Shown: one piece after another, positions 1 to 64,000 of the stretch
Layout: each line of letters begins with the position of its first letter
Position numbering within the stretch: position 1 is the first letter of the stretch
Assembly: GCA_963842805.1 (NCBI GenBank)
Contig: CAWJIA010000016.1
Coordinates: 83,075 to 147,074 of the forward strand
Length of the DNA stretch: 64,000 nt
Source: an uncultured Chloroflexia bacterium
Lineage (GTDB): Bacteria; Chloroflexota; Dehalococcoidia; GIF9; UBA5629
Direction of reading: 5' to 3'
Notes under the pieces: generated by a model
Seen by the model: only the letters and a program-made list of their open reading frames with translations
What the model was told of the DNA's origin: nothing
The model's database searches: none
Translations under genes and position numbers: made by a program

Positions 1-8
1 AATATAGC

Positions 9-1220
9 ATGTCAAAAACTATTGCTGTGATTGGAGCTTTTGACACCAAAGGGGAAGATTTTGCATTTGTTAAAGCAGAAATCGAGAAGCGCGGTCATAA
101 AGTGTTGCTCGTCAATGTTGGCGTTTTGGGCGAATCTCCTTTTAAAGTGGATATTTCATCCGAAAGGGTGGCCGAGGCTGGCGGCGTTTGCCTGAAGGAA
201 CTCCGTGAAACGCGAGAACGAGGCATGGCTATGCAAGTAATGACTAAAGGAGTTACCCATATAGTAATAAATCTATACCACCAGGGCAAGATTGATGGTG
301 TTTTCGCCATGGGTGGTTCTGCTGGGACAGCTCTTGGCACCTCAGCTATGCGTGCCTTACCGATTGGCGTCCCCAAAGTCATGGTGAGTACGTTAGCCTC
401 TTTAGACACGAGAGCATATGTAGGAACTAAGGACATTGTACTGTTCCCCTCTGTAGTAGATGTGGCTGGGGTCAATAGTATCAGCGCTCGCATTTATGTT
501 AATGCTGTCGGTGCAGTCGTCGGCATGGTTGAGGCATCGCTACCGGAAATTAAGGATAAAGCGCTCATCGCTGCTTCTATGATTGGCAACACCACCGTCC
601 TTGTCAATTGCTGCAAGGTAATATTAGAAAGACATGGTTATGAGGTGCTGCTATTCCACGCTTCAGGTGCCGGCGGACAGACGATGGAGAGCCTTATAGA
701 AGAGGGCCGCATCAAGGGAGTGCTTGATGTTAGCTTATGGGAACTGGGCAATGAACTCATAGGTGGTATAATGTCAGCAGGACCAACACGGCTTGAGGCA
801 GCAAGTAGAAGAGGCGTGCCCCAGGTCATTGTTCCTGGTGGCCTGGATCTAGTAGGCTTCTGGGAATTGAATACTATACCCGCGAAATTCAGAGGCCGAC
901 TGTTTTACGAATGGAATCCCAATGTAACCTGTATGCGGAGTACACCTGAAGAAAATAAAAAACTAGGGCGCTACATTGCAAAGAAGGTTAACAAGTCCAC
1001 CGGGCCGGTGGCCTTGTTTTTGCCCCTTAAAGGACTGTCTACATTAGACGCTCCTGGCAAGCAATTTTGGTGGCCAGAAGCCGATGAAGCCCTGTTCGAT
1101 GCTATTAAGAAACATCTCCGTCCTGATATTCCAATCTATGAGATAGATAGCAACATTAATGATGAAGGCCTGGCGCAGGCTGTTGCTAGCAAACTGATAG
1201 AATTTCTGAATCCGAGCTAA
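9..1220 (+). CDS. UPF0261 (Tm-1-like N-terminal domain) family protein
   Basis: 403-aa ORF. N-terminus MSKTIAVIGAFDTKGEDFAFVKAEIEKRGHKVLLVNVG and overall pattern recalled as the UPF0261 family. Function unknown. Confidence 0.55.
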   Translation: MSKTIAVIGAFDTKGEDFAFVKAEIEKRGHKVLLVNVGVLGESPFKVDISSERVAEAGGVCLKELRETRERGMAMQVMTKGVTHIVINLYHQGKIDGVFAMGGSAGTALGTSAMRALPIGVPKVMVSTLASLDTRAYVGTKDIVLFPSVVDVAGVNSISARIYVNAVGAVVGMVEASLPEIKDKALIAASMIGNTTVLVNCCKVILERHGYEVLLFHASGAGGQTMESLIEEGRIKGVLDVSLWELGNELIGGIMSAGPTRLEAASRRGVPQVIVPGGLDLVGFWELNTIPAKFRGRLFYEWNPNVTCMRSTPEENKKLGRYIAKKVNKSTGPVALFLPLKGLSTLDAPGKQFWWPEADEALFDAIKKHLRPDIPIYEIDSNINDEGLAQAVASKLIEFLNPS

Positions 1221-1553
1221 AGCAATAAAACTCGGCCTCTATCAAGAAACATAATGAAAAAAAATAAAAAATCAATTGTTAAGCATATTCCCTTTGAACG
1301 GCTAAAGCTTTGGTTAGCTGACCTGGCTTTATCACGGGGCAAAATACTATCGGCTTACCAATTGTGCCTGGATAATCACCTGCGATAGTATACCAGTTCG
1401 GTTAGCTAGTACACAGTAGGCACAAAAAGAAGGGCCATAAATCATATCTTGTATTCAATTGATGTGGCAGGTGTTCCTTCTTATCACCCATAAATAATCT
1501 CTTCATGAGAGTTTATTGTTATAGGTATGAGCTGTACTATGCCATTTCTTAGA

Positions 1554-3179
1554 TTAAACCGCCCGCTGTATGCTATTATAAGGACACACTTGAGAGCATA
1601 CTTGACAACCAATACAACGATTCTCATCTACGCGCGGCGATAGCCTATCATTGTTTTCGCACGGTAATATTGCAGCACAATCGATTACCTCTAAACATCT
1701 ATTACATACGCTGCATCCCAAGCACCTTTTTGCCTCCTGTATGGCTTGGTCCAGCGTGAATCCCAAATTCACTTCTTTGAAGCTGTGGACTCTGAGCCTT
1801 GTTGGTAGTACTCGTGCTCTTTGGCGCTCCCTAGGGATTATGACCTCAGGTAGCATCCTAGGTCTTCTCATGACACGAACTGCAGCTTCTTCTTTCAGAT
1901 TCTCGCTCTTGAGATACCTAGAGATTGATGCCGCAGCTTTCTTCCCAGCTGCCATAGCCTCAATAGCTGTTCTGGGCCCGGTTTGAACGTCTCCCCCAGC
2001 AAAAACGCCGTCTCTAGTTGTAGCTAAGGTTGAAGGGTCGACAATTATATTTCCATGTTTATCGATTTCTACACCGGTAGCTTTGGTTAAGAAAGATAAA
2101 TCGGTAGTTTGACCAATTGCCACAATCACCGTATCAGCATCCAGATTAAACTCAGAATTTGGTATCGGTATCGGTTGTCTTCTGCCGGATGCGTCATGCG
2201 CTCCCAACTGCATGCGTGCACATCTCACTGCTGTGACTCTTCCATTAATAGCATGGATTTCAGAAGGGGCCACTAAACACTCTATTTTAACCCCTTCGCT
2301 CTCTGCCGCTTCAATTTCTGTGTCGGTCGCTGGCATTTCTTCTATTGATCTTCTATAAAGAATAGATACATCGGAATCCAATCTCACTGCACAGCGTGCA
2401 GCATCCATAGCCGCATTTCCACCCCCAATTATGGCAACCTTTCTTCCGAGTCTTACTTCTTTACCCAAATTAAGTTCACGTAAGAAATCGATACCATAGA
2501 AAACACCGCGGGAAGCTTCTCCAGGGATGCCTAATGTCTTACTACTATGGGCGCCCGTGGCGAGAAAAACAGCTTTGTAATGCCTGCGAAATAGGTCATC
2601 GATGGTCAACTCCCTGTTTATCGGGGTATTGGTCCTTATTTCAATTCCAAGTCGTACAATGCGATCAATTTCTCTTCTAAGAACTTCTTTTGGTAATCGG
2701 TATTCGGGGATTCCCGCGTACAACATGCCGCCTACAAACGGGAATGCTTCAAAAATGGTCACCTTGTAACCTAATTTACTTAAATAGTACGCACAGGAGA
2801 GTCCCGCCGGCCCCGAACCCACTATTGCTATCTTTTCACCATCTAGCCTTCTATCTGTAGTCGGCATTTCAAGAATATTATTTCCGTAGTCGACTGCCGC
2901 CCGCTTGAGATCTAAAATGGCAATTTGTTCATCTACCTCACCCCTCCTACACTTGCCCTCGCAGGGAGCATAACAAATACGGGCACAGACTGAGGGCAAT
3001 GGGCACTCACGCATGATTAGGTTAAGAGCTGCACTAAAATTGCCACGTGCAATGGCGCTAATATATTCTTGAACGTCTATTCCCAAGGGGCAAACCGATT
3101 TGCATGGCGCAACATCTATGCTCCAAGATAAACATCTATCCGTCTCAATCTTTACTATTGGTCCTAATAGTGTCCTCAT
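1554..3179 (-). CDS. GltD-family NAD(P)H-dependent FAD oxidoreductase with N- and C-terminal [4Fe-4S] domains (SudA/NfnB-like electron-transfer subunit)
   Basis: Dinucleotide-binding motif IAIVGSGPAGLSCAYYL and a second one VAIIGGGNAAMDAARCA. Cys clusters occur at both ends (CIGCQVCSQVCP at the C-terminus). The likely start is ATG at 3177-3179 (MRTLLG), with a GAGAGGG SD-like sequence upstream. The track ORF extends to 3218. Confidence 0.7.
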   Translation of the reverse strand: MRTLLGPIVKIETDRCLSWSIDVAPCKSVCPLGIDVQEYISAIARGNFSAALNLIMRECPLPSVCARICYAPCEGKCRRGEVDEQIAILDLKRAAVDYGNNILEMPTTDRRLDGEKIAIVGSGPAGLSCAYYLSKLGYKVTIFEAFPFVGGMLYAGIPEYRLPKEVLRREIDRIVRLGIEIRTNTPINRELTIDDLFRRHYKAVFLATGAHSSKTLGIPGEASRGVFYGIDFLRELNLGKEVRLGRKVAIIGGGNAAMDAARCAVRLDSDVSILYRRSIEEMPATDTEIEAAESEGVKIECLVAPSEIHAINGRVTAVRCARMQLGAHDASGRRQPIPIPNSEFNLDADTVIVAIGQTTDLSFLTKATGVEIDKHGNIIVDPSTLATTRDGVFAGGDVQTGPRTAIEAMAAGKKAAASISRYLKSENLKEEAAVRVMRRPRMLPEVIIPRERQRARVLPTRLRVHSFKEVNLGFTLDQAIQEAKRCLGCSVCNRCLEVIDCAAILPCENNDRLSPRVDENRCIGCQVCSQVCPYNSIQRAV

Positions 3180-3180
3180 A

Positions 3181-3453
3181 TTAGTTACCCTCTCTTTCAT
3201 CAGGTTCCCTCCTGGCATATAGTAAGTTTATTCTCCCCAGCTCAGCTATTTCACCGCCGCTCACAAGAGGTGTTAGAGGCTGCTTCATTGCCTTATCGGC
3301 ACAGCGAAAACACCGCGTGGCGCATGGACATGAGTCTGTATATGGGCAATTGATATTGCAAATATAACATAGGCTTTGGCAGATTCGGCTGCCTACGGAC
3401 TGGAATTGCCAGACCAAAAATTTCGGACTACCACTATTTCTAAAGTCTCGCAT
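3181..3453 (-). CDS. small Cys-rich protein (8 Cys; possible metal/Fe-S binding partner)
   Basis: 90-aa ORF whose TAA stop (3181-3183) lies 1 nt before the proposed GltD-like start, a translational-coupling-like layout. Cys pattern CQSLCYICNINCPYTDSCPCATRCFRC. No family recognised. Confidence 0.35.
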   Translation of the reverse strand: MRDFRNSGSPKFLVWQFQSVGSRICQSLCYICNINCPYTDSCPCATRCFRCADKAMKQPLTPLVSGGEIAELGRINLLYARREPDEREGN

Positions 3454-3533
3454 GTTAACTTTCGTTACTCAAGATTTGTCTCATTCTATGATGAGTACAG
3501 CAGTGACAAATATTAGTCCGTTACATCCTTTCT

Positions 3534-4781
3534 CTACTTAGGCAAGTAAAAATTCCTTCTAGAAGGAGCTGCGGTGCGAAAATATTCGGGCATATATCGT
3601 TCCTGCCCCACATTCCTGTTAACCTCACACCGTAGCCCTAATCCATGCCTTGTACGTCGCAAGCAGGCAAGACATCTGATACACTCTCTAATCCCCATCC
3701 CCTGAGCGTTGGCGACCTTATTCACCCACTCCGGATCCGCTATAAGTGGACGACATAGTGAAACCATGTCGGTTTTTCCTTCTCTTATTGCGTTTTCCAC
3801 ATTCAAGGGATCATGTATTGCCGGTGTTATTATAGGTATCTTTACAGTTCTTTTCATTGCTTCAGCCTGCGGAAGCATAGTTCCATCCTCTTCGGGAAGG
3901 TACCACTTGACTGCTTCCCAGCAACCAGCTGTTAAATGTATATAGTTTAGACCTAATTCCTCACCTATCTTGGCTATACTAGCGCTTTCGCCTATACTTA
4001 GCCCCCCTGGCATATTCTCGTCGCCAGTTAAGCGAACGCCGATAACAAAGTCAATGCCTACTAGCGATCTCGACTTTTGGATTACATTACGAAAAAATCT
4101 AGTTCTGTTATCAAAGCTACCACCATATTTGTCAGTGCGAATATTGGTACGAGGGGACAAGAAATTGTCTCCAAGATACCCGTGGGCAAAATGGAGCTCG
4201 GCACCATCGAATCCACACTCCTTCGCCAATTGTATCCCCTTAGCGTAAGCACTCTCAATCCATTCAATTTCTTCTATTGTCAGTTCTTCAGGTACCGGGC
4301 AATTGGTGTACATCTCCCAGAGGCAGGATAATCCCCTGCGAGCCTCGTACTCTATCTCACCTTTGGGTATATTATCTTTGGGAATGCCCACGACTGGCAC
4401 CGGAGAAGGAGCTTTGCTTTTTGCCCCCTTACTCTGGCGTCCGGACCCGCCTGCAAACACTTGGATAAACAATTTGGCGCCGAAAGCGTGAACGGTTTCC
4501 ACCAGTTCATTCCACGCTGGTAGGTCTGTTTTATTCGAAAGTGAGGGCACAAGGACATGCAGCGGAGTACCAGGCATTAGATATCCCCCCGGACCTGATA
4601 TGACAAGGCCTGCACCTCCTTTTGCACGTGCAGCAAGAAATGCGATATGTTCTTCGGTAATATGACCATCTTGTGAAAAATTATTGGTAACTGGTGCCAT
4701 GACCAATCTGTTCTTTATCTCAACGTTACCAATCTTGATGGGTTTGAACATCTCAGTGAATTTATTAGATTCATCCACCAT
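3534..4781 (-). CDS. Old Yellow Enzyme family NADH:flavin oxidoreductase (ene-reductase / 2,4-dienoyl-CoA reductase-like FMN domain)
   Basis: N-terminus FKPIKIGNVEIKNRLVMAPV is typical of OYE. The TIM-barrel FMN-domain pattern is present, and a C-terminal Cys cluster RECIRCLACLRR follows. Confidence 0.8.
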   Translation of the reverse strand: MVDESNKFTEMFKPIKIGNVEIKNRLVMAPVTNNFSQDGHITEEHIAFLAARAKGGAGLVISGPGGYLMPGTPLHVLVPSLSNKTDLPAWNELVETVHAFGAKLFIQVFAGGSGRQSKGAKSKAPSPVPVVGIPKDNIPKGEIEYEARRGLSCLWEMYTNCPVPEELTIEEIEWIESAYAKGIQLAKECGFDGAELHFAHGYLGDNFLSPRTNIRTDKYGGSFDNRTRFFRNVIQKSRSLVGIDFVIGVRLTGDENMPGGLSIGESASIAKIGEELGLNYIHLTAGCWEAVKWYLPEEDGTMLPQAEAMKRTVKIPIITPAIHDPLNVENAIREGKTDMVSLCRPLIADPEWVNKVANAQGMGIRECIRCLACLRRTRHGLGLRCEVNRNVGQERYMPEYFRTAAPSRRNFYLPK

Positions 4782-5007
4782 TTTGCCTCCAAATAATCTA
4801 CGCAGATCTGGCGATCATCTCCTCTATGAACTACTTATAATCAAATATTTGGTAATGCTGTTATTAACAGACCTACTGGTAACAGATAGGTTGGCTGTGG
4901 CAACCGCGGGGAGAACTGTGATCCAGTATTTAAGCGTAGTGTTAATCTGGCTCTAACGCGCACCGTACGACTTCAAAGCACGGCTCTGTATGTTGTCACC
5001 ATCTGCC

Positions 5008-5661
5008 CTATTGCTCAGCCAGTGTTTGCAACATCATATGTATGAAAGCTAAAACGTCATCTTGTCTACTACTTGCTCTGAGTCCAATCTGCCTGCTTAG
5101 CCTATTGTACTCATCCATTCTTTGTGCCTCGTTTAGGGTTAGCAATTCCTTGCCTTTGATATCATTGTTGCCCAGTGCCTTTTTTAGTCGACCCAGTAAC
5201 TCTGTCATAAGCTCAGTACCAACATTCTCGAGCTTATATTCATGTTCCGCTCTGTCTCCTTCAGCTCGTATATTCCCCTCATTCAATCTATATGTTTTTG
5301 TTTGGACGCCATCCGTCACTGATACCTTCGATATCTCTACTGGTAAGCGACCAATCAACTTGACCGCTGGATAAGGGCCTGAACGAGCAATCACGAGCCT
5401 ACCAATATCTTCAGTCCTACGAAGCACATAATACTTAGACAGTTCGACACATTCCTGTTCAAGACCCATTACCTCGCTCCAGCCATCCTTCCACTCCAGT
5501 AAGAGATATTTTTGTGGCGCTGGCGTCACCGCTGAGTCTGGCAACCCGGCCAACTTGGAAAGTTCGGTTTGTAAACTGCTACTCAATTTGGAGAATTCAA
5601 TCTCTCTCTTGGACCCGTCACCAAATTCAACGATCAGTTGCTGTGGTTTACTTTTCGACAC
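5008..5661 (-). CDS. hypothetical protein (operon partner of UbiD/HAD-like genes)
   Basis: 217-aa ORF with no recognised motif. Its start lies 1 nt after the stop of the upstream HAD-like gene. Confidence 0.45.
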   Translation of the reverse strand: MSKSKPQQLIVEFGDGSKREIEFSKLSSSLQTELSKLAGLPDSAVTPAPQKYLLLEWKDGWSEVMGLEQECVELSKYYVLRRTEDIGRLVIARSGPYPAVKLIGRLPVEISKVSVTDGVQTKTYRLNEGNIRAEGDRAEHEYKLENVGTELMTELLGRLKKALGNNDIKGKELLTLNEAQRMDEYNRLSRQIGLRASSRQDDVLAFIHMMLQTLAEQ

Positions 5662-5662
5662 T

Positions 5663-6433
5663 TCATTTCCCCTTTACAATATCTTTAAGTTGAGAGAAAC
5701 TAGATATGACATAGTCAGCTTTTGACGGGCCCCAGTCAAAATAACCGGTATACTGAATTGTCTTGAACCCCCGCTGCCGTGGTGGTTCAATGTCTGTCAT
5801 GATCTTATCCCCTACCATTACTGCCTCCGAAGGCTCAATTCCCTGGCTGCTCAAATCCTCAACCAGTAAGTCATATAGCTCCCCTGATTCCTTAAATCGA
5901 CCTTTGTATCTCGCATCAACCGAGCCATCTCTCAAATCAACTTTACCCTGAGGCGTAATTAACTTACTAAAGTACTTTATGAGTTTTTTCCTTTGCAGAA
6001 ACATTGTCACGACATCTGTACCAATTGGCCCGAGCGTCTTCTTCATCTCAGCAACGATACAAACAGTAATACCTTCATCAAGGAGGTATTGAAGCGTTTC
6101 TTCAGCGCCTTCCGCTGGCTTCAGAAGTTGCTGCTCTTTTTGCAGGAAAAGATTCATCGCTTCCTGATCATTGTCAAATACATAACTCAAGATTTCGTCT
6201 TTATGCCCTTCCTTAACGTTCGAGTAAGTTCCATATTTCTCTTTCAAATTGTGATACTTCTCGATCGTCTCATCAATAAGTTCAGGTTTGCCAATCTCTT
6301 TGCAAATGTCTCCAAACATCAACGGATTTCGTAGTCCTCGGGGGTCCATGAGACATTGCCCGAAATCTATCCCGCACCATTTCACCGTAATTCCCATTGT
6401 GCAAACCTCCCAATTGTTTATAAGATACGCCAC
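5663..6433 (-). CDS. HAD-like hydrolase superfamily protein (phosphatase-family subunit?)
   Basis: C-terminal VMVGDKIMTDIEPPRQRGFKTI fits HAD motif IV (GDxxxD). The N-terminal GIDFGQ is only a partial match to motif I. Confidence 0.5.
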   Translation of the reverse strand: MAYLINNWEVCTMGITVKWCGIDFGQCLMDPRGLRNPLMFGDICKEIGKPELIDETIEKYHNLKEKYGTYSNVKEGHKDEILSYVFDNDQEAMNLFLQKEQQLLKPAEGAEETLQYLLDEGITVCIVAEMKKTLGPIGTDVVTMFLQRKKLIKYFSKLITPQGKVDLRDGSVDARYKGRFKESGELYDLLVEDLSSQGIEPSEAVMVGDKIMTDIEPPRQRGFKTIQYTGYFDWGPSKADYVISSFSQLKDIVKGK

Positions 6434-6490
6434 GCTTCAAAGCTTCCATCAATTCAGTTTTTCACGAAATAAGTGAATCTCGTTAGAAAC

Positions 6491-7921
6491 TTATGCCAGG
6501 CTTTCTAACCCATATTCTTTCCATTCTTTTTGTATTTTCTCGACCAGCTTTGCATCGAGTCGAATCACTTCCGGTTTTTCCTGCCAGTGATAAGGAATAC
6601 AACCATCTACCAACAGCGTTGAGTTCAGCGCATATGGATACTTCAATTTAGGCTCTATTCCAGGATCGAGGTAGCTACCTCGGCGTCCTTTAAGTATCTC
6701 AACACTCCTATCCGGGTCAAATCTCTGAATCACCGACCACAAAACCTTGGTCCAATCATCCGGCTCAATGTCATCATCCACGGTGATAAATAGCTTATTT
6801 GCATAACTACCCATAGGGGTGGAAGCGGCTGCACTCAAAACTTGCTTTGAATGACCAGGGTACATTTGCTTCACAGAGATGATGAAAAATCTTTGACTCG
6901 CGGGATGCATAGCCACCGACTTAATTCCTGGTATGCCAGTATCCTTAAGTTCTTTCCATAGACGGCCACAACGACCGATTGCTGCCATAATGTGCGTATC
7001 TGTAATGGGTCGTCCTACAGTGCTGGCCAAATAAATAGGGCTGTTCCGGTGTAGAACCCGTTTTACTTCAAAAACAGGTTTATTGGTTGGCTTTCCCGAA
7101 TAATACCCCGTTGCCTCACCAAACGGTCCTTCTAGTTGCCAATTGGCTCTATCAGGGTCGATCTCCCCTTCAAGTACAATCTCTGCATCTGCCGGTATGG
7201 GAAGATCAGTCAAATCGCTAATCACGACTTCAATGGGAAAACCTGCAATTGCCCCAGCAATATCATATTCAGATACGCCAAAAGGGGCTTCAGTCCCAGA
7301 GACTGTAAAAAGCACGGGAGGGCCACCGAATACTGCTGCAACTGGCATTTTCTTTCCCTTCTGCGCCCATTTCTCCATGTGAACCCATCCGTGCTTTCCC
7401 GGCTGAATCATAAGTCCAACATGATTCTTATCCAAAAGCTGGCCTCGATAGGTTCCAAGATTTACCCAACCGGTATCGGGGTCTTTTGTTACCAGGCAGT
7501 AGTTCGTGCAGATGTATCTTCCTCCATCATCAGGATAGAATTTGGGAACCGGGAATTTGAGTAAGTCGATGTTGTCTCCTTCAATTATATTCTCAAATAC
7601 AGGGCCCTTTCCCACCTTCTTTGGAGGCACACCCTGTCTGCTTATTAAGTCGACCCATTTCGTAGTTATCTCATGTAGCGAAGATGAAGGCGGCATATCG
7701 AATTCACGGGCAAAACGCCCAAGGGTACCGTACTGGCTGGTTAAAACGGGAATATCACAATCTTTGACATTTTCAAATAGGAGAGCGGGACCACCCTTTT
7801 CCTCAGTAAGTTTCGCAACGTGAATCAGTTCAAGATTCCAATCAACTTGCCTTTTGATTCGTATCAGGTCTTTATTCTTCTCCAGCTTGCTTATAAACTC
7901 TCTCGTATCCTTCGATGCCAT
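6491..7921 (-). CDS. UbiD-family (prFMN-dependent) reversible decarboxylase/carboxylase
   Basis: 476-aa ORF. The N-terminus MASKDTREFISKLEKNKDLIRIKRQVDWNLELIHVAKL and overall profile are typical of the UbiD family, including phenylphosphate carboxylase subunits. Confidence 0.85.
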   Translation of the reverse strand: MASKDTREFISKLEKNKDLIRIKRQVDWNLELIHVAKLTEEKGGPALLFENVKDCDIPVLTSQYGTLGRFAREFDMPPSSSLHEITTKWVDLISRQGVPPKKVGKGPVFENIIEGDNIDLLKFPVPKFYPDDGGRYICTNYCLVTKDPDTGWVNLGTYRGQLLDKNHVGLMIQPGKHGWVHMEKWAQKGKKMPVAAVFGGPPVLFTVSGTEAPFGVSEYDIAGAIAGFPIEVVISDLTDLPIPADAEIVLEGEIDPDRANWQLEGPFGEATGYYSGKPTNKPVFEVKRVLHRNSPIYLASTVGRPITDTHIMAAIGRCGRLWKELKDTGIPGIKSVAMHPASQRFFIISVKQMYPGHSKQVLSAAASTPMGSYANKLFITVDDDIEPDDWTKVLWSVIQRFDPDRSVEILKGRRGSYLDPGIEPKLKYPYALNSTLLVDGCIPYHWQEKPEVIRLDAKLVEKIQKEWKEYGLESLA

Positions 7922-8360
7922 GCTTAAGCCTCCTTCTTGTTATCGTACCTTTCATAGTAAAAGTGCCGCCAACGCTTCGACCAATGTCAAGATCAATTGC
8001 AGTCTCACAAAATGAGGACACGCTATCTAGGTACTTATCCTACAAACACAAGTGCAGAGACATTATTTCGAATCTCTGCCATGGTGCTTCTTAGGTAGCA
8101 TTTCTAAGATATAGTTCTCCAGTTTCTTTTTTTGGGGAGGCTTCTTTTTCTTAGTCTTGGGTTCCTCTTCTGTTTCCATCCTGAATCTGTACTTTTTATT
8201 GTCTTTTGATTCCATGCTTGCACCCCTCTAGTTTATTCTTGATAATCCAAGATGCCACTCAATTGATCACACAATAACGATAAAGACAAAAACGTCCAAT
8301 TAGGACTTAGCAACATCACAAAGATCATGATAGCGATTTATCATCTATGTAAGCGATTTA

Positions 8361-9389
8361 TCATCTGATCCAGAATGTGTTCACTAACATTCTTTTTTTG
8401 ACGATGACGGTCACTGGGCGGGCCTGGACTAAAAAAACACTTTCGGGAAATAATAAATCCGAGTCCACTGCCCACTCTATATCAATGGGTAGCCCGTACT
8501 GCAATTCAACAAATCTCGCAAATTCGGCTATCTTGGTCGCCTCTTCATCGCCAATACAGGCAAGGCCCTGTTTCTCCAATGGAACATCCTCCTCTTCTGT
8601 TCCAGTAGTCTTGAAGGAATACTGTCTTAACTTGGTACTAATTTCCTTGTCCTCTAGGGTCAATGTCTTCTTATCTACAACAAAGATATCGGGACTTACA
8701 ACGCCCTGAACCACGCTCTCGCCAACACCCCAATTGCCCTCGAGAATGATTCTTGTGTCATCGCCAGTCACCGGGTGAATCGTGAAGCCAACGCCGGCAG
8801 CTCGAGAATTTACCATTTTTTGCACTAACGCTGATATTGAGCCTCCTAAAACCCCTAGCTTGTTTTGTATTCGATAGGATATGCACCGCGTATTGAATGC
8901 GCTGCTCCAACATAGCCTTACGTTTTCCAAAAGGTCTTCTTCGCCTCTTACGTTAAGGTAGGAGTCATACTGGCCCGCAAAGCTTGCTGTCGGCATATCC
9001 TCGGCTACGCCACTAGACCTCACCGCAACTGGAAGGTTGACAATACCGCAACTTTGGCACAAGCCTTCATATTCATGGCATATGGCTTTTTGTAACGCCT
9101 TTGGTATTTCTCTGGAAATAATTATGCCGCGTATAGCTTGGCTCACCTCACCCATCTCAGCCAAATCTTTAGGTCCTTCGGGGAACTCATGCAGATATAG
9201 ATTTATCTCCTCACCCGCGCCCGTTTCATCTAGAAAGAAATCATAAGCTTCAGTTGTGACTGCAAAGCCTGGGGGTACACGCACCCCTAGCTTGATCATC
9301 TCTCCCAAATTTGCACATTTACCTCCAACCAATCGAGTATCAGTCTTGCAGACATTGTCTAGCAATGCCACCCATTTTTTTTCTGCCAT
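8361..9389 (-). CDS. PEP-synthase N-terminal-like ATP-binding (ATP-grasp, PPDK_N) domain protein; phenylphosphate synthase beta-subunit-like
   Basis: WVALLDNVCKTDTRLVGGKCANLGEMIKLGVRVPPGFAVTTEAYDFF matches the start of PEP synthase / pyruvate,water dikinase. At 342 aa it is only the nucleotide-binding half. Confidence 0.75.
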   Translation of the reverse strand: MAEKKWVALLDNVCKTDTRLVGGKCANLGEMIKLGVRVPPGFAVTTEAYDFFLDETGAGEEINLYLHEFPEGPKDLAEMGEVSQAIRGIIISREIPKALQKAICHEYEGLCQSCGIVNLPVAVRSSGVAEDMPTASFAGQYDSYLNVRGEEDLLENVRLCWSSAFNTRCISYRIQNKLGVLGGSISALVQKMVNSRAAGVGFTIHPVTGDDTRIILEGNWGVGESVVQGVVSPDIFVVDKKTLTLEDKEISTKLRQYSFKTTGTEEEDVPLEKQGLACIGDEEATKIAEFARFVELQYGLPIDIEWAVDSDLLFPESVFLVQARPVTVIVKKRMLVNTFWIR

Positions 9390-9529
9390 TATTATTACCC
9401 CTCCTTCTGGGATCCTGCTTTACGTAATACCAAACGCATTTTCATGACTATTTCGGGTAAGCCCTCTAGTTTTCAACACCCATAATTCAATTTAGACTTC
9501 TGTCTCTTCAACTCCTCTTTGCCTTCTTC

Positions 9530-9662
9530 AGTTTTACAGAATAGTGCACAAGTACATCGTTGTAAATCACCCAGAGGCGCTATTTGCGCAAGACCAAGGG
9601 CTAGCGTGGAATAGCTCTAATGTATTACTGGCTCCCATATTGCTACTCCATATTTCTTAGCC
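9530..9662 (-). promoter_or_regulatory. repeat element copy 1: putative sigma70 promoter plus activator palindrome
   Basis: On the minus strand: -35 TTTACA (plus 9561-9566), 17-nt spacer, -10 TATTCT (plus 9538-9543). Palindrome GCGCTATTTGCGC / TTGCGCAA at 9577-9591. It lies upstream of the gene 8361-9389. Near-identical copies occur at 19092 and 24545. Confidence 0.6.
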
Positions 9663-9983
9663 GCCTTTCAAGGCTTTAAAAAGATTGTCCAATGTAGCTG
9701 AGAGCCTTGCAGTACGTGAGTAAATTACCATGCTATCGGCTTTCCAGTTGATGGCAACAACGGTGACATCACCATCAGCACGTTCCAGGAATGGCAATGG
9801 AACCGCGGCATCAATCCGTTTAGCATCAATGATAATAACAGCTGGCTTAAGTTTGGTAGCAAGGCGAACTCCGCTTGATGTATTGGTAGCTGTGGTCACA
9901 GTCATTGATGTCGCCTGTTGGACGATTAACCTCAGCCCATCCCTCTGTAATGGCTGGTTTGATATAACTAGTGCTAATTGCAA
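9657..9983 (-). CDS. stand-alone degenerate response-regulator receiver-like domain protein
   Basis: LALVISNQPLQRDGLRLIV aligns to the NarL-type receiver N-terminus (IVDDHPLVREGLRLL) with DD replaced by SN. KPAVIIID retains the phospho-acceptor Asp position. A 5'-deleted paralog fragment is at 19196-19390. Confidence 0.45.
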   Translation of the reverse strand: MQLALVISNQPLQRDGLRLIVQQATSMTVTTATNTSSGVRLATKLKPAVIIIDAKRIDAAVPLPFLERADGDVTVVAINWKADSMVIYSRTARLSATLDNLFKALKGG

Positions 9984-10132
9984 AACACGCCACCCTCCTA
10001 ATAATCCAGACCTAGCGCATTAGATGATTTGCCAACAGGGCATACGTCAACCGTAGTATTTTCTCCGCACGTCAGCTCTTATTTCTATCACTGACCTTTT
10101 GCTATCTTCTTGCATTGCTATCGCACTCTTAG

Positions 10133-10507
10133 CTAAAGGCATGCTGCTAAAAACTCGTCAACCAACCTGTCGGCGTTCTCCAATATATCGGCAATTTCTC
10201 CCTTGGTTATCTTATCGACATGGATACCCACAACAACACAGACAGCCTTTTGGGTAAACTTACTTATTGAATGAGCCGCACTTTGGGCAATAACATCATC
10301 CTTATGTCCCATCCTGGTAATTACTGACGCAGAAGTCCTTTTTTCCTTTTGGTCGTACTCACCTACAGCGACGGCGCCAATATGAGCGTTTTCATTGAAG
10401 ATACATACTATCAGGTTGTCGCCCAAGTGACGCGCTGACAGATATACTCGTGCTCTGCCTTTTCCTAAAGCTATCTCGTGTATCTTCATTACCTCAAGGA
10501 AAGCCAA
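10133..10507 (-). CDS. hypothetical small protein immediately downstream of ubiX
   Basis: 124-aa ORF. Its start is 3 nt after the ubiX stop, indicating an operon. No family recognised with confidence; it may be a UbiD/UbiX-system accessory subunit. Confidence 0.45.
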   Translation of the reverse strand: MAFLEVMKIHEIALGKGRARVYLSARHLGDNLIVCIFNENAHIGAVAVGEYDQKEKRTSASVITRMGHKDDVIAQSAAHSISKFTQKAVCVVVGIHVDKITKGEIADILENADRLVDEFLAACL

Positions 10508-10509
10508 TC

Positions 10510-11079
10510 TTACTCAGATGGAAGACCGCTCCATCGGTGAAACAAATTATGCTCTATTCCCAAAACGTCTAATACCTTTCCCACCGTGTGGTCGATGACG
10601 TCTTGAATCGTTTTAGGTTTATGATAAAAAGCAGGAATGGGTGGCATAATGACAGCCCCCATCTCAGACAGCTTCTCCATTTGCCTGATATGACCTAAGT
10701 GAAGGGGCGTTTCTCTTATTAAAAGAATTAACTTCTTGCGCTCCTTTAGTGTGACGTCTCCGGCACGGATCAACAAGTTTTCATTATACGAGTTAGCCAA
10801 TGCAGACATTGTTCTTATTGTGCATGGCGCTATTACCATGCCATCTTGCCTGAACGAACCGCTCGAGACGCAAGCTCCAATGTCGTTGATGTTGTAGTAG
10901 AAGCTGGCCATAGCTCGTATTTCGCTAAGTTGCCGATCAATTTCGTGTCTTATAACTAGTTGTCCAGCTTCAGAAATGATGAGATGCGTTTCAATCTCTT
11001 TCATAGTAGAAAGCACCTCCAGCAATCTAACGCCATATATAACACCTGATGCACCTGTAATCCCTATTATCAGCCGCAT
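10510..11079 (-). CDS. ubiX: flavin prenyltransferase UbiX/Pad1 (prFMN synthase)
   Basis: MRLIIGITGASGVIYGVRLLEVL is a typical UbiX flavoprotein N-terminus. At 189 aa the length fits. Confidence 0.85.
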   Translation of the reverse strand: MRLIIGITGASGVIYGVRLLEVLSTMKEIETHLIISEAGQLVIRHEIDRQLSEIRAMASFYYNINDIGACVSSGSFRQDGMVIAPCTIRTMSALANSYNENLLIRAGDVTLKERKKLILLIRETPLHLGHIRQMEKLSEMGAVIMPPIPAFYHKPKTIQDVIDHTVGKVLDVLGIEHNLFHRWSGLPSE

Positions 11080-11193
11080 GTTCGACCTTCCATCTGCAAA
11101 GATGCTAGAGTGAGCAATTCATCAACTGTTTTTTCGCGCTCAAGCAGGTTAGTCTTATTGTAACAACTTTTTGTTGATATATGTTCCACGACT

Positions 11194-12432
11194 TCACCTA
11201 ACGCTTTTCACCTTTACATTTTGAACAATTAGTCGGAACTCATCTTCGGTCAATAAACGCCCAACCTCATAGCCCTTTTGTTTAACTTTCTCGATAACCT
11301 CTCGACCTTCTTCCTCGGTCAGTTTCGTGCCCATTTTATCTGCCCATAATAGAACATTATCCAGTCCGCTTTTCTTGCCAATTACCACCTCAGGCTCTTT
11401 ATGTCCAACGAACTTGGGCGCAACAGGGTGCATAATTGTGGGGTAATGCAATTGGGTGTTTTTGAACATACTGACAGTGAGTCCGCCTTCCATAGCATTT
11501 AATAGATCTCCTACAAACGGTCGATTAGGCGGCATTCCAGCAAGCTCATCCACCAGCTTAGAAAGCTCAGTAAGTTTATCGTATTTGATGCCTACATCGA
11601 TTCCGTACAGGATCAAAAGCGCCATCACAGTCTCCGCCATAGAGCAGTTACCACTCCCCTCACCTATCCCATTAACTGTTGAATGAATGACCTCGCCACC
11701 AGCTAGTACAGCCATCACAGTATTGGCTGAAGCCATACCAAAATTGTTATGAAAGTGGATTTCCAATGGTTTCTTTATCTTTTCCTTGACAGTCTTTGTG
11801 TAGTAGCTTGCACCGTGCGGAGACAGTGCACCGAAAGTATCCACCAGTGTGAGAGCATCCATGTGTCCTTCCATAGCGATTTTGTTAATAACATTTAGAT
11901 ACCACTCCATACCCGCTCTGGTAGCGTCCATGGGGAAAAAAACTACATACAGTCCCTGTTCATGCGCAAATCGAGTTGCTTCAATTGGAAGGGCTAGGGC
12001 TTTCTCCAAGGGCCAGCCGTATGCATGTTTGATAAGATGTTCAGAGACAGGGATCTCTATCTGTACGCCACTCACCCCACAATCAACTGCCCTTTTTACA
12101 TCATCAACCATACAGCGTGAGAAGCAGAAAATTTGGGGGCCGAGGTTGCGTTTCACTATCTCCTTAATTGCAGCTTCATCTTGAGGAGTCACTGCCGGCA
12201 TTCCAGCTTCAATCCGGTGAACCCCAGCTTCAGCCAACTTTTCTGCAATGCGAATCTTATCATCCGTAGTGAACACGATGCCAGCTTGCTGCTCCCCGTC
12301 ACGCAAGGTAACATCATGAATTTTGACCTGTTTTGGGGGCTTGAAATCATCGGTCACCTCTGGTAAAAAGTTCCAAGGACTGACAAACCAATTTTCTGTG
12401 TTCCATGGTTGCCCCTTATCTATTTTCGACAT
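11194..12432 (-). CDS. DRE-TIM metallolyase (HMGL-like; 2-isopropylmalate/homocitrate synthase family) protein
   Basis: KIHDVTLRDGEQQAGIVFTTDDKIRIAEKLAEAGVHRIEAG is the pyruvate carboxyltransferase/HMGL-like domain. A downstream HFHNNFGMA motif is present. Exact specificity is unknown. Confidence 0.65.
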   Translation of the reverse strand: MSKIDKGQPWNTENWFVSPWNFLPEVTDDFKPPKQVKIHDVTLRDGEQQAGIVFTTDDKIRIAEKLAEAGVHRIEAGMPAVTPQDEAAIKEIVKRNLGPQIFCFSRCMVDDVKRAVDCGVSGVQIEIPVSEHLIKHAYGWPLEKALALPIEATRFAHEQGLYVVFFPMDATRAGMEWYLNVINKIAMEGHMDALTLVDTFGALSPHGASYYTKTVKEKIKKPLEIHFHNNFGMASANTVMAVLAGGEVIHSTVNGIGEGSGNCSMAETVMALLILYGIDVGIKYDKLTELSKLVDELAGMPPNRPFVGDLLNAMEGGLTVSMFKNTQLHYPTIMHPVAPKFVGHKEPEVVIGKKSGLDNVLLWADKMGTKLTEEEGREVIEKVKQKGYEVGRLLTEDEFRLIVQNVKVKSVR

Positions 12433-12470
12433 AAATGCCTCCTTTTCGTATCATCTTCTGCTTCTTGATT

Positions 12471-13484
12471 CTAATGTAGTGCTTTCTCAAGAATCTCCAC
12501 CAAGTCAATAACCTTCACGTTGGCCTTTGTATGCCTTGCTGCTCTCTTAAGTTGCATCATACAACTGGGGCAACTTGTTGCGATTATAGAGGCTCCTGTT
12601 GCTAATAATTCCTCGAGTCTTCCCATAGCCAACCTCTGAGACAAAGCTGGATGACTCATCTCTAGTCCACCTCCACCGCAGCAAGTAGACCATTGCTTAC
12701 ACTGCTCAGTTTTTGGCTCCCTCAACTCCAAACCCTCAATACGGCTCATAATCTCTCTGGGCTCGTTAATGATATTGAGATATCTGGAAAGTTGGCAGGG
12801 ATCATGGTAGGTTACCACAAGCTTCTCATGTAGTTTTGGTTTTATTTCTGTTTGTTGTAATCTCTCAGCAACAATTTCAAGGAAATGCTTGACCTCGAAG
12901 TCATAGTGCTCAATGAATTTTGGGTAAAGATTTTGCAGAGAGGAAGTACAAGCTGGGATGATCCCTATTATTTTCTTTACTCTAAGAGACTTGAGCAATT
13001 CGAAGTTCTTTTTGGCGTTTTCGATATACTTATCTACAAAACCCGCATAATAGATCGGAGATCCACAGCATGGCTCATCCTCGTATAGATACCCTATATC
13101 AACTGTAAGCTTGCGAAGAACATAGACTGCGCTCGTAAGACATTTTGTATACGGGTCTTGTTTCCCGGCCGAAGTAAGCTCGGCGGTGATGCTCGTTATG
13201 TCAATACCCGCTTTGCCAAAAGTCTTGCCCAGACTTATGCCTTTGTCCATACCTAGACCTATTCTCTCCATCCTGCCAACTGCATCCATCATTCCCTCAG
13301 CATACCTCATGAATTGATAGCCACAACCAGCGAAAAATGTGTATTCGGCTTGTTTTGGTAGATCGAGACCTTTTGCCCATGCAGCCTTATCTTGAGCAAC
13401 GCCCACAATGTTGCCTTCGTTTATTATATTGTCCTTGATGTAGTTGTAACCTTCAGGCACTATGCCCTTGAGAGATTTGTTCAT
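12471..13484 (-). CDS. CCG-domain Fe-S protein (GlcF/HdrD/LutA-like C-terminal half)
   Basis: Two cysteine-rich CCG motifs: CCGSPIYYAGF and TCCGGGGLEMSHPAL. The likely start is ATG at 13482-13484 (MNKSLKG), which overlaps the stop of the upstream ferredoxin-domain ORF as ATGA. The track ORF extends to 13613. Confidence 0.7.
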   Translation of the reverse strand: MNKSLKGIVPEGYNYIKDNIINEGNIVGVAQDKAAWAKGLDLPKQAEYTFFAGCGYQFMRYAEGMMDAVGRMERIGLGMDKGISLGKTFGKAGIDITSITAELTSAGKQDPYTKCLTSAVYVLRKLTVDIGYLYEDEPCCGSPIYYAGFVDKYIENAKKNFELLKSLRVKKIIGIIPACTSSLQNLYPKFIEHYDFEVKHFLEIVAERLQQTEIKPKLHEKLVVTYHDPCQLSRYLNIINEPREIMSRIEGLELREPKTEQCKQWSTCCGGGGLEMSHPALSQRLAMGRLEELLATGASIIATSCPSCMMQLKRAARHTKANVKVIDLVEILEKALH

Positions 13485-13825
13485 CTTTTTCCACCTTCCT
13501 GAGTTTGCGCATCTCTTATTAATAGAGTTCTGGCTTTTACTATGACGTCTGTGGGGTTTGAACCAGTGCCTACTGCCTTGCATCGTTCTTGACACCGGCG
13601 GCAAATTGCACATGAAAATAACAAGTCGCTCAGCTCCTCCGTACTACCCAATCCGTATTTGAAGTGATAGTTTATAGCCAAAATCCTACCTATAGGACTA
13701 TAACTTAGCCATCCCTCATATGTAGGGCAGGCGCTGACGCACATTCTACATTTAAAACATCTCGCTACGCTATCCAGCATTTGAATTTCTAGCTCGTTTA
13801 AACCATTAACAATCATGTCATTCAC
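13481..13825 (-). CDS. 2x[4Fe-4S] ferredoxin-domain protein (GlcF N-terminal half-like)
   Basis: CFKCRMCVSACP and CAICRRCQERC motifs. It sits between the GlcD-like and CCG-domain genes with start/stop coupling. Confidence 0.55.
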   Translation of the reverse strand: MNDMIVNGLNELEIQMLDSVARCFKCRMCVSACPTYEGWLSYSPIGRILAINYHFKYGLGSTEELSDLLFSCAICRRCQERCKAVGTGSNPTDVIVKARTLLIRDAQTQEGGKR

Positions 13826-15239
13826 CTTCCAAATTCCCGGGATTCAATATATTGTTCGGATCGATTGCCTTCTTTATATTCACAAGCATCGAATATGCTG
13901 CTTCACCATATCTTTCTCTCAAGAAGGGTATTCGCCATGCAGTTTGTCCCACTTCTCCAGAGGCACAACCCCACTTTAAATTCAACTCCTTTTCAAGTAA
14001 GAGGGCCTCTTTTCCACATTGCATTGTCTTGGCCGGCGGCCAATTTTCTGGCGTCACCCATAGCGCGTGCAAGTCACATGTACCTATATGGCCGTACATA
14101 AGTATCTTGGCTTCATGTAGTACGCCATAGCTGTGGTCTATCTTTATGTACTGCAAGGCATCGGCAAGATGACTCAATGGCACTGCAGCCTCAAGTCCTC
14201 CCGAGTTATAAAGTTTTTCCTTTCCCTCGCCGGTTTGCAAAATGTTTAATATGTTGTCACGTGCTTCCCAATAGCTTTCTCTCTCATGCCACGATGTAAC
14301 AACATGAGCATCGACCGCCCTTTCGGTCTGAAAGACTTTCACTATCTCATGGGCGCGGCGATCGGCCTCCTCCTGGGTGTAACCTGTTGTTACCGCCAAA
14401 GCCATATTACCTTGTGGTTTTCCCAAACCCCTCAACTTGAACGGTGCTACACAGGCTTCCGCATCTAAGTACTCTCCATATAAAGGGGGCGGTAATTTCT
14501 GTCTGTAAATCTTCATAAAAGCATGTGCGATATCGGTAATCTCTGGGAAAAAACCAACAACATTAGCCTTCTTGAAATCTGGAAGCAGACGCATTCTAAT
14601 TCTGGTGATAACTCCGAACAACCCCTCGGTTCCAGCGAAAAATCTCGTATAATCAATCCCAGCAGGCTTCCTGATGCTTCTGGTACCGGTTTCTATAATT
14701 TCACCATTGGGTAAAACTACCTCGACACCCATCACGTGGTCTATTATTTTCCCCAAACATATATCGACCATGTGCCCAATAGTGTTTATGGCAACTGCAC
14801 CACCTATTGTGGCTGAGAATTTACTACCTATATTCATAGGCAGAAAATATCCGTGCTCTAGTAGCGCTCTTTCTAAATCAAGTTGATTTACTCCGGCACC
14901 AACCTCGAAATATAAATCCTCTTCGTACATTTCAAAGTGTTTAAGCCCCTGCGTGCTGAGGAGTATGCTACCTGGGCGTTTTGGTCTTGATGAACCCTTA
15001 AAAGCAGTACCTGAACCGTGAATGTAAACAGGAATTCTTTGTTTATTTGCGTATTGCAACATCTTAGCCACTGCTTGTGTTGAAGTAGGCTTGACAACCA
15101 CAAGAGGTATCTGGCTAGCTTCAAGGTCGGCTCCTCCTGAATCGTGGCCATACCCTATCCTTTCATAGATGCTGTCTGAAATGTTTTCCTTGCCGACAAT
15201 GGATGTCAAATCTTGGATTAGACTTTTGTGCTGAACCAT
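13818..15239 (-). CDS. FAD-linked oxidase (GlcD/D-lactate dehydrogenase-like, PCMH-type FAD-binding domain)
   Basis: 473-aa ORF with LEASQIPLVVVKPTSTQAVAKMLQYANKQRIPVYIHGSGTAF, the pattern of an FAD_binding_4 domain. Confidence 0.75.
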   Translation of the reverse strand: MVQHKSLIQDLTSIVGKENISDSIYERIGYGHDSGGADLEASQIPLVVVKPTSTQAVAKMLQYANKQRIPVYIHGSGTAFKGSSRPKRPGSILLSTQGLKHFEMYEEDLYFEVGAGVNQLDLERALLEHGYFLPMNIGSKFSATIGGAVAINTIGHMVDICLGKIIDHVMGVEVVLPNGEIIETGTRSIRKPAGIDYTRFFAGTEGLFGVITRIRMRLLPDFKKANVVGFFPEITDIAHAFMKIYRQKLPPPLYGEYLDAEACVAPFKLRGLGKPQGNMALAVTTGYTQEEADRRAHEIVKVFQTERAVDAHVVTSWHERESYWEARDNILNILQTGEGKEKLYNSGGLEAAVPLSHLADALQYIKIDHSYGVLHEAKILMYGHIGTCDLHALWVTPENWPPAKTMQCGKEALLLEKELNLKWGCASGEVGQTAWRIPFLRERYGEAAYSMLVNIKKAIDPNNILNPGNLEGE

Positions 15240-15390
15240 ATAAATTACTCTCCCTCTTTACTGTGTTGTCTCAAATATGCAAGTATTCAGGTCGGTTCGG
15301 AAGTGTCTAGAATTCCCCTCCGGATAAATTTTCGTAAGCTATTAAATAAACTGTTAACTGCATTCGCGTCAAGAATCGTTGTAATGACAT

Positions 15391-16053
15391 TCAAGGAACC
15401 GACCTGCGGCTTTTTGGGTCACCACTGCTGTTTGGATAGTTTAAAAGACTCAAAATTTTGTCTACCCCTTGCTTCAAATATTGCTCAATCTCACTAACGG
15501 TTTGCTTAGCAAATTCATCAGAAAAGGCGTAATCACAAGTATCAGGAATATATGCCGGAATGTTTAGAGAATCTTCTATGACGGTGGGCCCTGACACCGC
15601 GAAAACCTCTCTAAAGGTAAACACCTTCCCCTGGCTTTGCGGATATTGAGATAATATTGCAGCTTTCTGTACATGTTCCATAGTAATGATCAGATGCGCT
15701 CGGTTCGCCATCTTTCCATCGAAAGGTGCTGACCTGTGACTTGAGATATCTATACCTTTATTAAGGCAAATGTCTATGATTTGTTGGGGAGGATGACTAC
15801 CGAACCTAGGTACGGGTATACCCAATTGGTTTGATAATTGCACGACGTCTTCAGTAACGATTCCTGCGGATGACACTGCGATACTGCCGGCCAGATTAAT
15901 ATAATCTTGTTGTAGCAGTTTGCATAAGAAATACTCTGCGATCGCACTTCGGCAACGATTGAAGGTGCAAGTAAAGATAACCAACCGCCACTGCTTGTCT
16001 GCTGTTTCAATTTGTGAACTTCGCTCTATCGTACTGTGATTTGCGTTATGCAT
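15391..16053 (-). CDS. low-molecular-weight phosphotyrosine phosphatase / ArsC-family protein
   Basis: P-loop VIFTCTFNRCRS (CX5R(S/T)) is the LMW-PTP signature. At 220 aa it is somewhat long, so the start is uncertain. Confidence 0.6.
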   Translation of the reverse strand: MHNANHSTIERSSQIETADKQWRLVIFTCTFNRCRSAIAEYFLCKLLQQDYINLAGSIAVSSAGIVTEDVVQLSNQLGIPVPRFGSHPPQQIIDICLNKGIDISSHRSAPFDGKMANRAHLIITMEHVQKAAILSQYPQSQGKVFTFREVFAVSGPTVIEDSLNIPAYIPDTCDYAFSDEFAKQTVSEIEQYLKQGVDKILSLLNYPNSSGDPKSRRSVP

Positions 16054-16079
16054 AACTTTATCTCATGCAGTATGAGAAA

Positions 16080-16856
16080 TTAAAGCGTTATTCTGTTTTC
16101 AGCAAAAAATATTTGCCCCGATATGTTTTCGTACTTGGTTAGATTGACAACGAAACGCGCAAACTCTTCGGGTGTTTGATTGCGTCCTAGAAGACCTCCT
16201 CCCACCTCACCTGGCCTGAAGACCCACTCCATTCTAGGATGAACGACAGGTCCCGGAATTACGATATTTACTTTTATGTTGTATTGCCCCAATTCTATCG
16301 CAGCAGTTCTACTTAAGCCAATGAGCCCACCCTTAGCTGCGGCGTAGGCCGCGTTGCCTGCTCGTCCCCGCAATCCAATAGCTCCGCCAATATTTATAAT
16401 ATGTCCGCCTCCCTGCTTTATCATGTGCGGAGCTACAGCTTTAATACAATTGAAGGGGCCAGTTAATTGTGAACTTAGAAACCATCCCCATTCATCATTT
16501 CCCATATCGACTATTGACGTGCCTTCCTTTTTACTGCCAGTAGCAAATTCGGTATTCATAGGCCAAGCCCCGGCATTATTCACAAGAATATCGATGCTTT
16601 TCCACATCTTCAACGTTTCTGCAACCATTGCCTCCACTTCTTGATAATTCCCGACATCGGCTTTGAATGCGACGGCCGCACCTGGACCTGCCCTATTGAT
16701 TTGCTCAGCAATACCCTGAGCTGCGTCTTTGGACCTATTGTAGTTTACTATCACCTTAGCTCCTTTGGTCGCAAACTGGAGCGCCATCTGACTTCCCAAG
16801 CCACCAGAGGCACCAGTAACTATTGCAATCCTTCCTGTTAACTTATCGTTGTCCAT
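16080..16856 (-). CDS. short-chain dehydrogenase/reductase (SDR)
   Basis: IAIVTGASGGLGSQMALQFATKGAKVIV (TGxxxGxG), with a YxxxK region. Confidence 0.8.
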   Translation of the reverse strand: MDNDKLTGRIAIVTGASGGLGSQMALQFATKGAKVIVNYNRSKDAAQGIAEQINRAGPGAAVAFKADVGNYQEVEAMVAETLKMWKSIDILVNNAGAWPMNTEFATGSKKEGTSIVDMGNDEWGWFLSSQLTGPFNCIKAVAPHMIKQGGGHIINIGGAIGLRGRAGNAAYAAAKGGLIGLSRTAAIELGQYNIKVNIVIPGPVVHPRMEWVFRPGEVGGGLLGRNQTPEEFARFVVNLTKYENISGQIFFAENRITL

Positions 16857-17085
16857 CTATTACTCCCAAGACATTATCATTATGCACTAAATATTACGCT
16901 GTAACCGTGTCGCGGCTTTGTTTACCAAATCAATATCAAAGCCGAATTTAGCATGTGGTCATAAGTCACTAACTGAAACCACCGACTGGGGCTTCCTTAT
17001 CCCTATAAAAGCCCCAGTCGGCGTTCAAAACCCTTTATAACTAATTCCTGTCTGAATCCGGGGCACCGCCAACAGATAAAGGTGT

Positions 17086-18762
17086 CTAGTTACTAAGAAT
17101 TTTCACTGTGCCCTGATTAGCGTCCATCTTTATCTTCATCCCAGTTTTCAGCTTTTTCGAGGCTTCCTCGTTCGTGTTAATTATCACAGGTATACCGGAC
17201 TCACGACCCACTATAGCAGCATGCGATAGGCTTCCTCCGTGATCGACAATAGCCCCTTTGATTATGCTAAAAAGCGGTGTCCAGCTCGAGTAAGTGGTGA
17301 CGGCAACTAAGATATCACCGGCTTGAACTTCTTTGAATTGTGCCTCGCTGAGTACAACTCTTGCCGTTCCTTCAACAACGCCAGGAGCACCACAAATGCC
17401 ATAAAGATCGGCCTTCAGTTCGGGTCTCACCTTTGGTATTGCACCTACAACTAGCTTCTCCAAAATAATATCTGTAACAATAAGCGGACCTGCCTGCTCA
17501 ATGGTCATTTTGCCGAAAGTCATGGGTGGTATGGTCTTGCAATTTTCCTCCCATTTTGCGCGTCGCCGGCTGACTGTCTGGCGGTGGTTGAACATATTGG
17601 GCATTAGAATTGCGCGTTCGATCTCAGGCGGCGTCAAAAAGAATATGTCTTCTGGGTCATCAATGCTCTTAGCCTTTGCAAACCTTCTGCCACACTCTTT
17701 AAGTAATCTGCGCATTAAACCATTAGCGTGATGATCGAGATAGTGGTTATGCTCCGGACTAAAGCCTACAGCTTTTGGAGTTATTTCTAGTAGATGTTTG
17801 AACCAATCCCTTTTGTCTCGCGGGATCTTACTGATAGCTTCTTTTGCTGCTTCGTCTCTTTGCTTGAGCGAGTCCTTCATCAGCTCATCCTGGCTAAACT
17901 TTCCTCCTTTAGTCAAAGCCTGCTTCACAAATAATATGGCAGGCGTGGGATCTTCTATCCAGGGTGCAGAGGCAGGCCCGTAGAATTCGGTGAACCTTGG
18001 CACTCTCCAACCACGGGTCTTCAAGAAGTCACGAAATTCCTTCACCCACTGTTTACCCTTGGCACTTTGCTCCAACGCCGCGAGTACATCATGTTCCGGG
18101 GTCTTTGCGAACACATTGCTTAATCCCATTTCTTCTGCCTTGACACCTAACTGGTATAGCATCCTGTCCGATTTTTTGAGTTGGTTGTCGTAGCCGCTGA
18201 CCAACCTAAGGAATAGCGGGTCAGTATCACTAATGCCGAGCAGTTCCCGGGCCAGTTCCTCGAACAATCCATAAATGTGGTAAGCTGGGTACATGCCCAA
18301 GAAATGGAGTAACCACATCCGTTTGTTCATTTTCATCATTTCGTCGAAGTGAACCGTCAACTGACCATCGCTAAGCTTATCAAGTTCAAGTGGGTCAAAA
18401 CGATTCCAGTAACCTATCATTTCATCACAAATTGCCCCCCAGGCCTTATCATAGTCCTCAACCCAAGGCTTCATGGCTTCCCTGAACGCAGGTTCTCGAC
18501 TCTTCCTCTCCGCCTCTGACTTTATCACGACAGGTCCAAGATAACAGTAGCTGTTAACTAATGTTGAATAAGAGCCTTTGCTGCTCGGTAAGGATAACAT
18601 CTCCGGTCCTAGAGTCCAACCTGGGGAAAGATGATTTATCCAACACCAGGCGTAAGATGGAGTCCACGGTGGAATGCTGTGAGCAGTATCGAGAATCCAA
18701 ATGTCAAATCCTTCTAGGTCACGTTTTTCATCGTATTCTAATACTGAATATTCCCAACTCAT
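17086..18762 (-). CDS. PEP-utilizing-enzyme family protein with C-terminal phosphohistidine swivel domain; phenylphosphate synthase alpha / rifampin-phosphotransferase-like
   Basis: The C-terminal GICGAPGVVEGTARVV...VTTYSSWTPLFSIIKGAIVDHGGSLSHAAIVGRESGIPVI is the PEP-utilising mobile domain with the catalytic His. The N-terminal ~440 aa is of unknown type (substrate-binding?). Confidence 0.7.
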   Translation of the reverse strand: MSWEYSVLEYDEKRDLEGFDIWILDTAHSIPPWTPSYAWCWINHLSPGWTLGPEMLSLPSSKGSYSTLVNSYCYLGPVVIKSEAERKSREPAFREAMKPWVEDYDKAWGAICDEMIGYWNRFDPLELDKLSDGQLTVHFDEMMKMNKRMWLLHFLGMYPAYHIYGLFEELARELLGISDTDPLFLRLVSGYDNQLKKSDRMLYQLGVKAEEMGLSNVFAKTPEHDVLAALEQSAKGKQWVKEFRDFLKTRGWRVPRFTEFYGPASAPWIEDPTPAILFVKQALTKGGKFSQDELMKDSLKQRDEAAKEAISKIPRDKRDWFKHLLEITPKAVGFSPEHNHYLDHHANGLMRRLLKECGRRFAKAKSIDDPEDIFFLTPPEIERAILMPNMFNHRQTVSRRRAKWEENCKTIPPMTFGKMTIEQAGPLIVTDIILEKLVVGAIPKVRPELKADLYGICGAPGVVEGTARVVLSEAQFKEVQAGDILVAVTTYSSWTPLFSIIKGAIVDHGGSLSHAAIVGRESGIPVIINTNEEASKKLKTGMKIKMDANQGTVKILSN

Positions 18763-19091
18763 AACTTAATTCTCCTCACTTTATTTTTCTAGTATTAATC
18801 CCCGTCTTTATTATTTGATTTTCTTAGATTTGCTACTCACGCACCTCCTTGTTCGTTTCGCGCAATTGGTTCACTCAACATCGTGCTATCAGCATTACAC
18901 GGTACCTTTTTTATTCTTAGATATTATCCCCTCCTAACTAAAGACTCATCAATAAAAGTTGCTACATTGACTTTGGTGGAAAAGGCTAATTTGACCAAGT
19001 TAATGTTTTGCGTATAGCAATCCTTAGTTTTCAAAGGTAGCTATTCTTAGTTTGGGCTTCTATAATCTTTGACTTCTCTTTGTATTCCTCG

Positions 19092-19232
19092 CATTTTACA
19101 GGATAGTGCACACGTAAGTCGTTGTAAATCCCCCAGAGGCGCTATTTGCGCAAGACCAAGGGCTAGTGTGGAATAGCTCTAATGTATTACCAGACTCACA
19201 TATCGCCACTCCTATTTCTTAGCCTATTTCTT
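19092..19232 (-). promoter_or_regulatory. repeat element copy 2 (promoter -35/-10 plus palindrome); homology to the copy-1 region continues to ~19560
   Basis: Minus strand: -35 TTTACA (19123-19128), 17-nt spacer, -10 TATCCT (19100-19105). GCGCTATTTGCGCAA is present. It lies ~330 nt upstream of the gene 17086-18762. Confidence 0.6.
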
Positions 19233-19390
19233 AGCCGCTTTTTTAGGACTTTTGAAAGATTGTCCCATGTGGCTGGGAGCCCTGCGATACGTGAGTAAAT
19301 TACCATGCTACCGGCTTTCCAGTCGATGGAAACAGCGGTGATATCACCATAAACACGTTCCAGGAATGGCAATGGAACCGCGGCATCCAT
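19196..19390 (-). pseudogene. truncated paralog of the receiver-like gene 9657-9983
   Basis: The 64-aa ORF MDAAVPLPFLERVYGDITAVSIDWKAGSMVIYSRIAGLPATWDNL matches the C-terminal half of the 108-aa protein. The 5' half is missing and the flanking homology shows an internal deletion. Confidence 0.5.
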
Positions 19391-19648
19391 TTGCTTAGTA
19401 TCTAGCTCGTCCTGACCTGATACCTGTTAGAAATAACTAGTGCTAATTCCAAGAAAGTCAACTTCCTAGTACGCCGCATTTATCGAATTAAATAGGTTGT
19501 CAATAGGGTGTAGGCCAACAGCAGTATTCTCCGCACATAGACCTTATTTCTGCAACTAACCCTTTTTGGGCTATATTTTGCTTTGCCGAAACCCTTGAAG
19601 TATAATCAATCGTATACTAATTCTTGGACTAAAACAGCGCTTCATTAG

Positions 19649-20356
19649 ATGGAATTGCCAACGCGCATATCCAAAAGGATTGTACCTGTGGCAGCAAGGA
19701 TAATTATAGCGTACCCGAGAGAGTTGGGCAGGGAAGGCCTCGCAAGGACACTGACTGATAGGACTGAGTTTCACATAGTAGGCAGGTGCTCCACTGGTCG
19801 GAAGACGATAGAGCGGGCTGGTCGGATCAAACCGGATATCATAATTCTGAGTTCAGAAATTTCCGAGTGCGGCTGCATCGAAGTTATAGAGGGGGTAAAA
19901 CAACTTTCACCGAAGACTCACATAATTATCCTCAGCGTATTCCAAGACGGGAAGGAACTTTCGCTAGCCCTGAAAGCAGGTGCCAAAGCATATTTGGGCC
20001 ATCGCACTTCAGTCCGCGAGATCATATCAGCCATTCGTCATGTGCAGACCGGCGGAGTCGTTATCAGCGCTAATTTCGTGGACAAACTGCTCGCTTCTGG
20101 TGTGAAATCCGAGATAGACTATGACTTAAGTGACCGAGAAGTAGATATCATCAAACTGCTGGCTAAAGGCCTTTCTAACGAAGAAATTGCGAGCACTTTG
20201 TTTATCTCAAAACACACAGTGAAGGTACATTTGAGCCATATTATGGAGAAGATGCATGTGCATAGTCGGCAACGGGCCGCCATTTTGGCAATACAGTCAG
20301 GGGTCGCAATTAATGAGCCCGAAACCAAAGTACCTCAAAAGCTAGGGACAAGTTGA
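19649..20356 (+). CDS. LuxR/NarL-family response regulator with atypical (phospho-acceptor-less) receiver domain
   Basis: The C-terminal LSDREVDIIKLLAKGLSNEEIASTLFISKHTVKVHLSHIMEKM is a LuxR HTH. In the receiver, IIIAYPRELGREGL has DD replaced by AY, and PDIIILSSE has Ser at the phospho-acceptor position. Confidence 0.7.
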   Translation: MELPTRISKRIVPVAARIIIAYPRELGREGLARTLTDRTEFHIVGRCSTGRKTIERAGRIKPDIIILSSEISECGCIEVIEGVKQLSPKTHIIILSVFQDGKELSLALKAGAKAYLGHRTSVREIISAIRHVQTGGVVISANFVDKLLASGVKSEIDYDLSDREVDIIKLLAKGLSNEEIASTLFISKHTVKVHLSHIMEKMHVHSRQRAAILAIQSGVAINEPETKVPQKLGTS

Positions 20357-20507
20357 AATCTGGGTGGCGCCACCTTTTACTCGCAGGTTCTGGTATAAGT
20401 TGATCATAAAAAAACTAATTAAGCAGGGGACGTAAAAACGCTAACGCCAGGTAGGTAAACTAGTTTTCCATAGAAGAGTCTGAACAAGTACTTCAGTGTC
20501 TATTCTT

Positions 20508-21782
20508 TTAGGAATTTCTCTTGTTTTTGTCTCCCATAAAGTAGCCTACCCAATAATGCCAAGGTCTGATTGAAAGCAATTCATCGTCAAGAACTGTTTT
20601 TTCTAACTCTGCCAGGTTATCTTTTCTTAGCATCTTTGAAAACAGTAAGCCAGCAAACTCACAGCTATTGATTAGTTGCACGCCTGCCAACCTTTTTTCC
20701 GCAATAATTAACCTATAATATCTTGAGCCGGTAGTCCTTTCGACCACATCGTAGTCATTCTGGCTTTTAAAGCAGGCCGCAGACTTCCCAAAAGATAACG
20801 CATAAGTGCCAAAGACTTCCAGACTAGTGGCGTTAATAGAACCTATAAACCTTCTTCGTTGCCCAGCACAATTAAAACCTGCGATCGATCCTTGCCTCCT
20901 TGCATTGGGCCAAAGCAGGCTTAAAGTGTTCTCGCTGGTGACAGCGTCTTTTGCCTCAATGCAATCGCCACAAGCATATATATTCTCCATGTTTGTCGCC
21001 ATATAATCATCGGTTCTTATGCCACCGTGGGATCCAATCTCCAATCCCATAGTCTCCGCCAATTCCGTGTTTGGCTTTACACCCACTGCCATTATAACCA
21101 TGTCGCATGGTAACTCATTGCCATCAGTGACTATACCTTTCACGCTTTCATCACCGATGATCTCACTCGCTTTTTTTTCTGTTAGAATCTTAATGCCCTG
21201 ACGTTCCATTATTTCCCTAAGGATTGAAGATGCGCAGTCATCAAAAAGTCTGGGTAATATACGATTAAATAGTTCGATAATACTCACTTCTAGCCCCTTT
21301 TTACGAAAAGCTATAGCCATCTCAATCCCTATGGGGCCAGACCCCACAACAACAACTTTCTTAGCGGGGTAATCGAAGATAAATTGGGCATCATCGATTG
21401 TCTTTGGAGCGAAAATCCCTTTCTTACCAACCCCTTTAATGGGGGGAATAACAGGTTTGCTACCTGTTGCCAAAACAAGCTTATCGAATTGGATACTTTT
21501 GTCGTCAATGACAACTTCTTTTATTCGAGCGTCTACCCGTGACACCTTGTTACCAAAGATTACTTTTATCCTATGCTCAGAATAGTCCTGGGACTTTTTG
21601 AGGAATAGTTTTTCTTTCTCCATCTCGCCCGCCAAATACTTATAGAATGCACACGGAGAATATAGTGGATATCTCTCTTCAGAAATAATCGTAATACCAA
21701 CATCTCTATCGAATTTTCTAATTGCTTCGGCAGCGCTATTTCCTGCAATGCCATTACCTATGATTATGATATCTTGACTCAC
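20508..21782 (-). CDS. FAD-dependent pyridine-nucleotide-disulfide oxidoreductase family protein (AorC-like NAD-binding subunit of tungsten AOR)
   Basis: IIIIGNGIAGNSAAEAIRKF is an FAD-binding motif, and VVVVGSGPIGIEMAIAF is a second Rossmann fold. The gene is immediately downstream of the AOR gene. Confidence 0.65.
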   Translation of the reverse strand: MSQDIIIIGNGIAGNSAAEAIRKFDRDVGITIISEERYPLYSPCAFYKYLAGEMEKEKLFLKKSQDYSEHRIKVIFGNKVSRVDARIKEVVIDDKSIQFDKLVLATGSKPVIPPIKGVGKKGIFAPKTIDDAQFIFDYPAKKVVVVGSGPIGIEMAIAFRKKGLEVSIIELFNRILPRLFDDCASSILREIMERQGIKILTEKKASEIIGDESVKGIVTDGNELPCDMVIMAVGVKPNTELAETMGLEIGSHGGIRTDDYMATNMENIYACGDCIEAKDAVTSENTLSLLWPNARRQGSIAGFNCAGQRRRFIGSINATSLEVFGTYALSFGKSAACFKSQNDYDVVERTTGSRYYRLIIAEKRLAGVQLINSCEFAGLLFSKMLRKDNLAELEKTVLDDELLSIRPWHYWVGYFMGDKNKRNS

Positions 21783-21852
21783 GGAACGTACTCTCCTCTA
21801 TAAGACAAATCTAGAAACGCTCGACCTCGATAGGCTAATTGTTTCTCCCGGC

Positions 21853-23823
21853 TTAGTTGATTGGATATCCTGATTTCTCAAGGTCATCAACAATGTCTTT
21901 GAGACCGACATCTACAAGTTTCTTTCTTGTTGGTATCCCAAGCTGCGTATCCCACCCGCTTTCGTTGTAGAAATCATCCAGTATTTGTTCACAGTCGGCG
22001 GGCGTTAATCGTTTTCCCCAATAGTCTTCTAAGTGAGTCTCTATCCCATGTCTTATCACGGGCTCAAACCATCGATCAGGAAATTTATCATCTTTCCGCG
22101 TGAATCCTTCGCGTAGATTAAGAACCTTGAGCAAGTTGTATGATCTCGTACCAACTGCCAACAATTCACTTGATGTTATTTCTAAGCCAGTTACTGCCTT
22201 GTAAATTTCAACAGCTAATCTCATGTCATAGACTAAACCACCCCTCTCCCTTTCACACCCGATACCGAGCGAGTTAAAAATAAGGTTCCGTTCTTGAGTC
22301 CACTTAGTTAGGCGGCCAATGTTGTATCTACCAGGTTTATCGAAAATTCTCTCAATCGCGTCACCAGGCAAGCAGGTCGCTTCAGCCCACTTCTTAGCTA
22401 TTAGGTGAGCATCAGGTAGATCTCTCGTCATGTATAACGACATAATGGGTGCTCGCCCAGGATGAGCTCCTTTTGGATAGACAACCTGACCAAACTCAGT
22501 TATGCTTAGCCTGTTTATCCTAGCATCATAAAGGGGTGGCATTCCCTTGACATGTATGGCAAGCTTATCACAGCCTCTGCCAATCTTCTCGATACCGCTC
22601 AGCATCCCGCTGCCAAGGATGCTACCGAAATCTTCGTTTTGTGCTACCTGGGTAGCGAGTTTAATGGTGGTATCGAAGTCCCACTCAAGTGCCTGACCAC
22701 CTGTATCTTCCTTGGTTATTATGCCATTCTTGTACAATTCAACAGCCCAATCTATGATAGCTGTCAAATCATGTACACACAGGCCCATTCGCTGAAAATA
22801 ATCAAGGCATTTTACGAAACGGTTGAAACTTCCAACATTGGTGCGAGCTGCAAAATTTTCTAATCGCCCATAAAAGGATGAGCCATATGTGTCAAGACCA
22901 GCAAACTCGCCATCTCTTATCCGTACATGGTCCTTACAGCCTACCGGGCATGAAAAACAAGCAATTCTATCCCCCCTGATATTTTTTTCATATACCTCCC
23001 AGCCGTATAGTTTGCGAGCCTCATCAATCGAGAACGTTGTGGCCCAGTTCTTTTGAGAGGCTCCTTGCCTTTCAAACCAAACGGGAAAACCAATCATTGT
23101 TCCTAGTTCAATAAGTCTTCCGAGATTAGGGTCATTCTTAACACGCTCTATAAGTGGAGAGATTATTTGTTTGAGGTGATCAGGCTCTGCAATCTTCAGT
23201 CCCTTGCTACCATTCGCTACAATGGCTTTCATCTTCTTGGAACCCAGTACAGCCGGTAATCCGCCTTTGCCCAAAGTATGTACTTTGTCCACTAGGCCGA
23301 CAGTTGTATTCACCATGCGTTCACCGGCAGGGCCTATGGTAAATACGGAAGCGTTGTCATGCTCCTTCCATAATATGTCGGTGGTTTCAAAAATGTCTTT
23401 GCCCCATATGTGAGTGGCATCACAAATTTCAGCGTCATCGTTCAATATATTTAAGTAAACGGGTTTATTTGACTGGCCGACTATAATGACGTAATCATAA
23501 CCTGCCCATTTCATCATAGGCCCAAAGTCACCTCCGGCATGTGAGTTCTCAATAACGCCGTAGGTTGGGTGCTTGAAGAGGGCAAATACTCTGCTGCTCG
23601 CAGGTACTGGTGTGCCAACAATAGGACCTGCGCCGAGAATTACAGGACTATTCTCATCGAAAGGGTCCATTTTCGGCGGGATAAGGTCATAGGCCAATCG
23701 GAAATTTATACCCTCAGGACCTATATATTTCCTAATCAGTTCTATGTCGAGCGCTTTTTTTTCAATAGAACGGGTCGTCAAGTCCACTTTGAGGATACTT
23801 CCTGCATAACCTCCGATTTCCAT
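21853..23823 (-). CDS. aldehyde:ferredoxin oxidoreductase family tungsten enzyme (AorB-like)
   Basis: The N-terminus MEIGGYAGSILKVDLTTRSIEKKALDIELIRKYIGPEG is the canonical AOR N-terminal domain. At 656 aa the length fits. Confidence 0.85.
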   Translation of the reverse strand: MEIGGYAGSILKVDLTTRSIEKKALDIELIRKYIGPEGINFRLAYDLIPPKMDPFDENSPVILGAGPIVGTPVPASSRVFALFKHPTYGVIENSHAGGDFGPMMKWAGYDYVIIVGQSNKPVYLNILNDDAEICDATHIWGKDIFETTDILWKEHDNASVFTIGPAGERMVNTTVGLVDKVHTLGKGGLPAVLGSKKMKAIVANGSKGLKIAEPDHLKQIISPLIERVKNDPNLGRLIELGTMIGFPVWFERQGASQKNWATTFSIDEARKLYGWEVYEKNIRGDRIACFSCPVGCKDHVRIRDGEFAGLDTYGSSFYGRLENFAARTNVGSFNRFVKCLDYFQRMGLCVHDLTAIIDWAVELYKNGIITKEDTGGQALEWDFDTTIKLATQVAQNEDFGSILGSGMLSGIEKIGRGCDKLAIHVKGMPPLYDARINRLSITEFGQVVYPKGAHPGRAPIMSLYMTRDLPDAHLIAKKWAEATCLPGDAIERIFDKPGRYNIGRLTKWTQERNLIFNSLGIGCERERGGLVYDMRLAVEIYKAVTGLEITSSELLAVGTRSYNLLKVLNLREGFTRKDDKFPDRWFEPVIRHGIETHLEDYWGKRLTPADCEQILDDFYNESGWDTQLGIPTRKKLVDVGLKDIVDDLEKSGYPIN

Positions 23824-23837
23824 AGTAACTTTACCTC

Positions 23838-24344
23838 TTAGCCGAACGCGATATTCTGAAGCATTTCGCTAAGTTTTCGAATAGCTTCCTTTCGCCTAAG
23901 TATCGCAGCTTCATCCAGCGTAATATATTCTATGGCTCCATAACTGCAGAATTTTGCGCACAGTGGTTCGCCTCCACATAAGTCACATTTCACTGAATGT
24001 CCTGCTTCAGCATCTATCGATATCCCGCCGAGGGGACAGGCAATCATGCACATGCAGCAAGCAATGCATCTGTCAGCGTCAACAACCATCGCCCCTGTTT
24101 TATCGTCCCTCGATATAGCGCCCATTGGACAGACATCTGCACAGAGGGGTTTAACACATTGGCGACAGACTACAACTACATTTACATTGACTGCCCTCAA
24201 TCTAATTGGCAAAAGCCTCGAACTCCTTGGAGCAACAATGCTTCCATGTTGCATTGAACAAGCCAGTACACAAAGCATGCACCCCACACATTTTGCTGGA
24301 TTCACAAACAATACTTTCGGCATGATCCCTGAGTCGCTAGTCAC
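23838..24344 (-). CDS. poly-[4Fe-4S] ferredoxin (AorA-like electron-transfer subunit)
   Basis: Four CxxCxxCxxxCP-like motifs: CVGCMLCVLACS, CRQCVKPLCADVCP, CIACCMCMIACP and CDLCGGEPLCAKFC. Confidence 0.75.
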   Translation of the reverse strand: MTSDSGIMPKVLFVNPAKCVGCMLCVLACSMQHGSIVAPRSSRLLPIRLRAVNVNVVVVCRQCVKPLCADVCPMGAISRDDKTGAMVVDADRCIACCMCMIACPLGGISIDAEAGHSVKCDLCGGEPLCAKFCSYGAIEYITLDEAAILRRKEAIRKLSEMLQNIAFG

Positions 24345-24544
24345 GAAATGATGGCGTTAAAAAATTCTAGTAGGCATTGAGAACCTAACTGCTTTTTGTT
24401 TAGTACATAATTTTGCTTAAAAGATACTTCGTTAGTATTTTTATCGTACTGTGTTATGGCTTATATACTGGATACCTCTAGTTTTCAGCGGCTTTCATTT
24501 TTAATTTGGATCTCTAGCCCTTAATGTTACTCGCATATTATTCA

Positions 24545-24678
24545 CCTTTAACAGGATAGTGCACAAGTATTTCATTGTAAATCCCCCACAGGCGCTATTT
24601 GCGCAAAACCAAGGGCTAGTGTGGAATAGCTCTAATGTATTACCAGTCCCCATATCGCTACTCCCTATTTCTTAGCTG
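24545..24678 (-). promoter_or_regulatory. repeat element copy 3 (core only)
   Basis: Minus strand: -35 TTTACA (24576-24581), 17-nt spacer, -10 TATCCT (24553-24558). GCGCTATTTGCGCAA is present. It lies ~200 nt upstream of the aorA-like start at 24344. Confidence 0.6.
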
Positions 24679-24967
24679 AGTTTATTATAAGGGCCTCCCA
24701 TTTTTTGTATCAGCCTTAATGTAATTTTGCGGATCACATTTAGCCTTTGCAGCCGTCAATGCGTATTCGAGTGGAGCCAGATTCCCCAGCGCTCTGTGAG
24801 GCCGATCTCTATTATACTGCCGCCGCCAAGCGTCGCCTTTCTTCCGCCTGTACATTCCGTCAGATTGTTAGCCTGAACTGGAAGAATCGAATGCCTGGAC
24901 TACCTGTTCAACAAAAGATTGCCAGCCATAGTCTTTTAGTAGTTACGGCAGTCTATGACAGTCGTTG

Positions 24968-25207
24968 CTATGTAACACGGATTGTTTGGCAGGTAGTGGT
25001 GCGCTCAATGCCGCCAACCTTGTGAAGATGCCCGGTGATAAGCTTCCCCAGGGAGTCAACTGAGTCGCCTTCCACTTCTGCGATGATATCATAGGGTCCC
25101 ATCACAGCATCCACAGATTTGACACCGTCGAGCTTTTTAAGCTTGTTGAGTACTCCCTTAGTCTGGCCTACTGATGTGGTGACGAGTGCAAAAGCTTTGG
25201 CTACCAT
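24968..25207 (-). CDS. small Lrp/AsnC-type ligand-binding (RAM) domain protein
   Basis: 79 aa. FALVTTSVGQTKGVLNKLKKLDGVKSVDAVMGPYDIIAEVEGDSVDSLGKLI resembles a stand-alone AsnC C-terminal domain. Confidence 0.45.
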   Translation of the reverse strand: MVAKAFALVTTSVGQTKGVLNKLKKLDGVKSVDAVMGPYDIIAEVEGDSVDSLGKLITGHLHKVGGIERTTTCQTIRVT

Positions 25208-25564
25208 AGTATCACCCCCATATTTTCAGACTTTAGCTCGCAGCATTAGCTTTGCGCGTCACTATTGCCTAAAATTCTTGTACACCTCTTTTAAGCCACT
25301 TTGGCAAGGTTAAGCCATATGCCAAGTTTTCCCTTTTCTCGTCTTCTGTGACTTCCTTGTTTGTTTCACTCTCTCAGTCACCCCTGGCCTGAAGGAGTTA
25401 CGATTGACAGCCAAAAGAAGCTAGAGTGCCGCCCTGCACGATTTCCGAGTAAAAAAGAAATGAAGGATACTTCGCATTGCGCTAACCTAGGACCATTATT
25501 ATCGAACAACTGACGCCAAGCCGTGTATTGACGTACATCATCATATGACATAGACTGAATCTGG

Positions 25565-25927
25565 ATGCCAAATAAGATGTTGAACAGCGTGGATTATTCG
25601 TGGTTAGAGGTAATAAAGAAATCACTTGATTCTCTTGACCGACTCGCTTCCAGATTAAGAGCCGCAAGTCCTGGAGAAACCAGAAACGATTCTGAACTCA
25701 GAATGATCATCGCTGAACTTGAGGAGAACGCGTCAAGGGTTTCGAGACTATTGTCATTCGATAATACCAGAAAAGTATTCTCGAAATACCACATCACTCC
25801 ACATGAACTCTACGTGCTGGCTGCAAGTATTGACGATGATACCCAGAAATCCCTCCTGAGAGGCAATACTGCGACATTGAATTTAATTGCTGACAGGTTG
25901 TCGATCTTTCTATTTCGGCGCAGTTGA
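25565..25927 (+). CDS. hypothetical protein
   Basis: 120-aa ORF with no motif recognised. It ends where the recombinase frame opens. Confidence 0.3.
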   Translation: MPNKMLNSVDYSWLEVIKKSLDSLDRLASRLRAASPGETRNDSELRMIIAELEENASRVSRLLSFDNTRKVFSKYHITPHELYVLAASIDDDTQKSLLRGNTATLNLIADRLSIFLFRRS

Positions 25928-27498
25928 AGTCGCTTCGTGACTATGCCACTATAAACGAGCATGTGGTTGTCAGAGAATTCGTGGATGAGGCGAAGAGCGG
26001 GAAGACTTCGGCGCGTCCGGAATTCAGGAAGATGATAGCTATGGCACGGCATAAGCCCAGCCCTTTTGATTTAATATTGATCTGGAAATATTCACGTTTT
26101 GCCAGAAACCGGGAGGACTCCATATTGTACAAAACCATGCTGCGTAAGATGGGAGTCCAGGTCGTGTCGATCAACGAACCGGTGGAAGACACCACTACCG
26201 GCAAGCTCATGGAAGCTATCATAGAGTCGATGGACGAATTTTATTCCGTAAATCTGGGTGATGAAGTAACCAGAGTCATGCGCGAGAGCGCCTCTCGTGG
26301 TTTCCATGTTGGCAGCCATACTCCTTTCGGATACAGGAGAATTAAGGTTCACGACGGCGGCAAGGAGCGGCCCAAGCTCGAGATAGAACCGGATCAGGCG
26401 CACATCGTTAAGCGCATGTTTGAGCAGTTGGCAATCGGAAAAGGCTTGACCGACATAGTAAAGGATCTCAACAGGGAAGGCATATCGGGGCCCAAAGGAA
26501 ATGGATGGAGCAAAACCACAATCCACAAGATTCTAACCAACCCGGTATATACGGGCGTATTGGTCTGGAAAAAGAGCAGCATGCGCAATCTGCAGCCTAT
26601 CAGAGTGAACGATGTTTGGGAAGCAATTATTGATACAGCTACGTTCGAAAAAGCCCAGGCTACGCTTAGCAGCAGGGCTTTTATTAATACCCATCCCCAG
26701 CGCTCGGCCAGCCACTATTTTCTGAGCGGATTGGCCAAATGCGGCTACTGCGGCAAAGCTCTGGTCGGGCAGGACGCCAAGAGCGGGAAATTCAACTACT
26801 ACGTCTGCGGGACACTACTCAAGAAAGGATCAGGCTCATGTAAATCACGCTATCTCAATAGCCGCAAGTTTGAGAGGATAGTTATCGACAAGATCAAGGA
26901 GCGCATCCTCACCGAGGAAAACTTGCGTGAACTGGTTCGGCTTGTCAATGAAGAGATGGACACTGCCTTCAGCGAACATAGAGACCAACTCGATTCTGTA
27001 TTGAAGGAAATAGCTGAGGTCAATAGAAGGTTGGACCGGTTGTACGATGCCATCGAGACAGGCAAGGTTACCCTGGACGATTTATCTCAAAGGATAAAAC
27101 AACTCAAAGAACAAAAGGTTAAATTGGAGTCTCAGAAATGGGAACTGGAATGGCAGATGAAAGCCAGAAAAGTTGAGTTGGCAGATTTGGAAACGGTAAC
27201 TCAGTATGTAAATGAGTTACGTGATCTGCTTACCGAGAGTTCGATTGCTGAGAGGAAGTCTTTTATCAAGAGCTTTATCAAGGAAGTAGTTGTGACAGGT
27301 GATAAGGCAGAATTGAAGTACACGATTCCCTTATCAAGCGATGGACCGCTGGCAGAGAACCTGGAGGTTCCCCACATTGTACGCTATGGTGGAGATAGGG
27401 GGATTCGAACCCCCGACCTCTGCGATGCGAACGCAGCGCTCTCCCAATTGAGCTATATCCCCGGAAAGGTTTTTATACTAACAAAGGGCTCTGGATAG
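25924..27498 (+). mobile_element. large serine recombinase, N-terminally truncated (catalytic Ser motif absent; probable pseudogene/remnant)
   Basis: The resolvase-domain interior (SISAQLKSLRDYA...FDLILIWKYSRFARN) is followed by a recombinase domain and a coiled coil. An in-frame stop at 25891 leaves no room for the Y-x-R-V-S-x-x-Q catalytic segment. The only start is TTG at 25924. The 3' end reads through the antisense tRNA-Ala. Confidence 0.6.
27387..27462 (-). tRNA. tRNA-Ala (anticodon CGC)
   Basis: The reverse complement gives GGGGATATAGCTCAATTGGGAGAGCGCTGCGTTCGCATCGCAGAGGTCGGGGGTTCGAATCCCCCTATCTCCACCA. The acceptor stem is 7 bp with a G3-U70 pair, there is a GTTCGAATC T-loop, and the anticodon loop is TTCGCAT. 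Confidence 0.85.
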
Positions 27499-27608
27499 TG
27501 TCAAGATTTCCGCACTAAAAAAAGAAGCCCGCCGTTTCCATCGCCGGCGCTATAAGCCGTACGACAAAACAGCGGGCAATCATTCTTCTTAAATTCTAAT
27601 TACGGGCT

Positions 27609-27926
27609 TCAGCGCCTGCGCTGCGGCTTGCGTTTGCCGATGAAGCGGCCGTCCGATCTGCCGCCGCCCCTGCTGTCCGTGCGGGGCCGGGCCTCGCTGA
27701 TATCCAGCGTGCGCTCCTTTAGCATTTTCCCTTTTAAGCCGGTTAGAGCCGCCTGCCCTTCCTCTTTATTGGCCATTTCCACAAAAGCAAAGCCCCTGGG
27801 CTGGCCGCTATATTTATCTTTTATGAGGGCCACGGATGTCACTTCTCCGAAGGGGCTGAATTCCGCCTTCAGATCTTCTTCAGTCACATCGCGAGCCAGA
27901 TTGCCTACAAAAATGTTCATTTGCAT
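27609..27926 (-). CDS. RRM-type RNA-binding protein (glycine/arginine-rich tail)
   Basis: RNP2 is IFVGNL and RNP1 is RGFAFVEM. At 105 aa it ends in an RGG-rich C-terminus. Confidence 0.8.
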   Translation of the reverse strand: MQMNIFVGNLARDVTEEDLKAEFSPFGEVTSVALIKDKYSGQPRGFAFVEMANKEEGQAALTGLKGKMLKERTLDISEARPRTDSRGGGRSDGRFIGKRKPQRRR

Positions 27927-27975
27927 ACCTCCAAAAAATAATAAGACCGATTAATACCGTTTGCCGGTATGCCAG

Positions 27976-28006
27976 CTATATTCGATACGGGCCGTCGGCC
28001 CGTATC
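27976..28006. terminator. perfect 15-bp-arm palindrome, likely bidirectional terminator
   Basis: ATTCGATACGGGCCG-T-CGGCCCGTATCGAAT. It lies between the converging ends/starts of the zinc-ribbon and RRM genes. Confidence 0.45.
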
Positions 28007-28022
28007 GAATAAGATGAAGTAC

Positions 28023-28310
28023 TTAGCGTGATTTATTGGGACGGGTTTTGGCGTAGCAGGTCGCACAATATACAGGCCTGTCATCGCGGGGCTCGAAGGG
28101 GACTTCAGTGGCCTGTCCGCACTCAGCGCAGACGGCCGCGGTCATTTTGCGGGGTCCCCCGCCACCCATTCGCCTTGCCTGACGGCAGGTGGGGCAGCGT
28201 TTAGGCTCGTTAGTGTAGCCTTTGGACGCGAAAAACTCCTGTTCCTTGGCCGTGAACGTAAAACTGTTTGCGCATTCGGAGCATTGGATGTCTTTATCCT
28301 GAAAACTCAC
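28023..28310 (-). CDS. zinc-ribbon domain protein (two CxxC...CxxC pairs)
   Basis: CSEC..CPTC and CAEC..CATC. The 95-aa protein has a basic C-terminus. Confidence 0.55.
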   Translation of the reverse strand: MSFQDKDIQCSECANSFTFTAKEQEFFASKGYTNEPKRCPTCRQARRMGGGGPRKMTAAVCAECGQATEVPFEPRDDRPVYCATCYAKTRPNKSR

Positions 28311-28488
28311 CGGATAACCTCCTATTAGTTAGTTGGTTAGAGCTACGGTCATCCAGCGTTTGAGTAAATAGCGAATATTTTAACTTAATACCCGATAACC
28401 TTAAAACTTCAACCACCAGTATCAAGTATATAGCAAAAAAAGGGCATTGTAAAAAATCAGGCCGCTTTTACTACCCTCCGGAAGGAGG

Positions 28489-29187
28489 TCAGGCAGCTTC
28501 GAGGATAATCCTGGCATCGACTGCCGTCGCCCCGTCCTTATAAGCAAATACGGGGTTGAGATCAAGCTCCTTAATCTCGGGGTTCTTTTCTACAAAGTCA
28601 GATACTTTTACGATTAAATCCTCGAGGAAGGGAACATTGGCTGGCTCCTGCCCCCGGTAGCCTTTGAGGACGGGGAACCCCTTTATCTCGGTTATCATCT
28701 CGGCGGCGTCGCGCTTTTCCAGCGGCACAATGCGGAATGATACATCCTTCAATATCTCGACCAGTATGCCGCCCAGGCCGAACATGATAACCGGCCCGAA
28801 CTGGGCATCCTTGGTCATGCCGATGATGATTTCCAGGCCCTGCCGGGCCATCTTTTGAACCGTAACGCCCACTATCCTGGCCTTGCGATCGTGCTTTTTC
28901 ACACTGGCCAAAATCTCGCTGTAAGCCTTGCCCGCCTGGGTAGCGTTCTGGATTCCCAGCTTGACTCCGCCCACATCGCTCTTATGGCTGATGTCCGGCG
29001 AAACTATCTTCATGACGACAGGGAAGCCCATTTTAGTCGCGATTTCTACGGCCTCTTTTTTAGATGTCGCCAGCCTGGTATCGACCACCGGGATCTTGGC
29101 TGCCTTCAGTAGCTCTTTCGATTCGATCTCGGTCAGCAGCGTCCTTTTCTCACGCCTGGCCGTTGCCAGAATTTCAGCTTTTGACAT
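28489..29187 (-). CDS. acetyl-CoA synthetase (ADP-forming) beta-subunit-like ATP-grasp domain protein
   Basis: VVMKIVSPDISHKSDVGGVKLGI and GMTKDAQFGPVIMFGLGGILVEILKDVSFRIVP closely match the archaeal/bacterial ACD beta (ATP-grasp_5). Confidence 0.75.
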   Translation of the reverse strand: MSKAEILATARREKRTLLTEIESKELLKAAKIPVVDTRLATSKKEAVEIATKMGFPVVMKIVSPDISHKSDVGGVKLGIQNATQAGKAYSEILASVKKHDRKARIVGVTVQKMARQGLEIIIGMTKDAQFGPVIMFGLGGILVEILKDVSFRIVPLEKRDAAEMITEIKGFPVLKGYRGQEPANVPFLEDLIVKVSDFVEKNPEIKELDLNPVFAYKDGATAVDARIILEAA

Positions 29188-29327
29188 CTCGCTTCTCCTT
29201 GTATATGGTGGTAATTGAAAATGTTCGATTCGGTGGAAATTTGCTACATTTTAGCCAATCTATATCCTGATTGCAAAATATCAGCATTACATTATATCAT
29301 TACTTGTTTTGATTAGGGGATCAATCA

Positions 29328-29927
29328 ATGGTTGCAGATAACGCTCAAAAGGTATCGCTGCTCTGCATTGCAGGAAGCCCGCGCCATGGAGGAAATACCG
29401 ACCGGCTGCTCAACGAAGCTGTGGCAGGAGCGGCCTCCAGAGGCGCACAGATCAAGCATATCATATTGAACGACCTGGAAATCGCCCCCTGTCAGCACTG
29501 CGACGGGTGCATCCAGACCGGCGGCATATGCGCCATAGCGGATGACATGCAGTTACTCCTGGCCGACCTGAGGGAGTTCGACCGCTTTATACTGGCCTCG
29601 CCCGTTTTCTTCATGGGGGTTACCGCGCAGGCCAAGGCTATGATCGATCGATGCCAGGCGCTGTGGGTGATCAAATATATCTTGAAGCTGCCTGTCGGTT
29701 TGAAAAAGGATGTGGCCCGTAAGGGAGCATTCATTTCGGTGGGCGGACGCAGCTACGACAACCTGTTTCAGGGTTCCATCGCCACGGTAAAAAGCTGGTA
29801 TCACGTGCTCGACGCCGAGTATGCAGGTGAGATTCTGGTGAAGGGGATAGACCATTTTAACGGCATTGACGCCAATCATGCAGCCCTCAAAGAGGCATTC
29901 CTCCTGGGGCAGCAGATCGTAAGCTAA
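29328..29927 (+). CDS. iron-sulfur flavoprotein / NADPH-dependent FMN reductase family
   Basis: LLCIAGSPRHGGNTDRLL is the flavodoxin-like FMN reductase motif. CQHCDGCIQTGGIC is an Isf-type Cys cluster. Confidence 0.7.
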   Translation: MVADNAQKVSLLCIAGSPRHGGNTDRLLNEAVAGAASRGAQIKHIILNDLEIAPCQHCDGCIQTGGICAIADDMQLLLADLREFDRFILASPVFFMGVTAQAKAMIDRCQALWVIKYILKLPVGLKKDVARKGAFISVGGRSYDNLFQGSIATVKSWYHVLDAEYAGEILVKGIDHFNGIDANHAALKEAFLLGQQIVS

Positions 29928-29950
29928 ATATAGTCCTTAAGGAGGGCCCA

Positions 29951-31093
29951 ATGGATTTTTATTTGAGTGAAGAACAAAAAATGTTCCAGGCCATGGTGCG
30001 CGACTTCGCTAACAATGTGGTTAAGCCGGAAGCGAACAAAATCGATGAGGAAGGGAAATTTCCTGCGGATATATTCAAAAAAGCCGCCGATCTGGGGATT
30101 TTCGGCATCACCATCGACGAGAAATACGGCGGCAGCGGCGGAGACTACCTTTCCATGACCGTGTGCTGCGAAGAGCTTTCCCGGGCCTCGGCGGCCATTG
30201 GCACCATCTTCCTGGCCAATCTCTCGCTGGCCTGCTACCCGATCTATAAGTTCGGCAACGAAGAGCAGAAGAAGAAGTTCGTGACGCCGGTTGCCAGAGG
30301 AGAGAAGCTTTGCTGCTTCGCCCTGACCGAACCCGGCGCCGGCAGCGACGCCGCCGCTTTGCAGACCACTGCCGTGCGCGAGGGCGAGCATTTTATCCTC
30401 AATGGAAACAAGATTTTTATAACCAATGGTGACGAAGCCGCCGTCACAGTCGTTTTTGCCACCGAGGATAGGGCCAAAGGCCACAAGGGCATTTCGGCCT
30501 TTATCGTTGAAAAAGGAACGCCCGGCTATTCGGTCGGCAAGCTGGAGCACAAGATGGGCATTCACGGTTCCTCGACGGCCGAGCTGGTCTTCGAAAACTG
30601 CAAAATACCTGCATTCAACCTGCTGGGAGAGCCGGGCAAAGGGATACGGTATGCGATGGAATCCATCGATTCGAGCCGTGTCACCGTGGCCGCGCAGGCG
30701 TTGGGCATCGCCCAGGCCGCCTTTGATGATGCACTGGCTTACTCCCAAACCCGCATACAATTCGGCAAGCCCCTCTGCCAGCACCAGGCTATCCAGTGGA
30801 TGCTGGCCGATATGGCCACCCAGATAGATGCCGCCCGCATGATGGTATACCGGGCTGCCTGGCTTAAAGATAAGGGCGTGCACTTCATGAAGGAAGCTGC
30901 CATGGCCAAGCTCTTCGCTGGCGAGGTTTCCTCCTTCGTGACCAATAAAGCCGTGCAGATACACGGCGGCTATGGATACTGCAGGGATTATCCCGTCGAA
31001 CGCTACCTGCGCGACGCCAAGATAACCGAGATTTACGAAGGCACTTCTGAGATGCAGCGCATGACCATTGCCCGGGCGCTGACCAGCCAATAG
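29951..31093 (+). CDS. acyl-CoA dehydrogenase (short/medium-chain type)
   Basis: MDFYLSEEQKMFQAMVRDFANNVVKPEANKIDEEGKFPADIFKKAADLGIFGI, with the C-terminal QIHGGYGYCRDYPVERYLRDAKITEIYEGTSEMQRMTIAR signature. Confidence 0.85.
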   Translation: MDFYLSEEQKMFQAMVRDFANNVVKPEANKIDEEGKFPADIFKKAADLGIFGITIDEKYGGSGGDYLSMTVCCEELSRASAAIGTIFLANLSLACYPIYKFGNEEQKKKFVTPVARGEKLCCFALTEPGAGSDAAALQTTAVREGEHFILNGNKIFITNGDEAAVTVVFATEDRAKGHKGISAFIVEKGTPGYSVGKLEHKMGIHGSSTAELVFENCKIPAFNLLGEPGKGIRYAMESIDSSRVTVAAQALGIAQAAFDDALAYSQTRIQFGKPLCQHQAIQWMLADMATQIDAARMMVYRAAWLKDKGVHFMKEAAMAKLFAGEVSSFVTNKAVQIHGGYGYCRDYPVERYLRDAKITEIYEGTSEMQRMTIARALTSQ

Positions 31094-31108
31094 ATAGTTT
31101 AGCCCGGT

Positions 31109-32032
31109 CTACTTCCTGGCCGCGCCGCACAGGTCGCTGATCTTACTGATGCCCTCCGCGACCATGAACCTGCGGATATCCTCGATGATGTTGAGGGCTG
31201 ACTGCGGGTCCGTAAAAGTAGCTGTACCCACTTCGACTGCCGCCGCCCCGGCCATGATAAATTCCAAGGCATGGCGTCCGCTGGCAATCCCACCGCAACC
31301 AATCACGGGAATGCTGACGCAGCCCGCCACCCGGTAAACCATATGCAGGGCCACGGGCCTGATGGCCGGCCCCGACAGCCCACCCATTATGTTGCCGAGC
31401 ATCGGCTCCCGCCTGTCGATATCGATGGCCATGCCGCTAAGGGTGTTTATCAGTGATATGGCATCGGCGCCCGCCTTCTCCACAGCCATAGCTATAACAG
31501 TAATATCAGTGACATTGGGGCTCAGCTTTACGATGACGGGAAGTGAGGTAGCCGCTTTAACCGCTCTAGCTACTTCGGCGGCCATGGTGGGGTCAGTGCC
31601 GAACTGCATCCCGCCGCATTTTACGTTGGGGCAACTGATGTTAACCTCGATTCCTCTTATGCCCTTTACCCCTTCCAGCCTGGAGGCTACCTTGGCGTAC
31701 TCTTCGACGGTATCCCCGGCGATATTGACTATTACAGGCACACTCCAGCCGGCCCATACAGGCGCCTGCTCTTTGACCAGGGCTTCAACACCTATGTTCT
31801 GCAGCCCCACCGAGTTTAAGATACCGGCTGCTACTTCGATTATCCTGGGCTGTGCGTTGCCTTCGCGCGGCTCGAGCGTAGTGCCCTTGCAAATGATGGC
31901 GCCCAGCTTCTGAATATCCACCAGGTCGCCGTATTCATTACCGTATCCGAAGGTGCCGGAGGCCGTCATCACGGGATTAATCAGTCTCAGGCCGGGTGCC
32001 ATCAGCACGCTGAGATCATATTTGTCCGTCAT
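31109..32032 (-). CDS. pyrD: dihydroorotate dehydrogenase catalytic subunit (class 1)
   Basis: Near-colinear match to PyrD class 1: GLRLINPVMTASGTFGYG, VNISCPNV, GLSGPAIRPVAL, GCGGIASG. No adjacent pyrK was seen. Confidence 0.8.
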   Translation of the reverse strand: MTDKYDLSVLMAPGLRLINPVMTASGTFGYGNEYGDLVDIQKLGAIICKGTTLEPREGNAQPRIIEVAAGILNSVGLQNIGVEALVKEQAPVWAGWSVPVIVNIAGDTVEEYAKVASRLEGVKGIRGIEVNISCPNVKCGGMQFGTDPTMAAEVARAVKAATSLPVIVKLSPNVTDITVIAMAVEKAGADAISLINTLSGMAIDIDRREPMLGNIMGGLSGPAIRPVALHMVYRVAGCVSIPVIGCGGIASGRHALEFIMAGAAAVEVGTATFTDPQSALNIIEDIRRFMVAEGISKISDLCGAARK

Positions 32033-32355
32033 ATCCTGGTTCCCGGCTTCCTCTTAATTACAGACTTTATTTTACCTTCCATGGTCAAACGTTTGTCGCA
32101 GCGGTCATCGATCTTCAGTGTGGTGACCACGCGCTGAGCCCCCTTGAGAAAAGGAACGTTGTGCATCTCACGTGTCGCTTCCAATATCTCTGACAGCGGG
32201 CCCTGCATTATCGTGCCCATGGGTGTGAGGCGGTAGCTTATCTTTTTCCTCTTCTCGAGAACATCGATGCAGGCCGCCACGAATTCACTGACGCCGGCGC
32301 TGCCGGTCCCGATGGGAACCACCGATATCTCGGCCACAACTATTCTCTCTTTCAT
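32029..32355 (-). CDS. MTH1187/YkoF family (DUF77) thiamine-binding-like protein
   Basis: VAEISVVPIGTGSAGVSEFVAACIDVL...TPMGTIMQG is the family pattern. It overlaps the pyrD start by 4 nt. Confidence 0.7.
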   Translation of the reverse strand: MKERIVVAEISVVPIGTGSAGVSEFVAACIDVLEKRKKISYRLTPMGTIMQGPLSEILEATREMHNVPFLKGAQRVVTTLKIDDRCDKRLTMEGKIKSVIKRKPGTRI

Positions 32356-32481
32356 GCTCCCACCCGTACTATTTGCTGCTTATAGTATATACGAGTAAAG
32401 ACATAAATTACAGGTATGCTGCAGACACGCCTGTACAGCAAATGTGATAAAATTTTTAGCGTATCCGTTTCAATTATAGCT

Positions 32482-33153
32482 ATGGAAGACAGCAAAATTT
32501 ACCGCATCCGTGATATGAGGGACGAAGATATCAGCCAGGTTCTGGATATCGACCTGGATGCCTTTCCTACACAGTGGCCGCACCCCACATTTACTTCGTA
32601 TCATCACGAGCTGCGCAACAAACTGGCACACTACATAGTAATTTACAGGGAGAATGACCTTCAGCCACCCGCCCAGGAGAAACCCCTAGCGGAAGGTTCA
32701 CAGCGAGTGCTATCATTTATAAAGGGAGTATTAAACCACGGCCTGTTGTTCGGACTGGGAAAACCCTCCCAACCCAGGGAATACCTGCCGGGCATGGCGG
32801 GCATTTGGATGATGGTGGACGAGGCGCACATAGTTACCATAGCCGTGAGAAAGGCCCATAAAAATCAAGGGCTGGGAGAATGGTTGCTGATCTCCATCAT
32901 CGAACTGGCTATGCAACTGAACGCCAGGGTTGTTACACTGGAAGTCAGAGTATCCAATACCATCGCACAGAAGCTCTATGAAAAATACGGATTTAGCAAG
33001 GCCGGCATACGGAAAAAGTATTATTCCGATAATGGGGAAGACGCGCTTATCATGACTACGGGTGACCTTACTTCCTCTGAGTACCGGCTGAAGTTACAGC
33101 AACTAGCGCAGTCGCACCGTGAACGCTATAGCTACTGCTACACCAGAATGTGA
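32482..33153 (+). CDS. GNAT N-acetyltransferase (RimI-like)
   Basis: HIVTIAVRKAHKNQGLGEWLL and EVRVSNTIAQKLYEKYGF are the acetyl-CoA-binding motifs A/B. The start is taken at ATG 32482 (MEDSKIY); the track ORF begins at 32416. Confidence 0.65.
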   Translation: MEDSKIYRIRDMRDEDISQVLDIDLDAFPTQWPHPTFTSYHHELRNKLAHYIVIYRENDLQPPAQEKPLAEGSQRVLSFIKGVLNHGLLFGLGKPSQPREYLPGMAGIWMMVDEAHIVTIAVRKAHKNQGLGEWLLISIIELAMQLNARVVTLEVRVSNTIAQKLYEKYGFSKAGIRKKYYSDNGEDALIMTTGDLTSSEYRLKLQQLAQSHRERYSYCYTRM

Positions 33154-33764
33154 TTGAACCGATTGGAGGATTGAACATGGGAGAAATGAAAAGTGCCTGG
33201 CAGATCGCCATGGAAAAAGCTGATAAACTGGGCAAGGTCAGCCCTGACGAGCTAAACAGCATAAAATACGTGCCGGAAGGCAATAAAATAGCCTCTCAGT
33301 ACCTCCAGGATGCTAAAAGCGACCTGGCCGCTGAACTGTCGAAGTATCCGGCCGAGGACGCAGCTAAATTCGTAAGAAAAGGTATCGAAGAGATACTGCT
33401 GCGCAATATTGCGCTCCCCCATAATGATGAAGATACACGCAGGACCAGGAGATCTATGGAAGGCCTGCGTATCATAAAGGACAACAAAAAACAGCTCGAA
33501 TCGGTCTTCGCTCTGATCAATAACCTGGTCAACCAGTACAATATGGCGCTGCAGCAGACATATGCCGAGTTCAAGAAAAAGGCAGAAGCCATGATTCAAC
33601 AATCAGCGGGCGACATGCGTGCACAGAGGGGAGACCAGATGTCCATGGAACAGAAGCTTCAGCTTCAATTGCAGGAGGAATGGCGGCAGATACACAGCGA
33701 GCTGGATTCACAGTATGAAAAGGCCTTGGACGATCATAAACAGAAAATAAAGGAGACCGGCTGA
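33150..33764 (+). CDS. hypothetical protein (predicted helical/coiled-coil)
   Basis: 204-aa ORF rich in charged residues. The alternative start MGEMKS is at 33177. No family recognised. Confidence 0.4.
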   Translation: MIEPIGGLNMGEMKSAWQIAMEKADKLGKVSPDELNSIKYVPEGNKIASQYLQDAKSDLAAELSKYPAEDAAKFVRKGIEEILLRNIALPHNDEDTRRTRRSMEGLRIIKDNKKQLESVFALINNLVNQYNMALQQTYAEFKKKAEAMIQQSAGDMRAQRGDQMSMEQKLQLQLQEEWRQIHSELDSQYEKALDDHKQKIKETG

Positions 33765-33776
33765 CCCGGCCCCTGA

Positions 33777-34643
33777 CTACTGGTGATAATCCCTGGGTTT
33801 CCACCAGGGATAAAAAGCGGGCATATCACTGCTGACCTTCATGGGAAATTTAGGCGGCCTTTTTTCCAGGAACGACATCACTCCTTCATGTGCATCGGGC
33901 TGGCCGTACATCCAGTTAAGATATTTCGATTCCAGGATATGCGCCTCCATGGGATGGTCGGCGCCCAGCATTTTCCACATCATCTGCCTGCAAAGGGCAA
34001 CCGCAATGGAAGACGCGTTACTGGCAATCTCAAGGGCAATCTGCTTCGCACGCGGGATCAGGTTCTCGGGTTCCACCAGCTCGGTAACAAGCCGCTTTTC
34101 ATAAGCCTCCTGCGCGGTAAAAACGCGGCCGCTGTAGACCCATTCGGAGGCGACGCCCATACCAACCAGTCGCGGCAGGAACCAGGTGGCACAGGCATCG
34201 AGTCCTATTCCCCTCCTGGCAAATACGAACCCCATTTTGGCATTCCTGGAGGCGATGCGGATATCCATAGGCAGCGTCAGCGTTGAACCAAACCCTACGG
34301 CGGCGCCGTTAATGGCGGCAATGACGGGTTTCTTCATATCGTAGATTCGCAGGGCTACCATGCCGCCTTCGTCCCTGTGCGATACTTTTCCGTTCTTGCC
34401 TGTGAATCTATCCAAAAATGACCCGGCATCCACTGCGGCTGATAAATCGGCGCCGGCGCAAAAAGCCTTGCCGGCTCCGGTGACGATCAATGCCTTTACT
34501 TCATCGTCTTGATCGGCATAATCGAAAGCTGTGATAAGCTCCATGCAGGATTCCGCCGTTTGCGCATTCAAATGTTCGGGCCTGTTGAGCGTAAGCATTA
34601 GAACCCCGTCCGCAGCCTCATATTTCAGATATTTATAGTCCAC
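33777..34643 (-). CDS. enoyl-CoA hydratase/isomerase (crotonase) family
   Basis: LTLNRPEHLNAQ...ALIVTGAGKAFCAGADL is the crotonase fold signature. Confidence 0.8.
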   Translation of the reverse strand: MDYKYLKYEAADGVLMLTLNRPEHLNAQTAESCMELITAFDYADQDDEVKALIVTGAGKAFCAGADLSAAVDAGSFLDRFTGKNGKVSHRDEGGMVALRIYDMKKPVIAAINGAAVGFGSTLTLPMDIRIASRNAKMGFVFARRGIGLDACATWFLPRLVGMGVASEWVYSGRVFTAQEAYEKRLVTELVEPENLIPRAKQIALEIASNASSIAVALCRQMMWKMLGADHPMEAHILESKYLNWMYGQPDAHEGVMSFLEKRPPKFPMKVSSDMPAFYPWWKPRDYHQ

Positions 34644-34676
34644 AGCCTGCTCCCTGCCAGATCGAGATTACTAACG

Positions 34677-35675
34677 TCAGTCTACTAATTCCAGCGTCTG
34701 GCCTATCTGTTTCCAGGTTGGCATACGGCTGGCAGCATTGTCCAGGGTGGTGGTGGCGCCAAAGAATATGTAGCGGCTGCCCTTCTGGAAACCGAATGCA
34801 TAAAACTCATACGAGGGAGAGGCTTCCGTCTTCGAATCGTAAATGTATTCGTAGGCAGGAGTCACCCCATCCGCCAGTGTGGTGGTGTTATCCGAGGACA
34901 CCAGCTTGGGATTGGGCCGTCCTCCAGCCACACGAATGGCATTTTTAGCAGCTTCCATCAAAACATCATTTGTTTGTACACCATACGAACCTGTGACTAT
35001 GACCATGATGCTATCGAAAGTACTGCTGCCCGTAGAGGAAACCGCAACAAAGGTGGCGCCATTCACCGGCGATTGCTTGGTCTGGTAGCTGGCAGGATAC
35101 TTAAGCACAAAATGATAGGTGTCGTTTTTATACTGGCTATATTCCCAGGGGGGAGGGGGAACCGCTTTTTTAGGTGGACCGCCGCCTGTATCAGTCGCGG
35201 GTGCGGGGGCCGGCTTTATTACCAGGGTGACCTTTACTATCTGTGGAGATCCCCGGGATGCGGCACCCTCTATATTTATATCTCCCGTATAGGTGCCCGC
35301 CGCCAGCGAAGACGGGGAAATGTACACTTTAAATGTAGCCATGGTAAGGTGCTCTAGTGCACCGTTGGCCGCATCCATCCACATCCACGGTGAAGATTCC
35401 GTTGCCGCCCAGATCATTATTCCTCCACCGTCATTGTGAACATTAACGGTCTCGGTAACTGTATTAGTTTGGCCCTCCGTGAATTGCTCCGTTATGGTCG
35501 AGGGGTCCACGGTTAATAACGGTGTTGTATCCTGGGTTTTTTGAGCAACGGGCGCCGGCTGTGCTGCCGGGGGCGAACATCCCGCAATTGCAGCCAGAGT
35601 CAAAATCAGGATGGCACAAAAGCATGATGCAATCCGGGGTCTGCCGGGCCTCTGAAAAAGTAGTTTCATATTCAT
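34677..35675 (-). CDS. secreted/lipoprotein of unknown function
   Basis: An N-terminal hydrophobic segment is followed by AGCSPP (a lipobox-like sequence). The mature part is Thr/Ser-rich. Confidence 0.45.
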   Translation of the reverse strand: MNMKLLFQRPGRPRIASCFCAILILTLAAIAGCSPPAAQPAPVAQKTQDTTPLLTVDPSTITEQFTEGQTNTVTETVNVHNDGGGIMIWAATESSPWMWMDAANGALEHLTMATFKVYISPSSLAAGTYTGDINIEGAASRGSPQIVKVTLVIKPAPAPATDTGGGPPKKAVPPPPWEYSQYKNDTYHFVLKYPASYQTKQSPVNGATFVAVSSTGSSTFDSIMVIVTGSYGVQTNDVLMEAAKNAIRVAGGRPNPKLVSSDNTTTLADGVTPAYEYIYDSKTEASPSYEFYAFGFQKGSRYIFFGATTTLDNAASRMPTWKQIGQTLELVD

Positions 35676-35828
35676 ATATAGATTAATTTATTATAGCATT
35701 GAAATTGGGCTGCTGGGAAAGCCTTGAAATGGTTCAGAGATACACCAGGTCATTCAGCTTCCAGGATAGCATGAAGTTCTATAGGTCACCCTTGTCTTAG
35801 ATGTAGTTATGTTAGTTTATTTTCCACT

Positions 35829-36470
35829 TTAAGTGACTTTTACCATGATACTGAAATTGGCACGTCCACCTTTCCCATCAGCTACAGCAACTGTAATTGT
35901 ATAAATGCCTTCTATACCTGGCGCAATCCAACTGATTTTAGTGCCTTTTCCCTGTATACGGCCGCCACTTGTTGACCAAGTGTAATTCAAATTGTCATTA
36001 TCAGCGTCACTGGCTAAACAAGTTACTTCACATACCGTCCACTTAGGGCATTCAAGTGCTGGAGCTGCTGTGTTTGGCGTAATCGTTATAGGTGTCCCAC
36101 TATTAAAAATAATCCCTTTGATGATAGGCGGTGGATTTAGTTGTGTAAGAGTAGGTATAGGATAAGGAATAGAAGTAGGTATAGGAGGTGGTGGAGGTGT
36201 AGTAGGAGGAGGAGGTGTAGTAGTAGGAGAAGGTGTAGTAGTAGGAGAAGGTGTAGTAATAGGAGGAAGTGTAGGAGTAGGAGGTGTGGCTGTAGGAGGA
36301 GGAGGCATAGGAGAAGGAGGAGGAGGTGTAGGCGTAGATTTAGGTGTAGATGTAACTGGAGGATTAGATGGAGGTGCTGCATTATTAGAAGTACAACTGA
36401 CTCCACCGCCGATAATAATAAGTACGGCTACTAAGATGCCGATAAGCAAGTGATTCCTTCTGGTGCTCAT
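35829..36470 (-). CDS. secreted Pro/Thr-rich repeat protein with C-terminal beta-rich domain
   Basis: A signal-anchor LLIGILVAVLIIIGG is followed by PTTPSPTTTPSPTTTPPPP low-complexity sequence, encoded by tandem nucleotide repeats at 36180-36330. Confidence 0.5.
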   Translation of the reverse strand: MSTRRNHLLIGILVAVLIIIGGGVSCTSNNAAPPSNPPVTSTPKSTPTPPPPSPMPPPPTATPPTPTLPPITTPSPTTTPSPTTTPPPPTTPPPPPIPTSIPYPIPTLTQLNPPPIIKGIIFNSGTPITITPNTAAPALECPKWTVCEVTCLASDADNDNLNYTWSTSGGRIQGKGTKISWIAPGIEGIYTITVAVADGKGGRANFSIMVKVT

Positions 36471-36749
36471 CTCAGGCCCCTACTTAAAACATTGAAATGT
36501 TTGTTGCATTTCCACAGCATCATTTTATTAGCCGTAATTTTATCGCATTTACCCAACCAGTACAATGGGCTTATATAAATAATCTATGGTGACATAGGGC
36601 TGATAAGTTATTTAAAATTGACTGTGTTAGCCTTGAGCTCCTGGATGATCTTTCGCAAAGATATAAATCTAAATAAAACTTCTTAACATTGTATAATTAG
36701 CTATAAGGTTATTTATGTTTGCAGTTTTTTTCGATGGAGGTAAACATAT

Positions 36750-36968
36750 ATGAAAGGATTTATTGGCAAAGCAATGAATGCCGCTAAAAGTTATAGTTAT
36801 TGGGACTATGTTTGGCTGAAGGTAACACTTGTTTCTATTGGTATACTCTTCGGCACATATTTTGCACAGTTTTTGATTCAGTACATAGTCATAGTATGGG
36901 CGGTATTTCTATTAACTTATTTATGGGTTGTGTATAAGACGTTTTTTAAATACTGGGACAAGAAGTAA
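36750..36968 (+). CDS. small two-TM membrane protein
   Basis: 72 aa with two hydrophobic stretches. It lies in an AT-rich intergenic zone. Low support. Confidence 0.3.
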   Translation: MKGFIGKAMNAAKSYSYWDYVWLKVTLVSIGILFGTYFAQFLIQYIVIVWAVFLLTYLWVVYKTFFKYWDKK

Positions 36969-37152
36969 CCAGGGTTGTGAGGAGGGGATGAAGCATAAAT
37001 CCCATGGGGCTTCACGGACAGCAGCTTTGTGTTGACGTTGCGTTTTTGTTCATATACGATAAAGTAGTAAACGGAAATCAAAATTGTTAAGCAAAATCGT
37101 AAAATGCCAATAAGTCGAAAAAACATTACGTTCAAGTTGAATCTGATTTTGG

Positions 37153-37228
37153 TGGTGCCCCCAAGGGAATTCGAATCCCTGTGTCCAGCTTGAAAGGCTG
37201 GTGTCCTAGGCCTCTAGACGATGGGGGC
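37153..37228 (-). tRNA. tRNA-Glu (anticodon TTC)
   Basis: The reverse complement gives GCCCCCATCGTCTAGAGGCCTAGGACACCAGCCTTTCAAGCTGGACACAGGGATTCGAATTCCCTTGGGGGCACCA. This is the typical bacterial tRNA-Glu shape with a CTTTCAA anticodon loop. Confidence 0.85.
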
Positions 37229-37234
37229 ATTGAG

Positions 37235-38281
37235 TTATGGATAGATGGGCAGGGCTTCAAGGCCTGCCGTCTCAGGAAAACCAAACATTATATTCATATT
37301 TTGAATAGCTTGTCCAGCCGCGCCTTTAACGAGGTTATCGATACAGCTTATGACTATCACCCGGCCTGTTTTCTGGTGCATGGTAGGGTACAGCAAGCAC
37401 AGGTTGCTGCCCCAGGTATGCTTCGTTTCGGGCGGCTGCTGCACCATGCGGGTAAAGGGCTCTTTGCGGTAATAATCGCTATAGATCTTATCCAGTTCCT
37501 CTTTGCCGCCAGTAAGCTTCCCTGCCTTGGCTCTGGCATAACAGGTGCTCAAAATCCCGCGCGTCATGGGCACGACGTGCGGAACGAAGGTCACCGATAC
37601 ACTGCTGGAAGGGCAAAGGTTATCCAGCTCCTGCAATATCTCGGGCTGGTGCCTGTGGCCGCTCAGGTTATAAGCGCGCACGTTGTCGCTGGCTTCAGAG
37701 AAATGCGTAGGTAATGTAAGTGTCCTTCCCGACCCGGAAATCCCTGATTTGCTGTCGACGATCAAATCGGCTTCTACCAGATCGAGCTTGACCAGGGGAG
37801 CGAGAGCCAGTATGGCCGACGAAGGATAACAGCCGGGATTGGCTACCAGGCTAGCCCCAATGATCTGGCTGCGGTGCAATTCTGGAAGCCCATAGACAGC
37901 GGTTTGCAGCAGCTCGGGCGCCGGATGAGTGAAGTCATACCATTCAGGGTAGCGGGCGGGGTCCTTCAGCCTAAAATCCGCACTCATATCTACTACGCGG
38001 ATGCCCCTTTTTAGCAGCGGCATTACCACTTCAGCACTGGCCTTGTGCGTCATGGCCGAGAAGGCCACATCCACCTTGCCCTCCAGCTCCGCGGTTATGG
38101 TGAGTCCGGTACATTCCAGGTGGGGAAAGACCTCACCCAGTTTTTTGCCGGCAGCGCTGCGGCCTGTGACAGACACCAACTCCACCTGAGGATGCTGCCA
38201 TAAGATACGCGCCAGCTCCACACCTGCATATCCCGTTACATTGATAATGCCAGCTTTAATTTTGTTCATAGCTCTTTCCAA
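37235..38281 (-). CDS. argC: N-acetyl-gamma-glutamyl-phosphate reductase
   Basis: KAGIINVTGYAGVELARILWQHPQVELVSVTGRSAAGKKL, with the active-site region ANPGCYPSS. The alternative start MNKIK is at 38269. Confidence 0.85.
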   Translation of the reverse strand: MERAMNKIKAGIINVTGYAGVELARILWQHPQVELVSVTGRSAAGKKLGEVFPHLECTGLTITAELEGKVDVAFSAMTHKASAEVVMPLLKRGIRVVDMSADFRLKDPARYPEWYDFTHPAPELLQTAVYGLPELHRSQIIGASLVANPGCYPSSAILALAPLVKLDLVEADLIVDSKSGISGSGRTLTLPTHFSEASDNVRAYNLSGHRHQPEILQELDNLCPSSSVSVTFVPHVVPMTRGILSTCYARAKAGKLTGGKEELDKIYSDYYRKEPFTRMVQQPPETKHTWGSNLCLLYPTMHQKTGRVIVISCIDNLVKGAAGQAIQNMNIMFGFPETAGLEALPIYP

Positions 38282-38293
38282 CCATCTTAGACT

Positions 38294-38896
38294 CTATATT
38301 AATCCATCAAGGTGGCATGTGTCATTAATGATGAGAGCCGATGGCATGCCCGACCTTATCTCGAAGAGATTGATTGCCCCGGGGTCCTGTGAAATCTGCC
38401 GGTAATGTTTTTTCTGCATATTCAAAAGGTGCAATATCATGATCACCGATAGTGCCCTGTGTGATATAACGGCTACGGTCTCCTTTTTATGGCTTGCGGC
38501 CAGGTTATCCAGGGCCGCTGCCACCTTCTGCTCCAGCTTGTCCATGCCTTCGAAAGGCAATTTAAAAGCGGCATGGGCCGCCGCACCGGAACAGTCGTCC
38601 ATGTCTGCAGCTTCTTCAGGCCTCAGTCCTTTCCAGTGATCCAGGCCGGCTCCCTCCAGTTCGGACATCCTCATGGTTTTAAGCCCCAGGCTGCCGGCTA
38701 TAATGTCGCCCGTCTCCACGGCGCCGGGCACGGGGCAGGCATAAACGGCAATCACCCGGTAATCAGCCAGCCTTTTAGCCGCAGCCTGCGCCCACTCGCT
38801 TAGGGGGGCCTCCAGGTCCTTGCTTCCCGCCGAGGGGTATAACCCGTGTCTTTCGAATTCGGTGGGGCCCGTATTGACTATAAATATCTTGCTCAA
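38294..38896 (-). CDS. histidine phosphatase (phosphoglycerate-mutase-like) family protein
   Basis: An RHG motif near the N-terminus (EFERHGLY) and the fold pattern. Weak call. Confidence 0.45.
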   Translation of the reverse strand: MSKIFIVNTGPTEFERHGLYPSAGSKDLEAPLSEWAQAAAKRLADYRVIAVYACPVPGAVETGDIIAGSLGLKTMRMSELEGAGLDHWKGLRPEEAADMDDCSGAAAHAAFKLPFEGMDKLEQKVAAALDNLAASHKKETVAVISHRALSVIMILHLLNMQKKHYRQISQDPGAINLFEIRSGMPSALIINDTCHLDGLI

Positions 38897-38920
38897 CTTT
38901 GCAGCTACCGTCCGCCGATT

Positions 38921-40210
38921 CTACCGTTCCACTACCATGGCGATGCCCATGCCGCCGCCGATGCACATGGTAGCCAGGCCGCGTTTAAAGTTACGGCGCT
39001 CCATCTCATGCACCAGCGTTACCAGAACGCGTGCACCGGTAGCGCCAATCGGGTGCCCCAGTGAAATGCCGCTACCGTGTACATTGGTTTTATCCATGTC
39101 AAAACCCAGCTCTTTTATGCATCCCAGGGCCTGCGATGCAAAAGCTTCGTTCAGCTCGATCAGGTCGATATCTTTTACCGAGAGATTGGCTTTATCCAGA
39201 GCCTTTTTCACAGCCGGGACAACTCCAAGTCCCATATAGGCGGGGTCCACACCACCCGAGGCATAGGACTTGATCTTTACCATGGGCTTCAACCCCATTT
39301 CGGCGGCTTTTTTGGCCGACATCATCAATACCGCGCCTGCGCCATCATTGATGCCGGAGGCGTTGCCGGCAGTTACCGTCCCGTCCTTCTTGAAGGCTGG
39401 CGAAAGTTTGGCCATTTTTTCCAGGGTTGTCTCCATCGGCCTTTCATCCGTATCAAAAACAAGCGGGTCACCCTTCTTTTGAGGCGAGACGACGGGGACG
39501 ATCTCCTGCTTGAAGGTGCCGTCCTTAATGGCCGCCATAGCCCTCTGGTGGCTCATTAACCCCAGCTTGTCCTGCTCTTCCCGCGTGATGCCGTATTTGA
39601 TGGCGATGTTTTCCGCTGTGACGCCCATGTGATACCCGTAATACAGTTCCCATAGCCCATCATAGACCATCAGGTCGAGCACCTCTCCCCTGCCCGTCAG
39701 GTCCATGCGGTAGCCCCACCTGGCACGCGTCATGGCATAGGGAGCATTGCTCATGCTCTCCATGCCGCCTGCGATCACTACGTCGGCATCGCCCAGCAGG
39801 ATGCTCTGAACGCCGGAAATCACAGCCTTCAGGCCGGAGCCGCAAATCTTGTTGACGGTGAAACCGGGCGTTTCCTTGGGCAGCCCGGCGTAGATCATAG
39901 CCTGCCTGCCGGGGTTCTGACCCTGTGCAGCCTGCAACACATTGCCCATTATAACCTCGTCCACCTGGACCTCTTTAAGGTTATCCGGCCAATCGTAGTA
40001 CTTCTGCTCGAGTTCGCAGAGCCCACCACCGGCCAGGGCCTTCGGGCCGTATTCAGCCAGCCTGGCCCCCGTTTTCGGCTTTAAACCTGCCCTTTTGAGC
40101 ACATCTTTGATAACGATTGAACCCAGTTTAGCGGCTGTAACGTCTTTTAGCCCGCCGCCGAAAGTACCTATTGCGGTCCTGACACCGCCTACTATGACAA
40201 CTTGGGACAT
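38921..40210 (-). CDS. acetyl-CoA C-acetyltransferase (thiolase II)
   Basis: [24 protein letters not shown], the active-site Cys region [10 protein letters not shown], and the C-terminal [18 protein letters not shown]. Confidence 0.85.
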
Positions 40211-40240
40211 TTAACCCTCCTTAGTGGAATAAATATTTCA

Positions 40241-41011
40241 TTAATTAAGCAGCCGCCCGGCAATTTCGGACGCCATCTCATGCACAAATTCAGTATTGTA
40301 CTCACTGCGAACGAAGCGGAGCGGTGTAATCGATACACGTTTATGCTCCAGCGCCCATAAATCCGTCCCGGCGGCCGCCGTATCCGTGCTACGGTGCAAT
40401 ATCCAGTAGTAAGTATGCCTGCCGTCATAGCCCTTTTCCACGCCTGCGGAATATTTTTTCTCGCCCAGCCGCGTCACGTCTATGCCGCGTATCTGCTTTA
40501 ATGGCAGGCTGGGCACATTCACATTCAAGAGCATCTTGCCCTTCATTTTCTTTCGTTTGACATACTGAGCAAGCTCCCTTGCAATCAGAGCCCCCGCCTC
40601 GAACCTGGGGTCCTCGAAGGAATCCATGGAAACTGCAATGGACGGTATATCATAAAAGAAGCCTTGCAATGCGGCGCCTACAGTGCCGGATAGAAATACG
40701 TCGTAGCTGCAATTGGGCCCCTGATTTATGCCCGAGGCCACCAGGTCGATGCCGCCGGGCATAATGACCTTCATGGCCAGCAGGACGCAATCGGCGGGAG
40801 TGCCTTCAACCGAATATGTGTCGATACCGGCTATTTTTTCGTGGATCTTGGCCAGGCGCACCGGGTGGTGCAGGCTCATGGAGGTGCCTACCCCGCTCTG
40901 TTCACGGTCTGGGGCGACAACGGTAACCTGGCCCACTTCTTTCAGCGCTGAGACCAGCGACCACAGGCCATCGGCATTGATGCCGTCGTCATTGGTGACT
41001 AATATCTTCAA
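40241..41011 (-). CDS. surE: 5'/3'-nucleotidase SurE
   Basis: MKILVTNDDGINADGLWSLV is the SurE N-terminal signature. Confidence 0.85.
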   Translation of the reverse strand: MKILVTNDDGINADGLWSLVSALKEVGQVTVVAPDREQSGVGTSMSLHHPVRLAKIHEKIAGIDTYSVEGTPADCVLLAMKVIMPGGIDLVASGINQGPNCSYDVFLSGTVGAALQGFFYDIPSIAVSMDSFEDPRFEAGALIARELAQYVKRKKMKGKMLLNVNVPSLPLKQIRGIDVTRLGEKKYSAGVEKGYDGRHTYYWILHRSTDTAAAGTDLWALEHKRVSITPLRFVRSEYNTEFVHEMASEIAGRLLN

Positions 41012-41199
41012 GTAAAAACTCCCTTGGGAAACCGCATAATTTTAGCATACAGGGGCATACGTTATAAATTGGCCGGCGCAAATGCTTGTCGCCTTCAATG
41101 CATGGTGATATAATCATGCGGAAGTCTAAATACCCGAATTTGTTCTATCTGCCGGCTTCGGCTGTAGCCAGTAATTAAATCGGTCCTTCCAAGGAGGTC

Positions 41200-43164
41200 A
41201 TGATGGAACCCAAGATCGGTGTTTATATCTGTCATTGCGGCAGCAACATTGCGGGTACCGTTGATGTTGAGAAGGTCGCAGAATACGCCAAAGGCCTGCC
41301 TGCAGTCGTAGTTTCACGTGACTATAAGTTTATGTGCTCCGACCCCGGGCAGGACCTGATTAAAAAAGATATCAAAGAGCTGGGCGTCAACCGTGTCGTA
41401 GTCGCCTCCTGTTCCCCGCAAATGCACGAGCCCACTTTCCGCAGGGCGGTACAGGACGGCGGCTTAAATCCATACTATTTCGAGATGGCCAATATCCGCG
41501 AGCACTGCTCCTGGGTCACCGAGTCTCGCAAAGAGGCTACCGATAAAGCCAAGGCGCTTGTAAGCGCCGCGGTCAGAAGGGTCTTTTATCACCAGCCGCT
41601 GGAAAACAAGGAGGTGCCGGTTCATCCCGACACCCTTATCGTCGGCGGCGGCATCGCAGGCATCCAGGCCGCCCTGGAGATCGCCAATTCGGGTCATAAA
41701 GTCTACCTGGTGGAGAGGGAGCCCAGTATCGGCGGTCACATGATGCAGCTCGATAAGACCTTCCCCACCCTGGACTGCTCGGCCTGCATACTTACGCCCA
41801 AAATGAGCATGGTAGGCGCACACCCACAGATCGAACTGCTGGCCTATTGCGAAGTTGACAATGTATCTGGCTATGTGGGCAACTTCAGGGTCAAGATCAG
41901 GAAAAAGGCCCGGTACGTTGACACCACCAAGTGCAACGGCTGCGGCACCTGCATGACCAAGTGCCCGGTCAAGGTCGACAGCGAATTCGACGAGAAGCTT
42001 GCCAAACGCAAGGCCATTTATACCCCCTTTGCGCAGGCGGTACCCAACGTAACCACTATCGACAGGGAGCACTGCACTTATTTCCTCAAGGGCAAGTGCC
42101 GCGCCTGCGAGAAATTCTGCGAAAGGAATGCCGTTAATTTCGAGCAGGAAGACGAAGTCATGGATATCGAGGTCGGCAACATCATCCTCACGACCGGATT
42201 CAAGATATTCGATCCCTCGGCCATTAAGGAATACGGTTACGGGCGCTTCGATAACGTCCTCACCAGCCTTGAGTTCGAGCGCATGGTCAACTCGGCGGGC
42301 CCCACCACCGGCCACATTCAATTGAAGAACGGACAGGAGCCCCAGAGCGTCGCCATTATCCATTGCGTCGGCAGCCGCGATGAAAAGTACCACGAGTACT
42401 GCTCTCGGGTATGCTGCATGTACGCCATGAAATTCTCACACCTGCTCCTCGAGCACGTGCACGGCTGTGCTGTTTACGAGTTCTATATCGATGTCCGCAG
42501 CTTCGGCAAAGGCTACGAGGAGTTCTATAACCGGGTGCAGAAAGAGGGCACCATCTTCTTCAGGGGCCGGCCCGGCGAGGTGACGGATGTGGCCCAGACG
42601 CCTGAGGAGAAAGGCAAATTAATAGTACAGTTCGAAGATACGCTGGTCGGCAAACAGCGCAGGCAGCCCGTCGATATGGTCATCCTGTGCAGCGGCATAG
42701 AACCCCAGGCCGATGCAGCCGATGTTGCACATAAATTCAACATTTCCTGCGGCAAGGAGAATTTCTTCACTGAGAAGCATCCCAAACTCGATCCGGTTGC
42801 GACTATGACCGACGGCATATTCATAGCCGGGTGCTGTCAGGGGCCTAAGGACATACCCGATACCGTGGCGCAGGCGTCAGCAGCCGCCGCCAGGGTGCTG
42901 GCGCTGATCAATAAGGGCAAGGTGGAAATAGAGGCCGACACGGCTTTCATCGACGAAGCCAAGTGCTCCGGCTGCAGGATCTGCAACCTGATGTGCCCCT
43001 ATAACGCTATCTCGTATATAGAGAAAGACAAGGTTTCACGCATAAACGAAGCCCTGTGCAAAGGATGCGGCACCTGTGTGGCAGCCTGCCCCAGCAACGC
43101 CATAACCCACAAGCATTTTACCAACGATCAGATAAATGCGGAGCTCGAAGGCATACTGGTCTAG
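41200..43164 (+). CDS. hdrA: heterodisulfide reductase subunit A (FAD, multiple Fe-S)
   Basis: KIGVYICHCGSNIAG is the HdrA N-terminal Cys cluster. GGGIAGIQAAL is the FAD-binding motif. Ferredoxin motifs are CNGCGTCMTKCP and CSGCRICNLMCP. Confidence 0.85.
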   Translation: MMEPKIGVYICHCGSNIAGTVDVEKVAEYAKGLPAVVVSRDYKFMCSDPGQDLIKKDIKELGVNRVVVASCSPQMHEPTFRRAVQDGGLNPYYFEMANIREHCSWVTESRKEATDKAKALVSAAVRRVFYHQPLENKEVPVHPDTLIVGGGIAGIQAALEIANSGHKVYLVEREPSIGGHMMQLDKTFPTLDCSACILTPKMSMVGAHPQIELLAYCEVDNVSGYVGNFRVKIRKKARYVDTTKCNGCGTCMTKCPVKVDSEFDEKLAKRKAIYTPFAQAVPNVTTIDREHCTYFLKGKCRACEKFCERNAVNFEQEDEVMDIEVGNIILTTGFKIFDPSAIKEYGYGRFDNVLTSLEFERMVNSAGPTTGHIQLKNGQEPQSVAIIHCVGSRDEKYHEYCSRVCCMYAMKFSHLLLEHVHGCAVYEFYIDVRSFGKGYEEFYNRVQKEGTIFFRGRPGEVTDVAQTPEEKGKLIVQFEDTLVGKQRRQPVDMVILCSGIEPQADAADVAHKFNISCGKENFFTEKHPKLDPVATMTDGIFIAGCCQGPKDIPDTVAQASAAAARVLALINKGKVEIEADTAFIDEAKCSGCRICNLMCPYNAISYIEKDKVSRINEALCKGCGTCVAACPSNAITHKHFTNDQINAELEGILV

Positions 43165-43210
43165 CCACGGGTCTGCGAACTCTAAAATTATAGAAGGAGA
43201 TTTGTCAAAA

Positions 43211-43765
43211 ATGGGCGATAACGCACACACAACTTTCCTCGATGAAGTTGCCGCCTTACCGGCATGCGACAAGATCAACCAGTGCATTCAATGCGGAGTC
43301 TGCAGCGGCTCCTGCACTACGGCCATGCACTGGGAATACCCTCCCCGTAAAGTAATCGCCATGGTCAGGTCAGGGCTCAAGGATGAGTTGCTGAAAAGCA
43401 ACTCCATATGGTTCTGCGTTTCATGCTATCTGTGCACCGCCCGCTGCCCGCTGGATATCAAGCCGGCCAGCATTGTACACGGGCTGGAGTCGATAGCGCT
43501 CAAGGAGGGATACAAACCACCAACCAAAACCACGATCATGTACCAGACGTTCGCGGAATCAATTGTAAACAACGGACGCATCTATGAATTCGGCTTTATG
43601 TTTAAGTATTACTTGCAGACCAACCCGCTGGCCGCATTAAAAATGCTGCCTACAGCTTTGAAATTGTTGGCTCACAGGCGCCTGCCGCTAACCCCCAAGA
43701 GGGTCAAGGGCAAGGCTGATTTGCGCATCATAATCAACAAATTGTCGGCAGGAGTTGGCAAATGA
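43211..43765 (+). CDS. hdrC: heterodisulfide reductase subunit C
   Basis: CIQCGVCSGSC and CVSCYLCTARCP. The start is taken at ATG 43211, which has an AAGGAGA SD upstream. Confidence 0.7.
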   Translation: MGDNAHTTFLDEVAALPACDKINQCIQCGVCSGSCTTAMHWEYPPRKVIAMVRSGLKDELLKSNSIWFCVSCYLCTARCPLDIKPASIVHGLESIALKEGYKPPTKTTIMYQTFAESIVNNGRIYEFGFMFKYYLQTNPLAALKMLPTALKLLAHRRLPLTPKRVKGKADLRIIINKLSAGVGK

Positions 43766-44673
43766 GATATTACGCTTATTATCCAGGCTGCTCCATGGAA
43801 GCCACCGGCGCCCCGGTTGAAAAATCCGTGCACGCTATAGCCAAACCCCTGGACCTAGAATTCATCGAGCTGGAAGACTGGACCTGCTGCGGATCATCGC
43901 CCTTTGCCGGCGTCGACAAGACCAAGGCCATCGGCATCACTGCCCGTACCCTGGCCCAGGCGGAGAAAACCGGGCTGGACCTGGTTACGCCATGCAGCTC
44001 CTGTTATACCATTCTACAGGAAGCCAACGATCTCTTGAAAGAAGACCACAAGCTGGCCTGGAACGTTCATGAGGCGCTGGCCGCCGTCGGCCTTTCCTAC
44101 AACGGCACCGTAAAGATACGGCACATTGTAGAAGTGCTTTTTAACGACGTTGGGCTCGCCGGCCTGGCCGCCAAGGTGGTCCGGCCCCTGACCGGCCTCA
44201 AGGTAGCCTGCTACCACGGTTGCCAGCAGGTGCGCCCCACCTATGGATATGATGACTCCGAGTACCCGGATTGGCTGGACCAGATGGCCCAAAGCCTGGG
44301 CGCCGAACCGGTCAATTTTCCCTTGAAAGCCCGATGCTGCGGAAGCTCGCTGGTTATATCCGAATCGGATGTGGCGCTGGACTTAATTCACCGGCTATTG
44401 GAGAATGCGCAGGAAAACGGTGCACAGTGCATAGTATCCACGACCTGCCCCCTGTGTTTCACAGCTCTCGACGTCTACCAGGCCGTGGTGAACAGTACAT
44501 TCAAAAAGAAGTTCGATTTGCCTGTGCTGGCCATAACGCAGATGATAGCCATCGCCCTTGGACTGGATATTAAGGCGTCGGCCCTGGATGGCAATGTAGT
44601 TTCGGCTGACAAGCTGCTTAAACCCTTCTTCTCTGCCAAACCTCAGGCTGCCACGGCAGAAAAGTCCGCCTGA
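43762..44673 (+). CDS. hdrB: heterodisulfide reductase subunit B (two CCG domains)
   Basis: CCGSSPF and CCGSSLV CCG motifs. It overlaps hdrC by 4 nt. Confidence 0.8.
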   Translation: MRYYAYYPGCSMEATGAPVEKSVHAIAKPLDLEFIELEDWTCCGSSPFAGVDKTKAIGITARTLAQAEKTGLDLVTPCSSCYTILQEANDLLKEDHKLAWNVHEALAAVGLSYNGTVKIRHIVEVLFNDVGLAGLAAKVVRPLTGLKVACYHGCQQVRPTYGYDDSEYPDWLDQMAQSLGAEPVNFPLKARCCGSSLVISESDVALDLIHRLLENAQENGAQCIVSTTCPLCFTALDVYQAVVNSTFKKKFDLPVLAITQMIAIALGLDIKASALDGNVVSADKLLKPFFSAKPQAATAEKSA

Positions 44674-45137
44674 TGAAAAGGCTTATCCTGGGCATAGGCA
44701 ATCCCATCATCGGCGATGACGGTGTGGGCTTTAAAGTTATCGAGGCTTTACAGGCATCACCCCCTCCCGGCGACATCAGCCTCTTAGCATGCGACGTTTC
44801 AGGCCTGGCAATTATGGACCTGGTCACAGATTTCGATGAGGTGGTGATCGTCGACGCCATCCAGACCGTCAACGGCAAACCCGGTGACATTTACCGCCTG
44901 AAAGTCGATGATTTCCGCGTAAGCAAGCATACGATCTCGCCCCACGATACCGACCTGCCCACCGCGCTGGAGATAGGCAGGCTGCTTAACGTCAAACTCC
45001 CCGACAAAATAAGCATCGTTGCCATCGAAATACCCGACGCTTTTGAGTTCAGCACCGAGCTTACGCCGCCGGTGGCAACCGCCGTCCCCGAAGCGGTCCG
45101 GATGATAAAAGATATCCTCAAAGAACGGCCTGCTTAG
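44673..45137 (+). CDS. hydrogenase maturation protease family (HyaD/HycI/FrhD-like)
   Basis: LILGIGNPIIGDDGVGFKVIEAL, and VVIVDAI is the conserved Asp region. Confidence 0.7.
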   Translation: MKRLILGIGNPIIGDDGVGFKVIEALQASPPPGDISLLACDVSGLAIMDLVTDFDEVVIVDAIQTVNGKPGDIYRLKVDDFRVSKHTISPHDTDLPTALEIGRLLNVKLPDKISIVAIEIPDAFEFSTELTPPVATAVPEAVRMIKDILKERPA

Positions 45138-45217
45138 CCATTACGACCCTTCAAACATTGTTTGTACTCTACGCAATTTGTATAATATCCTACTAATTTC
45201 TTGTATTGTAAGATACG

Positions 45218-46105
45218 ATGACAGCCAGAATAATCAGCGGCGCCGAGATTGCAGTGGCCATACGCAGCGAGCTTAAGCTAAGGGTAGCCCGGCTTAAAGA
45301 GCACGGGAAGGTACCCTACCTGGGCGTAATCCTGGTAGGCGACGATCTCGCCTCCATATCTTATGTCAAATCCAAGGAGAAAGGGGCGCAAGAGATCGGT
45401 GTGCACGAGGTTACGATAAGGCTGCCGGCCGAAACCCCCGAGTCCAGGGCCATACAGTCCGTCGACGACCTCAACAACGACGCTGAGGTGGACGGCATCC
45501 TGGTTCAGACTCCCCTGCCCGGACATATCGACACGGAAAAAGTGCTCTATCATATCTCTCCCGAAAAGGATGTAGACGGTTTCCACCCGGTAAACCTGGG
45601 CAAACTCCTGCGCGGCCAGCCCTGTTTCCTGCCCTGCACCCCTCACGGCATACAGCAAATTCTGGTACGGAGCGGCTACGACCCGGCGGGCAAACATGTA
45701 GTGATATGCGGACGCAGCAACCTGGTGGGCAAGCCGCTGGCCGCCATATTGTTTCAGAAGAAGAAGGGGGCCAACGCCACGGTGACGGTGGTGCATACCG
45801 GCACCAGCCACATCCCCAATTTCACACGGCAGGCCGATATCCTGGTTGTCGCTATGGGTAGCCCTCTCTTCATTAAGGCCGACATGGTCAAGGAGGGCGC
45901 GGTGGTTATCGATGTCGGTGTAAACCGAGTCGAAGATAAGACCCGTGAAAGGGGCTACCGGCTGGTGGGCGACGTCGACTTCGAGGCAGTCAAGGAGAAG
46001 GCGGCTGCTATCACGCCTGTTCCCGGCGGAGTAGGCCCCATGACCGTTACCATGCTGCTGCAGAATACCATCGAGTCGGCCGAATTGAAAGCAGGTATCA
46101 AATAA
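45218..46105 (+). CDS. folD: bifunctional 5,10-methylene-THF dehydrogenase/cyclohydrolase
   Basis: [17 protein letters not shown]...[22 protein letters not shown], and the Rossmann motif [15 protein letters not shown]. Confidence 0.85.
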
Positions 46106-46121
46106 TCCGGAGATATTAAGA

Positions 46122-47885
46122 ATGCCTTATAACCCGTTAGAAATGAGCGACTGGCAGATAGCCGAAGAGGCCGAAAAGAACATGCCTCAGCCGCTCGACT
46201 GGGTGGAAAAACTGAACCTCGAGAAAGGCGATATCATCCCCTTCGGGAAGGTGGCACGGCTCGACTACGCCCGGATTATGCGGCGGCTGGAAAATAAGCC
46301 CGACGGCAAATATATAACGGTCACAGGCATCACGCCTACACCTCTGGGAGAGGGCAAAAGCACCACCACCTGCGGCCTGCTGGAAGGCATGGGCAAGCGC
46401 GGCTTGAACGTCGGGGGCTGCATCAGGCAGCCTTCGGGCGGACCCACCATGAATATCAAGGGCACGGCCGCCGGCGGCGGCAATGCCCTGCTCATCCCCA
46501 TGACCGAGTTTTCCATGGGGCTGACCGGCGATATCAACGATATTACCAACGCCCACAACCTGGCCATGGTAGCAGTCACGGCACGTATGCAGCACGAGAG
46601 AAATTACGATGACCGCAAGCTAATGGCGCTATCCAATATGAAACGACTCGATATCGACCCCACCCGCATTGAGATGGGTTGGGTGATGGACTTCTGTGCG
46701 CAGAGCCTGCGCAACATCGTCATCGGCATCGGCGGCAAGATGGACGGCTACACCATGCAGTCCAAATTCCAGATCGCGGTCAGCTCCGAGCTGATGGCGC
46801 TGCTGGCCATCGTCAAGGACCTGGCCGACCTGCGCCACCGCATGGACCGTATCACGGTGGCCTACAGCAAACACGGCAACCCCATCACGACGGGAGACCT
46901 TCAGGTGGGCGGCGCCATGACGGCTTTGATGCGCAATACTATCAACCCCACGCTGTGCTGCACCGCAGAATACCAGCCGCTGATGGTACACACCGGCCCC
47001 TTCGCCAACATCGCCCTGGGACAGTCTTCCATCATCGCCGACAGGATCGGCTTAAAGATGTTCGATTATCACGTGACCGAGAGCGGCTTCGCCGCCGATA
47101 TCGGATTCGAGAAATTCTGCAATGTGAAATGCAGGCTGAGCGACCTCAGGCCCAATGCCTCGGTACTGGTAACAACTGTACGCGCCCTCAAGATGCACGG
47201 CGGAGGCCCGGCCATAGTGCCCGGACTGCCCATGCCCGAGGAATATATGCGGGAAGACCTGGGGCTGCTGGAGAAAGGCATCCCCAACATGCTCCATCAC
47301 ATAAAAATCATTAAAGAAGCCGGGGTCTGCCCGGTGGTCTGCATCAATGTTTTCCATTCCGATACCGAAGCCGAGATAGCTATGGTAAAGAGGGCTGCCG
47401 AGCTGGCGGGTGCACGTTGCGCCGTTTCGCGGCACTGGGAGTTCGGAGGGGAAGGCGCCCTGGAGCTGGCCGACGTGGTTAAAGAAGCCTGCAACGATGA
47501 TAATGAGTTCAAATTCCTGTACCCGCCCGAAATGAAGCTGCGCGACAGGGTGGATAAAATCGCCCGTGAGGTTTACGGCGCCGACGGGACATCCTGGTCG
47601 CTGGCTGCGGAAACCAGGGCCAAAGCCCTGGAAGCTGACCCTGAGTATGACGACTATGCCACTATCATGGTCAAGACGCCGCTCAGCCTGAGCCACGACC
47701 CGGCGCTCAAAGGCGTGCCCAGGGGCTGGATCCTGCCCATCAGGGATATTATGGTCTATTCAGGCGCCAGGTTCCTGTGCTTCTTCGCCGGCGAGGTCAA
47801 CCTCATGCCCGGCACGGGCTCCAACCCGGCTTTCCGCCGCATCGACATCGACCCGCATACCGGCAAAGTACACGGCATTTTCTAA
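46122..47885 (+). CDS. fhs: formate--tetrahydrofolate ligase
   Basis: The P-loop [13 protein letters not shown] and the overall FTHFS pattern. At 587 aa the length fits. Confidence 0.9.
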
Positions 47886-47920
47886 TCTTGATACTTGCAC
47901 CATGATCGGAGGATAGTAGT

Positions 47921-48709
47921 ATGCAGTTTAAAACTTTGCTCTTTGACATAGCCGACAATGTTGCCACGATCACCCTGAACCGGCCGGAGGCCAACCACGC
48001 CATCGACCTGCAAATGGCCAAAGACCTCTGCTATGCCGCCATGTACTGCAGCGAGAACTCTGCGGTCCGGGCAATTCTGATAACGGCAACCGGCCCCGTA
48101 TTTTGTGCAGGCGGCGATTTAAAGGCTATGGCCGGTGAAGTCGAAAAAACTCCCGATCTTCTCAAGGAAATGTCCAGCTACCTCCATCTTGCCATCTCGC
48201 GCCTGACACGCGGGGCGCCGCCTGTCGTTATTGCAATAAACGGTATTGCCATAGGCGCCGGTATGAGCCTTGCCTGTGTGGGCGACATAGCGCTGGCCGC
48301 TCAGTCCGCCACTTTTACGGTAGCCTATACGCAGGTAGGACTCACTCCGGATGGGGGCCTCACATATTTCCTGCCGCTCCTGGTCGGGCTTAGGCGGGCC
48401 TCCGAACTCGTGCTGACCAACCGGCGGTTGTCCGCCAAAGAGGCGCTTGATCTCGGTCTCGTTACCGAAGTGGTGCCGGATGCCGAGCTGATGACCCGTG
48501 CACGAGCGATCACCGGGCAACTTGCCTCAGGGGCAACACGGGCTTTCGGAGCGGCCCGCAAGCTCATACAGGGCGGCCTTTCCTCATCGCTTGAAACGCA
48601 GATGGAATTTGAAAGCCAGTCCATCGTGGATATGGCACGTACATCAGACGCTCAGGACGCATTCGCCGCTTTCGCCGAGAAGCGCAAACCGAGATTCCAG
48701 GGTAAGTGA
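47921..48709 (+). CDS. enoyl-CoA hydratase/isomerase family
   Basis: ITLNRPEANHAID...ILITATGPVFCAGGDL. Confidence 0.8.
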   Translation: MQFKTLLFDIADNVATITLNRPEANHAIDLQMAKDLCYAAMYCSENSAVRAILITATGPVFCAGGDLKAMAGEVEKTPDLLKEMSSYLHLAISRLTRGAPPVVIAINGIAIGAGMSLACVGDIALAAQSATFTVAYTQVGLTPDGGLTYFLPLLVGLRRASELVLTNRRLSAKEALDLGLVTEVVPDAELMTRARAITGQLASGATRAFGAARKLIQGGLSSSLETQMEFESQSIVDMARTSDAQDAFAAFAEKRKPRFQGK

Positions 48710-48715
48710 TAAAAT

Positions 48716-48812
48716 CGCCCGCGACGTCAACCTCATGCCCGGTATGGCTCCAACCCGACCTTCCGCCACATCGATATCGATCAGCATCCCCTGATGGTAC
48801 GTGGGATATCGT
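48716..48812 (+). pseudogene. degenerate duplicate of the fhs 3' end
   Basis: About 85% identity over ~65 nt to 47800-47870 (gtcaacctcatgcccgg...ctccaacccg..cttccgcc.catcga.atcga). It carries a frameshift relative to the Fhs C-terminus. Confidence 0.6.
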
Positions 48813-48874
48813 GGGGCTTTTACTTTATTAACTATCGATTATCTAGCGCTAGACTACTATTTGTTGTAAAGCGC

Positions 48875-51820
48875 TCATACGTTAAATATTTTTCTCAGAT
48901 CTTCAGAGACCCTCTCATATACTTTAGGCCGAATGCTCTCTGGGGATGAAAAGAATGTGCTCAGCATAGATCTAACGGTAAAAACCGATGTGGATGAATT
49001 AAATCGACCATATTTTTTCAAATTCTCCATCCAAATCTCCATTATCTCATGAGGGTTAGATGATGGGCTTGTATATTCTGTAATCTTCTGATTTAAAACG
49101 ACAACGACCTCATTGTTCTTGCCGCCCTCTAGGGGTTCAAAGTAATAATCACATTCACCTAGATCAGTTAACTGCCCTGTAGCCTCAGGTTTTTTTATCT
49201 CAGCAATAAGTCGTACGGGCAATAATTGATAAAAGTTTAATCTTTGCGCCAATTGTTTGAAATTTAAATCAACCATTTGAGCATAACTCTCTATAAAATA
49301 ATTAAAATATAGTTTAATATATTCAAGAAGTGTTTGATCATTATAAAATTGAGTAACCCACCCACCTATCTTAGGAATACGATCAGTTTCGGGCAAGAGC
49401 GGTGCTCCAATAGAAGTATAGCCGCTACTATTGAGTTGATTTAGTCTTCTAATTAGATCCGTTATATTGATTTGTCGCCCATTAATACTTAGTATGGCAA
49501 TATTTCCTGATATTTTCTTCCTTAATTCCTCTTTGAAGTGGTTTATTTCGATGGGGATAACTCCTGGTATATATTTATTCTTAACAAGAACTGCAACCTC
49601 AGATTGTGTTTGCTCGTAGATGAGGGTGGGTGGTTCATGAAGATGTTTATCCTGAATCACTCGTTCCAAGTCATTCCAAAGATCTGCCAGAGCCATTCTA
49701 TGGGCTCCCGAAGGACTAATATCATTTTTCGATAGCACCTTATGTGTAAATTTCTCCAATATTCCACGTTCGAATAGTATATCAGGTGGCTTCCATTGGG
49801 GAAGATCATCCAAAAATTTAATTTTAGTACCCAGTTTTTCCACTAGCGAATAGCCATATAAGAGATGCAAAATGCCTCCGTCACTTGAGAACTTTCCCAC
49901 TATCGCTAAATTCGATATTGGATCATGTGAATAAAATGGCATTAACTGGTTTGTTAAATTAGGAAGCCATCGTGAGACTATTTGTGATCTTGCATCCAAC
50001 ATGTCCTGCAGGATTATCTTGGTTAATGAATCATCGGATGCAACTGGAATAACCAATCCCGTCGATGGGCTCATCAAACATCTCGTGTATAAATATAGGT
50101 CATCTCTTAATACTTCGAAAAGCAACTTTCTCATTTCTGAACTATTATCAATAAGGCCATAAGTGAACATAACTACCTGTTCCCATGCTGAGTCTAGTAC
50201 AAATTCAGATATTGTTTGCCCTTTTCTTATCCTGTCAATTAGCAATTCGCTTGCGAAATATTCGCGAAAAGATGCGTGCCAGAATGTGTAACTATCTCCA
50301 TCTTTCCTAAGCATACCACTAGCAACCAATTCATCTAACAAATTGATGCTGGAGAAGTTAACAGACTCATGCTTTGTTATTTCACTAAGTTTAGAAACTA
50401 CATCGTTTTCTGAAATCGCATAATTGGATTTCAGTTGCATATGCACCGCCAACACAGCCAAAGCCCGTTTTTTCCAAAATGAGGCGATCAAGGCGCCCCT
50501 TGTTATTTCCCACTTACCAAATAGAAATTCTATATATTGCTTATAAACCTCCGATTTCGATGAAGGCTGCTGTCCTTCGGCATTAATTTTTGCAATAAAA
50601 CTCAGCATTAATGGATGTCTCATGAGATCATGAAAGGAGGAATCCCAGGAATAATATTTGGTGGAATTGAAGTTTTTACCAGAATATTCGCTAAGGTATT
50701 TTATGATATCGGCGTCTGATAGTGGTTCCATATAAACGCTTGAAAAGCCCAAGGCTGCGCTGCCGGTTTCAGATCGACATGTCACTATTATCTTGAGCGT
50801 CTTATAATCTTTGGCAATGGCCTGTATTTGCAAGACTTTTTTCGCCACTTCACTAGGCGATATTTCTTCGAGACCATCCAATAATAGAATTACTGTGTAA
50901 TTCTCAAATAAATTTCTAATCAAATCTTGATCGAATTCAAATCCTTGTCGCTTAAGAATATGTTCGATAAAAGAGAAAATGTTATTTTCCAACCAATCTT
51001 TCATGTCAAGATAAATTGGTATATATCCCGCTCTAGGGTCTTTTAATGAGCGCTCGGCGAATCTAGTAGCAAGCTTTAATAGCTCTGTCGTTTTGCCTGA
51101 TCCGGCTGGTCCTATAATCTTTACCTTTCCGTCTTTTGAAAGTACTTCATCGATTGATACCGGGGAGTCATTAAAATATTTCACCTTCATAGGTATGTAA
51201 TATTTGGATGCTTCTTCAGAAGTGGGCAACAGTTTCAAGTAGTGAATTATTACTTCATCAAGTCGTATTTTTGTTATCTTCAAAAGTTGCTGAGCATATT
51301 TTTCTAACTTTACGGCCAACCCCGGATCAGCTAGAAGCCTCATAACATGCGGATGGTCTTTCTGTAATTGATCGTTTTCAACTAGACGACGTATAAAATC
51401 ATCGAAAGATGAAGTAACTAAAGTATCCAATTCGCCAAGTGAGTTAAAATTGGCATATTTAAATCTGGTTTGGATGTCTTGAACTAGTTTTTGTAACTCA
51501 ATGCTCCTTACTGAATTCTTTAAAAAGGCAAATATAGGCTTATTAACTCTTATTGCCTCTGCATATTCCTGTTCAACGGCATTTGTGACATTTTCCCCAA
51601 GGAGTATTAGAAATAAATGACAATCGCGAACTCCACGAAGAAAATATTCCGAGGGCGGTAAATCAGAGGCAGGAGTATGCTCAAATGCCCAAGGCAATGT
51701 GGGGGAATAGTTCTTAACGATATTTATTACATAGGTCCTCTCAGCTTCCAGGTTTTCGGTATTCTTATCTTGAATTGAGCTTATGAATACTCGTATCTTT
51801 TCTTCAATATAAATCCCCAT
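48875..51820 (-). CDS. DUF4062 N-terminal domain + NACHT-type STAND NTPase (bacterial NLR-like defence candidate)
   Basis: The N-terminus IRVFISSIQDKNTENLEAER...CHLFLILLG...KPIFAF matches DUF4062. The Walker A is KIIGPAGSGKTT, the Walker B is VILLLDGLEE, and the sensor TCR is IIVTCRSE. At 981 aa the gene sits in a low-GC islet. Confidence 0.7.
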   Translation of the reverse strand: MGIYIEEKIRVFISSIQDKNTENLEAERTYVINIVKNYSPTLPWAFEHTPASDLPPSEYFLRGVRDCHLFLILLGENVTNAVEQEYAEAIRVNKPIFAFLKNSVRSIELQKLVQDIQTRFKYANFNSLGELDTLVTSSFDDFIRRLVENDQLQKDHPHVMRLLADPGLAVKLEKYAQQLLKITKIRLDEVIIHYLKLLPTSEEASKYYIPMKVKYFNDSPVSIDEVLSKDGKVKIIGPAGSGKTTELLKLATRFAERSLKDPRAGYIPIYLDMKDWLENNIFSFIEHILKRQGFEFDQDLIRNLFENYTVILLLDGLEEISPSEVAKKVLQIQAIAKDYKTLKIIVTCRSETGSAALGFSSVYMEPLSDADIIKYLSEYSGKNFNSTKYYSWDSSFHDLMRHPLMLSFIAKINAEGQQPSSKSEVYKQYIEFLFGKWEITRGALIASFWKKRALAVLAVHMQLKSNYAISENDVVSKLSEITKHESVNFSSINLLDELVASGMLRKDGDSYTFWHASFREYFASELLIDRIRKGQTISEFVLDSAWEQVVMFTYGLIDNSSEMRKLLFEVLRDDLYLYTRCLMSPSTGLVIPVASDDSLTKIILQDMLDARSQIVSRWLPNLTNQLMPFYSHDPISNLAIVGKFSSDGGILHLLYGYSLVEKLGTKIKFLDDLPQWKPPDILFERGILEKFTHKVLSKNDISPSGAHRMALADLWNDLERVIQDKHLHEPPTLIYEQTQSEVAVLVKNKYIPGVIPIEINHFKEELRKKISGNIAILSINGRQINITDLIRRLNQLNSSGYTSIGAPLLPETDRIPKIGGWVTQFYNDQTLLEYIKLYFNYFIESYAQMVDLNFKQLAQRLNFYQLLPVRLIAEIKKPEATGQLTDLGECDYYFEPLEGGKNNEVVVVLNQKITEYTSPSSNPHEIMEIWMENLKKYGRFNSSTSVFTVRSMLSTFFSSPESIRPKVYERVSEDLRKIFNV

Positions 51821-51880
51821 TCGCCATTCTCCGCACTTTCCGGATGGATTTCCCCAATTACATAAAATATCCTAAAATTA

Positions 51881-52426
51881 TTACTTATTTCCGTACCATG
51901 TATTTGCGAGTTCTCTAATGAAGCCAAGATATCTTAGCGCATCGTTCTGCAAAACATTCCCCGTATTTGCTAAATAGAGATTAGCAGTTATCGCTTCATC
52001 TAAATTTTTATAGCATTTTTGGGAAATTGAAGATAGCTTGTCAGCATTAGCGTGTGAAATGGCATTCCGCAACTTGCGTAAGTTCGTAATGGCAGAATGC
52101 TGTTGCCGAGTGATCAATTGCTGTGTATAAGAAAGGCTTGCCTTTGCTGCCAAATTCGCCGATTCTATTGACTTATTCTCGGTTTTACCACAACTTCTCA
52201 GTTTGTCCATTAATATTATTTCCAAAATGCTCTCACACCAAAGCAATACACTCAAAAAATATCCATCAATATAAAGTTGCACAGCCTCGGTATAGTATTC
52301 CCATAATAATTTAGGTAATGTTCCAGTAAATGAAATCGATTTTAGTTGTCTTCGTCTGAGGGCTCTATTTTCAAGTGTATCTTTGTCTTTCTGTCTCAGA
52401 TAGTCAAGATATTCTTCGTGTTTCAT
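51881..52426 (-). CDS. HEPN-motif protein (predicted RNase), operon-upstream of the STAND NTPase
   Basis: RKLRNAISHAN carries an R-x4-H HEPN motif in a predicted all-helical 181-aa protein. It lies 60 nt upstream of the NACHT gene on the same strand. Confidence 0.45.
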   Translation of the reverse strand: MKHEEYLDYLRQKDKDTLENRALRRRQLKSISFTGTLPKLLWEYYTEAVQLYIDGYFLSVLLWCESILEIILMDKLRSCGKTENKSIESANLAAKASLSYTQQLITRQQHSAITNLRKLRNAISHANADKLSSISQKCYKNLDEAITANLYLANTGNVLQNDALRYLGFIRELANTWYGNK

Positions 52427-52570
52427 ATCTTACATATATTTTATGCATAGCAGAGAACTCAGGTCCATATACTCAAAATACCATAAATTTCAAATTAATG
52501 GGAGAATAAATGAAACTCTATCAAGCTATTATTACTCAAGCAAATTGAAGTATGGTGAAATTGGAGGTAT

Positions 52571-53302
52571 GTGATGAAATATACCGATGGATGGTTTGGT
52601 GTTTTATCAAAATCAGCTCTTATTAACTTAAATGATTATTATCAACAAAGTGAATCTCTACTAGAATCCGCCAAAAATACTAGCTTGTCTAGAATTGAAG
52701 AACAAGTAAATAGGATGAGAAAAGAGCGAAACCTAACCGAAGATGATTTATGGGGAGAACGTGAAGCATTAATTGCCGCGGATCACGAAGTATCTTATAA
52801 CATTTTTTTCCCCAACTTATTTAGGTACTCCATTATTATTCTAGTCACCGTAATTTTAGAGGATCATTTAAATAAATTGTCATGGACTCTATATAAACTT
52901 AAAGCGAATGAACTACCATCTCCAAATCCCACAGGTGATACCATTAAAGATTGTAAAGCTTATATCAACAAATTTAACTTGTCTTATGACCAATCTATTT
53001 GGGAGTTTGTAGATGATCTTATTTGTATTCGGAATTGCATTGTTCATGCATCAGGCGATGTGTCGCGTCGAAACCCCGATCAAGAATCGCAACTTAATGA
53101 TATTTCTAAGAAGAATATCGGCGTAAGTATAAAGGATAGTAGATATACTCATCTATATTTGGATGACGATACGATCATTATCGAACCACGTTACTGTGAA
53201 TGTATAATTCGCGACGTTACAATTCTTTTTGAAACACTCTGCAAAGCGGCCAATTTGCCTACTGGGATCAAGGTCGACTTTCATAACAATGAATCGAACT
53301 AG
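52571..53302 (+). CDS. HEPN-motif protein (second, divergent), divergently transcribed from the STAND operon
   Basis: ICIRNCIVHASGD is an R-x4-H motif with the typical RN...H form. The protein is 243 aa. Confidence 0.45.
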   Translation: MMKYTDGWFGVLSKSALINLNDYYQQSESLLESAKNTSLSRIEEQVNRMRKERNLTEDDLWGEREALIAADHEVSYNIFFPNLFRYSIIILVTVILEDHLNKLSWTLYKLKANELPSPNPTGDTIKDCKAYINKFNLSYDQSIWEFVDDLICIRNCIVHASGDVSRRNPDQESQLNDISKKNIGVSIKDSRYTHLYLDDDTIIIEPRYCECIIRDVTILFETLCKAANLPTGIKVDFHNNESN

Positions 53303-53332
53303 AGACTAATCAAGAATCCGTAGCTTTTATGC

Positions 53333-53455
53333 TCCCCACCCTTTTAAGCTAATCTTCCTGTGTATTTAACAAGCCTGGGCAAAATACTCCTCATCTTCGG
53401 CGGCGTTATCATCGTGGTTGGGTTGCTGTTCATCTTCGCATAGCACATACCTCTT
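53333..53455 (+). pseudogene. degenerate copy of the upstream region and 5' end of the DUF2905 gene (intact copy at 57335-57460)
   Basis: About 85% identity over ~115 nt (aagccttggtaaaatactcctcatcttcggcggcgt.atcat.gtggt.gggctgct.ttc.tcttcgca). An in-frame TAG replaces CAG. Confidence 0.6.
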
Positions 53456-53464
53456 ATATAGCAA

Positions 53465-53490
53465 GCAGCCGGGCGAAGGCCCGGCTGCTA
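53465..53490. terminator. GC-rich hairpin (10-bp stem, GAAG loop), likely terminator for hbd and/or islet boundary
   Basis: GCAGCCGGGC-GAAG-GCCCGGCTGC, followed on the plus strand by TAGATTTTCAAATT. Confidence 0.5.
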
Positions 53491-53530
53491 GATTTTCAAA
53501 TTCGATCGGTAGTTGAAGCGCGTCTAAGCT

Positions 53531-54703
53531 TTACAGCGTGATCGCTCCTTTTTTGAGCATCTTGGTGGGCTGGAACCATTTGATACCTGTCTTCTTGGCT
53601 ATGGCCTCGCACCTCTCGGCCACCTTGTCCCAACCCATCTGTTTGCCCAGCGCAAACGGGCCTGTAGGCCTGCCGCTACCATATATCATAGCCATATCTA
53701 TCTCGGCCGCGCTCTTGGCTACGCCCTGCTCCAGCAGCTTGGTACCCTCATTCACCTGGATGCCCATCATGTCCGCCAGGTCGAGGTTCGGCTCCGTCTT
53801 GGTCAGGTCGATGTTGGGCCTGTTGCCGCCCGGCCACTCGAAATTGCCTTTGCCAGTCTTCTTGCCCAACTCGCCGGCCTCAACCTTCTTGAGCAGCCAG
53901 GGCCGCGGAGCGAAGTCCTTAGTCAAAGTTGCAGCATAATACTTTCCACCATTGACGGATATATCCAGCCCGGAGTAGTCCATCGTCTCGAAGGGGCCCA
54001 TCGGCGCACCCGTTGACCTGACCTTGGCATCCACGCCCTCGGGGTCAACCAGGCCCTTATCCCTCAGCCAGGAGAGATACATGGCTGAAGGCGCATTCAT
54101 GCGGTTGAAGATGAAGCCAGGAGTATCCTTCTCAACCCTGACAACCACCATCGGCCCCCTGAAGTTCTTCCAGCCTTTCACCAGGTCGTAAGCCACGTTC
54201 ATTGTTTCGTCCGACGTCTTGTTGCCGCGGATCACTTCGACCAGGGCCATCATGGCCGGCGGATTGAAGAAGTGCACGCCGCAGACCTTATCCTGGCGCT
54301 TGGTGGCCGAGCCGATCTTGGTTATGCTCATGGTAGAGGTATTCGAGGCCAGTATGGCATGTTTGGGAGCCGCCTCGTCCATCTCCTTGAAGATCTTCTG
54401 CTTCAGGTCCAGTATCTCGGGCGCCGCCTCGATGGCGAAGTCCGCGTCTTTCACGGCATCATTGAGCACCGTGAAGCCCTTAATGCTGCCCATGATTTTG
54501 TCCATGGCGTCCTGCGTCATCTTCTGCTTCGAGACCTGCTTGCCCACGCTGTCCTTGATTTTTCCGATTCCCTTATCCACGAATTCCTGCTTGATATCAT
54601 AGAGGTTAACCTTGTATCCGGCCATGGCCGCCAGTTCGCCTATCCCATGGCCCATGTCGCCTGCGCCGATGATGGCGACAGTCTTGACTTCTTCAATCTT
54701 CAT
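53531..54703 (-). CDS. 3-hydroxyacyl-CoA dehydrogenase (NAD-binding plus C-terminal domain)
   Basis: VKTVAIIGAGDMGHGIGELAAMAGYKVNLYDI is the Rossmann motif, with the HFFNPP motif downstream. Confidence 0.8.
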   Translation of the reverse strand: MKIEEVKTVAIIGAGDMGHGIGELAAMAGYKVNLYDIKQEFVDKGIGKIKDSVGKQVSKQKMTQDAMDKIMGSIKGFTVLNDAVKDADFAIEAAPEILDLKQKIFKEMDEAAPKHAILASNTSTMSITKIGSATKRQDKVCGVHFFNPPAMMALVEVIRGNKTSDETMNVAYDLVKGWKNFRGPMVVVRVEKDTPGFIFNRMNAPSAMYLSWLRDKGLVDPEGVDAKVRSTGAPMGPFETMDYSGLDISVNGGKYYAATLTKDFAPRPWLLKKVEAGELGKKTGKGNFEWPGGNRPNIDLTKTEPNLDLADMMGIQVNEGTKLLEQGVAKSAAEIDMAMIYGSGRPTGPFALGKQMGWDKVAERCEAIAKKTGIKWFQPTKMLKKGAITL

Positions 54704-54920
54704 TTGATCAACTCTCCTTTAAAGTTTTTCTTTGCTCCAGCGAAGCATTATAGCAGGGAACGGCGCTCCGTTGAAGCGGCTGACCTAAATTATTTCCTGA
54801 AAATAGTTCTACCGACCCGCGTAATGCCCGATTACTCACATGCATTCTACGCACGGCCACACCTTTAATTTCAATTAAAGGCCTTGCTATGATAAAGTAA
54901 ATTGGTACAGGAGGCACAGC

Positions 54921-57287
54921 ATGCTTAAAAGCGGGATAACAGCGGTGGAGCAGCCGGGCTCGGCAAGGTTCGGCCGCATAAAGAAAGAACTGCTGTCCAC
55001 CGATGTATATCTTTGCCCCGAGCGGGCCTCCCTGGTCACTGATTTCTTCAAACAACATGACGATCCGCGCAAACCTATGGCCGTGCGCAGGGCCGAAGCC
55101 CTCAGATACATCCTGGAAAATAAGACCGTGCGCGTTTACCCAGACGAGCTTATCGCCGGCAACATCGGGAGCCACAGGATATCGGCGCTGATTCAACCGG
55201 AGCTGGCGGGTGTCTTCATGGGCACCGAGCTGCTCACCATTGACCGCCGAAAAACCACGCCGCTCCAATGCTCCTGGGGGGACCGCCTGAAGCTGCTGTT
55301 CGGAGTATTTCCCTACTGGCTTACACGCAACATGGCCTTCAAGGCATTTATGCCAGACACAAGCAGGCTGCTGCGCTACGTGGCTGACCAGCTTGACGCA
55401 CGCTATTACCTGATTAACGAGGCTGGCGGCATAGGGCATTTCCTCCCCAATTACGAGAAGATGCTCAACCTCGGCGTCAAAGGGTATCTTGATCTTTTCA
55501 CTGACAAGGATGGACCGCTTTACGATGCTGCCCGCATCGCCTGCGAGGGCGTGGTGCGCTTCGCAAACAGGACGGCGGAAGAGGCGGAGCGCCTGGCCCG
55601 TGAAGAAAAGGCGCCCGGGAGGTACCTGGAGCTCAAGGAGGTAGAGCGCATCTGCCGCAAGGTGCCGCAGGAACCGGCCGGCACCTTCCATGAGGCTCTT
55701 CAGTCCTTATGGTTTACCCATCTGGCAATTTGCCTGGAAAGCCTGAATTCTGCCATTTCTTTCGGCAGGATCGACCAGTATCTGTACCCTTTCTATAAAC
55801 GTGACATCGAGAACGGAACGCTGACAAGGGAAGGGGCACTCGACCTGCTGCTGTGCTTCACGGCCAAGTGCGCAGAGCACGTATTCCTGATGTCCGAGAA
55901 GCTGAGCCAGTATCACGGGGGCTACCTGGTTGTGCAGGCGGCGGTGATCGGTGGCACGGACGGCCAGGGCAATGACGCAGTCAACGACCTGTCGTACCTC
56001 TTCCTCGATGTTATGGAGCAGGCCGGGCTGCGAGACCCTAACTACCAGGCACGCGTGCACCGGGGCTCATCTGAGCCGTTCTTGAGACGGGCCCTCGATG
56101 TGGTCAAGAAGGGAAACGGTGTGCCCGCCCTGTTTAGTGACGAGGCTTGTGTAAAGTCGCTGATTGCCCACGGCTATCCGGAGGCGGAGGCCCGCAACTA
56201 CGGGGTGGTCGGCTGCGTAGAGCTGGCCCTGCCCGGAAAGAGCTTTTTCTCAACAGACGCCGGGCTGTTCAACCTCCCGATGTGCCTTGAGCTGGCGCTC
56301 AACAGGGGCCGGAGAATGAAGGGAGGGCACCGCGTCGGAGCGGACACACCCGGCCCGGAGAACTTCAAGAATATCGGAGACGTGATCGAAGCTTTCAGGA
56401 TGCAGGTCAATCATATGATAGGGCTTATGATCAACGATCTGCATGTCATAGAGAAGGGCAATGCACTGTACCACCCAACGCCATTGTCATCGATGCTGGT
56501 GGACGGTTGTCTGGAATCAGGCAAGGACGTCAGCGAGGGCGGTGCACTCTACAACTCCAGCGGTATCCAGGGCGTCGGCGTGGCAGACGTAGCCGATTCT
56601 CTGGCAGCCCTCGAGACGGTGGTCTTTGTGCAACGCCGCTACTCTATGTCTCAGGTCCTCAAAGCGCTCAAAAGCAATTTCGAAGGGTACTCCGTCATGC
56701 GGGCTGAGCTTAATCGCTCACCCAAATTCGGCAACAACGACCCGCTGCCGGACGGCTACGCCGGCATCGTCGCCGGCATTTTTCACACAGTCCTGGCCGG
56801 CCATCAAAATAAGCGCAGCGGTCCATATGTGCCCGGCTATTATACAGTCACCTGCCATGTAGCTTTCGGCAGGCACACGGCGGCGCTGCCCAGCGGCAGG
56901 CGGGCAGGCGAACCATTTGCCCCCGGCCTCGGCCCAGGCAATGGGTGCGACCACCTCGGCCCGACAGCGGTGATGAACTCCACTGCGAGCGTGGATGCCG
57001 GCCTAGCGCCCAACGGGTATGCTTTGAACCTGCGCTTCGATCCGGCGACGGTGGCCGGTGAGAAAGGGACCGATATACTCACGGCGTTGACAAAGGGCTT
57101 CTTCGAGTCGGGCGGGATGGAGGTGCAGTTCAACGTGCTCGACCCCCAGATGCTTGAAGACGCCCGACAGCATCCCGGTAAGTACCCCGGGCTTGTCGTT
57201 AGGGTATCCGGCTACTGTGCATACTTCGACGATTTGCCGGATGCCGCCAAGGGCGAGATCATCGCACGCACACGCTTCACGCTGTAG
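54921..57287 (+). CDS. glycyl radical enzyme, PFL2/dehydratase-type
   Basis: The C-terminal VVRVSGYCAYFDDL is the RVSGY glycyl-radical motif. The catalytic VGCVE is the Cys/Glu motif of the PFL2-type family. The protein is 788 aa. Confidence 0.85.
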   Translation: MLKSGITAVEQPGSARFGRIKKELLSTDVYLCPERASLVTDFFKQHDDPRKPMAVRRAEALRYILENKTVRVYPDELIAGNIGSHRISALIQPELAGVFMGTELLTIDRRKTTPLQCSWGDRLKLLFGVFPYWLTRNMAFKAFMPDTSRLLRYVADQLDARYYLINEAGGIGHFLPNYEKMLNLGVKGYLDLFTDKDGPLYDAARIACEGVVRFANRTAEEAERLAREEKAPGRYLELKEVERICRKVPQEPAGTFHEALQSLWFTHLAICLESLNSAISFGRIDQYLYPFYKRDIENGTLTREGALDLLLCFTAKCAEHVFLMSEKLSQYHGGYLVVQAAVIGGTDGQGNDAVNDLSYLFLDVMEQAGLRDPNYQARVHRGSSEPFLRRALDVVKKGNGVPALFSDEACVKSLIAHGYPEAEARNYGVVGCVELALPGKSFFSTDAGLFNLPMCLELALNRGRRMKGGHRVGADTPGPENFKNIGDVIEAFRMQVNHMIGLMINDLHVIEKGNALYHPTPLSSMLVDGCLESGKDVSEGGALYNSSGIQGVGVADVADSLAALETVVFVQRRYSMSQVLKALKSNFEGYSVMRAELNRSPKFGNNDPLPDGYAGIVAGIFHTVLAGHQNKRSGPYVPGYYTVTCHVAFGRHTAALPSGRRAGEPFAPGLGPGNGCDHLGPTAVMNSTASVDAGLAPNGYALNLRFDPATVAGEKGTDILTALTKGFFESGGMEVQFNVLDPQMLEDARQHPGKYPGLVVRVSGYCAYFDDLPDAAKGEIIARTRFTL

Positions 57288-57368
57288 ATGACGTGTACGA
57301 CGGCAATAGGGACCTCATCAAATGTCATCCCTTTTGTACTCGCCCAGCCCTTAAGCTAAAATCTTGCT

Positions 57369-57599
57369 GTGGATATGGCAAGCCTTGGTAAAATACTCCT
57401 CATCTTCGGCGGCGTAATCATAGTGGTCGGGCTGCTATTCGTCTTCGCACAGCACATCCCCTTCTTCGGCAAGCTGCCGGGAGATATATTTATCAAGAAG
57501 GACAATTTCTCGTTTTATTTCCCTATAGTTACCTTCCTCATCATCAGCATCGTGCTCACCATCATCATTAACGTGATCATACATTTCCTCAACAGATAA
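57369..57599 (+). CDS. DUF2905-family small membrane protein
   Basis: KILLIFGGVIIVVGLLFVFAQHIPFFGKLPGDIFIKKDNFSFYFPI is the characteristic DUF2905 sequence. Confidence 0.6.
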   Translation: MDMASLGKILLIFGGVIIVVGLLFVFAQHIPFFGKLPGDIFIKKDNFSFYFPIVTFLIISIVLTIIINVIIHFLNR

Positions 57600-57604
57600 C
57601 CCCT

Positions 57605-58612
57605 ATGAAGCTCTCCGATTTTGACTACAACCTGCCGCCCGAATACATAGCCCAGCATCCGTTGCAGCAAAGGGACCACTCCAGGTTGATGGTTATAGAC
57701 CGTAAATCAGGCACCATTGAGCACCGCCATTTCTATGACCTTACAGATTATGTCAACAGCGGTGATACGCTGGTTTTCAACAACAGCCGGGTCATCCCCG
57801 CCCGCCTCAAAGGGTCCATAGCGGGCAGCCAGAGGCACGCCGAAATACTCCTGCTCAAACAGCTCACGCCTGACACCTGGGAGGCGCTGGTGAGGCCGGG
57901 CCGCAAATTGTTTCCAGGCTCCAGGGTTTTGCTTGCAGGAGAGCAATTCGCCGCGATTACAGAGAAGCGGGAAGCAGGAATCAGGGTCGTAAAGTTCTCC
58001 GACCCCGAAGGGCTGGACAGCCTGGGCGAAATGCCTCTACCACCCTACATTAAGGCCAAGCTGCAGGACCGGGAACGCTATCAGACGGTCTATTCGTCAA
58101 TTAAAGGCAGCGCCGCTGCGCCCACTGCCGGGCTGCACTTCATCCCTGAGCTGCTGGATAAGCTGCGCAATAAAGGCGTTAACCTGGCCTTCGTCACCCT
58201 GCATATCGGGCTGGATACCTTCCAGCCGGTTAGGGCTGAAGACCCGTCGCATCATAAAATCCACACTGAATTCGGCCTGGTTGATGAGGGGACAGCGCTG
58301 CTGCTGATCAGGACCCGGAAGGCGGGAAAACGCGTCATCGCAGTCGGGACCACCTCAGTGCGTTTGATCGAAGCGGCTTCCCAGGCGGGAGAGGTCCTGC
58401 CGTTCTGCGGCCAGGTAGGCCTCTTCATATTGCCCGGCTACCGCTTCATAACCACCGATGCCATCATAACCAATTTTCATCTGCCCAGGTCGACGCTGCT
58501 CATGATGCTCTCGGCCTTTGCAGGACGCGAATTTCTGCTGGATTGCTATGAAAAAGCCAGGGAAACGGGCTACCGCTTTTATAGCTTTGGCGATGCCATG
58601 CTGGTAAAATAA
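57605..58612 (+). CDS. queA: S-adenosylmethionine:tRNA ribosyltransferase-isomerase
   Basis: MKLSDFDYNLPPEYIAQHPLQQRDHSRLMV is the canonical QueA N-terminus. Confidence 0.85.
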   Translation: MKLSDFDYNLPPEYIAQHPLQQRDHSRLMVIDRKSGTIEHRHFYDLTDYVNSGDTLVFNNSRVIPARLKGSIAGSQRHAEILLLKQLTPDTWEALVRPGRKLFPGSRVLLAGEQFAAITEKREAGIRVVKFSDPEGLDSLGEMPLPPYIKAKLQDRERYQTVYSSIKGSAAAPTAGLHFIPELLDKLRNKGVNLAFVTLHIGLDTFQPVRAEDPSHHKIHTEFGLVDEGTALLLIRTRKAGKRVIAVGTTSVRLIEAASQAGEVLPFCGQVGLFILPGYRFITTDAIITNFHLPRSTLLMMLSAFAGREFLLDCYEKARETGYRFYSFGDAMLVK

Positions 58613-58679
58613 GGAAACGCCGCCTCTTTGACAATCATATCCGCAAATTCGTAAAATTCTCTATCTACCCAATAAATAA

Positions 58680-59117
58680 ATGAGCGCCTTCAATAAAGTC
58701 CTCCTGGCGATCCTGTCCGCCGCCATACTGGTCAGCGTAGGCGCCATTATCTATCTTCTGGTGACCCCGGCACCAGCCAACAGGTTCACTGAATTTTACC
58801 TGCTGAACGAGGAGGGAAAAGCCTCCGATTATCCGGCAATGGTCCATGCCGGCATGCCTGTCACGGTTACGCTGGGCCTGATAAACCGTGAAGGCAATAC
58901 CGCGTCGTACAGGATAGATACAGTCTCGAAGGGGACAACAATCCAATCCGTCAGCGTGCCCGGCCTCGCTCAAGACCAGAAACGGGAAGGAAAAACCAGT
59001 TTTACGCTGAACGACCCGGGCGATAATCAAACGGTAGAGTTTTATCTATTTATGAATAACGGCGATAAGCCGCATATCAAGGACCCATTGCTTCTCCGGG
59101 TAAATGTCGTTAAGTAG
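58680..59117 (+). CDS. membrane-anchored hypothetical protein
   Basis: An N-terminal TM helix LLAILSAAILVSVGAIIYLLV is followed by a beta-rich domain. Confidence 0.4.
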   Translation: MSAFNKVLLAILSAAILVSVGAIIYLLVTPAPANRFTEFYLLNEEGKASDYPAMVHAGMPVTVTLGLINREGNTASYRIDTVSKGTTIQSVSVPGLAQDQKREGKTSFTLNDPGDNQTVEFYLFMNNGDKPHIKDPLLLRVNVVK

Positions 59118-59213
59118 GCAGCCATATAGATTTTCACTAACCGGTTAAACAAGCATATACTGATAGTAATTGAGACGAATTATTAAAATTTAAAAAACAG
59201 GGTATAAGGAAAT

Positions 59214-60992
59214 ATGTGCGGAATTATAGGCTACTGCGGCAACAACGGTAAGGCGTCATCCATCATCTTCGAGGGACTGAAACGTATGGAATACCGCGGC
59301 TATGATTCCTCGGGTATAGCTATGCTTTCCGGCGACGGGTTGGTGGTTAAAAAAGGCGTGGGTACGCTGGAAGAGGTAAACAAAAAATACAAGCTGGATA
59401 AAATGCCGGGTTATATGGGCATCGGCCATACGCGCTGGGCCACGCATGGAGGCGTAACCCAGATCAATACCCATCCGCACTGCGACTGCAAAAATCAGAT
59501 AGCCGTCATTCATAACGGCATCGTCGATAACTACCAGGAACTGCGGGATGACCTGATCAAAAAAGGACATCATCTTATATCTGAAACCGATACCGAAGTG
59601 ATCCCGCACAAACTCGAAGATGAGATGAAAAGAGGCCGCTCGCTCGAGGAAGCTGTAATGCATGTGGCGCCCAGGCTGCACGGCTCTTATGCCTTCCTGG
59701 CTATCTCCACCAAAGAGCCTAATAAAATCGTGGGTACACGCAAGGGCAGCCCGCTGGTAGTCGGCCTGGGTGAGCATAAAGCTTTTGCGGCCAGCGATTC
59801 GCTGGCACTTAGCGGCCTGATCGACCAGCTCTATCTACTGGGAGATGGCGAAACGGCCGTTTTAACGCCCGCGAAAACAACGTTTTATGACCACACAGGC
59901 CGTGAAATGCATAAGAAGTTTATTAAGCCGGATGTAATGTGGGGTGAAAGCGAGAAGGGCAGTTACGACTACTTCATGCTCAAGGAGATCATGGAGCAGC
60001 CTAAAACCTTGATTGCGGCCGCCAACCAGGACAAGGAGAATTTCACCAGCATCGCCCTGGATATACTCAGGGCTGACCAGGTGATCATAACCGCCTGCGG
60101 TTCATCACGTTATGCTGCACTGGTAGGCAGGTACCTGTTTTCCAGTGTAGGCAAGAAATTCGCCGAAGTAGTAATGGCTTCGGAGTTCCAGTATTTTGCC
60201 GAATCAGTGGGTAAGAACACCCTGGTGCTGGCCATATCCCAGAGCGGCGAAACGCTTGACGTCATCGAGGGCGTGCAACTGGCACGCAAGGCAGGGGCCA
60301 AGATCGTATCTGTCATCAACAGGCCTCAATCCCTGCTGTGCGAGCTTAGCCATAATGTGATCTATTTGAATTGCGGCCCTGAAATCGGCGTTTGCGCCAC
60401 CAAATCGTTCCTGAACCAGGTGGCCGTACTATACTTACTTGCTTTCTCCATGGTCCATAGTTTCGATCTGGCTATGGACAACATCCGCAAGGTGGCAAAG
60501 CAGGTGGCGAAGGTGATCGACTGGAACCAGGATGAGATTGATAGTATATGCAAGCGCTACTACAAAAATAACGATTTTTATTTTATAGCACGCGGCATCA
60601 ATTTTGCCATCGCCTCTGAAGGCGCCCTCAAACTCAAGGAAATTTCTTATATTCATGCCGAGGGCATGCCTGCCGGTGAGCTCAAGCATGGCACGTTATC
60701 ACTTATAGAAAATGGCACGCCGGTACTGGCTATATGTCCGGCCGATTACACTTACAGGGAGACTTTGAGCAACGCCATAGAAGCTAAGTCCAGGGGCGCC
60801 AAAATCATCGCCGTCTCCGATGAAAATAATGAGATTTACGACCATTGGATCAAGCTTCCCAGGGTGCACGAGCTCCTGTATCCGATCGTGGCTGTCGTCC
60901 CCCTGCAGCTACTGGCCTACTACATGGCTATCAAGCGCGGGCATAACCCCGACATGCCCCGCAACCTGGCCAAATCGGTAACGGTTAAATAG
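59214..60992 (+). CDS. glmS: glutamine--fructose-6-phosphate aminotransferase (isomerizing)
   Basis: MCGIIGY is the N-terminal nucleophile Cys, and there are two SIS domains. At 592 aa the length fits. Confidence 0.9.
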   Translation: MCGIIGYCGNNGKASSIIFEGLKRMEYRGYDSSGIAMLSGDGLVVKKGVGTLEEVNKKYKLDKMPGYMGIGHTRWATHGGVTQINTHPHCDCKNQIAVIHNGIVDNYQELRDDLIKKGHHLISETDTEVIPHKLEDEMKRGRSLEEAVMHVAPRLHGSYAFLAISTKEPNKIVGTRKGSPLVVGLGEHKAFAASDSLALSGLIDQLYLLGDGETAVLTPAKTTFYDHTGREMHKKFIKPDVMWGESEKGSYDYFMLKEIMEQPKTLIAAANQDKENFTSIALDILRADQVIITACGSSRYAALVGRYLFSSVGKKFAEVVMASEFQYFAESVGKNTLVLAISQSGETLDVIEGVQLARKAGAKIVSVINRPQSLLCELSHNVIYLNCGPEIGVCATKSFLNQVAVLYLLAFSMVHSFDLAMDNIRKVAKQVAKVIDWNQDEIDSICKRYYKNNDFYFIARGINFAIASEGALKLKEISYIHAEGMPAGELKHGTLSLIENGTPVLAICPADYTYRETLSNAIEAKSRGAKIIAVSDENNEIYDHWIKLPRVHELLYPIVAVVPLQLLAYYMAIKRGHNPDMPRNLAKSVTVK

Positions 60993-61076
60993 CCTGCGCG
61001 TGGTCGATTCCGTCATACGCTCTATAGTATGGACTATATTGACTAAGCCTCATATTCCAGATACTCTTTTAAACAG

Positions 61077-61787
61077 ATGAATCCTGATAATCAAGATCTC
61101 AAGGTCATTGCCGTAATCCCCTGTTTGAATGAAGAAAGGTTTATCGGCGATATTGTAACCAGGGCTGCTAAATACGTAAATAAGGTCATAGTCGTGGATG
61201 ACGGCTCTACCGACCAGACTGCACGAACAGCCATTGAGGCCGGAGCGGACGTCATCCGGCACCCCGCCAGCCAGGGCGCCGGCGCTGCTACGAAAACAGG
61301 GCTTGAAGCGGCCCTCAAGAGCGGCGCAGACATTATCGTAACATTGGATGGCGATAATCAGCATAACCCGGATGAAATCCCTAATGTTTTAAAGCCTTTT
61401 GCCACGGGCGAAGCGGACCTCGTCATAGGCTCACGTTTTATGAGAGAGGTCTGCGTGCCGGTTTTTCGCAAGTTTGGAATCGATTTAATAACCTGGCTGT
61501 ATAATGCAGGCCACAAAAACAAGATTGTCGATGCGCAGAGCGGTTTCCGCGCTTATAACAGGAAGGCAGCGGAGGCTATGAACATCACCTACCCGGGCTT
61601 CGGATTTAGCATTCAGACCCTTGTGCAAGCACGCAAAAAAGGGCTGAAAATTACCGAGGCGCCTATATCCTGCATTTATCACGATGCAGGTTCCACCGTG
61701 AACCCGTTTATCCACGGTTTAAGCGTTACCATAGCCGTATTTAAAATAAGATGGAGGGAAGAATTCACCAAAACGGGTAGGAGCTGA
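61077..61787 (+). CDS. family-2 glycosyltransferase (dolichyl/polyprenyl-phosphate sugar transferase-like)
   Basis: VIAVIPCLNEERFIGDIV...VIVVDDGSTDQT is the GT2 DxD region. Confidence 0.8.
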   Translation: MNPDNQDLKVIAVIPCLNEERFIGDIVTRAAKYVNKVIVVDDGSTDQTARTAIEAGADVIRHPASQGAGAATKTGLEAALKSGADIIVTLDGDNQHNPDEIPNVLKPFATGEADLVIGSRFMREVCVPVFRKFGIDLITWLYNAGHKNKIVDAQSGFRAYNRKAAEAMNITYPGFGFSIQTLVQARKKGLKITEAPISCIYHDAGSTVNPFIHGLSVTIAVFKIRWREEFTKTGRS

Positions 61788-61792
61788 AGCGA

Positions 61793-62923
61793 ATGAAAGT
61801 CCTGTTCGTGCTGGAAAATTATTTTCCTTTCATCGGCGGGGCCGAGGTGCTATTTAAGAACCTGTGCGAAGGGCTGGTAGAGAAGGGCCACCAGGTCACG
61901 GTGATAACCAGCAGCTTACCGCAGGCTCCCTACAATGAGATGGTAAACGGGGTTGAGGTGCTGCGTGTTCAAACGCCCCGCAAAGGGTCCCGCTACTGGT
62001 TCACCTTACTTGCGATTCCATCGTCTATCAGGATTGTTAAAAAGTTCGATATAGTTCAGACCACGACTTACAACGGTGCTTTCCCGGCATGGCTGGCAGC
62101 CAGGTTGGCCGGTAAAAAGTGCATTATCACCGTACATGAGATCATCGGCTCCGGCTGGAAAGATATGCAGGGCATGAACCGGCTGACAGCATGGCTGCAC
62201 AGGTTTCTGGAATGGGTGATCGTGGCATTGCCTTTCGACCGCTACGTGACGGTATCACAATATACCGCAAAGCGTGTAGAAAAATACGGTATCCGTCCGC
62301 AAAGGATATCCGTAGCTTACAACGGCATTAATTACGATTTATTCAATATCTCCAAAGCGGACAGGCTCGCCATCAGGGAAATGTTGACCCTGAAGGACAA
62401 TTTTGTTTATATGTATTTCGGCAGGCCGGGCATTTCCAAAGGTGTTGAATATCTCATTGCTGCCGTGCCCTTAATATCTCAGGAGATCCCTGATTCCCGG
62501 CTCCTACTCTTGCTGGGCAAAGAGCCGGCCGAAGGCTTTAAAAAAATGCTGGCGCTGATCAAGGAAATGCAATTAGAGGGCCGGGTGATGGTGCACGATC
62601 CTGTACCGCGTATCGAGTTGCCCGGCTACATCGCCGCCGCTGATTGTGTCGTAGTGCCCTCCCTCTCCGAGGGGTTCGGGTTCACGGCTGCCGAAGCCTG
62701 CGCTATGGATCGGCCGGTAGTGGTTTCGGACGTTGCATCCCTGCCCGAGATCGTATCGGGCAAATACGTGCTGGTCGAACCCGGCAATGCCGGAGCCATA
62801 GCTGCAGGCGTGATTCGTATTCATCATGGAGACACTGTTATAACCGATAAGAAATATTTTTACTGGGCCAGCTGCATCGACAATTATGATAAAATTTACC
62901 GGCAGGAGACGGGTAACTCCTAA
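61793..62923 (+). CDS. family-4 (GT-B) glycosyltransferase
   Basis: The N-terminal GGAEVLFKNLCEGLVEKGHQVTVIT and C-terminal VVPSLSEGFGFTAAEACAMDRPVV are the EX7E-type motifs. Confidence 0.75.
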   Translation: MKVLFVLENYFPFIGGAEVLFKNLCEGLVEKGHQVTVITSSLPQAPYNEMVNGVEVLRVQTPRKGSRYWFTLLAIPSSIRIVKKFDIVQTTTYNGAFPAWLAARLAGKKCIITVHEIIGSGWKDMQGMNRLTAWLHRFLEWVIVALPFDRYVTVSQYTAKRVEKYGIRPQRISVAYNGINYDLFNISKADRLAIREMLTLKDNFVYMYFGRPGISKGVEYLIAAVPLISQEIPDSRLLLLLGKEPAEGFKKMLALIKEMQLEGRVMVHDPVPRIELPGYIAAADCVVVPSLSEGFGFTAAEACAMDRPVVVSDVASLPEIVSGKYVLVEPGNAGAIAAGVIRIHHGDTVITDKKYFYWASCIDNYDKIYRQETGNS

Positions 62924-62938
62924 CAAAGGAGTTGTAAA

Positions 62939-64000
62939 GTGAGTTTTAAAAATAGAAATGTCCTAATAACCGGTATCAGCGGCTTCGTGGGGTCTTACCT
63001 GGCCGACCACCTCATTAAACAGGGAGCTCACGTTTTTGGCCTTTTCCGCAGGCGCGCCGACGGTATATGTCCCTACAACCTTAAATGCCTGGGAATTCAG
63101 GACGACCTGAGTTTAATGGAAAGCGACCTGCTGGATATATCCAGCATAGCTTCAGCTCTCGACAAGGGCAAGCCCGACTATATCTTCCACCTGGGGGCAC
63201 AATCGTTCGTGCACCGTTCGTTCGTTTGCCCCAGCGAGACCATGGACATCAACTGCGGAGGCACCAGCAACCTGCTGGAAGCAGTGCGCAATAAGGGCAT
63301 CAACCCGGTCATCGTCTTTGCCGGCAGCAGCGAAGAATACGGGCTGGTTATTTACTCGGATGCGCAGTACAAAGCAGCTAAAAAGAAATATGGAGTCATT
63401 TCCCCTGAGCCGCAAAAGATTCCTGAGGTGCCCATCACCGAGGAAAACCCGCTACGCCCCATGTCCCCTTACGCCGTCACCAAGCTCTATGGTGACTTCT
63501 TGATGAGGAATTATCATGCCAGCTACGGGCTGAAAACCGTCGTATCCAGGGGATTCAACCATGAGGGGGCGGGCAGGGGCATCATGTTCGTTACATCCAA
63601 CATCACCCGGCAGGTAATGAAGCTAAAGAGGGGAGAGAGCGATAAGATAGTAGTCGGCAATGTCAATGCCTTCCGGGACTGGTCACATGTGACCGATATT
63701 ATTAAGGGCTACTGCCTGCTGGCTCAGAAGGGTAAATACGGCGATGTGTACAATCAGGGATCGCAGCGCACCAACTCCGTTATCACATACCTGCTGCTCA
63801 GCCTGGAATGCGCCGGTTATAAAGTGGAGAAAATTCAGTCGATCAAGGGCAAGAAAGCCGTTTCTCACCCCACTGCAGCAGACAGGACCAAATTCTCGGG
63901 GCTCAGCTTTGAAAAAACCAAAATCGACCAGATGCTGCTGGACGGCAAGATCGAGTTCACGGCTGAAGACGGCGGATTAAATGTTTTTACCGGTAAGGGC
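62939..64000 (+). CDS. NAD-dependent sugar-nucleotide dehydratase, GDP-mannose 4,6-dehydratase family (3' partial, runs off window)
   Basis: GTG start with an AAGGAG SD 8 nt upstream. The Rossmann motif is VLITGISGFVGSYL. VVSRGFNHEGAGRGIMFVTS matches the GMD-type FNHESPRRG segment. The frame is open to the window end. Confidence 0.7.
   Translation, partial: MSFKNRNVLITGISGFVGSYLADHLIKQGAHVFGLFRRRADGICPYNLKCLGIQDDLSLMESDLLDISSIASALDKGKPDYIFHLGAQSFVHRSFVCPSETMDINCGGTSNLLEAVRNKGINPVIVFAGSSEEYGLVIYSDAQYKAAKKKYGVISPEPQKIPEVPITEENPLRPMSPYAVTKLYGDFLMRNYHASYGLKTVVSRGFNHEGAGRGIMFVTSNITRQVMKLKRGESDKIVVGNVNAFRDWSHVTDIIKGYCLLAQKGKYGDVYNQGSQRTNSVITYLLLSLECAGYKVEKIQSIKGKKAVSHPTAADRTKFSGLSFEKTKIDQMLLDGKIEFTAEDGGLNVFTGKG

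Follow-up and report, generated by a model that had tools for sequence, protein, structure and literature searches.

The window analysed here is a stretch of 64,000 nt from an uncultured peatland Dehalococcoidia bacterium. Its left part holds a low-GC block of cargo genes, followed by a truncated recombinase gene and a tRNA gene, as listed here with window coordinates.

1–25893 and, beyond the left window edge, a further 1,722 nt (as far as L001:1022), no strand: low-GC island cargo (GC, GC3, tetranucleotides, change-points)
9–1220, plus: UPF0261-family protein (Pfam PF06792, PF23189), beside PpsA-like genes in relatives (L085)
1554–3218, minus: GltD-like Fe-S flavoprotein (Pfam Pyr_redox_2, Fer4_20)
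3534–4781, minus: Old-Yellow-Enzyme-family (OYE) reductase (Pfam Oxidored_FMN)
5008–5661, minus: conserved 217-aa partner protein of the UbiD/HAD triad
5663–6433, minus: HAD hydrolase (Pfam)
6491–7921, minus: UbiD-family (de)carboxylase, phenylphosphate carboxylase beta-like (Pfam, TIGR02724)
8361–9389, minus: PEP-synthase N-terminal (ATP-grasp) protein, PpsB-like, 342 aa (Pfam PPDK_N, 325 bits)
9532–9668 (minus), 19094–19230 and 24547–24683: copies 1–3 of a ~137-nt repeat (repeat search and alignment)
10133–10507, minus: PAC_bac small protein (Pfam PAC_bac)
10510–11079, minus: UbiX-type flavin prenyltransferase (Pfam Flavoprotein)
11194–12432, minus: HMGL-like aldolase/synthase (Pfam, NCBIfam)
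12471–13613, minus: CCG-domain Fe-S protein (Pfam, NCBIfam)
13481–13825, minus: 4Fe-4S protein (Pfam, NCBIfam)
13818–15239, minus: GlcD-like FAD oxidase (Pfam, NCBIfam)
15391–16053, minus: low-molecular-weight phosphatase-like protein (Pfam)
16080–16856, minus: SDR (Pfam)
17086–18762, minus: PpsA-like phosphohistidine-swivel protein, 558 aa (Pfam PEP-utilizers)
19649–20356, plus: LuxR/GerE-type response regulator, oriented away from the divergent PpsA-like operon (Pfam GerE, Response_reg)
20508–21782, minus: FAD/NAD oxidoreductase of the AOR module (Pfam Pyr_redox_2)
21853–23823, minus: aldehyde:ferredoxin oxidoreductase (AOR; Pfam AFOR_N/C)
23838–24344, minus: 4Fe-4S protein of the AOR module (Pfam Fer4)
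24688–24867, minus: C-terminal relic of a DDE (rve-type) transposase (Pfam rve_3)
24968–25207, minus: small Lrp/AsnC ligand-binding-domain protein, 79 aa (Pfam AsnC_trans_reg)
25894–27498, plus: 5'-truncated large serine recombinase gene (Pfam Resolvase, Recombinase, Zn_ribbon_recom)
27367–27392, no strand: attL-type junction, the arm GTTCCCCACATTGTACGCTA and then the core TGGTGG (27387–27392)
27387–27462, minus: tRNA-Ala(CGC), intact, 3' end toward the block (ARAGORN; Rfam RF00005, 71 bits)

The cargo is a conserved multi-operon module made up of PpsA/PpsB-like, UbiD/UbiX/HAD, three-subunit AOR, OYE and GlcD/CCG genes. L113 carries the three-gene AOR module in identical order (63%, 60% and 59% identity), the triad of UbiD, HAD and 217-aa proteins (73%, 67% and 44% identity) and the trio of FAD oxidase, Fer4_8 and CCG proteins, with a longer OYE-family protein containing extra FAD/NAD(P) domains at the position of the OYE reductase. 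The pair of PpsA-like and SDR genes is kept in L082. The nearest non-self homologues of the PpsA-like and UbiD proteins were 72% and 78% identical, respectively, and no homologue of either above 78% identity was found among 5.8 billion proteins; their named relatives, in Thermodesulfobacteriota or Bacillota, were ~45–50% identical at best. Each of the three repeat copies lies upstream of an operon, and the repeat had no match in Rfam. The transposase relic scored 30.9 bits against rve_3 (cut-off 26.5), aligning to profile positions 43–67 of 67. A protein identical to the 79-aa AsnC-type protein is already in the database. The initial annotation had placed all catabolic genes on the minus strand, from which the UPF0261 and LuxR-type regulator genes have to be excepted.

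The most plausible predicted substrates of the cargo are phenolic compounds or aromatic acids, handled anaerobically. The anaerobic phenol pathway encoded by pps and ppc genes is found in Thauera aromatica and Geobacter metallireducens. The block shares with this pathway PpsA-like and PpsB-like proteins, one PpcB-like UbiD, a HAD-family protein and UbiX, and the database relatives of its UbiD are named phenylphosphate carboxylase beta. It differs in having instead the AOR module, the OYE reductase and the GlcD/CCG oxidase. The split PEP-synthase-like kinase is recognisable at the domain level only, the 558-aa protein having PEP-utilizers and the 342-aa protein PPDK_N. The sole UbiD-family gene in the block encodes a protein that reaches 462.8 bits with TIGR02724, the phenylphosphate carboxylase beta model (cut-off 468.95), and 208 bits with TIGR02723, the PpcA model (cut-off 565). 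Neither a second UbiD paralogue (PpcA) nor a 4-hydroxybenzoate-CoA ligase nor a 4-hydroxybenzoyl-CoA reductase was found in the block, and PpcC and PpsC were not recognised. The 'phenol-type' degradation proposed initially is plausible as a prediction, with the UbiD protein falling below the PpcB-model cut-off.

The base composition of the block was computed exactly. The GC content was 44.6% for 1–25500, 47.2% for 25501–27600 and 53.3% for 27601–48800, with the syntenic core to the right of the block at ~53–54%. A drop of about 10 points over 1–27600 had been reported from sampled windows; the drop is sharp and amounts to ~9 points, while the accompanying figure of 57–68% GC for the right side must be lowered to ~53–54% (60-nt windows right of the tRNA range from 37 to 67%). 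Windows of 1 kb had a mean GC of 0.445 (sd 0.013, n=25) in the block and 0.540 (sd 0.029, n=29) in the core (Mann-Whitney p = 3e-10). GC3 per gene was 0.38–0.50 in all 22 block genes against 0.54–0.77 in core genes, and the tetranucleotide correlation of 5-kb pieces was 0.81–0.89 inside the block but 0.11–0.21 between block and core. All three profiles are bipartite rather than smooth, and the block deviates from the host core in both base composition and codon usage. Maximum-likelihood GC change-points fell at 27338 and, left of the window and read from the overlapping contig L001, at -1818, within ~50 and ~90 nt, respectively, of the predicted att cores. The initial observation that the composition switches where tRNA-Ala and the remnant of the recombinase lie is confirmed. 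GC3 switches twice, where the cargo gives way to the recombinase at ~25.9 kb (from 0.44 to 0.57) and at ~27.4 kb. Further low-GC patches are present right of the tRNA, at 36.0–37.15 kb (39%) and 48.8–53.4 kb (36.8%).

The recombinase gene, on sequence grounds, is a pseudogene of the large-serine-recombinase family. An open reading frame had been annotated at 25924–27498; it exists and is truncated, with the homologous frame starting at 25894, directly after a stop codon (25891–25893). The first 20 codons are missing, among them the catalytic serine in the motif Y.RVSS, which is kept in 116 of the 120 top relatives: the Pfam Resolvase match begins at profile position 15, the alignment to the L033 enzyme (551 aa) starts at residue 21 of the latter, and no N-terminal piece was found upstream. 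Because of this N-terminal truncation, the island would be fixed, excision by its own enzyme being no longer possible. The C-terminal domains gave 89.5 bits (PF07508) and 47.9 bits (PF13408). At least 1,396 relatives were found at E<=1e-30. With the transposase relic, the truncated gene supplies the mobility genes expected of a genomic island. Intact relatives have a conserved backbone of three proteins, of ~272 aa, 231 aa (tyrosine-recombinase-like) and 168 aa, and none of the genes for these was found in the island of the window; of the recombinase neighbours in intact relatives, some are Phage_integrase or PadR-like and the others match no Pfam family.

A stable RNA gene, tRNA-Ala(CGC), adjoins the block, its 3' end lying at 27387, and is 100% identical in L002–L005. 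Recombinase homology stops near 27386, and the frame ends with 37 codons that run antisense through the tRNA and its upstream flank, as the frames of full-length relatives also run antisense into their tRNA. The core TGGTGG is the complement of the tRNA-terminal CCACCA. In relatives the arm and core abut five different tRNA or tRNA-like 3' ends. Recombinases of relatives are placed likewise against tRNA-Ala(CGC) in L033, tRNA-Val(GAC) in L110 and L115, tRNA-Ile(GAT) in L111 and tRNA-Ala(GGC) in L116, with an identical arm-N4-TGGTGG junction in each. Recombinase 3' relics adjoin tRNA-Ala in L012, L017, L021 and L008. The point of insertion appears to be the extreme 3' terminus of the tRNA rather than its interior.

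The other end of the island, expected outside the window, was located ~1.7 kb to its left in L001, an assembly from another sample and not the window's own contig, which is identical to the window at 1631 of 1632 positions of the overlap. In L001 an alpha/beta-hydrolase gene marks the return of GC to 53%, and tetranucleotide clustering assigned L001 942–2752 to the block and 1–941 to the core. The far end is marked by TGGTGG followed by an inverted copy of the arm at the recombinase end. The pattern GTACAATN5GAAC had five matches in 2 x 1.29 Mb, against ~0.6 expected; three are tRNA junctions and one, inverted, is at the GC switch (L001:1030–1045). The combination TGGTGG-N8-arm occurred at L001:1016–1045 alone in 1.69 Mb, while a plain 26-mer Hamming scan did not single out this site. 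It is the one attR-type site in the data, with no second intact element showing it, and viral contigs yielded no copy in the attP form. A leftward direct repeat of the tRNA-Ala 3' end, which the initial annotation had suggested seeking, was not found at a length of 13 nt or more, and TGGTGG is all that the two ends have in common.

More than 30 Dehalococcoidia genomes share synteny over the right flank and tRNA-Ala(CGC), in the conserved order 332-aa hypothetical protein (34677–35675), acyl-CoA dehydrogenase, ATP-grasp, RRM gene and tRNA-Ala, and the right side is host core (argC, surE, fhs, queA, glmS and pyrD all above curated cut-offs). In the closest relatives the flanking ATP-grasp protein is 93–97% identical and the block is absent, with other DNA separating tRNA-Ala from the hydrolase or phosphotriesterase-like genes, the outcome for which comparison with related genomes had been proposed. 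The slot between tRNA-Ala and the alpha/beta-hydrolase gene has different content in every close relative (L002, L004/L097 and L005). It measures 29.1 kb in the window genome, where the hydrolase at the far end is 79–82% identical to those of the relatives. In fen_1075 it is ~0.1 kb, the tRNA being followed directly by a phosphotriesterase-like gene and CysK, while in MFD01476 6.5 kb beginning with a KatG-like gene precede the hydrolase. UBA1162 has a 9.9-kb island of unrelated genes (L004 and L097, 100% identical over their 8,817-nt overlap); where this island ends, ~130 nt from the stop of the hydrolase gene, 24 nt of the tRNA 3' end are repeated. In this lineage the slot is a hotspot at which insertions recur.

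These comparisons bear on whether the block could be ancestral and vertically inherited, its low GC a gene-specific bias and its absence from relatives due to loss. The far-end hydrolase is common to two relatives, the MAGs are incomplete, so that the block could sit elsewhere in the relatives' genomes, and the homologous module in L113 is likewise low in GC (GC3 0.40–0.45 against 0.52–0.63 in its flank), which could reflect an intrinsic bias. However, three close relatives have different DNA in the same slot, in one case bounded by a tRNA repeat, and GC3 differs by 0.22 between block and core (0.44 and 0.66), with no overlap between the gene sets. The block is also bracketed by matching ends and a recombinase of a tRNA-end-specific family, and the 78% ceiling on homologues of the PpsA-like and UbiD proteins contrasts with the far closer ATP-grasp relatives. 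We therefore regard vertical inheritance as very improbable.

The cargo/recombinase junction (24.64–25.9 kb) is covered by the window contig alone. An independent contig (L126) is 100% identical to 19358–24637 and stops at 24637, inside a copy of the 137-nt repeat, and a sister-strain contig (L096) begins in an IS3, so that an intact IS3 stands at this junction in the sister strain and a transposase relic in the window genome. Such contig ends would be compatible with an assembly chimera, in which a repeat, tRNA or IS led to the misjoining of DNA from a lower-GC organism to the chromosome of a Dehalococcoidia. Against this, in an independent assembly the opposite end of the block is joined to the hydrolase and to the phosphotriesterase-like gene's promoter region; these genes neighbour tRNA-Ala in relatives, and both ends therefore belong to one chromosomal slot. 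The full identity of L126 to 19358–24637 and the presence of the recombinase relic beside the tRNA in the sister strain also count against a misjoin, which we consider the most improbable of the explanations.

The same junction is relevant to an origin in two steps, in which a small serine-recombinase element would have entered at tRNA-Ala first, and low-GC catabolic DNA would have arrived later by IS-mediated or homologous recombination, replacing the backbone and cutting the 5' end of a recombinase that was a bystander. The cargo and recombinase may have separate histories, because their GC3 differs and the conserved backbone genes of intact relatives are missing. The transposase relic and the IS3 of the sister strain also fit this course of events, and the integration and cargo modules of Dehalococcoides islands have discordant histories (PMC3146451). 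On the other hand, low-GC DNA begins immediately beside the inverted arm and TGGTGG of the far end, with the change-point close by, which makes the leftmost low-GC DNA the end of the element itself. A search for second element ends or target duplications inside the block also found none. An origin in two steps is unlikely on balance, if less so than the alternatives above.

We favour the explanation that the block is a ~29.1-kb integrative element, inserted at the 3' end of tRNA-Ala(CGC) by a CcrB-like large serine recombinase and later immobilised, and consider this probable. Horizontal acquisition with integration at or near the tRNA, as first suggested, is supported by composition, the far end and the absence from relatives. 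The element, from a presumed donor, would span L001:1022 to window position 27386, with the recombinase encoded at the tRNA-proximal end. Its attP, reconstructed as GGTTCCCCACATTGTACGCTA-TGGTGG-GCCTAAGTGTACAATAAACAGAACC, would have dyad symmetry centred inside TGGTGG, and attB would consist of the CCACCA end of the tRNA and the downstream flank. The recombinase would pair attP with attB, and strand exchange, the exact position of which we infer, would take place inside the shared hexamer. This would leave the tRNA intact, with the recombinase gene right beside it and its reading frame extended antisense into the tRNA. A later rearrangement at the cargo/recombinase junction would have deleted the first 20 recombinase codons and the usual backbone genes.

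The island is a real, well-bounded example of an already known kind of mobile island. The best NCBIfam match of the recombinase is CcrB (160 bits, residues 4–469), and it shares with CcrA/CcrB of staphylococcal SCCmec the domain order resolvase, recombinase and zinc ribbon; both are site-specific integrases of cargo cassettes. As the score is far under the CcrB cut-off of 900, it is not a CcrB equivalog, and there is no partner CcrA-like gene. The target of SCCmec is orfX/rlmH, whereas here it is a tRNA end. Classical tRNA-linked catabolic islands are moved by tyrosine integrases, for example ICEclc at tRNA-Gly. The island resembles these in having catabolic cargo at a tRNA 3' end, a deviating composition and no counterpart in relatives, but it has a serine recombinase, insertion at the CCA end rather than inside the tRNA, no long tRNA-derived repeat and no conjugation genes that could be seen.

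The closest precedent is the ssrA-specific islands of Dehalococcoides (McMurdie 2011, PMC3146451). These carry a CcrB-like serine recombinase of ~540 aa, DsiB, beside the stable-RNA target, a six-gene integration module (DsiA, RecF-like, ParB, Mom, pseudo-tRNA) and a 20-bp ssrA direct repeat, and the DsiB ORF always crosses attL antisense into the RNA gene, so that its C-terminus varies with the target (PMC3146451). They belong to the same bacterial class and likewise have low-GC cargo breaking synteny, a CcrB-like recombinase beside attL with an ORF overlapping the RNA target (DsiB compared by description), and tandem and decayed islands piled up at one hotspot. They differ in that the target here is a tRNA (Ala-CGC, or other tRNAs in relatives) and not tmRNA, the shared core is 6 nt rather than a 20-bp repeat, and the cargo is for aromatic catabolism rather than reductive dehalogenases. 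The six-gene module was not seen here, and intact relatives carry instead the ~272-aa and tyrosine-recombinase-like genes.

McMurdie et al. speculated that swapping of the DsiB tail tunes activity or directionality (PMC3146451). We suggest tentatively, and would lean slightly against it as a whole, that the present recombinase family is mostly confined to Dehalococcoidia, inserts at the CCACCA terminus of Ala-CGC, Ala-GGC, Val-GAC, Ile-GAT and other tRNA genes, and that the tail swap between integrated and circular form also tunes activity or directionality. The C-terminal tail would be rewritten by antisense tRNA at each integration, and the tail of a database protein would therefore reveal its target. 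If true, uncultured anaerobes would possess in this family a natural collection of integrases that are specific for tRNA ends and move metabolic cargo.

Exact base counts divide the window into two compositional classes. The GC content is 44.6% at positions 1–25500, 47.2% over the stretch carrying the recombinase (25501–27600) and 53.3% at 27601–48800. The initial annotation's 57–68% for the right side was therefore too high, though the drop of about 10 points that it described is real, at about 9–10 points. In 1-kb windows, GC was 0.445 ± 0.013 in the low-GC block (n=25) and 0.540 ± 0.029 in the core to its right (n=29; Mann–Whitney p = 3e-10). The contrast was sharper in GC3, which was 0.38–0.50 in all 22 genes left of 25.9 kb versus 0.54–0.77 in the syntenic right-hand genes. 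Tetranucleotide usage in 5-kb pieces of the block correlated with the rest of the block at r 0.81–0.89 and with the core at 0.11–0.21, core pieces gave the reverse pattern, and Karlin's delta* between the two classes was 66. The GC, tetranucleotide and codon profiles proposed as a check thus all returned the same two classes, with a single change-point fit placing the right boundary of the block at 27338.

The products of argC, surE, fhs, queA, glmS and pyrD, all on the right side, score above the curated NCBIfam cut-offs. A search with the flanking ATP-grasp protein (28489–29187) returned 80 loci, almost all of them assigned to Dehalococcoidia or Chloroflexota; their MAGs derive from fens, peat, lake sediments and groundwater, and the top relative (97% identity) is in fen_1075. 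Across these loci the gene order hypothetical-332, enoyl-CoA hydratase, hypothetical-204, RimI, thiamine-binding protein, PyrD, acyl-CoA dehydrogenase, FMN reductase, ATP-grasp, RRM protein was kept, and the same tRNA-Ala(CGC) came next in the loci scanned. The housekeeping genes and the conserved order and tRNA identify the 53–54% GC side as the host chromosome, and therefore the 44.6% block as the anomaly.

When the interval between this tRNA and the alpha/beta-hydrolase or phosphotriesterase-like gene was compared with relatives, as the initial annotation had advised, its content was found to differ in every close relative. In fen_1075, a gap of ~115 nt separates the tRNA from the phosphotriesterase-like gene, and CysK and GlgX come next. 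The complete chromosome of MFD01476 has 6.5 kb between tRNA and hydrolase, encoding KatG-like, SDR and carboxymuconolactone-decarboxylase-like proteins and others. In UBA1162, two contigs carrying the same DNA (L004 11726–20696 and metagenome contig L097 10935–20774, 100% identical over 8,817 nt) together give a complete 9.9-kb island of unrelated genes, read by sequence inspection as a TPP-dependent enzyme, a split transketolase, an oxidoreductase, an aldehyde dehydrogenase and an MFS transporter. That island is limited by the tRNA on one side and, ~130 nt from the hydrolase stop, by 24 nt that repeat the tRNA 3' end; no integrase was visible in it. The interval in the window genome is 29.1 kb. 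Partial tRNA-Ala repeats were present in three loci (L009, L041, L075), recombinase 3' relics adjoin the tRNA in four (L012, L017, L021, L008), and in eight relatives at a greater distance the GC content on the far side of the tRNA is 7–16 points below that of the core side. The tRNA-Ala site is a recurrent insertion hotspot, and the block is non-syntenic in relatives. The three different occupants and the composition make it very improbable that the block was inherited vertically and lost in relatives.

The 'empty' site of fen_1075 (L002 11812–11948) is not virgin. Antisense translation downstream of its tRNA ends in ...VLSKVHFGG, a relic of the final codons of a recombinase of the same family, with identical spacing of the arm (the recombinase-end sequence beside the TGGTGG core).

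The tRNA-Ala(CGC) of the window is intact and, like the recombinase ORF reported at 25924–27498, lies where it was first annotated. The features at this end are:

24688–24867: remains of an rve-type transposase (25 residues of its C-terminus), after the last catabolic gene and before the recombinase relic
between the last catabolic gene and the relic: a small AsnC-type gene
between the last catabolic gene and the relic: an orphan ORF
25894–27498, plus strand: 5'-truncated CcrB-like large serine recombinase
27387–27462, minus strand: tRNA-Ala(CGC)

The frame at 25894–27498 contains Resolvase, Recombinase and zinc-ribbon domains, the Resolvase match beginning at profile position 15. It aligns from residue 21 of a full-length 551-aa homologue (locus L033, 48% identity) whose N-terminus is MKVAIYARVSS. 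A stop codon directly precedes the frame, and no N-terminal recombinase fragment was found upstream of it. Because the N-terminus with the catalytic Y.RVSS motif, kept in 116 of the 120 best relatives, is missing, the gene is a pseudogene without its nucleophile. The frame is otherwise open and is 84–87% identical to full-length proteins (P0121, 87%; P0122, 84%). A sister strain (L096, 97.9% nucleotide identity over 10.6 kb) has the same relic; an IS3-family element truncates it 53 nt deeper, and the contig stops at that element. The ORF should be annotated as a pseudogene with its last 37 codons representing antisense tRNA plus flank. None of the backbone genes of intact relatives (encoding ~272-aa, tyrosine-recombinase-like and 168-aa proteins) was found inside the island.

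Elsewhere in the family, in L088–L093 (11527–11790), the recombinase abuts a mere tRNA 3' fragment followed by a second tRNA fragment, and in L094 (4089–4223) a 44-aa N-terminal recombinase fragment lies ahead of an intact recombinase. Both arrangements suggest that such elements accrete in tandem and decay.

The remnant frame reads the tRNA antisense from end to end, with the tail ...HIVRYGGDRGIRTPDLCDANAALSQLSYIPG, and the L033 homologue does likewise. The family includes at least 1,396 proteins at E≤1e-30, with C-termini that fall into discrete classes downstream of a conserved ...IVH/R-Y-GG motif. Every tail class for which DNA was fetched matched a tRNA; the 514-aa 'GGR*' class adjoins tRNA-Val(GAC) (L110) and the 529-aa 'GGPLWTRTTDPGLIRTVL*' class adjoins tRNA-Ile(GAT) (L111). 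A T-arm antisense signature was present in at least 44 of 120 tails. A single junction form, GTTC-N5-ATTGTAC-N4 and then TGGTGG, was seen at the fetched loci, which represent five different tRNA or tRNA-like 3' ends. TGGTGG is the complement of the tRNA CCACCA end, and past it the sequence diverges into the locus-specific tRNA, which places the exchange point in or next to the hexamer. In two IMG/VR proviral contigs (L115, L116) the recombinase adjoins tRNA-Val(GAC) and tRNA-Ala(GGC). A DNA pattern for the attP form of the junction gave no matches in viral contigs, and a single-protein query found no close recombinase relatives there. An alignment query found 11 loci, and the two closest that bear a tRNA are these same L115 and L116, in which the recombinase lies against the tRNA, as in integrated copies. 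The far end of the element of an intact relative (L088–L093) could not be located, the adjacent tRNA there being a mere fragment. tRNA genes as targets are mainly associated with tyrosine integrases, a statement that the papers searched did not confirm. The island is a pointer to an extensive family of tRNA-end-specific serine integrases that has been little described.

The second end of the island, expected outside the window, was found in L001, a 4.4-kb contig from another sample that shares the window's first gene (1631 of 1632 positions identical in the overlap) and reaches 2,744 nt left of the window. Low GC (42%) runs on to approximately position 1000 of L001, and the alpha/beta-hydrolase gene at 138–941 (53% GC) clusters with the core in composition. 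The left change-point falls at -1818 in window coordinates. Over its initial 137 nt, L001 matches the promoter region belonging to the phosphotriesterase-like gene next after tRNA-Ala in fen_1075. The far end, L001:1016–1045, reads TGGTGG-GCCTAAGT-GTACAATAAACAGAAC, with the core first and the arm, inverted, after it; this arrangement is unique in 1.69 Mb of fetched sequence. The motif GTACAATN5GAAC occurs five times in 2 × 1.29 Mb (~0.6 expected), and three of the five are tRNA junctions while one is the far-end site. Joining both ends produces a 52-bp site with dyad symmetry centred inside TGGTGG, and such a form is typical of serine-integrase attP. We infer that the island extends from L001:1022 to window position 27386 (29,109 bp). 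When a dyad partner for the arm at the recombinase end was sought by 26-mer Hamming scan, the L001 site was not among the top matches, so the far end is supported by the family motif, spacing and position, in one example.

A crossover within CCACCA would predict an empty site with ...GGTTCGAATCCCCCTATCTCCACCA joined to GCGGAAAAGCACAATAATGGCGG..., and a circular junction ...CACATTGTACGCTATGGTGGGCCTAAGTGTACAATAAACAG..., the latter expected only in relatives with an intact recombinase; an enzyme version of the circular form would have the 'circular' tail GGPKCTINRTFWLKFSLK as opposed to the 'integrated' tail. We consider this exact crossover somewhat probable. Exchange at the CCA end would leave the tRNA intact and create no long repeat, accounting for the finding that no direct repeat of the tRNA-Ala 3' end of at least 13 nt was present in the window and L001. 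A crossover at the palindrome GTAC with simple inverted ends, which would instead give an empty site with extra bases (...CCATAGCGTACACTTAGG...), was dropped, as relatives join near-identical recombinase ends to different tRNAs at precisely TGGTGG. A search for a second, inverted recombinase remnant at the left end found no similarity past ~8 codons. A two-step history, with the cargo taking the place of the inner part of an older recombinase element, would fit the recombinase's own composition, the absence of the backbone and the IS remains, but the low-GC DNA begins right at the far-end site and we think this history unlikely.

The cargo of the island comprises:

split PEP-synthase-like pair: PpsA-like (558 aa) and PpsB-like (342 aa)
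single UbiD enzyme, with UbiX, a HAD protein and a conserved 217-aa partner
aldehyde:ferredoxin oxidoreductase (AOR) module of three genes
OYE reductase and GltD-like Fe-S flavoprotein
GlcD/Fe-S/CCG oxidase
HMGL-like enzyme, SDR, phosphatase-like protein, UPF0261 protein and LuxR-type response regulator
9532–9668, 19094–19230 and 24547–24683: three copies of a ~137-nt repeat in the same orientation, each upstream of an island operon

UbiD scores just below the cut-off of the phenylphosphate carboxylase beta model (462.8 versus 468.95 bits) and has relatives (~50% identity) annotated as that subunit in Bacillota and Desulfobacterota. The label 'phenol-type' degradation is a reasonable one. However, PpcA, PpcC, PpsC and a downstream CoA ligase and reductase were not found in the block, and the substrate is therefore putative. 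A related module is found at 8844–17742 in a 613-kb metagenome contig (L113; JGI Ga0315280_10000003). It includes UbiD, HAD, the partner protein, OYE, three AOR genes and GlcD, Fe-S and CCG proteins, with 44–73% identity to the island proteins (UbiD 73%, HAD 67%, AOR 60%, FAD oxidase 67%) except for OYE (32%). This module is likewise low in GC (0.41–0.47 versus 0.50–0.55 in flanking genes) and, in much of it, in GC3 (0.40–0.45 versus 0.52–0.63), indicating that the gene set is a travelling functional unit. The ~137-nt repeat copies are 80–87% identical, with a core of ~105 nt at least 90% identical, and copies 1 and 2 belong to a duplication of ~450 nt covering a doubtful ORF (9657–9983). Rfam gave no match for the repeat, and covariation in it was uninformative. 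The repeat may serve as a promoter or leader common to the operons, and its position upstream of three operons would fit co-regulation.

At the left end of the island, L001 1764–2165 (window -980 to -579) carries the gene for a protein with a CTP-dependent riboflavin kinase domain (PF01982), of a type known chiefly from archaea.

The nearest non-self homologues of the cargo were on metagenome contigs (PpsA-like, 72%; UbiD, 78% and 73%), and named relatives, at ~45–50% identity, belong to other phyla, while the flanking ATP-grasp protein has 93–97% relatives in sister species. This difference supports acquisition but names no donor. Other Dehalococcoidia clades with 45–48% GC exist and, as the recombinase family is spread through the class, they are plausible sources. 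The original interpretation, a horizontally acquired island at a tRNA, is supported. Two independent anchors place both block ends in the same chromosomal position, making a chimeric contig extremely improbable even though the stretch from 24.64 to 25.9 kb is without independent support. No independent contig crosses the 25.9-kb junction (L126 stops at 24637, inside repeat copy 3), a 120-aa ORF at the junction has no database record, and the recombinase ORF is on record only on the window's own contig.

Several other features of the window were observed. A second, sharper low-GC island (48800–53400; 36.8% GC, GC3 0.31–0.35), located between an enoyl-CoA hydratase gene and a 390-aa gene read as 3-hydroxyacyl-CoA dehydrogenase by inspection, has genes for a DUF4062-NACHT protein of 981 aa and for two small proteins whose weak matches are HEPN-like (Cas13c HEPN region, RT-associated HEPN). 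Its appearance is that of a defence island. A low-GC patch (35829–37228; 39%) includes a gene for a Pro/Thr-rich protein (GC3 0.22) beside tRNA-Glu(UUC) at 37153–37228. The sister strain (L096 12212–13128) lacks 36565–37079 and diverges within tRNA-Glu, after 37195, into low-GC DNA with a TIR-domain gene, which suggests a second tRNA-linked hotspot. In the core, at normal GC, 54921–57287 encodes a glycyl-radical enzyme of the PFL2/glycerol-dehydratase family (654 bits, cut-off 678) with weaker matches to 4-hydroxyphenylacetate and indoleacetate decarboxylases. Long antisense ORFs over real genes in the GC3-rich core (29924–31090, opposite an acyl-CoA dehydrogenase gene, 41464–42393, 46137–47696 and similar) arise from codon bias and are not genes.

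Among known systems, the nearest precedent is the ssrA-specific islands of Dehalococcoides, in which low-GC cargo is combined with a CcrB-like serine recombinase of 540 aa, DsiB, next to attL (PMC3146451). The DsiB ORF 'always overlaps attL at its 3' end', with its stop beyond the island boundary and even inside ssrA, and tandem and decayed islands build up at the site (PMC3146451). The present island works in the same way, but the target is tRNA-Ala, the core is 6 nt rather than a 20-bp repeat, and the integration module is different or missing. As it departs from the defining features of ssrA islands, we place it in the broader kind of serine-recombinase islands at stable-RNA genes in Dehalococcoidia, where it is ordinary in kind and unusually well delimited. 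It extends the architecture of the Dehalococcoides tmRNA islands to tRNA genes across the class, and it yields reconstructed attP and attB sequences as well as full-length enzymes, 84–87% identical to the remnant, as candidate integrases targeting tRNA ends. An uncultured peat/fen member of the Dehalococcoidia has gained a whole module for putative anaerobic aromatic/phenolic catabolism by horizontal transfer, which bears on the identity of the phenolics degraders in peat and on how such traits spread.

Follow-up and report, generated by a model that had tools for sequence, protein, structure and literature searches.

A divergent two-part dikinase clustered with a PpcB-family UbiD in a Chloroflexia bacterium: a possible phosphorylate-then-carboxylate route

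The window (the whole stretch of 64,000 nucleotides analysed) carries genes for a presumptive divergent two-part dikinase and for one UbiD-family carboxylase of the phenylphosphate carboxylase beta type, together with a prenylated FMN (prFMN) supply system and several oxidoreductases (Table 1). On balance, we lean towards the cluster specifying an ATP-driven phosphorylate-then-carboxylate route for a phenolic, or at least an enolisable hydroxy, substrate. The locus is most likely a variant of the known phenol-type strategy, with a divergent kinase, one carboxylase and unusual helper proteins, rather than a new kind of system. All ORFs named in an earlier note on this sequence were found at the coordinates given there on the minus strand; the kinase-carboxylase genes lie on one strand, and scans for consensus promoters and terminators gave hits at chance level.

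Table 1. Features of the cluster and its surroundings (positions in the window).
Feature	Position	Strand	Family match or remark
UPF0261 protein	9-1220	+	NF002674, 540.6 bits (cut-off 335)
NAD(P)H-binding Fe-S flavoprotein (GltD-like)	1554-3218	-	NF009410, 528 bits (cut-off 516); Pyr_redox_2, Fer4_20
Old-yellow-enzyme-family FMN ene-reductase (OYE)	3534-4781	-	Oxidored_FMN, 201 bits
Orphan protein, 217 aa	5008-5661	-	Coupled to HAD gene
HAD-fold protein	5663-6397	-	Motif I Asp-Phe-Gly (DxG); HAD_2, Hydrolase, Hydrolase_like (weak)
UbiD-family prFMN (de)carboxylase	6491-7921	-	Phenylphosphate carboxylase beta family, TIGR02724
Lys/Glu-rich ORF, 50 aa	8063-8215	-	Between ATP-grasp gene and UbiD
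Dikinase I-component, 342 aa	8361-9389	-	Stand-alone ATP-grasp; PPDK_N, 325 bits
Doubtful ORF, NarL-type receiver-domain remnant (probable)	9657-9983	-	Partial Response_reg
LpdD-family prFMNH2-binding chaperone (predicted), 124 aa	10133-10507	-	PAC_bac, 99.6 bits (cut-off 27)
UbiX flavin prenyltransferase	10510-11079	-	NF004685, 270.8 bits (cut-off 188)
HMGL-like enzyme, homocitrate/isopropylmalate/citramalate synthase type	11194-12432	-	HMGL-like, 212 bits
CCG-domain (HdrD/GlcF-like) iron-sulfur protein	12471-13484	-	CCG, 91 bits
4Fe-4S protein, 114 aa, FAD dehydrogenase partner	13481-13825	-	CxxCxxCxxxCP
FAD-dependent dehydrogenase, D-lactate/glycolate (GlcD/LctD) type	13818-15239	-	FAD_binding_4, FAD-oxidase_C
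Low-molecular-weight phosphotyrosine phosphatase-like protein	15391-16053	-	LMWPc, 55 bits
SDR oxidoreductase	16080-16856	-	adh_short, 167 bits
Dikinase H-component, 558 aa	17086-18762	-	Substrate-binding domain, phosphohistidine swivel domain
NarL/LuxR-type response regulator	19649-20356	+	GerE, Response_reg; divergent from kinase gene
AorA-AorB-AorC, AFOR-family three-subunit aldehyde oxidoreductase	20508-24344	-	AFOR_N, AFOR_C, Fer4, Pyr_redox_2
AorC, FAD/NAD subunit	20508-21782	-	PadH-like
AorB, AFOR subunit	21853-23823	-	
AorA, 4Fe-4S subunit	23838-24344	-	PadI-like
Large serine recombinase	25924-27498	+	Resolvase, Recombinase, Zn_ribbon_recom

The 342-aa I-component consists of a PPDK_N domain only, as the earlier note had proposed in calling it the ATP-grasp half of a kinase, and shares 44% identity with PpsB of a canonical-type cluster (locus L093) and 57% with the kinase partner in L082. 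Its C-terminal tail is frame-shifted, one A being missing from a poly-A run; sister I-components have 349 aa, and their C-terminus was recovered when one A was added. For the 558-aa H-component, the C-terminal swivel domain (Pfam PEP-utilizers, residues 480-551) was borne out, with catalytic His514 within GGSLSH, and the residue and motif were unchanged in 19 homologues. The ~440-aa N-terminal domain, formerly described as of unknown type, carries Rph_4th (Pfam PF27448), which is precomputed on all homologues; phmmer aligned residues 226-556 to 558-866 of rifampin phosphotransferase 5fbs (E 1.4e-18), and in a Foldseek search with the AF2 model (pLDDT 78) rifampin phosphotransferase was the sole full-length match (E 1.5e-14), pointing to a helical substrate-binding domain of that type. 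Domains, phmmer and Foldseek alike thus uphold the proposed resemblance of the split to phenylphosphate synthase alpha/beta and to the architecture of rifampin phosphotransferase, and the two components are predicted to form a divergent small-molecule dikinase.

Identity of the H-component as a PpsA orthologue was rejected: it is only 24% identical to PRK08296-type PpsA, scored 202.9 bits on NF006153 (cut-off 578) and fell under every PRK08296 cut-off, so that phenolic specificity is not transferable to it by homology. It is a member of a large uncharacterised clade of ~560-aa proteins, usually with an adjoining SDR gene (within 10 kb in 54 of the 80 GTDB loci of the clade). Among the observations that count against the pathway reading are this divergence from PpsA, the presence of a UbiD within 10 kb at only four of these 80 loci, and the 7.7 kb that separate the H and I genes in the window. 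In L082 (a 52% relative), the partners of this kinase clade are a carboxyltransferase and an enzyme of beta-keto acid cleavage (BKACE), a hint that the kinases of this clade generally act ahead of a carboxylation.

The UbiD is complete, with the active-site motifs NLGTYR at 154, SEYD at 217 and EGPFGE at 264 intact. It scored 462.8 bits on TIGR02724, slightly under the curated cut-off of 468.95, compared with 208.5 bits on the phenylphosphate carboxylase alpha model and 217.9 bits on the ubiquinone UbiD model; it shares 48-53% identity with proteins named PpcB in their sources, equal to the spread among those proteins, and its nearest solved structure is 7pda (E 4e-90). On these sequence comparisons it groups with phenylphosphate carboxylase beta and not with the ubiquinone UbiD; a grouping with the latter was part of the outcome that the earlier note had named as refuting its reading, and that outcome did not arise.

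A second UbiD was not found in the window and may lie elsewhere in the genome. The earlier count of one UbiD thus stood for the window, but not the view that this is unusual: a canonical-type cluster of a Burkholderiaceae MAG runs PpsA-PpsB-one UbiD-UPF0261-CBS-UbiX, the same PPDK_N-UbiD pairing occurs in L092, L102 and L103, and a single UbiD beside a split kinase is a common arrangement. The aniline cluster characterised in Desulfatiglans anilini likewise has one PpcB-like gene, the second being borrowed from another locus, and its kinase is a divergent alpha-type protein of 63 kDa with 27-28% identity to Pps-alpha (PMC7500099), a precedent for the combination seen here. The ATP-grasp gene lies directly 5' of a PpcB-family UbiD in the window and in L092, L093, L094, L102 and L103. 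The UPF0261 protein (33% identity to that of L093) belongs to a family repeatedly encoded beside UbiD genes of the PpcB type, adjoining UbiD or kinase in L023, L082, L091, L092, L093 and L102. Neither a family scan of the cluster genes nor a tblastn search using the CBS protein of L093 revealed a CBS-type PpsC gene, a further point against the pathway reading.

The UbiX and HAD-like proteins reported earlier alongside UbiD were confirmed by family matches. Of two small proteins then left unassigned, the 124-aa protein is predicted to be an LpdD-type prFMNH2 chaperone: it matches LpdD crystal structures 8p4w, 8pzh and 8po5 (E 1e-4), and its His42, His68 and Asp70 align with the LpdD segments NPHIGD and HKD, which would equate them with the ligands His35, His61 and Asp63. 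LpdD functions as a prFMNH2-binding chaperone (PMC10865409). The gene is translationally coupled to ubiX, with a 2-nt gap.

The other, of 217 aa, did remain family-less (no match in Pfam and NCBIfam searches; no PDB match to its AF2 model, pLDDT 78, at E<=0.001), but is a real, conserved protein, represented by 105 clusters within 1.84 billion proteins, and its gene is invariably coupled to those of UbiD and the HAD protein. Homologues with 40-45% identity occupy the equivalent position in L089 and L094. In three lineages the HAD and 217-aa genes come immediately after UbiD genes of this clade, spaced by 1 nt or overlapping by 8 nt (a 1-nt gap between the two here, an 8-nt overlap in relatives). 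The HAD ORF spans 5663-6433 as first listed, its true start probably being Met13 at 6397, as in relatives; the protein is 67-74% identical in L089 and L094, directly 3' of UbiD, with GIDFGQC and GDKIxTDI invariant. Its suggested likeness to the phosphatase-family carboxylase subunit failed: neither the delta nor the gamma model of phenylphosphate carboxylase gave a match even at E<=5. Unlike the delta subunit, to which it is unrelated, it has DxG in place of DxD and so lacks the second Asp, which also counts against the pathway reading. We regard it as a putative phosphoryl-handling partner of UbiD, and the Hpe pathway, which combines kinase, carboxylase and HAD-type phosphatase (PMC9618137), provides a precedent for the combination. 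The 50-aa ORF is a candidate small subunit: L094 has an 81-aa ORF at this position (common KY[KR]FR and ML..KHHGR), and a gene caller also predicted it in L001, while family model searches gave no match.

Gene order in relatives bears on the unity of the cluster. L094, a 72-77% identical relative from another metagenome, keeps these genes in one compact operon (kinase H-SDR-FAD-FeS-kinase I-small ORF-UbiD-HAD-217 aa-OYE), arguing that they are one unit. In L089 and L090, the UbiD-HAD-217-aa triad (73% identity) occurs with OYE, AorABC and FAD-FeS-CCG, and about 10 kb to either side contain no kinase gene. Clustering with a kinase is therefore not a constant feature of the carboxylase module, which again counts against the pathway reading.

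The two-component dikinase subfamily has been described, and transfer from ATP-grasp to a His (beta-phosphoryl) and then to a small molecule, with release of AMP and Pi, is established for PpsAB, CreHI and HpeHI (PMC12167813). By analogy, the 342-aa protein would present ATP, His514 would accept the beta-phosphoryl group (ATP to AMP and Pi) and pass it to a small molecule in the rifampin phosphotransferase-like helical domain, and the UbiD with prFMN would add CO2 to the aryl phosphate. By homology, UbiX would make prFMNH2 and the LpdD-like protein pass it to apo-UbiD. The HAD-fold protein may accept or cleave the phosphoryl group, the removal of which is proposed to make carboxylation irreversible; its DxG, without the usual general acid, may favour phenolate release. 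The 217-aa protein and the basic 50-aa peptide are likely additional subunits or assembly factors. Going by co-conservation, a side chain or downstream product would be handled by the SDR, the FAD/FeS/CCG enzyme (D-2-hydroxyacid-dehydrogenase-like), OYE together with the NAD(P)H FeS-flavoprotein, the homocitrate-synthase-like enzyme and AorABC; given these enzymes, the substrate is probably not phenol itself but a substituted phenol whose para position is free.

The co-conserved SDR, FAD/FeS dehydrogenase, OYE and AorABC had been omitted from the module in the earlier note. The SDR adjoins the H-component in L084 and L094 (72-75% identity), its nearest solved structures being generic FabG and hydroxyacyl-CoA dehydrogenases. 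The FAD dehydrogenase (68-74% identity in L089 and L094) is nearest to LctD (E 6e-41) and glycolate oxidase, and matches p-cresol methylhydroxylase at E 4e-10 at most. In L089 and L094-L100 a homologue of the 4Fe-4S gene follows that of the FAD dehydrogenase, homologues of the CCG protein (true start probably Met44 at 13484, an ATGA overlap with the gene before) are present in L095-L099, and the HMGL-like gene recurs 3' of FAD-FeS-CCG in L095-L100; its product scored 310 bits on LEU1_arch (cut-off 485), the nearest solved protein being homocitrate synthase 6ktq. OYE is 73% identical at the equivalent position in L094, its probable electron donor being the GltD-like flavoprotein; in L089 and L098 that position is taken by a 667-668-aa fusion of OYE and Pyr_redox. 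The Aor subunits, of the AFOR tungsten-enzyme family, are 59-71% identical to, and clustered with the matching gene set in, L089 and L099. The phosphatase-like protein has a CX5R(S) motif at Cys29 (CTFNRCRS from residue 29), and its gene is missing from L094 and L089. A CoA ligase was not found among the cluster genes scanned for families.

GC content is 0.43-0.46 over 1-26 kb of the window and about 0.49-0.58 over 26-48 kb (a single 2-kb bin at 0.46). The serine recombinase abuts tRNA-Ala(cgc) at 27387-27462, and the two probably mark the right-hand edge of the island of low GC bearing the cluster. Most likely the island was acquired horizontally, and the host is a strict anaerobe, probably of the Dehalococcoidia. 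In the doubtful ORF at 9657-9983 the Response_reg match is confined to residues 5-54 (E 0.0017, under the cut-off); L094, where the FeS gene directly precedes the ATP-grasp gene, has no counterpart, and the ORF is probably a receiver-domain remnant, the scar of a rearrangement.

Family scans and ORF lists bore out the coordinates and domain calls of an earlier note on this DNA and placed almost all genes of the 1-26 kb block on the minus strand; the gene list drawn from them is tabulated in transcription order. Scans of 1-20 kb found no more sigma-70 consensus promoters or terminators than expected from shuffling, and a sigma-54 pattern search gave counts at chance level.

Genes of the cluster and its borders, with window coordinates, strand and basis of assignment
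Feature	Coordinates	Strand	Basis
AorA, AorB, AorC (AFOR-family aldehyde oxidoreductase)	23838-24344, 21853-23823, 20508-21782	-	family scan
NarL-type regulator, divergent	19649-20356	+	
558-aa kinase component (H-component)	17086-18762	-	
SDR (oxidoreductase beside the H-component)	16080-16856	-	
Low-molecular-weight phosphatase-like protein	15391-16053	-	
FAD dehydrogenase	13818-15239	-	
114-aa 4Fe-4S protein	13481-13825	-	
CCG protein	12471-13484	-	
HMGL-like enzyme	11194-12432	-	
UbiX	10510-11079	-	
124-aa protein (LpdD homologue)	10133-10507	-	
Doubtful receiver-domain remnant	9657-9983	-	
342-aa ATP-grasp protein (I-component)	8361-9389	-	
50-aa ORF	8063-8215	-	
UbiD	6491-7921	-	
HAD-fold protein	5663-6397	-	
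217-aa protein	5008-5661	-	
OYE (old-yellow-enzyme-family ene-reductase)	3534-4781	-	
GltD-like Fe-S flavoprotein	1554-3218	-	
UPF0261 gene, converging on the catabolic run	9-1220	+	

The kinase is encoded in two parts by genes lying 7.7 kb apart. The I-component is a bare PPDK_N ATP-grasp domain (residues 19-331 of 342, 325 bits) with no further domain; it is 44% identical to PpsB of a canonical-type PpsA/PpsB cluster from a Burkholderiaceae MAG (L093) and matched the ATP-grasp domain in structures 5hv6 and 5fbs at E about 5e-54. The H-component ends in a swivel domain with His514 in the motif GGSLSH and the stretch GGSLSHAAIVGRE, and both the histidine and the motif are invariant in 19 homologues. 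The earlier note had described this protein as part of a split kinase with a C-terminal swivel domain, which stands, behind an N-terminal domain of unknown type, which does not: homologues carry Rph_4th (Pfam PF27448), phmmer aligned residues 226-556 to residues 558-866 of rifampin phosphotransferase (E 1.4e-18), and the AF2 model (pLDDT 78) gave a full-length match to rifampin phosphotransferase only (5fbu and 5hv1; Foldseek E 1.5e-14, ~590 aligned columns). The pair fits the two-component small-molecule dikinases, in which H corresponds to the substrate-binding and swivel parts and I to the ATP-grasp part of rifampin phosphotransferase, and the same H/I architecture is shared by HpeH/HpeI, CreH/CreI and PpsA/PpsB (PMC12167813).

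Among the PRK08296-family models (NF006149-NF006153), the best score of the H-component was 202.9 bits on NF006153 (cut-off 578), and its relatives likewise reached only about 200 bits on this model, whereas PpsA of L093 (611 aa, in a family of ~610 aa) scored 1212 bits on NF006152. The H-component is 24% identical to this PpsA, while HpeH, CreH and PpsA are ~45% identical among one another (PMC12167813); by these scores and identities it is placed outside the characterised phenolic H-component subgroup and is not a PpsA orthologue. The clade to which it belongs is very large, with members of 555-564 aa found mostly in Desulfobacterota and Chloroflexota MAGs and hundreds of homologues in sediment representatives of these phyla. 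Across 80 GTDB loci of this ~560-aa clade, an ATP-grasp partner lay within 10 kb of the clade gene in 74, an SDR within 10 kb in 54, and a pair of CrtI-like FAD enzymes was present at 45. Since counting UbiD neighbours with a 50% coverage filter misses UbiD genes truncated at locus edges, a looser pass was used, which located UbiD 8-10 kb from the clade gene in four loci (L006, L023, L027, L038) and UbiX nearby in two others (L049, L064). Three of these loci, from Desulfomonile-like MAGs (L023, L027, L038), share a run in which LysR and two CrtI-like FAD enzymes flanking a 126-aa ORF are followed by SDR, kinase H and kinase I, then by proteins of 219 and 106 aa, an HD protein and an AOR-like protein of 606 aa; UbiD, a 553-aa ORF, UPF0261 and a CBS protein directly adjoin this run. 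Because the main clade here adjoins UbiD, UPF0261 and CBS, these MAGs link the kinase and UbiD modules. Another setting is a locus (L082, 1-9459) with a 52%-identical kinase relative, in which SDR, UPF0261 and both kinase genes accompany a pyruvate-carboxylase-type carboxyltransferase (HMGL-like and PYC_OADA domains) and BKACE, a beta-keto acid cleavage enzyme, and which points to a pathway for ketones or beta-keto acids that depends on the kinase. A literature search on the CrtI-like/SDR/kinase neighbourhood returned nothing; a 2026 paper on a benzene 'Magic cluster' turned out to be unrelated.

The UbiD scored 462.8 bits on the PpcB equivalog TIGR02724, about 6 bits short of the cut-off (468.95), against 208.5 bits on the PpcA alpha model TIGR02723 (cut-off 564.6), 277 bits on the VdcC model and 218 bits on the ubiquinone UbiD model; grouping with ubiquinone UbiD, which the earlier note would have counted against its own reading, was not what these scores indicated. 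Its identity to proteins that bear the name PpcB in their sources is 48-53%; these have 48-82% mutual identity, the window UbiD being equally diverged. The motifs NLGTYR (from residue 154), GKHGW (175), SEYD (217) and EGPFGE (264) align with E. coli UbiD and 7pda, and by comparison with Fdc1 numbering we take them to hold the prFMN and metal ligands and the Glu-Arg-Glu network; with these catalytic motifs intact, the enzyme is predicted to be of the catalytically competent type. No second UbiD paralogue was found in the 64-kb window. The suggestion that a single UbiD is unusual did not survive comparison with other loci, as one UbiD beside a split kinase is ordinary and single-UbiD clusters are common: L093 has the order XylR-type regulator, PpsA, PpsB, UbiD, UPF0261, CBS protein, UbiX; L092 has PPDK_N, UbiD, CoA ligase, UPF0261, UbiX; and L102 and L103 have PPDK_N, UbiD, UPF0261. 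UPF0261 recurs beside PpcB-family UbiD or a split kinase in unrelated lineages (L023, L082, L091, L092, L093, L102), is also found at the edge of the window cluster, and may be an overlooked component of phenol-type carboxylation systems.

Supply of prFMN appears to be encoded within the same run. The UbiX assignment is unambiguous, and the gene for the 124-aa protein, which had been left unassigned, starts 2 nt after ubiX; its product matches Pfam PAC_bac (99.6 bits, cut-off 27) and LpdD crystal structures (E 1e-4). His42, His68 and Asp70 align with the LpdD segments NPHIGD and HKD, at positions that we take to be those of the LpdD ligands His35, His61 and Asp63, and the protein is accordingly named here an LpdD homologue and putative prFMNH2 chaperone. 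In Lactobacillus plantarum, LpdD of the gallate decarboxylase system acts as a chaperone that binds prFMNH2, and its gene is cotranscribed with that of LpdB, a UbiX homologue (PMC10865409). The window shares the ubiX-then-lpdD order as well as the Pfam family and the aligned His/His/Asp residues, but sequence similarity is low (E 1e-4), and the carboxylase to be served is of PpcB type and belongs to a strict anaerobe, which would need to mature it independently of O2.

The HAD-fold assignment of the UbiD companion comes from weak Pfam matches, above their cut-offs; motif IV (GDKIxTD) is present, and motif I reads G-I-D-F-G-Q-C in the window and in two homologous loci (L089, L094), i.e. DxG and not DxDx(T/V), with D-F-G invariant across the three lineages. 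In HAD phosphatases the second Asp of DxD is the general acid/base. No phenylphosphate carboxylase delta or gamma model occurred among the NCBIfam matches (E<=5) of the HAD, 217-, 90- and 50-aa proteins, in a release that may hold none. Membership of the HAD protein in the family of the phosphatase-type subunit of Thauera is not supported: it shows no similarity to a PpcD model and has the DxG motif. A functional analogue is possible, given that the window does encode a HAD-fold protein, though from a different subfamily. For the 217-aa protein, which the earlier note rightly listed as unassigned, a set of 1.84 billion proteins yielded 105 representative clusters; it matched no family, and gave a confident model for which no PDB fold match was obtained at E<=0.001. 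Split-barrel flavin proteins, the prFMN maturase PhdC (TM 0.20-0.26) among them, came up repeatedly as weak matches and, though suggestive in this context, were not taken as evidence. In every lineage seen, the 217-aa gene follows that of the HAD protein, the two being 1 nt apart or overlapping by 8 nt. The Lys/Glu-rich 50-aa ORF between the ATP-grasp gene and UbiD matched no family, and its position and motif are kept in L094, where the counterpart has 81 aa (8698-8943) and shares the motifs KY[KR]FR and ML..KHHGR; it may be a small subunit. Separately, a 37% homologue of the 217-aa protein in another locus (L101, 200-1230) adjoins Amidohydro_2 fragments, by a weak match. Amidohydro_2 is a family that includes non-oxidative hydroxy-aromatic (phenolic) acid decarboxylases, and because of this adjacency the 217-aa orphan may accompany aromatic (de)carboxylases generally.

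A compact relative of the cluster is a contig of 13.9 kb (L094) from a metagenome of the sulfate-methane transition zone of estuarine sediment, which carries in a single run kinase H (72% identity), SDR (72%), FAD enzyme (74%), FeS protein, kinase I (74%), the small ORF, UbiD (77%), HAD (74%), a 217-aa homologue (40%) and OYE (73%); from this compact run we conclude that kinase, carboxylase triad (UbiD, HAD and 217-aa protein) and redox enzymes travel together as one selected unit. Two further loci (L089, L090) have the order UbiD (73% identical), HAD, a 224-aa protein, an OYE-reductase fusion, AorABC, FAD, FeS and CCG, and kinase genes were absent within about 10 kb on either side. In four others (L095-L098), the UbiD that follows FAD-FeS-CCG-HMGL is of another clade (36-38% identity), and AorABC, OYE, a CoA ligase and a TRAP transporter are encoded as well; in L098, GntR, RidA, OYE-reductase and AorCAB come before this run, and after it come a D-2-hydroxyacid dehydrogenase, a CMD protein, a CoA ligase and a TRAP binding protein. 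The gene set of L095, L096 and L098 is a recurrent organic-acid catabolic set without a characterised member.

Domain architecture, catalytic residues, family placement and conserved gene coupling form the observed part of a scheme in which a dikinase and a PpcB-family UbiD would phosphorylate and then carboxylate a substrate, and on balance we lean towards this scheme. The dikinase would phosphorylate a phenolic hydroxyl, converting ATP to AMP and Pi via phospho-His514; the UbiD would carboxylate the resulting aryl phosphate, the HAD protein would handle the phosphoryl group, and UbiX and the LpdD homologue would provide prFMN. The earlier note's view of the kind of system, phenylphosphate synthase/carboxylase-like, was right as regards architecture, UbiD family placement and conserved gene coupling. 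Because an SDR, a D-2-hydroxyacid-dehydrogenase-type FAD/FeS enzyme, OYE, AorABC and a homocitrate-synthase-like enzyme (the HMGL-like protein) are co-conserved, we argue for a substituted phenol-type compound, and not plain phenol, as the probable substrate. The SDR had generic, FabG-like closest PDB matches. The p-ethylphenol pathway of Aromatoleum also uses an SDR alcohol dehydrogenase, together with an FAD_binding_4-family hydroxylase; a p-cresol-methylhydroxylase-type alkylphenol hydroxylase was dropped as a candidate for the window FAD enzyme because this resembled D-lactate/glycolate dehydrogenase in PDB searches.

The triad might instead act without phosphorylation, as a reversible decarboxylase of hydroxy-aromatic or acrylic acids within a gene set (OYE, AorABC, FAD-FeS-CCG, HMGL-like) for the catabolism of aromatic acids or of 2-oxo/2-hydroxy acids; the kinase genes would then be separate passengers on a mosaic island. 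L089 and L090, where the triad occurs with OYE, AorABC and FAD-FeS-CCG and no kinase is in view, are consistent with this, as are the pairing of FAD-FeS-CCG-HMGL with a different UbiD clade in L095-L098, signs of rearrangement in the window itself (a receiver remnant among them), the distance between its kinase genes and the Amidohydro_2 fragment, weakly matched, beside the orphan homologue of L101. Against it, L094 interleaves both kinase genes with UbiD, HAD and the 217-aa gene at 72-77% identity, PPDK_N recurs directly upstream of PpcB-family UbiD, the score of the UbiD is far higher with the PpcB model than with the VdcC and ubiquinone UbiD models, and a HAD-fold partner is hard to explain in the absence of a phosphorylated substrate; we consider this reading unlikely. 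The very recurrence of the SDR, the most constant neighbour of the kinase clade (in the 54 GTDB loci and also in L084 and L094), could be explained if the kinase phosphorylated the enol of an SDR-made ketone, as PEP synthase does with pyruvate, after which UbiD would carboxylate the vinyl carbon of the enol phosphate and the HAD protein would dephosphorylate the product to a beta-keto acid, a prFMN-dependent carboxylation of a ketone and not of a ring. The carboxyltransferase and BKACE beside the kinase in L082 would suit such a route, vinyl or acrylic carbons are the targets of Fdc-type UbiD enzymes (PMC8379154), and carboxylation of an acetyl side chain follows phosphorylation in the Hpe and Xcc pathways (PMC9618137). 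The UbiD, however, lies within the ring-carboxylating PpcB radiation and scores lower against Fdc1 structures, PEP synthase and PPDK are the only dikinases known to form enol phosphates, and the substrate domain is of the rifampin-phosphotransferase type and not a PEP/pyruvate barrel; the route is inferential throughout and, in our estimation, decidedly improbable.

Rifampin phosphotransferase being the sole solved full-length match of the H-component, the two kinase proteins could also be a split enzyme of that kind, inactivating a xenobiotic or antibiotic and unrelated to catabolism. Here the scores are adverse (85.8 bits on RIF_Ptrans_rph against a cut-off of 999, and below the PRK08296 models), the two-component form is so far found only in catabolic kinases (PMC12167813), and the pair stays together with a carboxylase and catabolic redox enzymes in a conserved operon, which leaves very little to recommend the idea.

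Compared with PpsABC/PpcABCD of Thauera aromatica and Aromatoleum, the preferred scheme of aryl phosphate formation and carboxylation draws on the same stand-alone ATP-grasp protein and substrate-binding/swivel-His protein, the same, probably PpcB-family, UbiX-dependent UbiD with a HAD-fold companion, and an ATP-grasp gene beside the UbiD gene. The window H-component is, however, ~50 aa shorter than PpsA, 24% identical to it and outside all PRK08296 models; PpsABC has a CBS-domain gamma subunit (PpsC), whereas no CBS-type PpsC was found in the 64-kb window by tblastn with the L093 CBS protein and no CBS match occurred in the family-scanned ORFs; and PpcABCD has a PpcA paralogue that the window lacks, a gamma subunit for which no homologue was found in the window, and a delta family to which the window HAD, with its DxG motif, does not belong. 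The 217-aa protein, the 50-aa peptide, LpdD, SDR, the FAD/FeS enzyme, OYE and AorABC are extras of the window. Desulfatiglans anilini offers another comparison: its phenylphosphoamidate synthase PasAB is a two-component kinase with an alpha subunit of about 63 kDa, 27-28% identical to Pps-alpha (PMC7500099), and, compared by description, the size of the alpha subunit and its distance from Pps-alpha are as in the window, making Pas-alpha, on this analogy, the only characterised enzyme of H-component-like size and distance. The ani cluster likewise has one PpcB-like UbiD beside the kinase, but contains a CoA ligase and a 4-hydroxybenzoyl-CoA-reductase-like enzyme and has no HAD, 217-aa, SDR, OYE or AOR genes, and its clustered UbiD required a second UbiD from another locus in vitro (PMC7500099). 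The Hpe (HpeHI-HpeCBA-HpeD) and 4-cresol Cre systems follow the same logic of a dikinase acting on a phenolic OH, then carboxylation or oxidation, and a HAD-type phosphatase (PMC9618137, PMC12167813), and the p-ethylphenol cluster of Aromatoleum combines hpeHI homologues with xccBCA carboxylase genes (PMC9618137). The window H-component lies far outside the HpeH/CreH/PpsA group with its ~45% mutual identity, the Hpe carboxylase is biotin-dependent whereas that of the window is a UbiD, and HpeD is NagD-like, unlike the window HAD. The Hpe and Cre organisms are, moreover, aerobic, and the window FAD enzyme is of the D-lactate-dehydrogenase type and not of the p-cresol-methylhydroxylase type.

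Where the cluster really departs from known systems is that its kinase is of a divergent clade, its HAD protein has a DxG motif, a 217-aa orphan and a small peptide are coupled to it, and a redox set is conserved along with it. In strict anaerobes with PpcB-type UbiD only, phenylphosphate carboxylase activity has been hard to demonstrate in vitro, and the window cluster and the compact L094 give candidate partners for the carboxylase: the DxG HAD, the 217-aa orphan, the small basic peptide, and UbiX with an LpdD-type chaperone. They also give a first functional handle on the ~560-aa two-component dikinase clade, which is without a characterised member, with the aniline kinase as a possible exception. 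A bolder proposal, which we regard as doubtful, is that UbiD, HAD(DxG) and the 217-aa protein, possibly with the 50-aa peptide, constitute an unrecognised minimal prFMN carboxylase driven by phosphate esters and fed by a ~560-aa-clade dikinase, on a substrate class new to such activation (a side-chain phenol, or an enol phosphate from an SDR-derived ketone). Were it true, the partners that single-UbiD carboxylases of strict anaerobes are missing would come to light, and so would the role of a kinase clade that is widespread among Desulfobacterota and Chloroflexota.

A 7-A run at 8385-8395, near the 3' end of the ATP-grasp gene, breaks the frame; with 8 A's the C-terminus of the I-component becomes KKKNVSEHILDQMINRLHR, near-identical to that of 349-aa sister proteins (QKK for KKK), and only the tail past the PPDK_N domain is altered. 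The gene is also split in a Logan contig from the same organism (L001), and the shift is either a homopolymer assembly error or a genuine frameshift. The TTG-start 108-aa ORF at 9657-9983 on the minus strand matches, below the cut-off, no more of a NarL-type receiver domain than its first 50 residues, and seems to be what is left of a gene at the site of a rearrangement. Compared with L094, the CCG-HMGL-UbiX-LpdD block appears to have been inserted at this point. Between SDR and FAD dehydrogenase lies the phosphatase/arsenate-reductase-like protein (15391-16053, minus strand), with its CX5R(S) motif intact, whose gene is not found in L094 or L089. The low-molecular-weight phosphatase family hydrolyses aryl phosphates, which makes its place beside an aryl kinase curious.

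The GC content is 0.43-0.46 for 1-26 kb and mostly 0.49-0.58 for 26-48 kb. At this GC step lies the gene of a large serine recombinase (25924-27498), overlapping tRNA-Ala(cgc) (27387-27462); on this ground the cluster is placed on an integrated island, and the low-GC block (1-27500) is probably a genomic island extending beyond the window start. Outside it, the formate-tetrahydrofolate ligase (46122-47885) and a thiolase (38921-40210) fall into 90%-identity clusters with Dehalococcoidia MAG proteins, from which the host is probably a member of the Dehalococcoidia (Chloroflexota); its genome was not among the GTDB representatives retrieved by the scan, in which the best hit had 48% identity. 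The cluster suggests that Dehalococcoidia of anoxic sediments can acquire phenolic carboxylation via an island. A second low-GC patch (48875-52426, GC 0.38-0.41) encodes a 981-aa DUF4062 and NACHT protein that may be an NTPase for defence or signalling, carried by another small island.

What the first reader, a model, noticed from the sequence alone, without database searches (positions are those of the whole stretch)
9530..24678. Three copies of a ~135-bp promoter/operator element define a candidate regulon of anaerobic aromatic-catabolism operons
**What is seen.** A near-identical ~135-bp core occurs at 9530-9662, 19092-19232 and 24545-24678. Each copy lies 140-330 nt upstream, on the minus strand, of a different operon:
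- the pps-beta-like / UbiD / HAD / OYE / GltD operon
- the pps-alpha-like / SDR / phosphatase operon
- the aorABC-like operon.

**Promoter reading.** Read on the minus strand, every copy has TTTACA, a 17-nt spacer, then TATTCT or TATCCT. The hexamers and spacer length are conserved while the spacer sequence varies, which is the signature of a sigma70 promoter. Centred about 24 bp upstream of the -35 is the palindrome GCGCTATTTGCGC, overlapping TTGCGCAA. That position fits a class-I activator site.

**Candidate regulators.** Two atypical receiver-domain regulators are encoded beside the copies: the LuxR-type gene at 19649-20356, and the receiver-only gene at 9657-9983 with its pseudo-copy at 19196-19390. 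Either could be the cognate factor.
Basis: seen in the sequence. Interest (0 to 1): 0.72.

Follow-up and report, generated by a model that had tools for sequence, protein, structure and literature searches.

The report
Triplicated promoter-operator cassette of a catabolic island
Three operons of an anaerobic phenol-type degradation gene cluster each carry a copy of the same roughly 200-base upstream DNA block, which most likely acts as a shared promoter and regulator-binding region: a real but fairly ordinary way to build a small regulon.

Summary
The repeat is real. Three same-strand copies lie 141, 330 and 201 nt upstream of the ppsB-like, ppsA-like and AOR-type operons, and nowhere else in the 64-kb window.

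It is larger than reported: about 200 nt is shared by all three copies. Copies A and B share a further 162 nt, the 3' half of a small ORF.

In two ortholog comparisons the core is 83-93% identical, like coding DNA. Four-fold degenerate sites are 68-85% identical and neighbouring non-coding DNA 37-65%.

TTTACA-17-TATYCT, the palindromes and TGTGCAC are invariant in every copy recovered. Each copy has a different left junction, so any shared promoter must lie inside the block.

Copies A and B evolve in concert in the core (6 sites against 0) but as orthologs in the 5'UTR (0 against 4).

An aspartate-less NarL/LuxR regulator is divergent from copy B in three lineages. A sister lineage lacks both the element and this regulator and has a PAS/sigma54 activator with a perfect sigma54 box.

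RNA, small-ORF, MITE and sigma54 readings were tested and rejected.

Verdict: a lineage-specific duplicated promoter/operator cassette, probably read by the LuxR-type protein. Transcription starts and binding are untested. The 108-aa ORF is a truncated receiver remnant and cannot bind DNA.

The parts
9463..9661 (-). Copy A of the shared block. It runs from GCTAAGAAATA, which overlaps the stop codon of the 108-aa ORF, to TTGAAAACTAGAGG. It lies upstream of the ppsB-like/UbiD/HAD/OYE/GltD-like operon, whose first ATG is at 9389.
9538..9566 (-). Candidate sigma70-type promoter in copy A: TTTACA (9566-9561), 17-nt spacer, TATTCT (9543-9538). The inferred transcription start is near 9531.
   Evidence: The boxes are invariant in all copies.
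9577..9591 (.). Overlapping palindromes TTGCGCAA (9584-9591) and GCGCAAATAGCGC (9577-9589) in copy A, centred about -52 and -56 relative to the inferred start.
   Evidence: The 31-nt block from the palindrome to the -35 hexamer is 94-100% identical in all pairs.
9597..9618 (.). Inverted repeat AGAGCTA-N8-TAGCCCT in copy A, centred about -76. Six of 7 positions are complementary here and 7 of 7 in the L002/L092 lineage.
   Evidence: Read.
19022..19235 (-). Copy B of the shared block, upstream of the ppsA-like/SDR/LMWPc/FAD-oxidase operon (ATG at 18762). Features: -35 at 19128-19123, -10 at 19105-19100, palindromes at 19139-19153, and a 12-nt tandem duplication CCTATTTCTTAG at 19211-19234.
19241..19402 (-). 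Extension of copy B: a pseudo-copy of the 3' half of the 108-aa ORF, 86% identical to 9666-9827. It is absent from the orthologous B copy in L092, so it is dispensable.
24475..24686 (-). Copy C of the shared block, upstream of the Fer4/AOR/Pyr_redox_2 operon (GTG at 24344). Features: -35 at 24581-24576, -10 at 24558-24553, palindromes at 24592-24606. The left edge is cut by a transposase remnant.
24685..24855 (-). Remnant of a transposase C-terminus (rve_3) that abuts and truncates the left edge of copy C. Collinearity with the related strain L090 ends at 24686.
9657..9983 (-). 108-aa ORF: a truncated, degenerate receiver-domain remnant with no DNA-binding domain. Its 3' half travelled with the element into copy B and into L001.
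19649..20356 (+). NarL/LuxR-type regulator (GerE HTH plus receiver) lacking the acidic pocket and the phospho-acceptor Asp. The likely true start is GTG at 19688. It is divergent from copy B and is the best candidate for the cognate factor.
1554..9389 (-). Operon A: ppsB-like, PpcB-like UbiD, HAD, a 217-aa protein, OYE and a GltD-like Fe-S flavoprotein.
10133..18762 (-). Operon B: ppsA-like, SDR, LMWPc, FAD oxidase, CCG protein, HMGL-like, UbiX and an LpdD-like chaperone. It reads towards the 108-aa ORF and copy A.
20508..24344 (-). Operon C: Fe-S protein, tungsten-type aldehyde:ferredoxin oxidoreductase family protein and a pyridine-nucleotide-disulphide oxidoreductase.

Best explanation
**What it is.** The element is a self-contained promoter-plus-operator cassette of about 200 bp. 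It is specific to one narrow lineage of uncultured anaerobes.

**How it arose (inferred).** It spread by segmental duplication from the region upstream of ppsB. It dragged along pieces of the neighbouring small ORF. It now heads three operons of one phenol-type catabolic island.

**How it works (inferred).**
- RNA polymerase with the housekeeping sigma factor most likely starts about 7 nt after the conserved TATYCT box.
- The weak -10 hexamer suggests that the promoter depends on a regulator.
- That regulator would bind the invariant 100 bp upstream: palindromes at about -52/-56 and an inverted repeat at about -76. It might also bind the invariant TGTGCAC inside the spacer.
- The best candidate is the aspartate-less NarL/LuxR protein encoded divergently from copy B. 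It would act without phosphorylation, perhaps sensing a ligand or redox signal.

**What is shown.** The repeat, its extent, constraint on the core, concerted evolution of the A and B cores, and co-occurrence with the LuxR gene.

**What is inferred.** The transcription start, the binding, and whether the regulator activates or represses.
For: 1. **Position.** Three copies, same strand and orientation, each ahead of the first gene of an operon, and none elsewhere in the window.
2. **Constraint at locus A.** Window against L002: core 0.83-0.88 identical, the adjacent 5'UTR 0.37-0.57, the ppsB-UbiD spacer 0.53-0.60, four-fold sites 0.68-0.85.
3. **Constraint at locus B.** Window against L092: core 0.85-0.93, downstream UTR 0.45-0.65, ppsA four-fold sites 0.68.
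4. **Uneven divergence among paralogs.** Core 94-97% identical, spacer plus -10 hexamer 83%, first 80 nt of the UTR 56-61%, then no similarity.
5. **Invariant boxes.** TTTACA-17-TATYCT, TTGCGCAAATAGCGCC and TGTGCAC are unchanged in all eight complete distinct copies and in every partial copy that spans them (12 sequences, three lineages). The variation lies in the first half of the spacer.
6. **Different left contexts.** Upstream of the copies lie:
   - an intact ORF;
   - a pseudo-ORF;
   - the LuxR promoter region in L092;
   - an IS remnant;
   - an Rrf2 gene in L001.
   A promoter common to all must therefore lie inside the block. Operon B must have a promoter in its intergenic region, because its upstream neighbour is divergent.
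7. **Regulator co-occurrence.**
   - The LuxR-type gene is conserved next to copy B in three lineages, at 100, 82 and 76% aa identity.
   - In L092 it starts only 116 nt from the edge of the element.
   - The sister lineage (ppsA 72% aa) has neither. It has a divergent PAS/Sigma54_activat regulator and a perfect TGGCAC-N5-TTGCT box.
8. **Canonical -10 boxes are used here.** The LuxR gene has its own conserved TATAAT.
Against: - The promoter match is 9 of 12, and such matches are not enriched over shuffles.
- No transcription start, expression or binding data exist.
- A second -35-like motif (TTGAAAACTA) is conserved at the distal end of the block. It could belong to the real promoter, although its -10 partner is not conserved.
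- Part of the core's conservation could come from gene conversion rather than selection.
- No copy of the palindromes lies in the LuxR gene's own proximal region, so autoregulation is not indicated.
- The rest of the source genome could not be searched.
Confidence: 0.6

Rival explanations
1. The core is a passive duplication relic. The three blocks would be leftovers of segmental duplications and IS-mediated rearrangements, kept alike by gene conversion. They would have no shared regulatory role beyond whatever promoter they happen to contain.
For: - Left junctions vary, and pieces of an ORF were dragged along.
- An IS remnant sits at the edge of copy C.
- All six informative core sites group A with B within each genome rather than by orthology.
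- In the L089/L090 lineage, A and B are identical over about 200 nt.
- Metagenome contigs break inside the block.
Against: - Conversion homogenises copies within a genome, but it does not explain why the core stays 83-93% identical between lineages whose four-fold sites are 68-85% identical and whose neighbouring non-coding DNA is 37-65% identical.
- It does not explain why divergence stops sharply at the -10 hexamer.
- It does not explain why all copies keep the same orientation and position ahead of operons.
- A against C shows orthologous, not converted, signal (4 sites against 0), yet the C core is equally conserved.
Confidence: 0.15
2. The core is an upstream regulatory region, but the real promoter lies further downstream. 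It might use the conserved TTGAAAACTA motif as its -35 hexamer, or lie in the copy-specific UTR. TTTACA-17-TATYCT would then be coincidental or a second promoter.
For: - YTGRAAnnTA is an island of conservation in an otherwise diverged UTR.
- Copy A has TTGAAA-18-AATAGT.
- Copy C has CTGAAA-17-TATAAG (read).
- Copy B has a second conserved island at 18822-18881.
Against: - The matching -10 hexamer is absent or poor in B, L002 and L004.
- TTTACA-17-TATYCT is invariant in all copies.
- The block of strongest conservation ends exactly at the proposed -10 hexamer.
Confidence: 0.12
3. The core is a cis-acting RNA, such as a riboswitch, attenuator or protein-binding leader. It would be transcribed from further upstream and would control the three operons after initiation.
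For: - Conservation over more than 100 nt is longer than a single operator needs.
- A recurrent hairpin GGAGUAGC...GCUAUUCC keeps a G-U pair in copy B.
- The 5'UTRs are long, at 140-330 nt.
Against: - No Rfam match at gathering or E<=1 thresholds other than a chance lncRNA hit.
- Fold z-scores are +0.5, -1.8 and +0.2 on the sense strand and about 0 on the antisense strand.
- The RNAalifold covariation term is unfavourable, and no compensatory pairs fall in the core.
- No terminator-like hairpins were found.
- No conserved promoter lies upstream, because every copy has a different left context.
Confidence: 0.06
4. The element is a miniature mobile element, or a recombination site linked to the nearby serine recombinase or IS elements.
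For: - It is repeated.
- Assembly breaks occur inside it.
- An IS remnant (24685-24855) and a serine recombinase (25924-27498) lie nearby.
- Copy B has a 12-nt tandem duplication at its left end.
Against: - There are no terminal inverted repeats and no consistent target-site duplication.
- Five different left boundaries and a gradual right boundary were found.
- The element is always in the same orientation ahead of an operon.
- There were no hits in plasmids, phages or viral contigs, none among representative genomes of 185,579 species, and only one in JGI metagenome contigs.
Confidence: 0.05

Closest known systems
PheR / sigma54 control of the pps-ppc phenol cluster in Aromatoleum aromaticum EbN1 (PMC10715001)
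   Same: A dedicated regulator gene flanks the phenylphosphate-synthase cluster and controls its promoter. The sister lineage found here has exactly this layout: a divergent PAS/Sigma54_activat/HTH_8 gene and a TGGCAC-N5-TTGCT box upstream of ppsA (L094).
   Different: The window lineage has no sigma54 box at any operon start and no enhancer-binding protein. It has a sigma70-like cassette in three copies and a NarL/LuxR-type regulator, and the genes are split into three transcription units.
SecR, an atypical NarL/RcsB-like response regulator that activates several serine-cycle promoters (PMC13199381)
   Same: It is a GerE-type regulator with a receiver domain that lacks the phosphorylation motif and has no cognate kinase. 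It is encoded beside the catabolic genes and binds the promoters of several operons of one pathway.
   Different: Binding and activation are shown experimentally for SecR and only inferred here. The pathway and organisms are unrelated. Here Asp-Asp is replaced by Tyr-Pro and the phospho-acceptor Asp by Ser, and the clade has conserved cysteines.
Reiterated symbiotic promoter regions in rhizobia, such as the homologous upstream regions of nifH and fixA (recalled from the 1980s literature; not retrieved here)
   Same: A promoter plus its upstream activator region, more than 100 bp long, is duplicated in front of several operons of one function. The repeats serve as substrates for recombination.
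   Different: Those are sigma54/NifA promoters on symbiotic plasmids. Here the promoter is sigma70-like and the candidate regulator is LuxR-type.
MITEs and REP/BIME-type intergenic repeats
   Same: They are short non-coding repeats that break short-read assemblies.
   Different: This element has no terminal inverted repeats, no fixed ends and no scatter. It keeps a strict orientation ahead of operons.

Membership tests
sigma70-type promoter | -35 and -10 hexamers close to TTGACA/TATAAT, separated by 16-18 nt | tested here: met
   TTTACA-17-TATTCT/TATCCT, 9 of 12, with A at position 2 and T at position 6 of the -10 hexamer, in all three copies and in all orthologous copies.
sigma70-type promoter | The match is better than chance for the region | tested here: inconclusive
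   Two to four matches of this quality per 800-1000 nt, against 1.7-2.3 in shuffles. The support comes from positional invariance, not from the score.
sigma70-type promoter | Transcription starts 5-9 nt after the -10 hexamer | not testable with these tools
   No transcript data were available.
operator / regulon signal of a transcription factor | The same motif lies upstream of several operons, in a fixed orientation and at a fixed distance from the promoter | tested here: met
   Palindromes lie 17-20 bp upstream of the -35 hexamer in all copies and nowhere else in 64 kb.
operator / regulon signal of a transcription factor | Conserved in orthologous loci beyond the neutral expectation | tested here: met
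   Core 0.83-0.93 identical, against four-fold sites 0.68-0.85 and flanking non-coding DNA 0.37-0.65.
operator / regulon signal of a transcription factor | Co-occurrence with a DNA-binding regulator | tested here: met
   The LuxR-type gene is adjacent in three lineages. Both are absent from the sister lineage, which has a sigma54 activator.
operator / regulon signal of a transcription factor | Demonstrated binding and a regulatory effect | not testable with these tools
   This needs EMSA, footprinting or reporter assays.
sigma54 promoter | TGGCAC-N5-TTGCW (GG-N10-GC) on the strand of the operon | tested here: not met
   A regex scan finds none at the operon starts in the window. The sister lineage has a perfect box. 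A weak GG-N10-GC (AGGCGC-TATTT-GCGCA) exists only on the opposite strand.
cis-regulatory RNA (riboswitch or leader) | Match to a known family, or a stable conserved structure with covariation | tested here: not met
   Rfam found nothing. Fold z-scores range from -1.8 to +0.5. There is no compensatory change in the core and the covariation term is +1.06. The alignment is shallow, so the power of this test is low.
cis-regulatory RNA (riboswitch or leader) | An expression platform such as a terminator or sequestering hairpin | tested here: not met
   No terminator-like sites were found in any of the three regions.
MITE / mobile repeat | Terminal inverted repeats, target-site duplication and fixed ends | tested here: not met
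   No consistent inverted repeats. Five different left junctions. Only copy B has a 12-nt tandem duplication.
MITE / mobile repeat | Scattered through the genome next to unrelated genes | tested here: inconclusive
   There are none outside the cluster in 64 kb, and all metagenomic copies are in A, B or C contexts apart from one Rrf2 junction.
small protein-coding gene inside the element | A reading frame conserved among copies | tested here: not met
   An ATG with a GGAG Shine-Dalgarno motif exists. However, 1-nt indels give a 23-aa product in A, a stop immediately after the ATG in B, 50 aa in C and 4 aa in L001, L002 and L004.
NarL/FixJ response regulator (gene 19649-20356) | C-terminal GerE helix-turn-helix plus an N-terminal receiver fold | tested here: met
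   Pfam GerE E 1e-21 and Response_reg E 1e-9. NCBIfam NarL-like hits fall below the curated cut-offs.
NarL/FixJ response regulator (gene 19649-20356) | Acidic pocket (Asp-Asp) and a phospho-acceptor Asp | tested here: not met
   Asp-Asp is replaced by Tyr-Pro and Asp by Ser, in the window protein and in both orthologs. It is therefore an atypical pseudo-receiver regulator.

The most novel reading that the evidence does not exclude
The cassette is a portable regulatory module that displaced an ancestral sigma54/PAS-activator control of the phenol-type pathway. It multiplied to split the pathway into three units. It is kept matched to its regulator by concerted change of all copies. The regulator would be a new class of kinase-independent, cysteine-bearing NarL-type one-component sensor that detects a phenolic or redox signal directly.
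Probability: 0.15. Interest if true: 0.55.

Novelty: new member of a known kind. Interest (0 to 1): 0.35.

Why it matters
- **A testable regulon.** It gives a concrete prediction for an uncultured anaerobe's aromatic-degradation island: which three transcription units are co-controlled, where the starts and operators should be, and which protein to purify.
- **Regulatory rewiring.** The contrast with the sister lineage shows a whole regulatory module being swapped while the enzymes stay. That lineage has one array, a sigma54 box and a PAS activator.
- **Concerted evolution.** The core behaves differently from the UTR, which is a clean small example of concerted evolution in non-coding regulatory DNA.
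- **A practical point.** The repeat breaks short-read assemblies of this cluster exactly at the promoters.

None of this is a new kind of biology.

Tried and rejected
- **Rfam.** Scans of the window and of L001/L002 found only two tRNAs and a chance lncRNA hit.
- **Single-sequence folding** of both strands gave no signal. **RNAalifold** on six copies showed no covariation.
- **Small-ORF reading** of the core was rejected because of frameshifts between copies.
- **Sigma54 reading** failed. No box lies on the coding strand, only a weak GG-N10-GC on the opposite strand.
- **ECF-type reading** of GGAAC...CGTT in the ORF part was rejected: the spacing is 19 nt and the motif is absent from copy C.
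- **Internal repeats and terminal inverted repeats** showed nothing consistent.
- **Public collections.**
  - The 21-specified-base core pattern gave 0 hits in the representative genomes.
  - It gave 1 hit in JGI metagenome contigs.
  - It gave 0 hits in viral contigs.
  - blastn of the 391-nt region gave none in plasmids or phages.
- **Protein-guided genome scan with ppsB** returned only distant relatives (at most 54% identity) without the element.
- **Source contig.** The 283-kb source contig could not be retrieved. Exact look-ups of ppsB failed, and the ppsA look-up returned only a 6.5-kb Logan contig.
- **Shared motifs** between the core and the LuxR gene's proximal region were not found.
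- **Literature searches** for duplicated-promoter precedents found nothing directly usable.

Full report
**1. Observation**

A single three-member direct-repeat family is found at 9532-9668, 19094-19230 and 24547-24683. A 29-nt core pattern matches three times with at most 2 mismatches, against none in 100 shuffles. An nhmmer profile built from six copies finds only these three places in the 64-kb window, with E from 1e-66 to 1e-79.

All copies are on the minus strand. Pfam confirms the operon contents (NCBIfam):
- A: PPDK_N (ppsB-like), UbiD, HAD, OYE, GltD-like.
- B: PEP-utilizers (ppsA-like), SDR, LMWPc, FAD oxidase, CCG, HMGL, UbiX, LpdD-like.
- C: Fer4, AOR, Pyr_redox_2.

The UbiD protein scores 462.8 for phenylphosphate carboxylase beta, just under the cut-off of 468.95.

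**2. Extent and anatomy**

The block common to all copies runs from GCTAAGAAATA to TTGAAAACTAGAGG. That is about 200 nt: 9463-9661, 19022-19235 and 24475-24686.

Identity among the three paralogs changes sharply along the block:

| Segment | Identity among A, B, C |
|---|---|
| 69 nt from GTAATAC to the -35 hexamer | 94-97% |
| Spacer plus -10 hexamer | 83% |
| Next 80 nt (5'UTR) | 56-61% |
| Beyond that | none |

A and B also share 162 nt further upstream (9666-9827 and 19241-19402, 86%). This is the 3' half of a 108-aa ORF.

Inside the core are:
- TTTACA-17-TATYCT;
- TTGCGCAA overlapping GCGCAAATAGCGC, about 17-20 bp upstream of the -35 hexamer, found only in the three copies;
- an inverted repeat AGRGCTA-N8-TAGCCCT about 25 bp further upstream;
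- an invariant TGTGCAC abutting the -10 hexamer.

**3. Related sequences**

The source genome is not among the species representatives. Nine metagenomic contigs from close relatives carry the element:

| Loci | Copy type | Notes |
|---|---|---|
| L002, L004 | A | orthologous A loci |
| L001 | A-like | different upstream context (see section 5) |
| L089 | A and B | copies at the two contig ends |
| L090 | B and C | complete C copy |
| L092, L093 | B | L092 is from the same sample as L002 |
| L085 | B | identical to the window |

Several contigs begin or end inside the core. This is what a multi-copy repeat does to short-read assemblies.

Relatives at or below 74% aa identity do not have the element (L003, L086-L088, L094, L095). 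It was also absent from plasmid, phage and viral collections.

**4. Constraint**

| Comparison | Core | Adjacent non-coding DNA | Four-fold degenerate sites |
|---|---|---|---|
| Locus A, window vs L002 | 0.83-0.88 | 5'UTR 0.37-0.57; ppsB-UbiD spacer 0.53-0.60 | 0.68-0.85 |
| Locus B, window vs L092 | 0.85-0.93 | UTR 0.45-0.65 | ppsA 0.68 |

In both comparisons the core is about as conserved as the neighbouring coding DNA.

The promoter hexamers, the palindromes and TGTGCAC are unchanged in all eight complete distinct copies and in every partial copy that spans them (12 sequences, three lineages). Variation within the spacer is confined to 5 of its 17 positions.

**5. Origin and turnover**

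The left edge differs in every context:
- Copy A follows the intact ORF.
- Copy B in the window keeps a decayed copy of the ORF. In L090 the homology reaches back to 9957-10119.
- Copy B in L092 starts only at ATGGG and lies 116 nt from the LuxR start.
- Copy C in L090 extends about 50 nt into ORF-derived sequence.
- Copy C in the window is cut at 24685 by an rve_3 transposase remnant.
- L001 joins an Rrf2-family regulator gene in frame to the last ~50 codons of the ORF, followed by the element and ppsB. This is either a fourth copy or an assembly join through the repeat.

This pattern fits segmental duplication of a promoter region. It does not fit a discrete mobile element.

A quartet test on the A and B copies of the window and L002 lineages gives this result:

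| Segment | Sites grouping by orthology | Sites grouping by genome |
|---|---|---|
| Core | 0 | 6 |
| UTR | 4 | 0 |

The core therefore evolves in concert. The cause could be gene conversion or co-ordinated change. A against C, compared between the closer window and L090 lineages, shows orthologous signal only.

**6. Regulators**

The only DNA-binding regulator in the cluster is the GerE-plus-receiver protein at 19649-20356. Its likely true start is 19688.

It lacks the Asp-Asp pocket and the phospho-acceptor Asp, as do its 82% and 76% orthologs. The wider clade carries conserved cysteines. It stays divergent from copy B in all three lineages. It has its own conserved TATAAT box.

The 108-aa ORF has these properties:
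- It matches only profile positions 2-50 of the receiver domain (E 0.0017).
- Its N-terminal 55 residues align with a canonical NarL-type regulator that sits directly upstream of ppsB in a deltaproteobacterial MAG (35% identity, E 2e-6).
- It is intact but weakly constrained: variable sites by codon position are 17, 6 and 15, and non-synonymous codon changes are at least as many as synonymous ones.
- It has no helix-turn-helix domain.

It is best read as a truncated remnant of an ancestral regulator. At most it could modulate another protein.

**7. Contrast with the sister lineage**

In L094 and L095 (ppsA 72% aa identity) the genes form one array: ppsA-SDR-FAD-Fer4-ppsB-UbiD-HAD-OYE. A divergent PAS/Sigma54_activat/HTH_8 gene lies upstream. 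A perfect TGGCACAAATATTGCT box lies about 350 nt upstream of ppsA and is conserved in four contigs.

This matches the published sigma54/PheR arrangement of the pps-ppc cluster in Aromatoleum aromaticum (PMC10715001).

The window has no such box at any operon start and no enhancer-binding protein. The element and the LuxR-type gene therefore appear together, at the place where the sister lineage has a different promoter-regulator pair.

**8. Alternatives tested**

- **RNA element.**
  - No Rfam family was found.
  - Fold z-scores lie between -1.8 and +0.5.
  - There is no covariation.
  - There are no terminator-like hairpins.
  - No common upstream promoter could transcribe it, because the left contexts differ.
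- **Small ORF.** The frame is broken between copies.
- **Sigma54 promoter.** Not met on the coding strand.
- **MITE or recombination site.** There are no terminal repeats, no fixed ends and no scatter in the data available.
- **Pure relic homogenised by conversion.** This explains similarity within a genome. It does not explain conservation between lineages or the sharp boundary at the -10 hexamer.
- **A downstream promoter using TTGAAAACTA as its -35 hexamer.** This cannot be excluded, but the motif lacks a conserved -10 partner.

**9. Conclusion**

The most likely reading (about 0.6) is a lineage-specific promoter/operator cassette, duplicated in front of three operons of one catabolic island. 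It is probably read by the atypical LuxR-type protein, in the manner of atypical NarL-family regulators such as SecR, which bind several promoters of one pathway (PMC13199381).

The promoter assignment rests on invariance, not on score. No transcription start or binding has been shown, and the rest of the genome could not be scanned.

This is a new example of a known kind of arrangement. It is of moderate interest, mainly for the regulatory swap and the concerted evolution of the core.

Noticed in passing
L094:392-2430 (also L095, L086, L087): The sister lineage (ppsA 72% aa identity) has a divergent PAS/Sigma54_activat/HTH_8 regulator and a perfect sigma54 box TGGCACAAATATTGCT about 350 nt upstream of ppsA. 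All its pathway genes lie in one array, without UbiX, LpdD, HMGL or the AOR operon.
   Followed up: partly
L001:3-533: An Rrf2-family regulator gene is fused in frame to the last ~50 codons of the 108-aa ORF, followed by the element and ppsB. This is either a fourth copy context or a chimeric assembly through the repeat.
   Followed up: partly
window 24685-24855 and 24968-25207: A transposase (rve_3) C-terminal remnant abuts copy C. Upstream of it is a 79-aa protein that consists only of an Lrp/AsnC ligand-binding domain.
   Followed up: partly
window 25924-27498 and 27387-27462: A large serine recombinase gene runs into a tRNA-Ala(CGC) gene on the opposite strand. This looks like the edge of an integrated island that carries the catabolic cluster. 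Related strains have an acyl-CoA dehydrogenase upstream of the AOR operon instead.
   Followed up: no
window 19211-19234: Copy B alone has an exact 12-nt tandem duplication, CCTATTTCTTAG (GGCTAAGAAATA-type on the minus strand), at its left end.
   Followed up: no
window 19649-20356; P0257-P0264: The LuxR-type clade has conserved cysteines (RCSTG, and E-C-x-C next to the lost phospho-acceptor site). More distant members keep the Asp but lack the Asp-Asp pocket. This might indicate redox or metal sensing.
   Followed up: no
one search hits P0031-P0103: Many ppsB-like (PPDK_N) homologs at 50-54% identity are about 500 aa long and are fused to a receiver domain. In L005 a canonical NarL-type regulator sits directly upstream of ppsB. 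A link between receiver domains and this enzyme seems widespread.
   Followed up: no
window 18822-18881: A second island of conservation (0.80-0.82, against 0.45-0.65 around it) lies inside the 330-nt 5'UTR of ppsA, 60-120 nt before the start codon. It includes a GGAGG followed by a 9-codon ORF in the window.
   Followed up: no
window 6491-7921: The UbiD-family protein scores 462.8 bits for phenylphosphate carboxylase beta (TIGR02724), just under the 468.95 cut-off. The cluster also has UbiX and an LpdD-like chaperone, typical of hydroxyarylic acid decarboxylases.
   Followed up: no
window 41200-48709, 48875-51820, 54921-57287: The flanking genome encodes:
- Hdr-like proteins, FolD and formate-tetrahydrofolate ligase, suggesting an anaerobe with a Wood-Ljungdahl-type pathway;
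- a 981-aa DUF4062/NACHT protein;
- a glycyl-radical enzyme of the PFL family.
   Followed up: no
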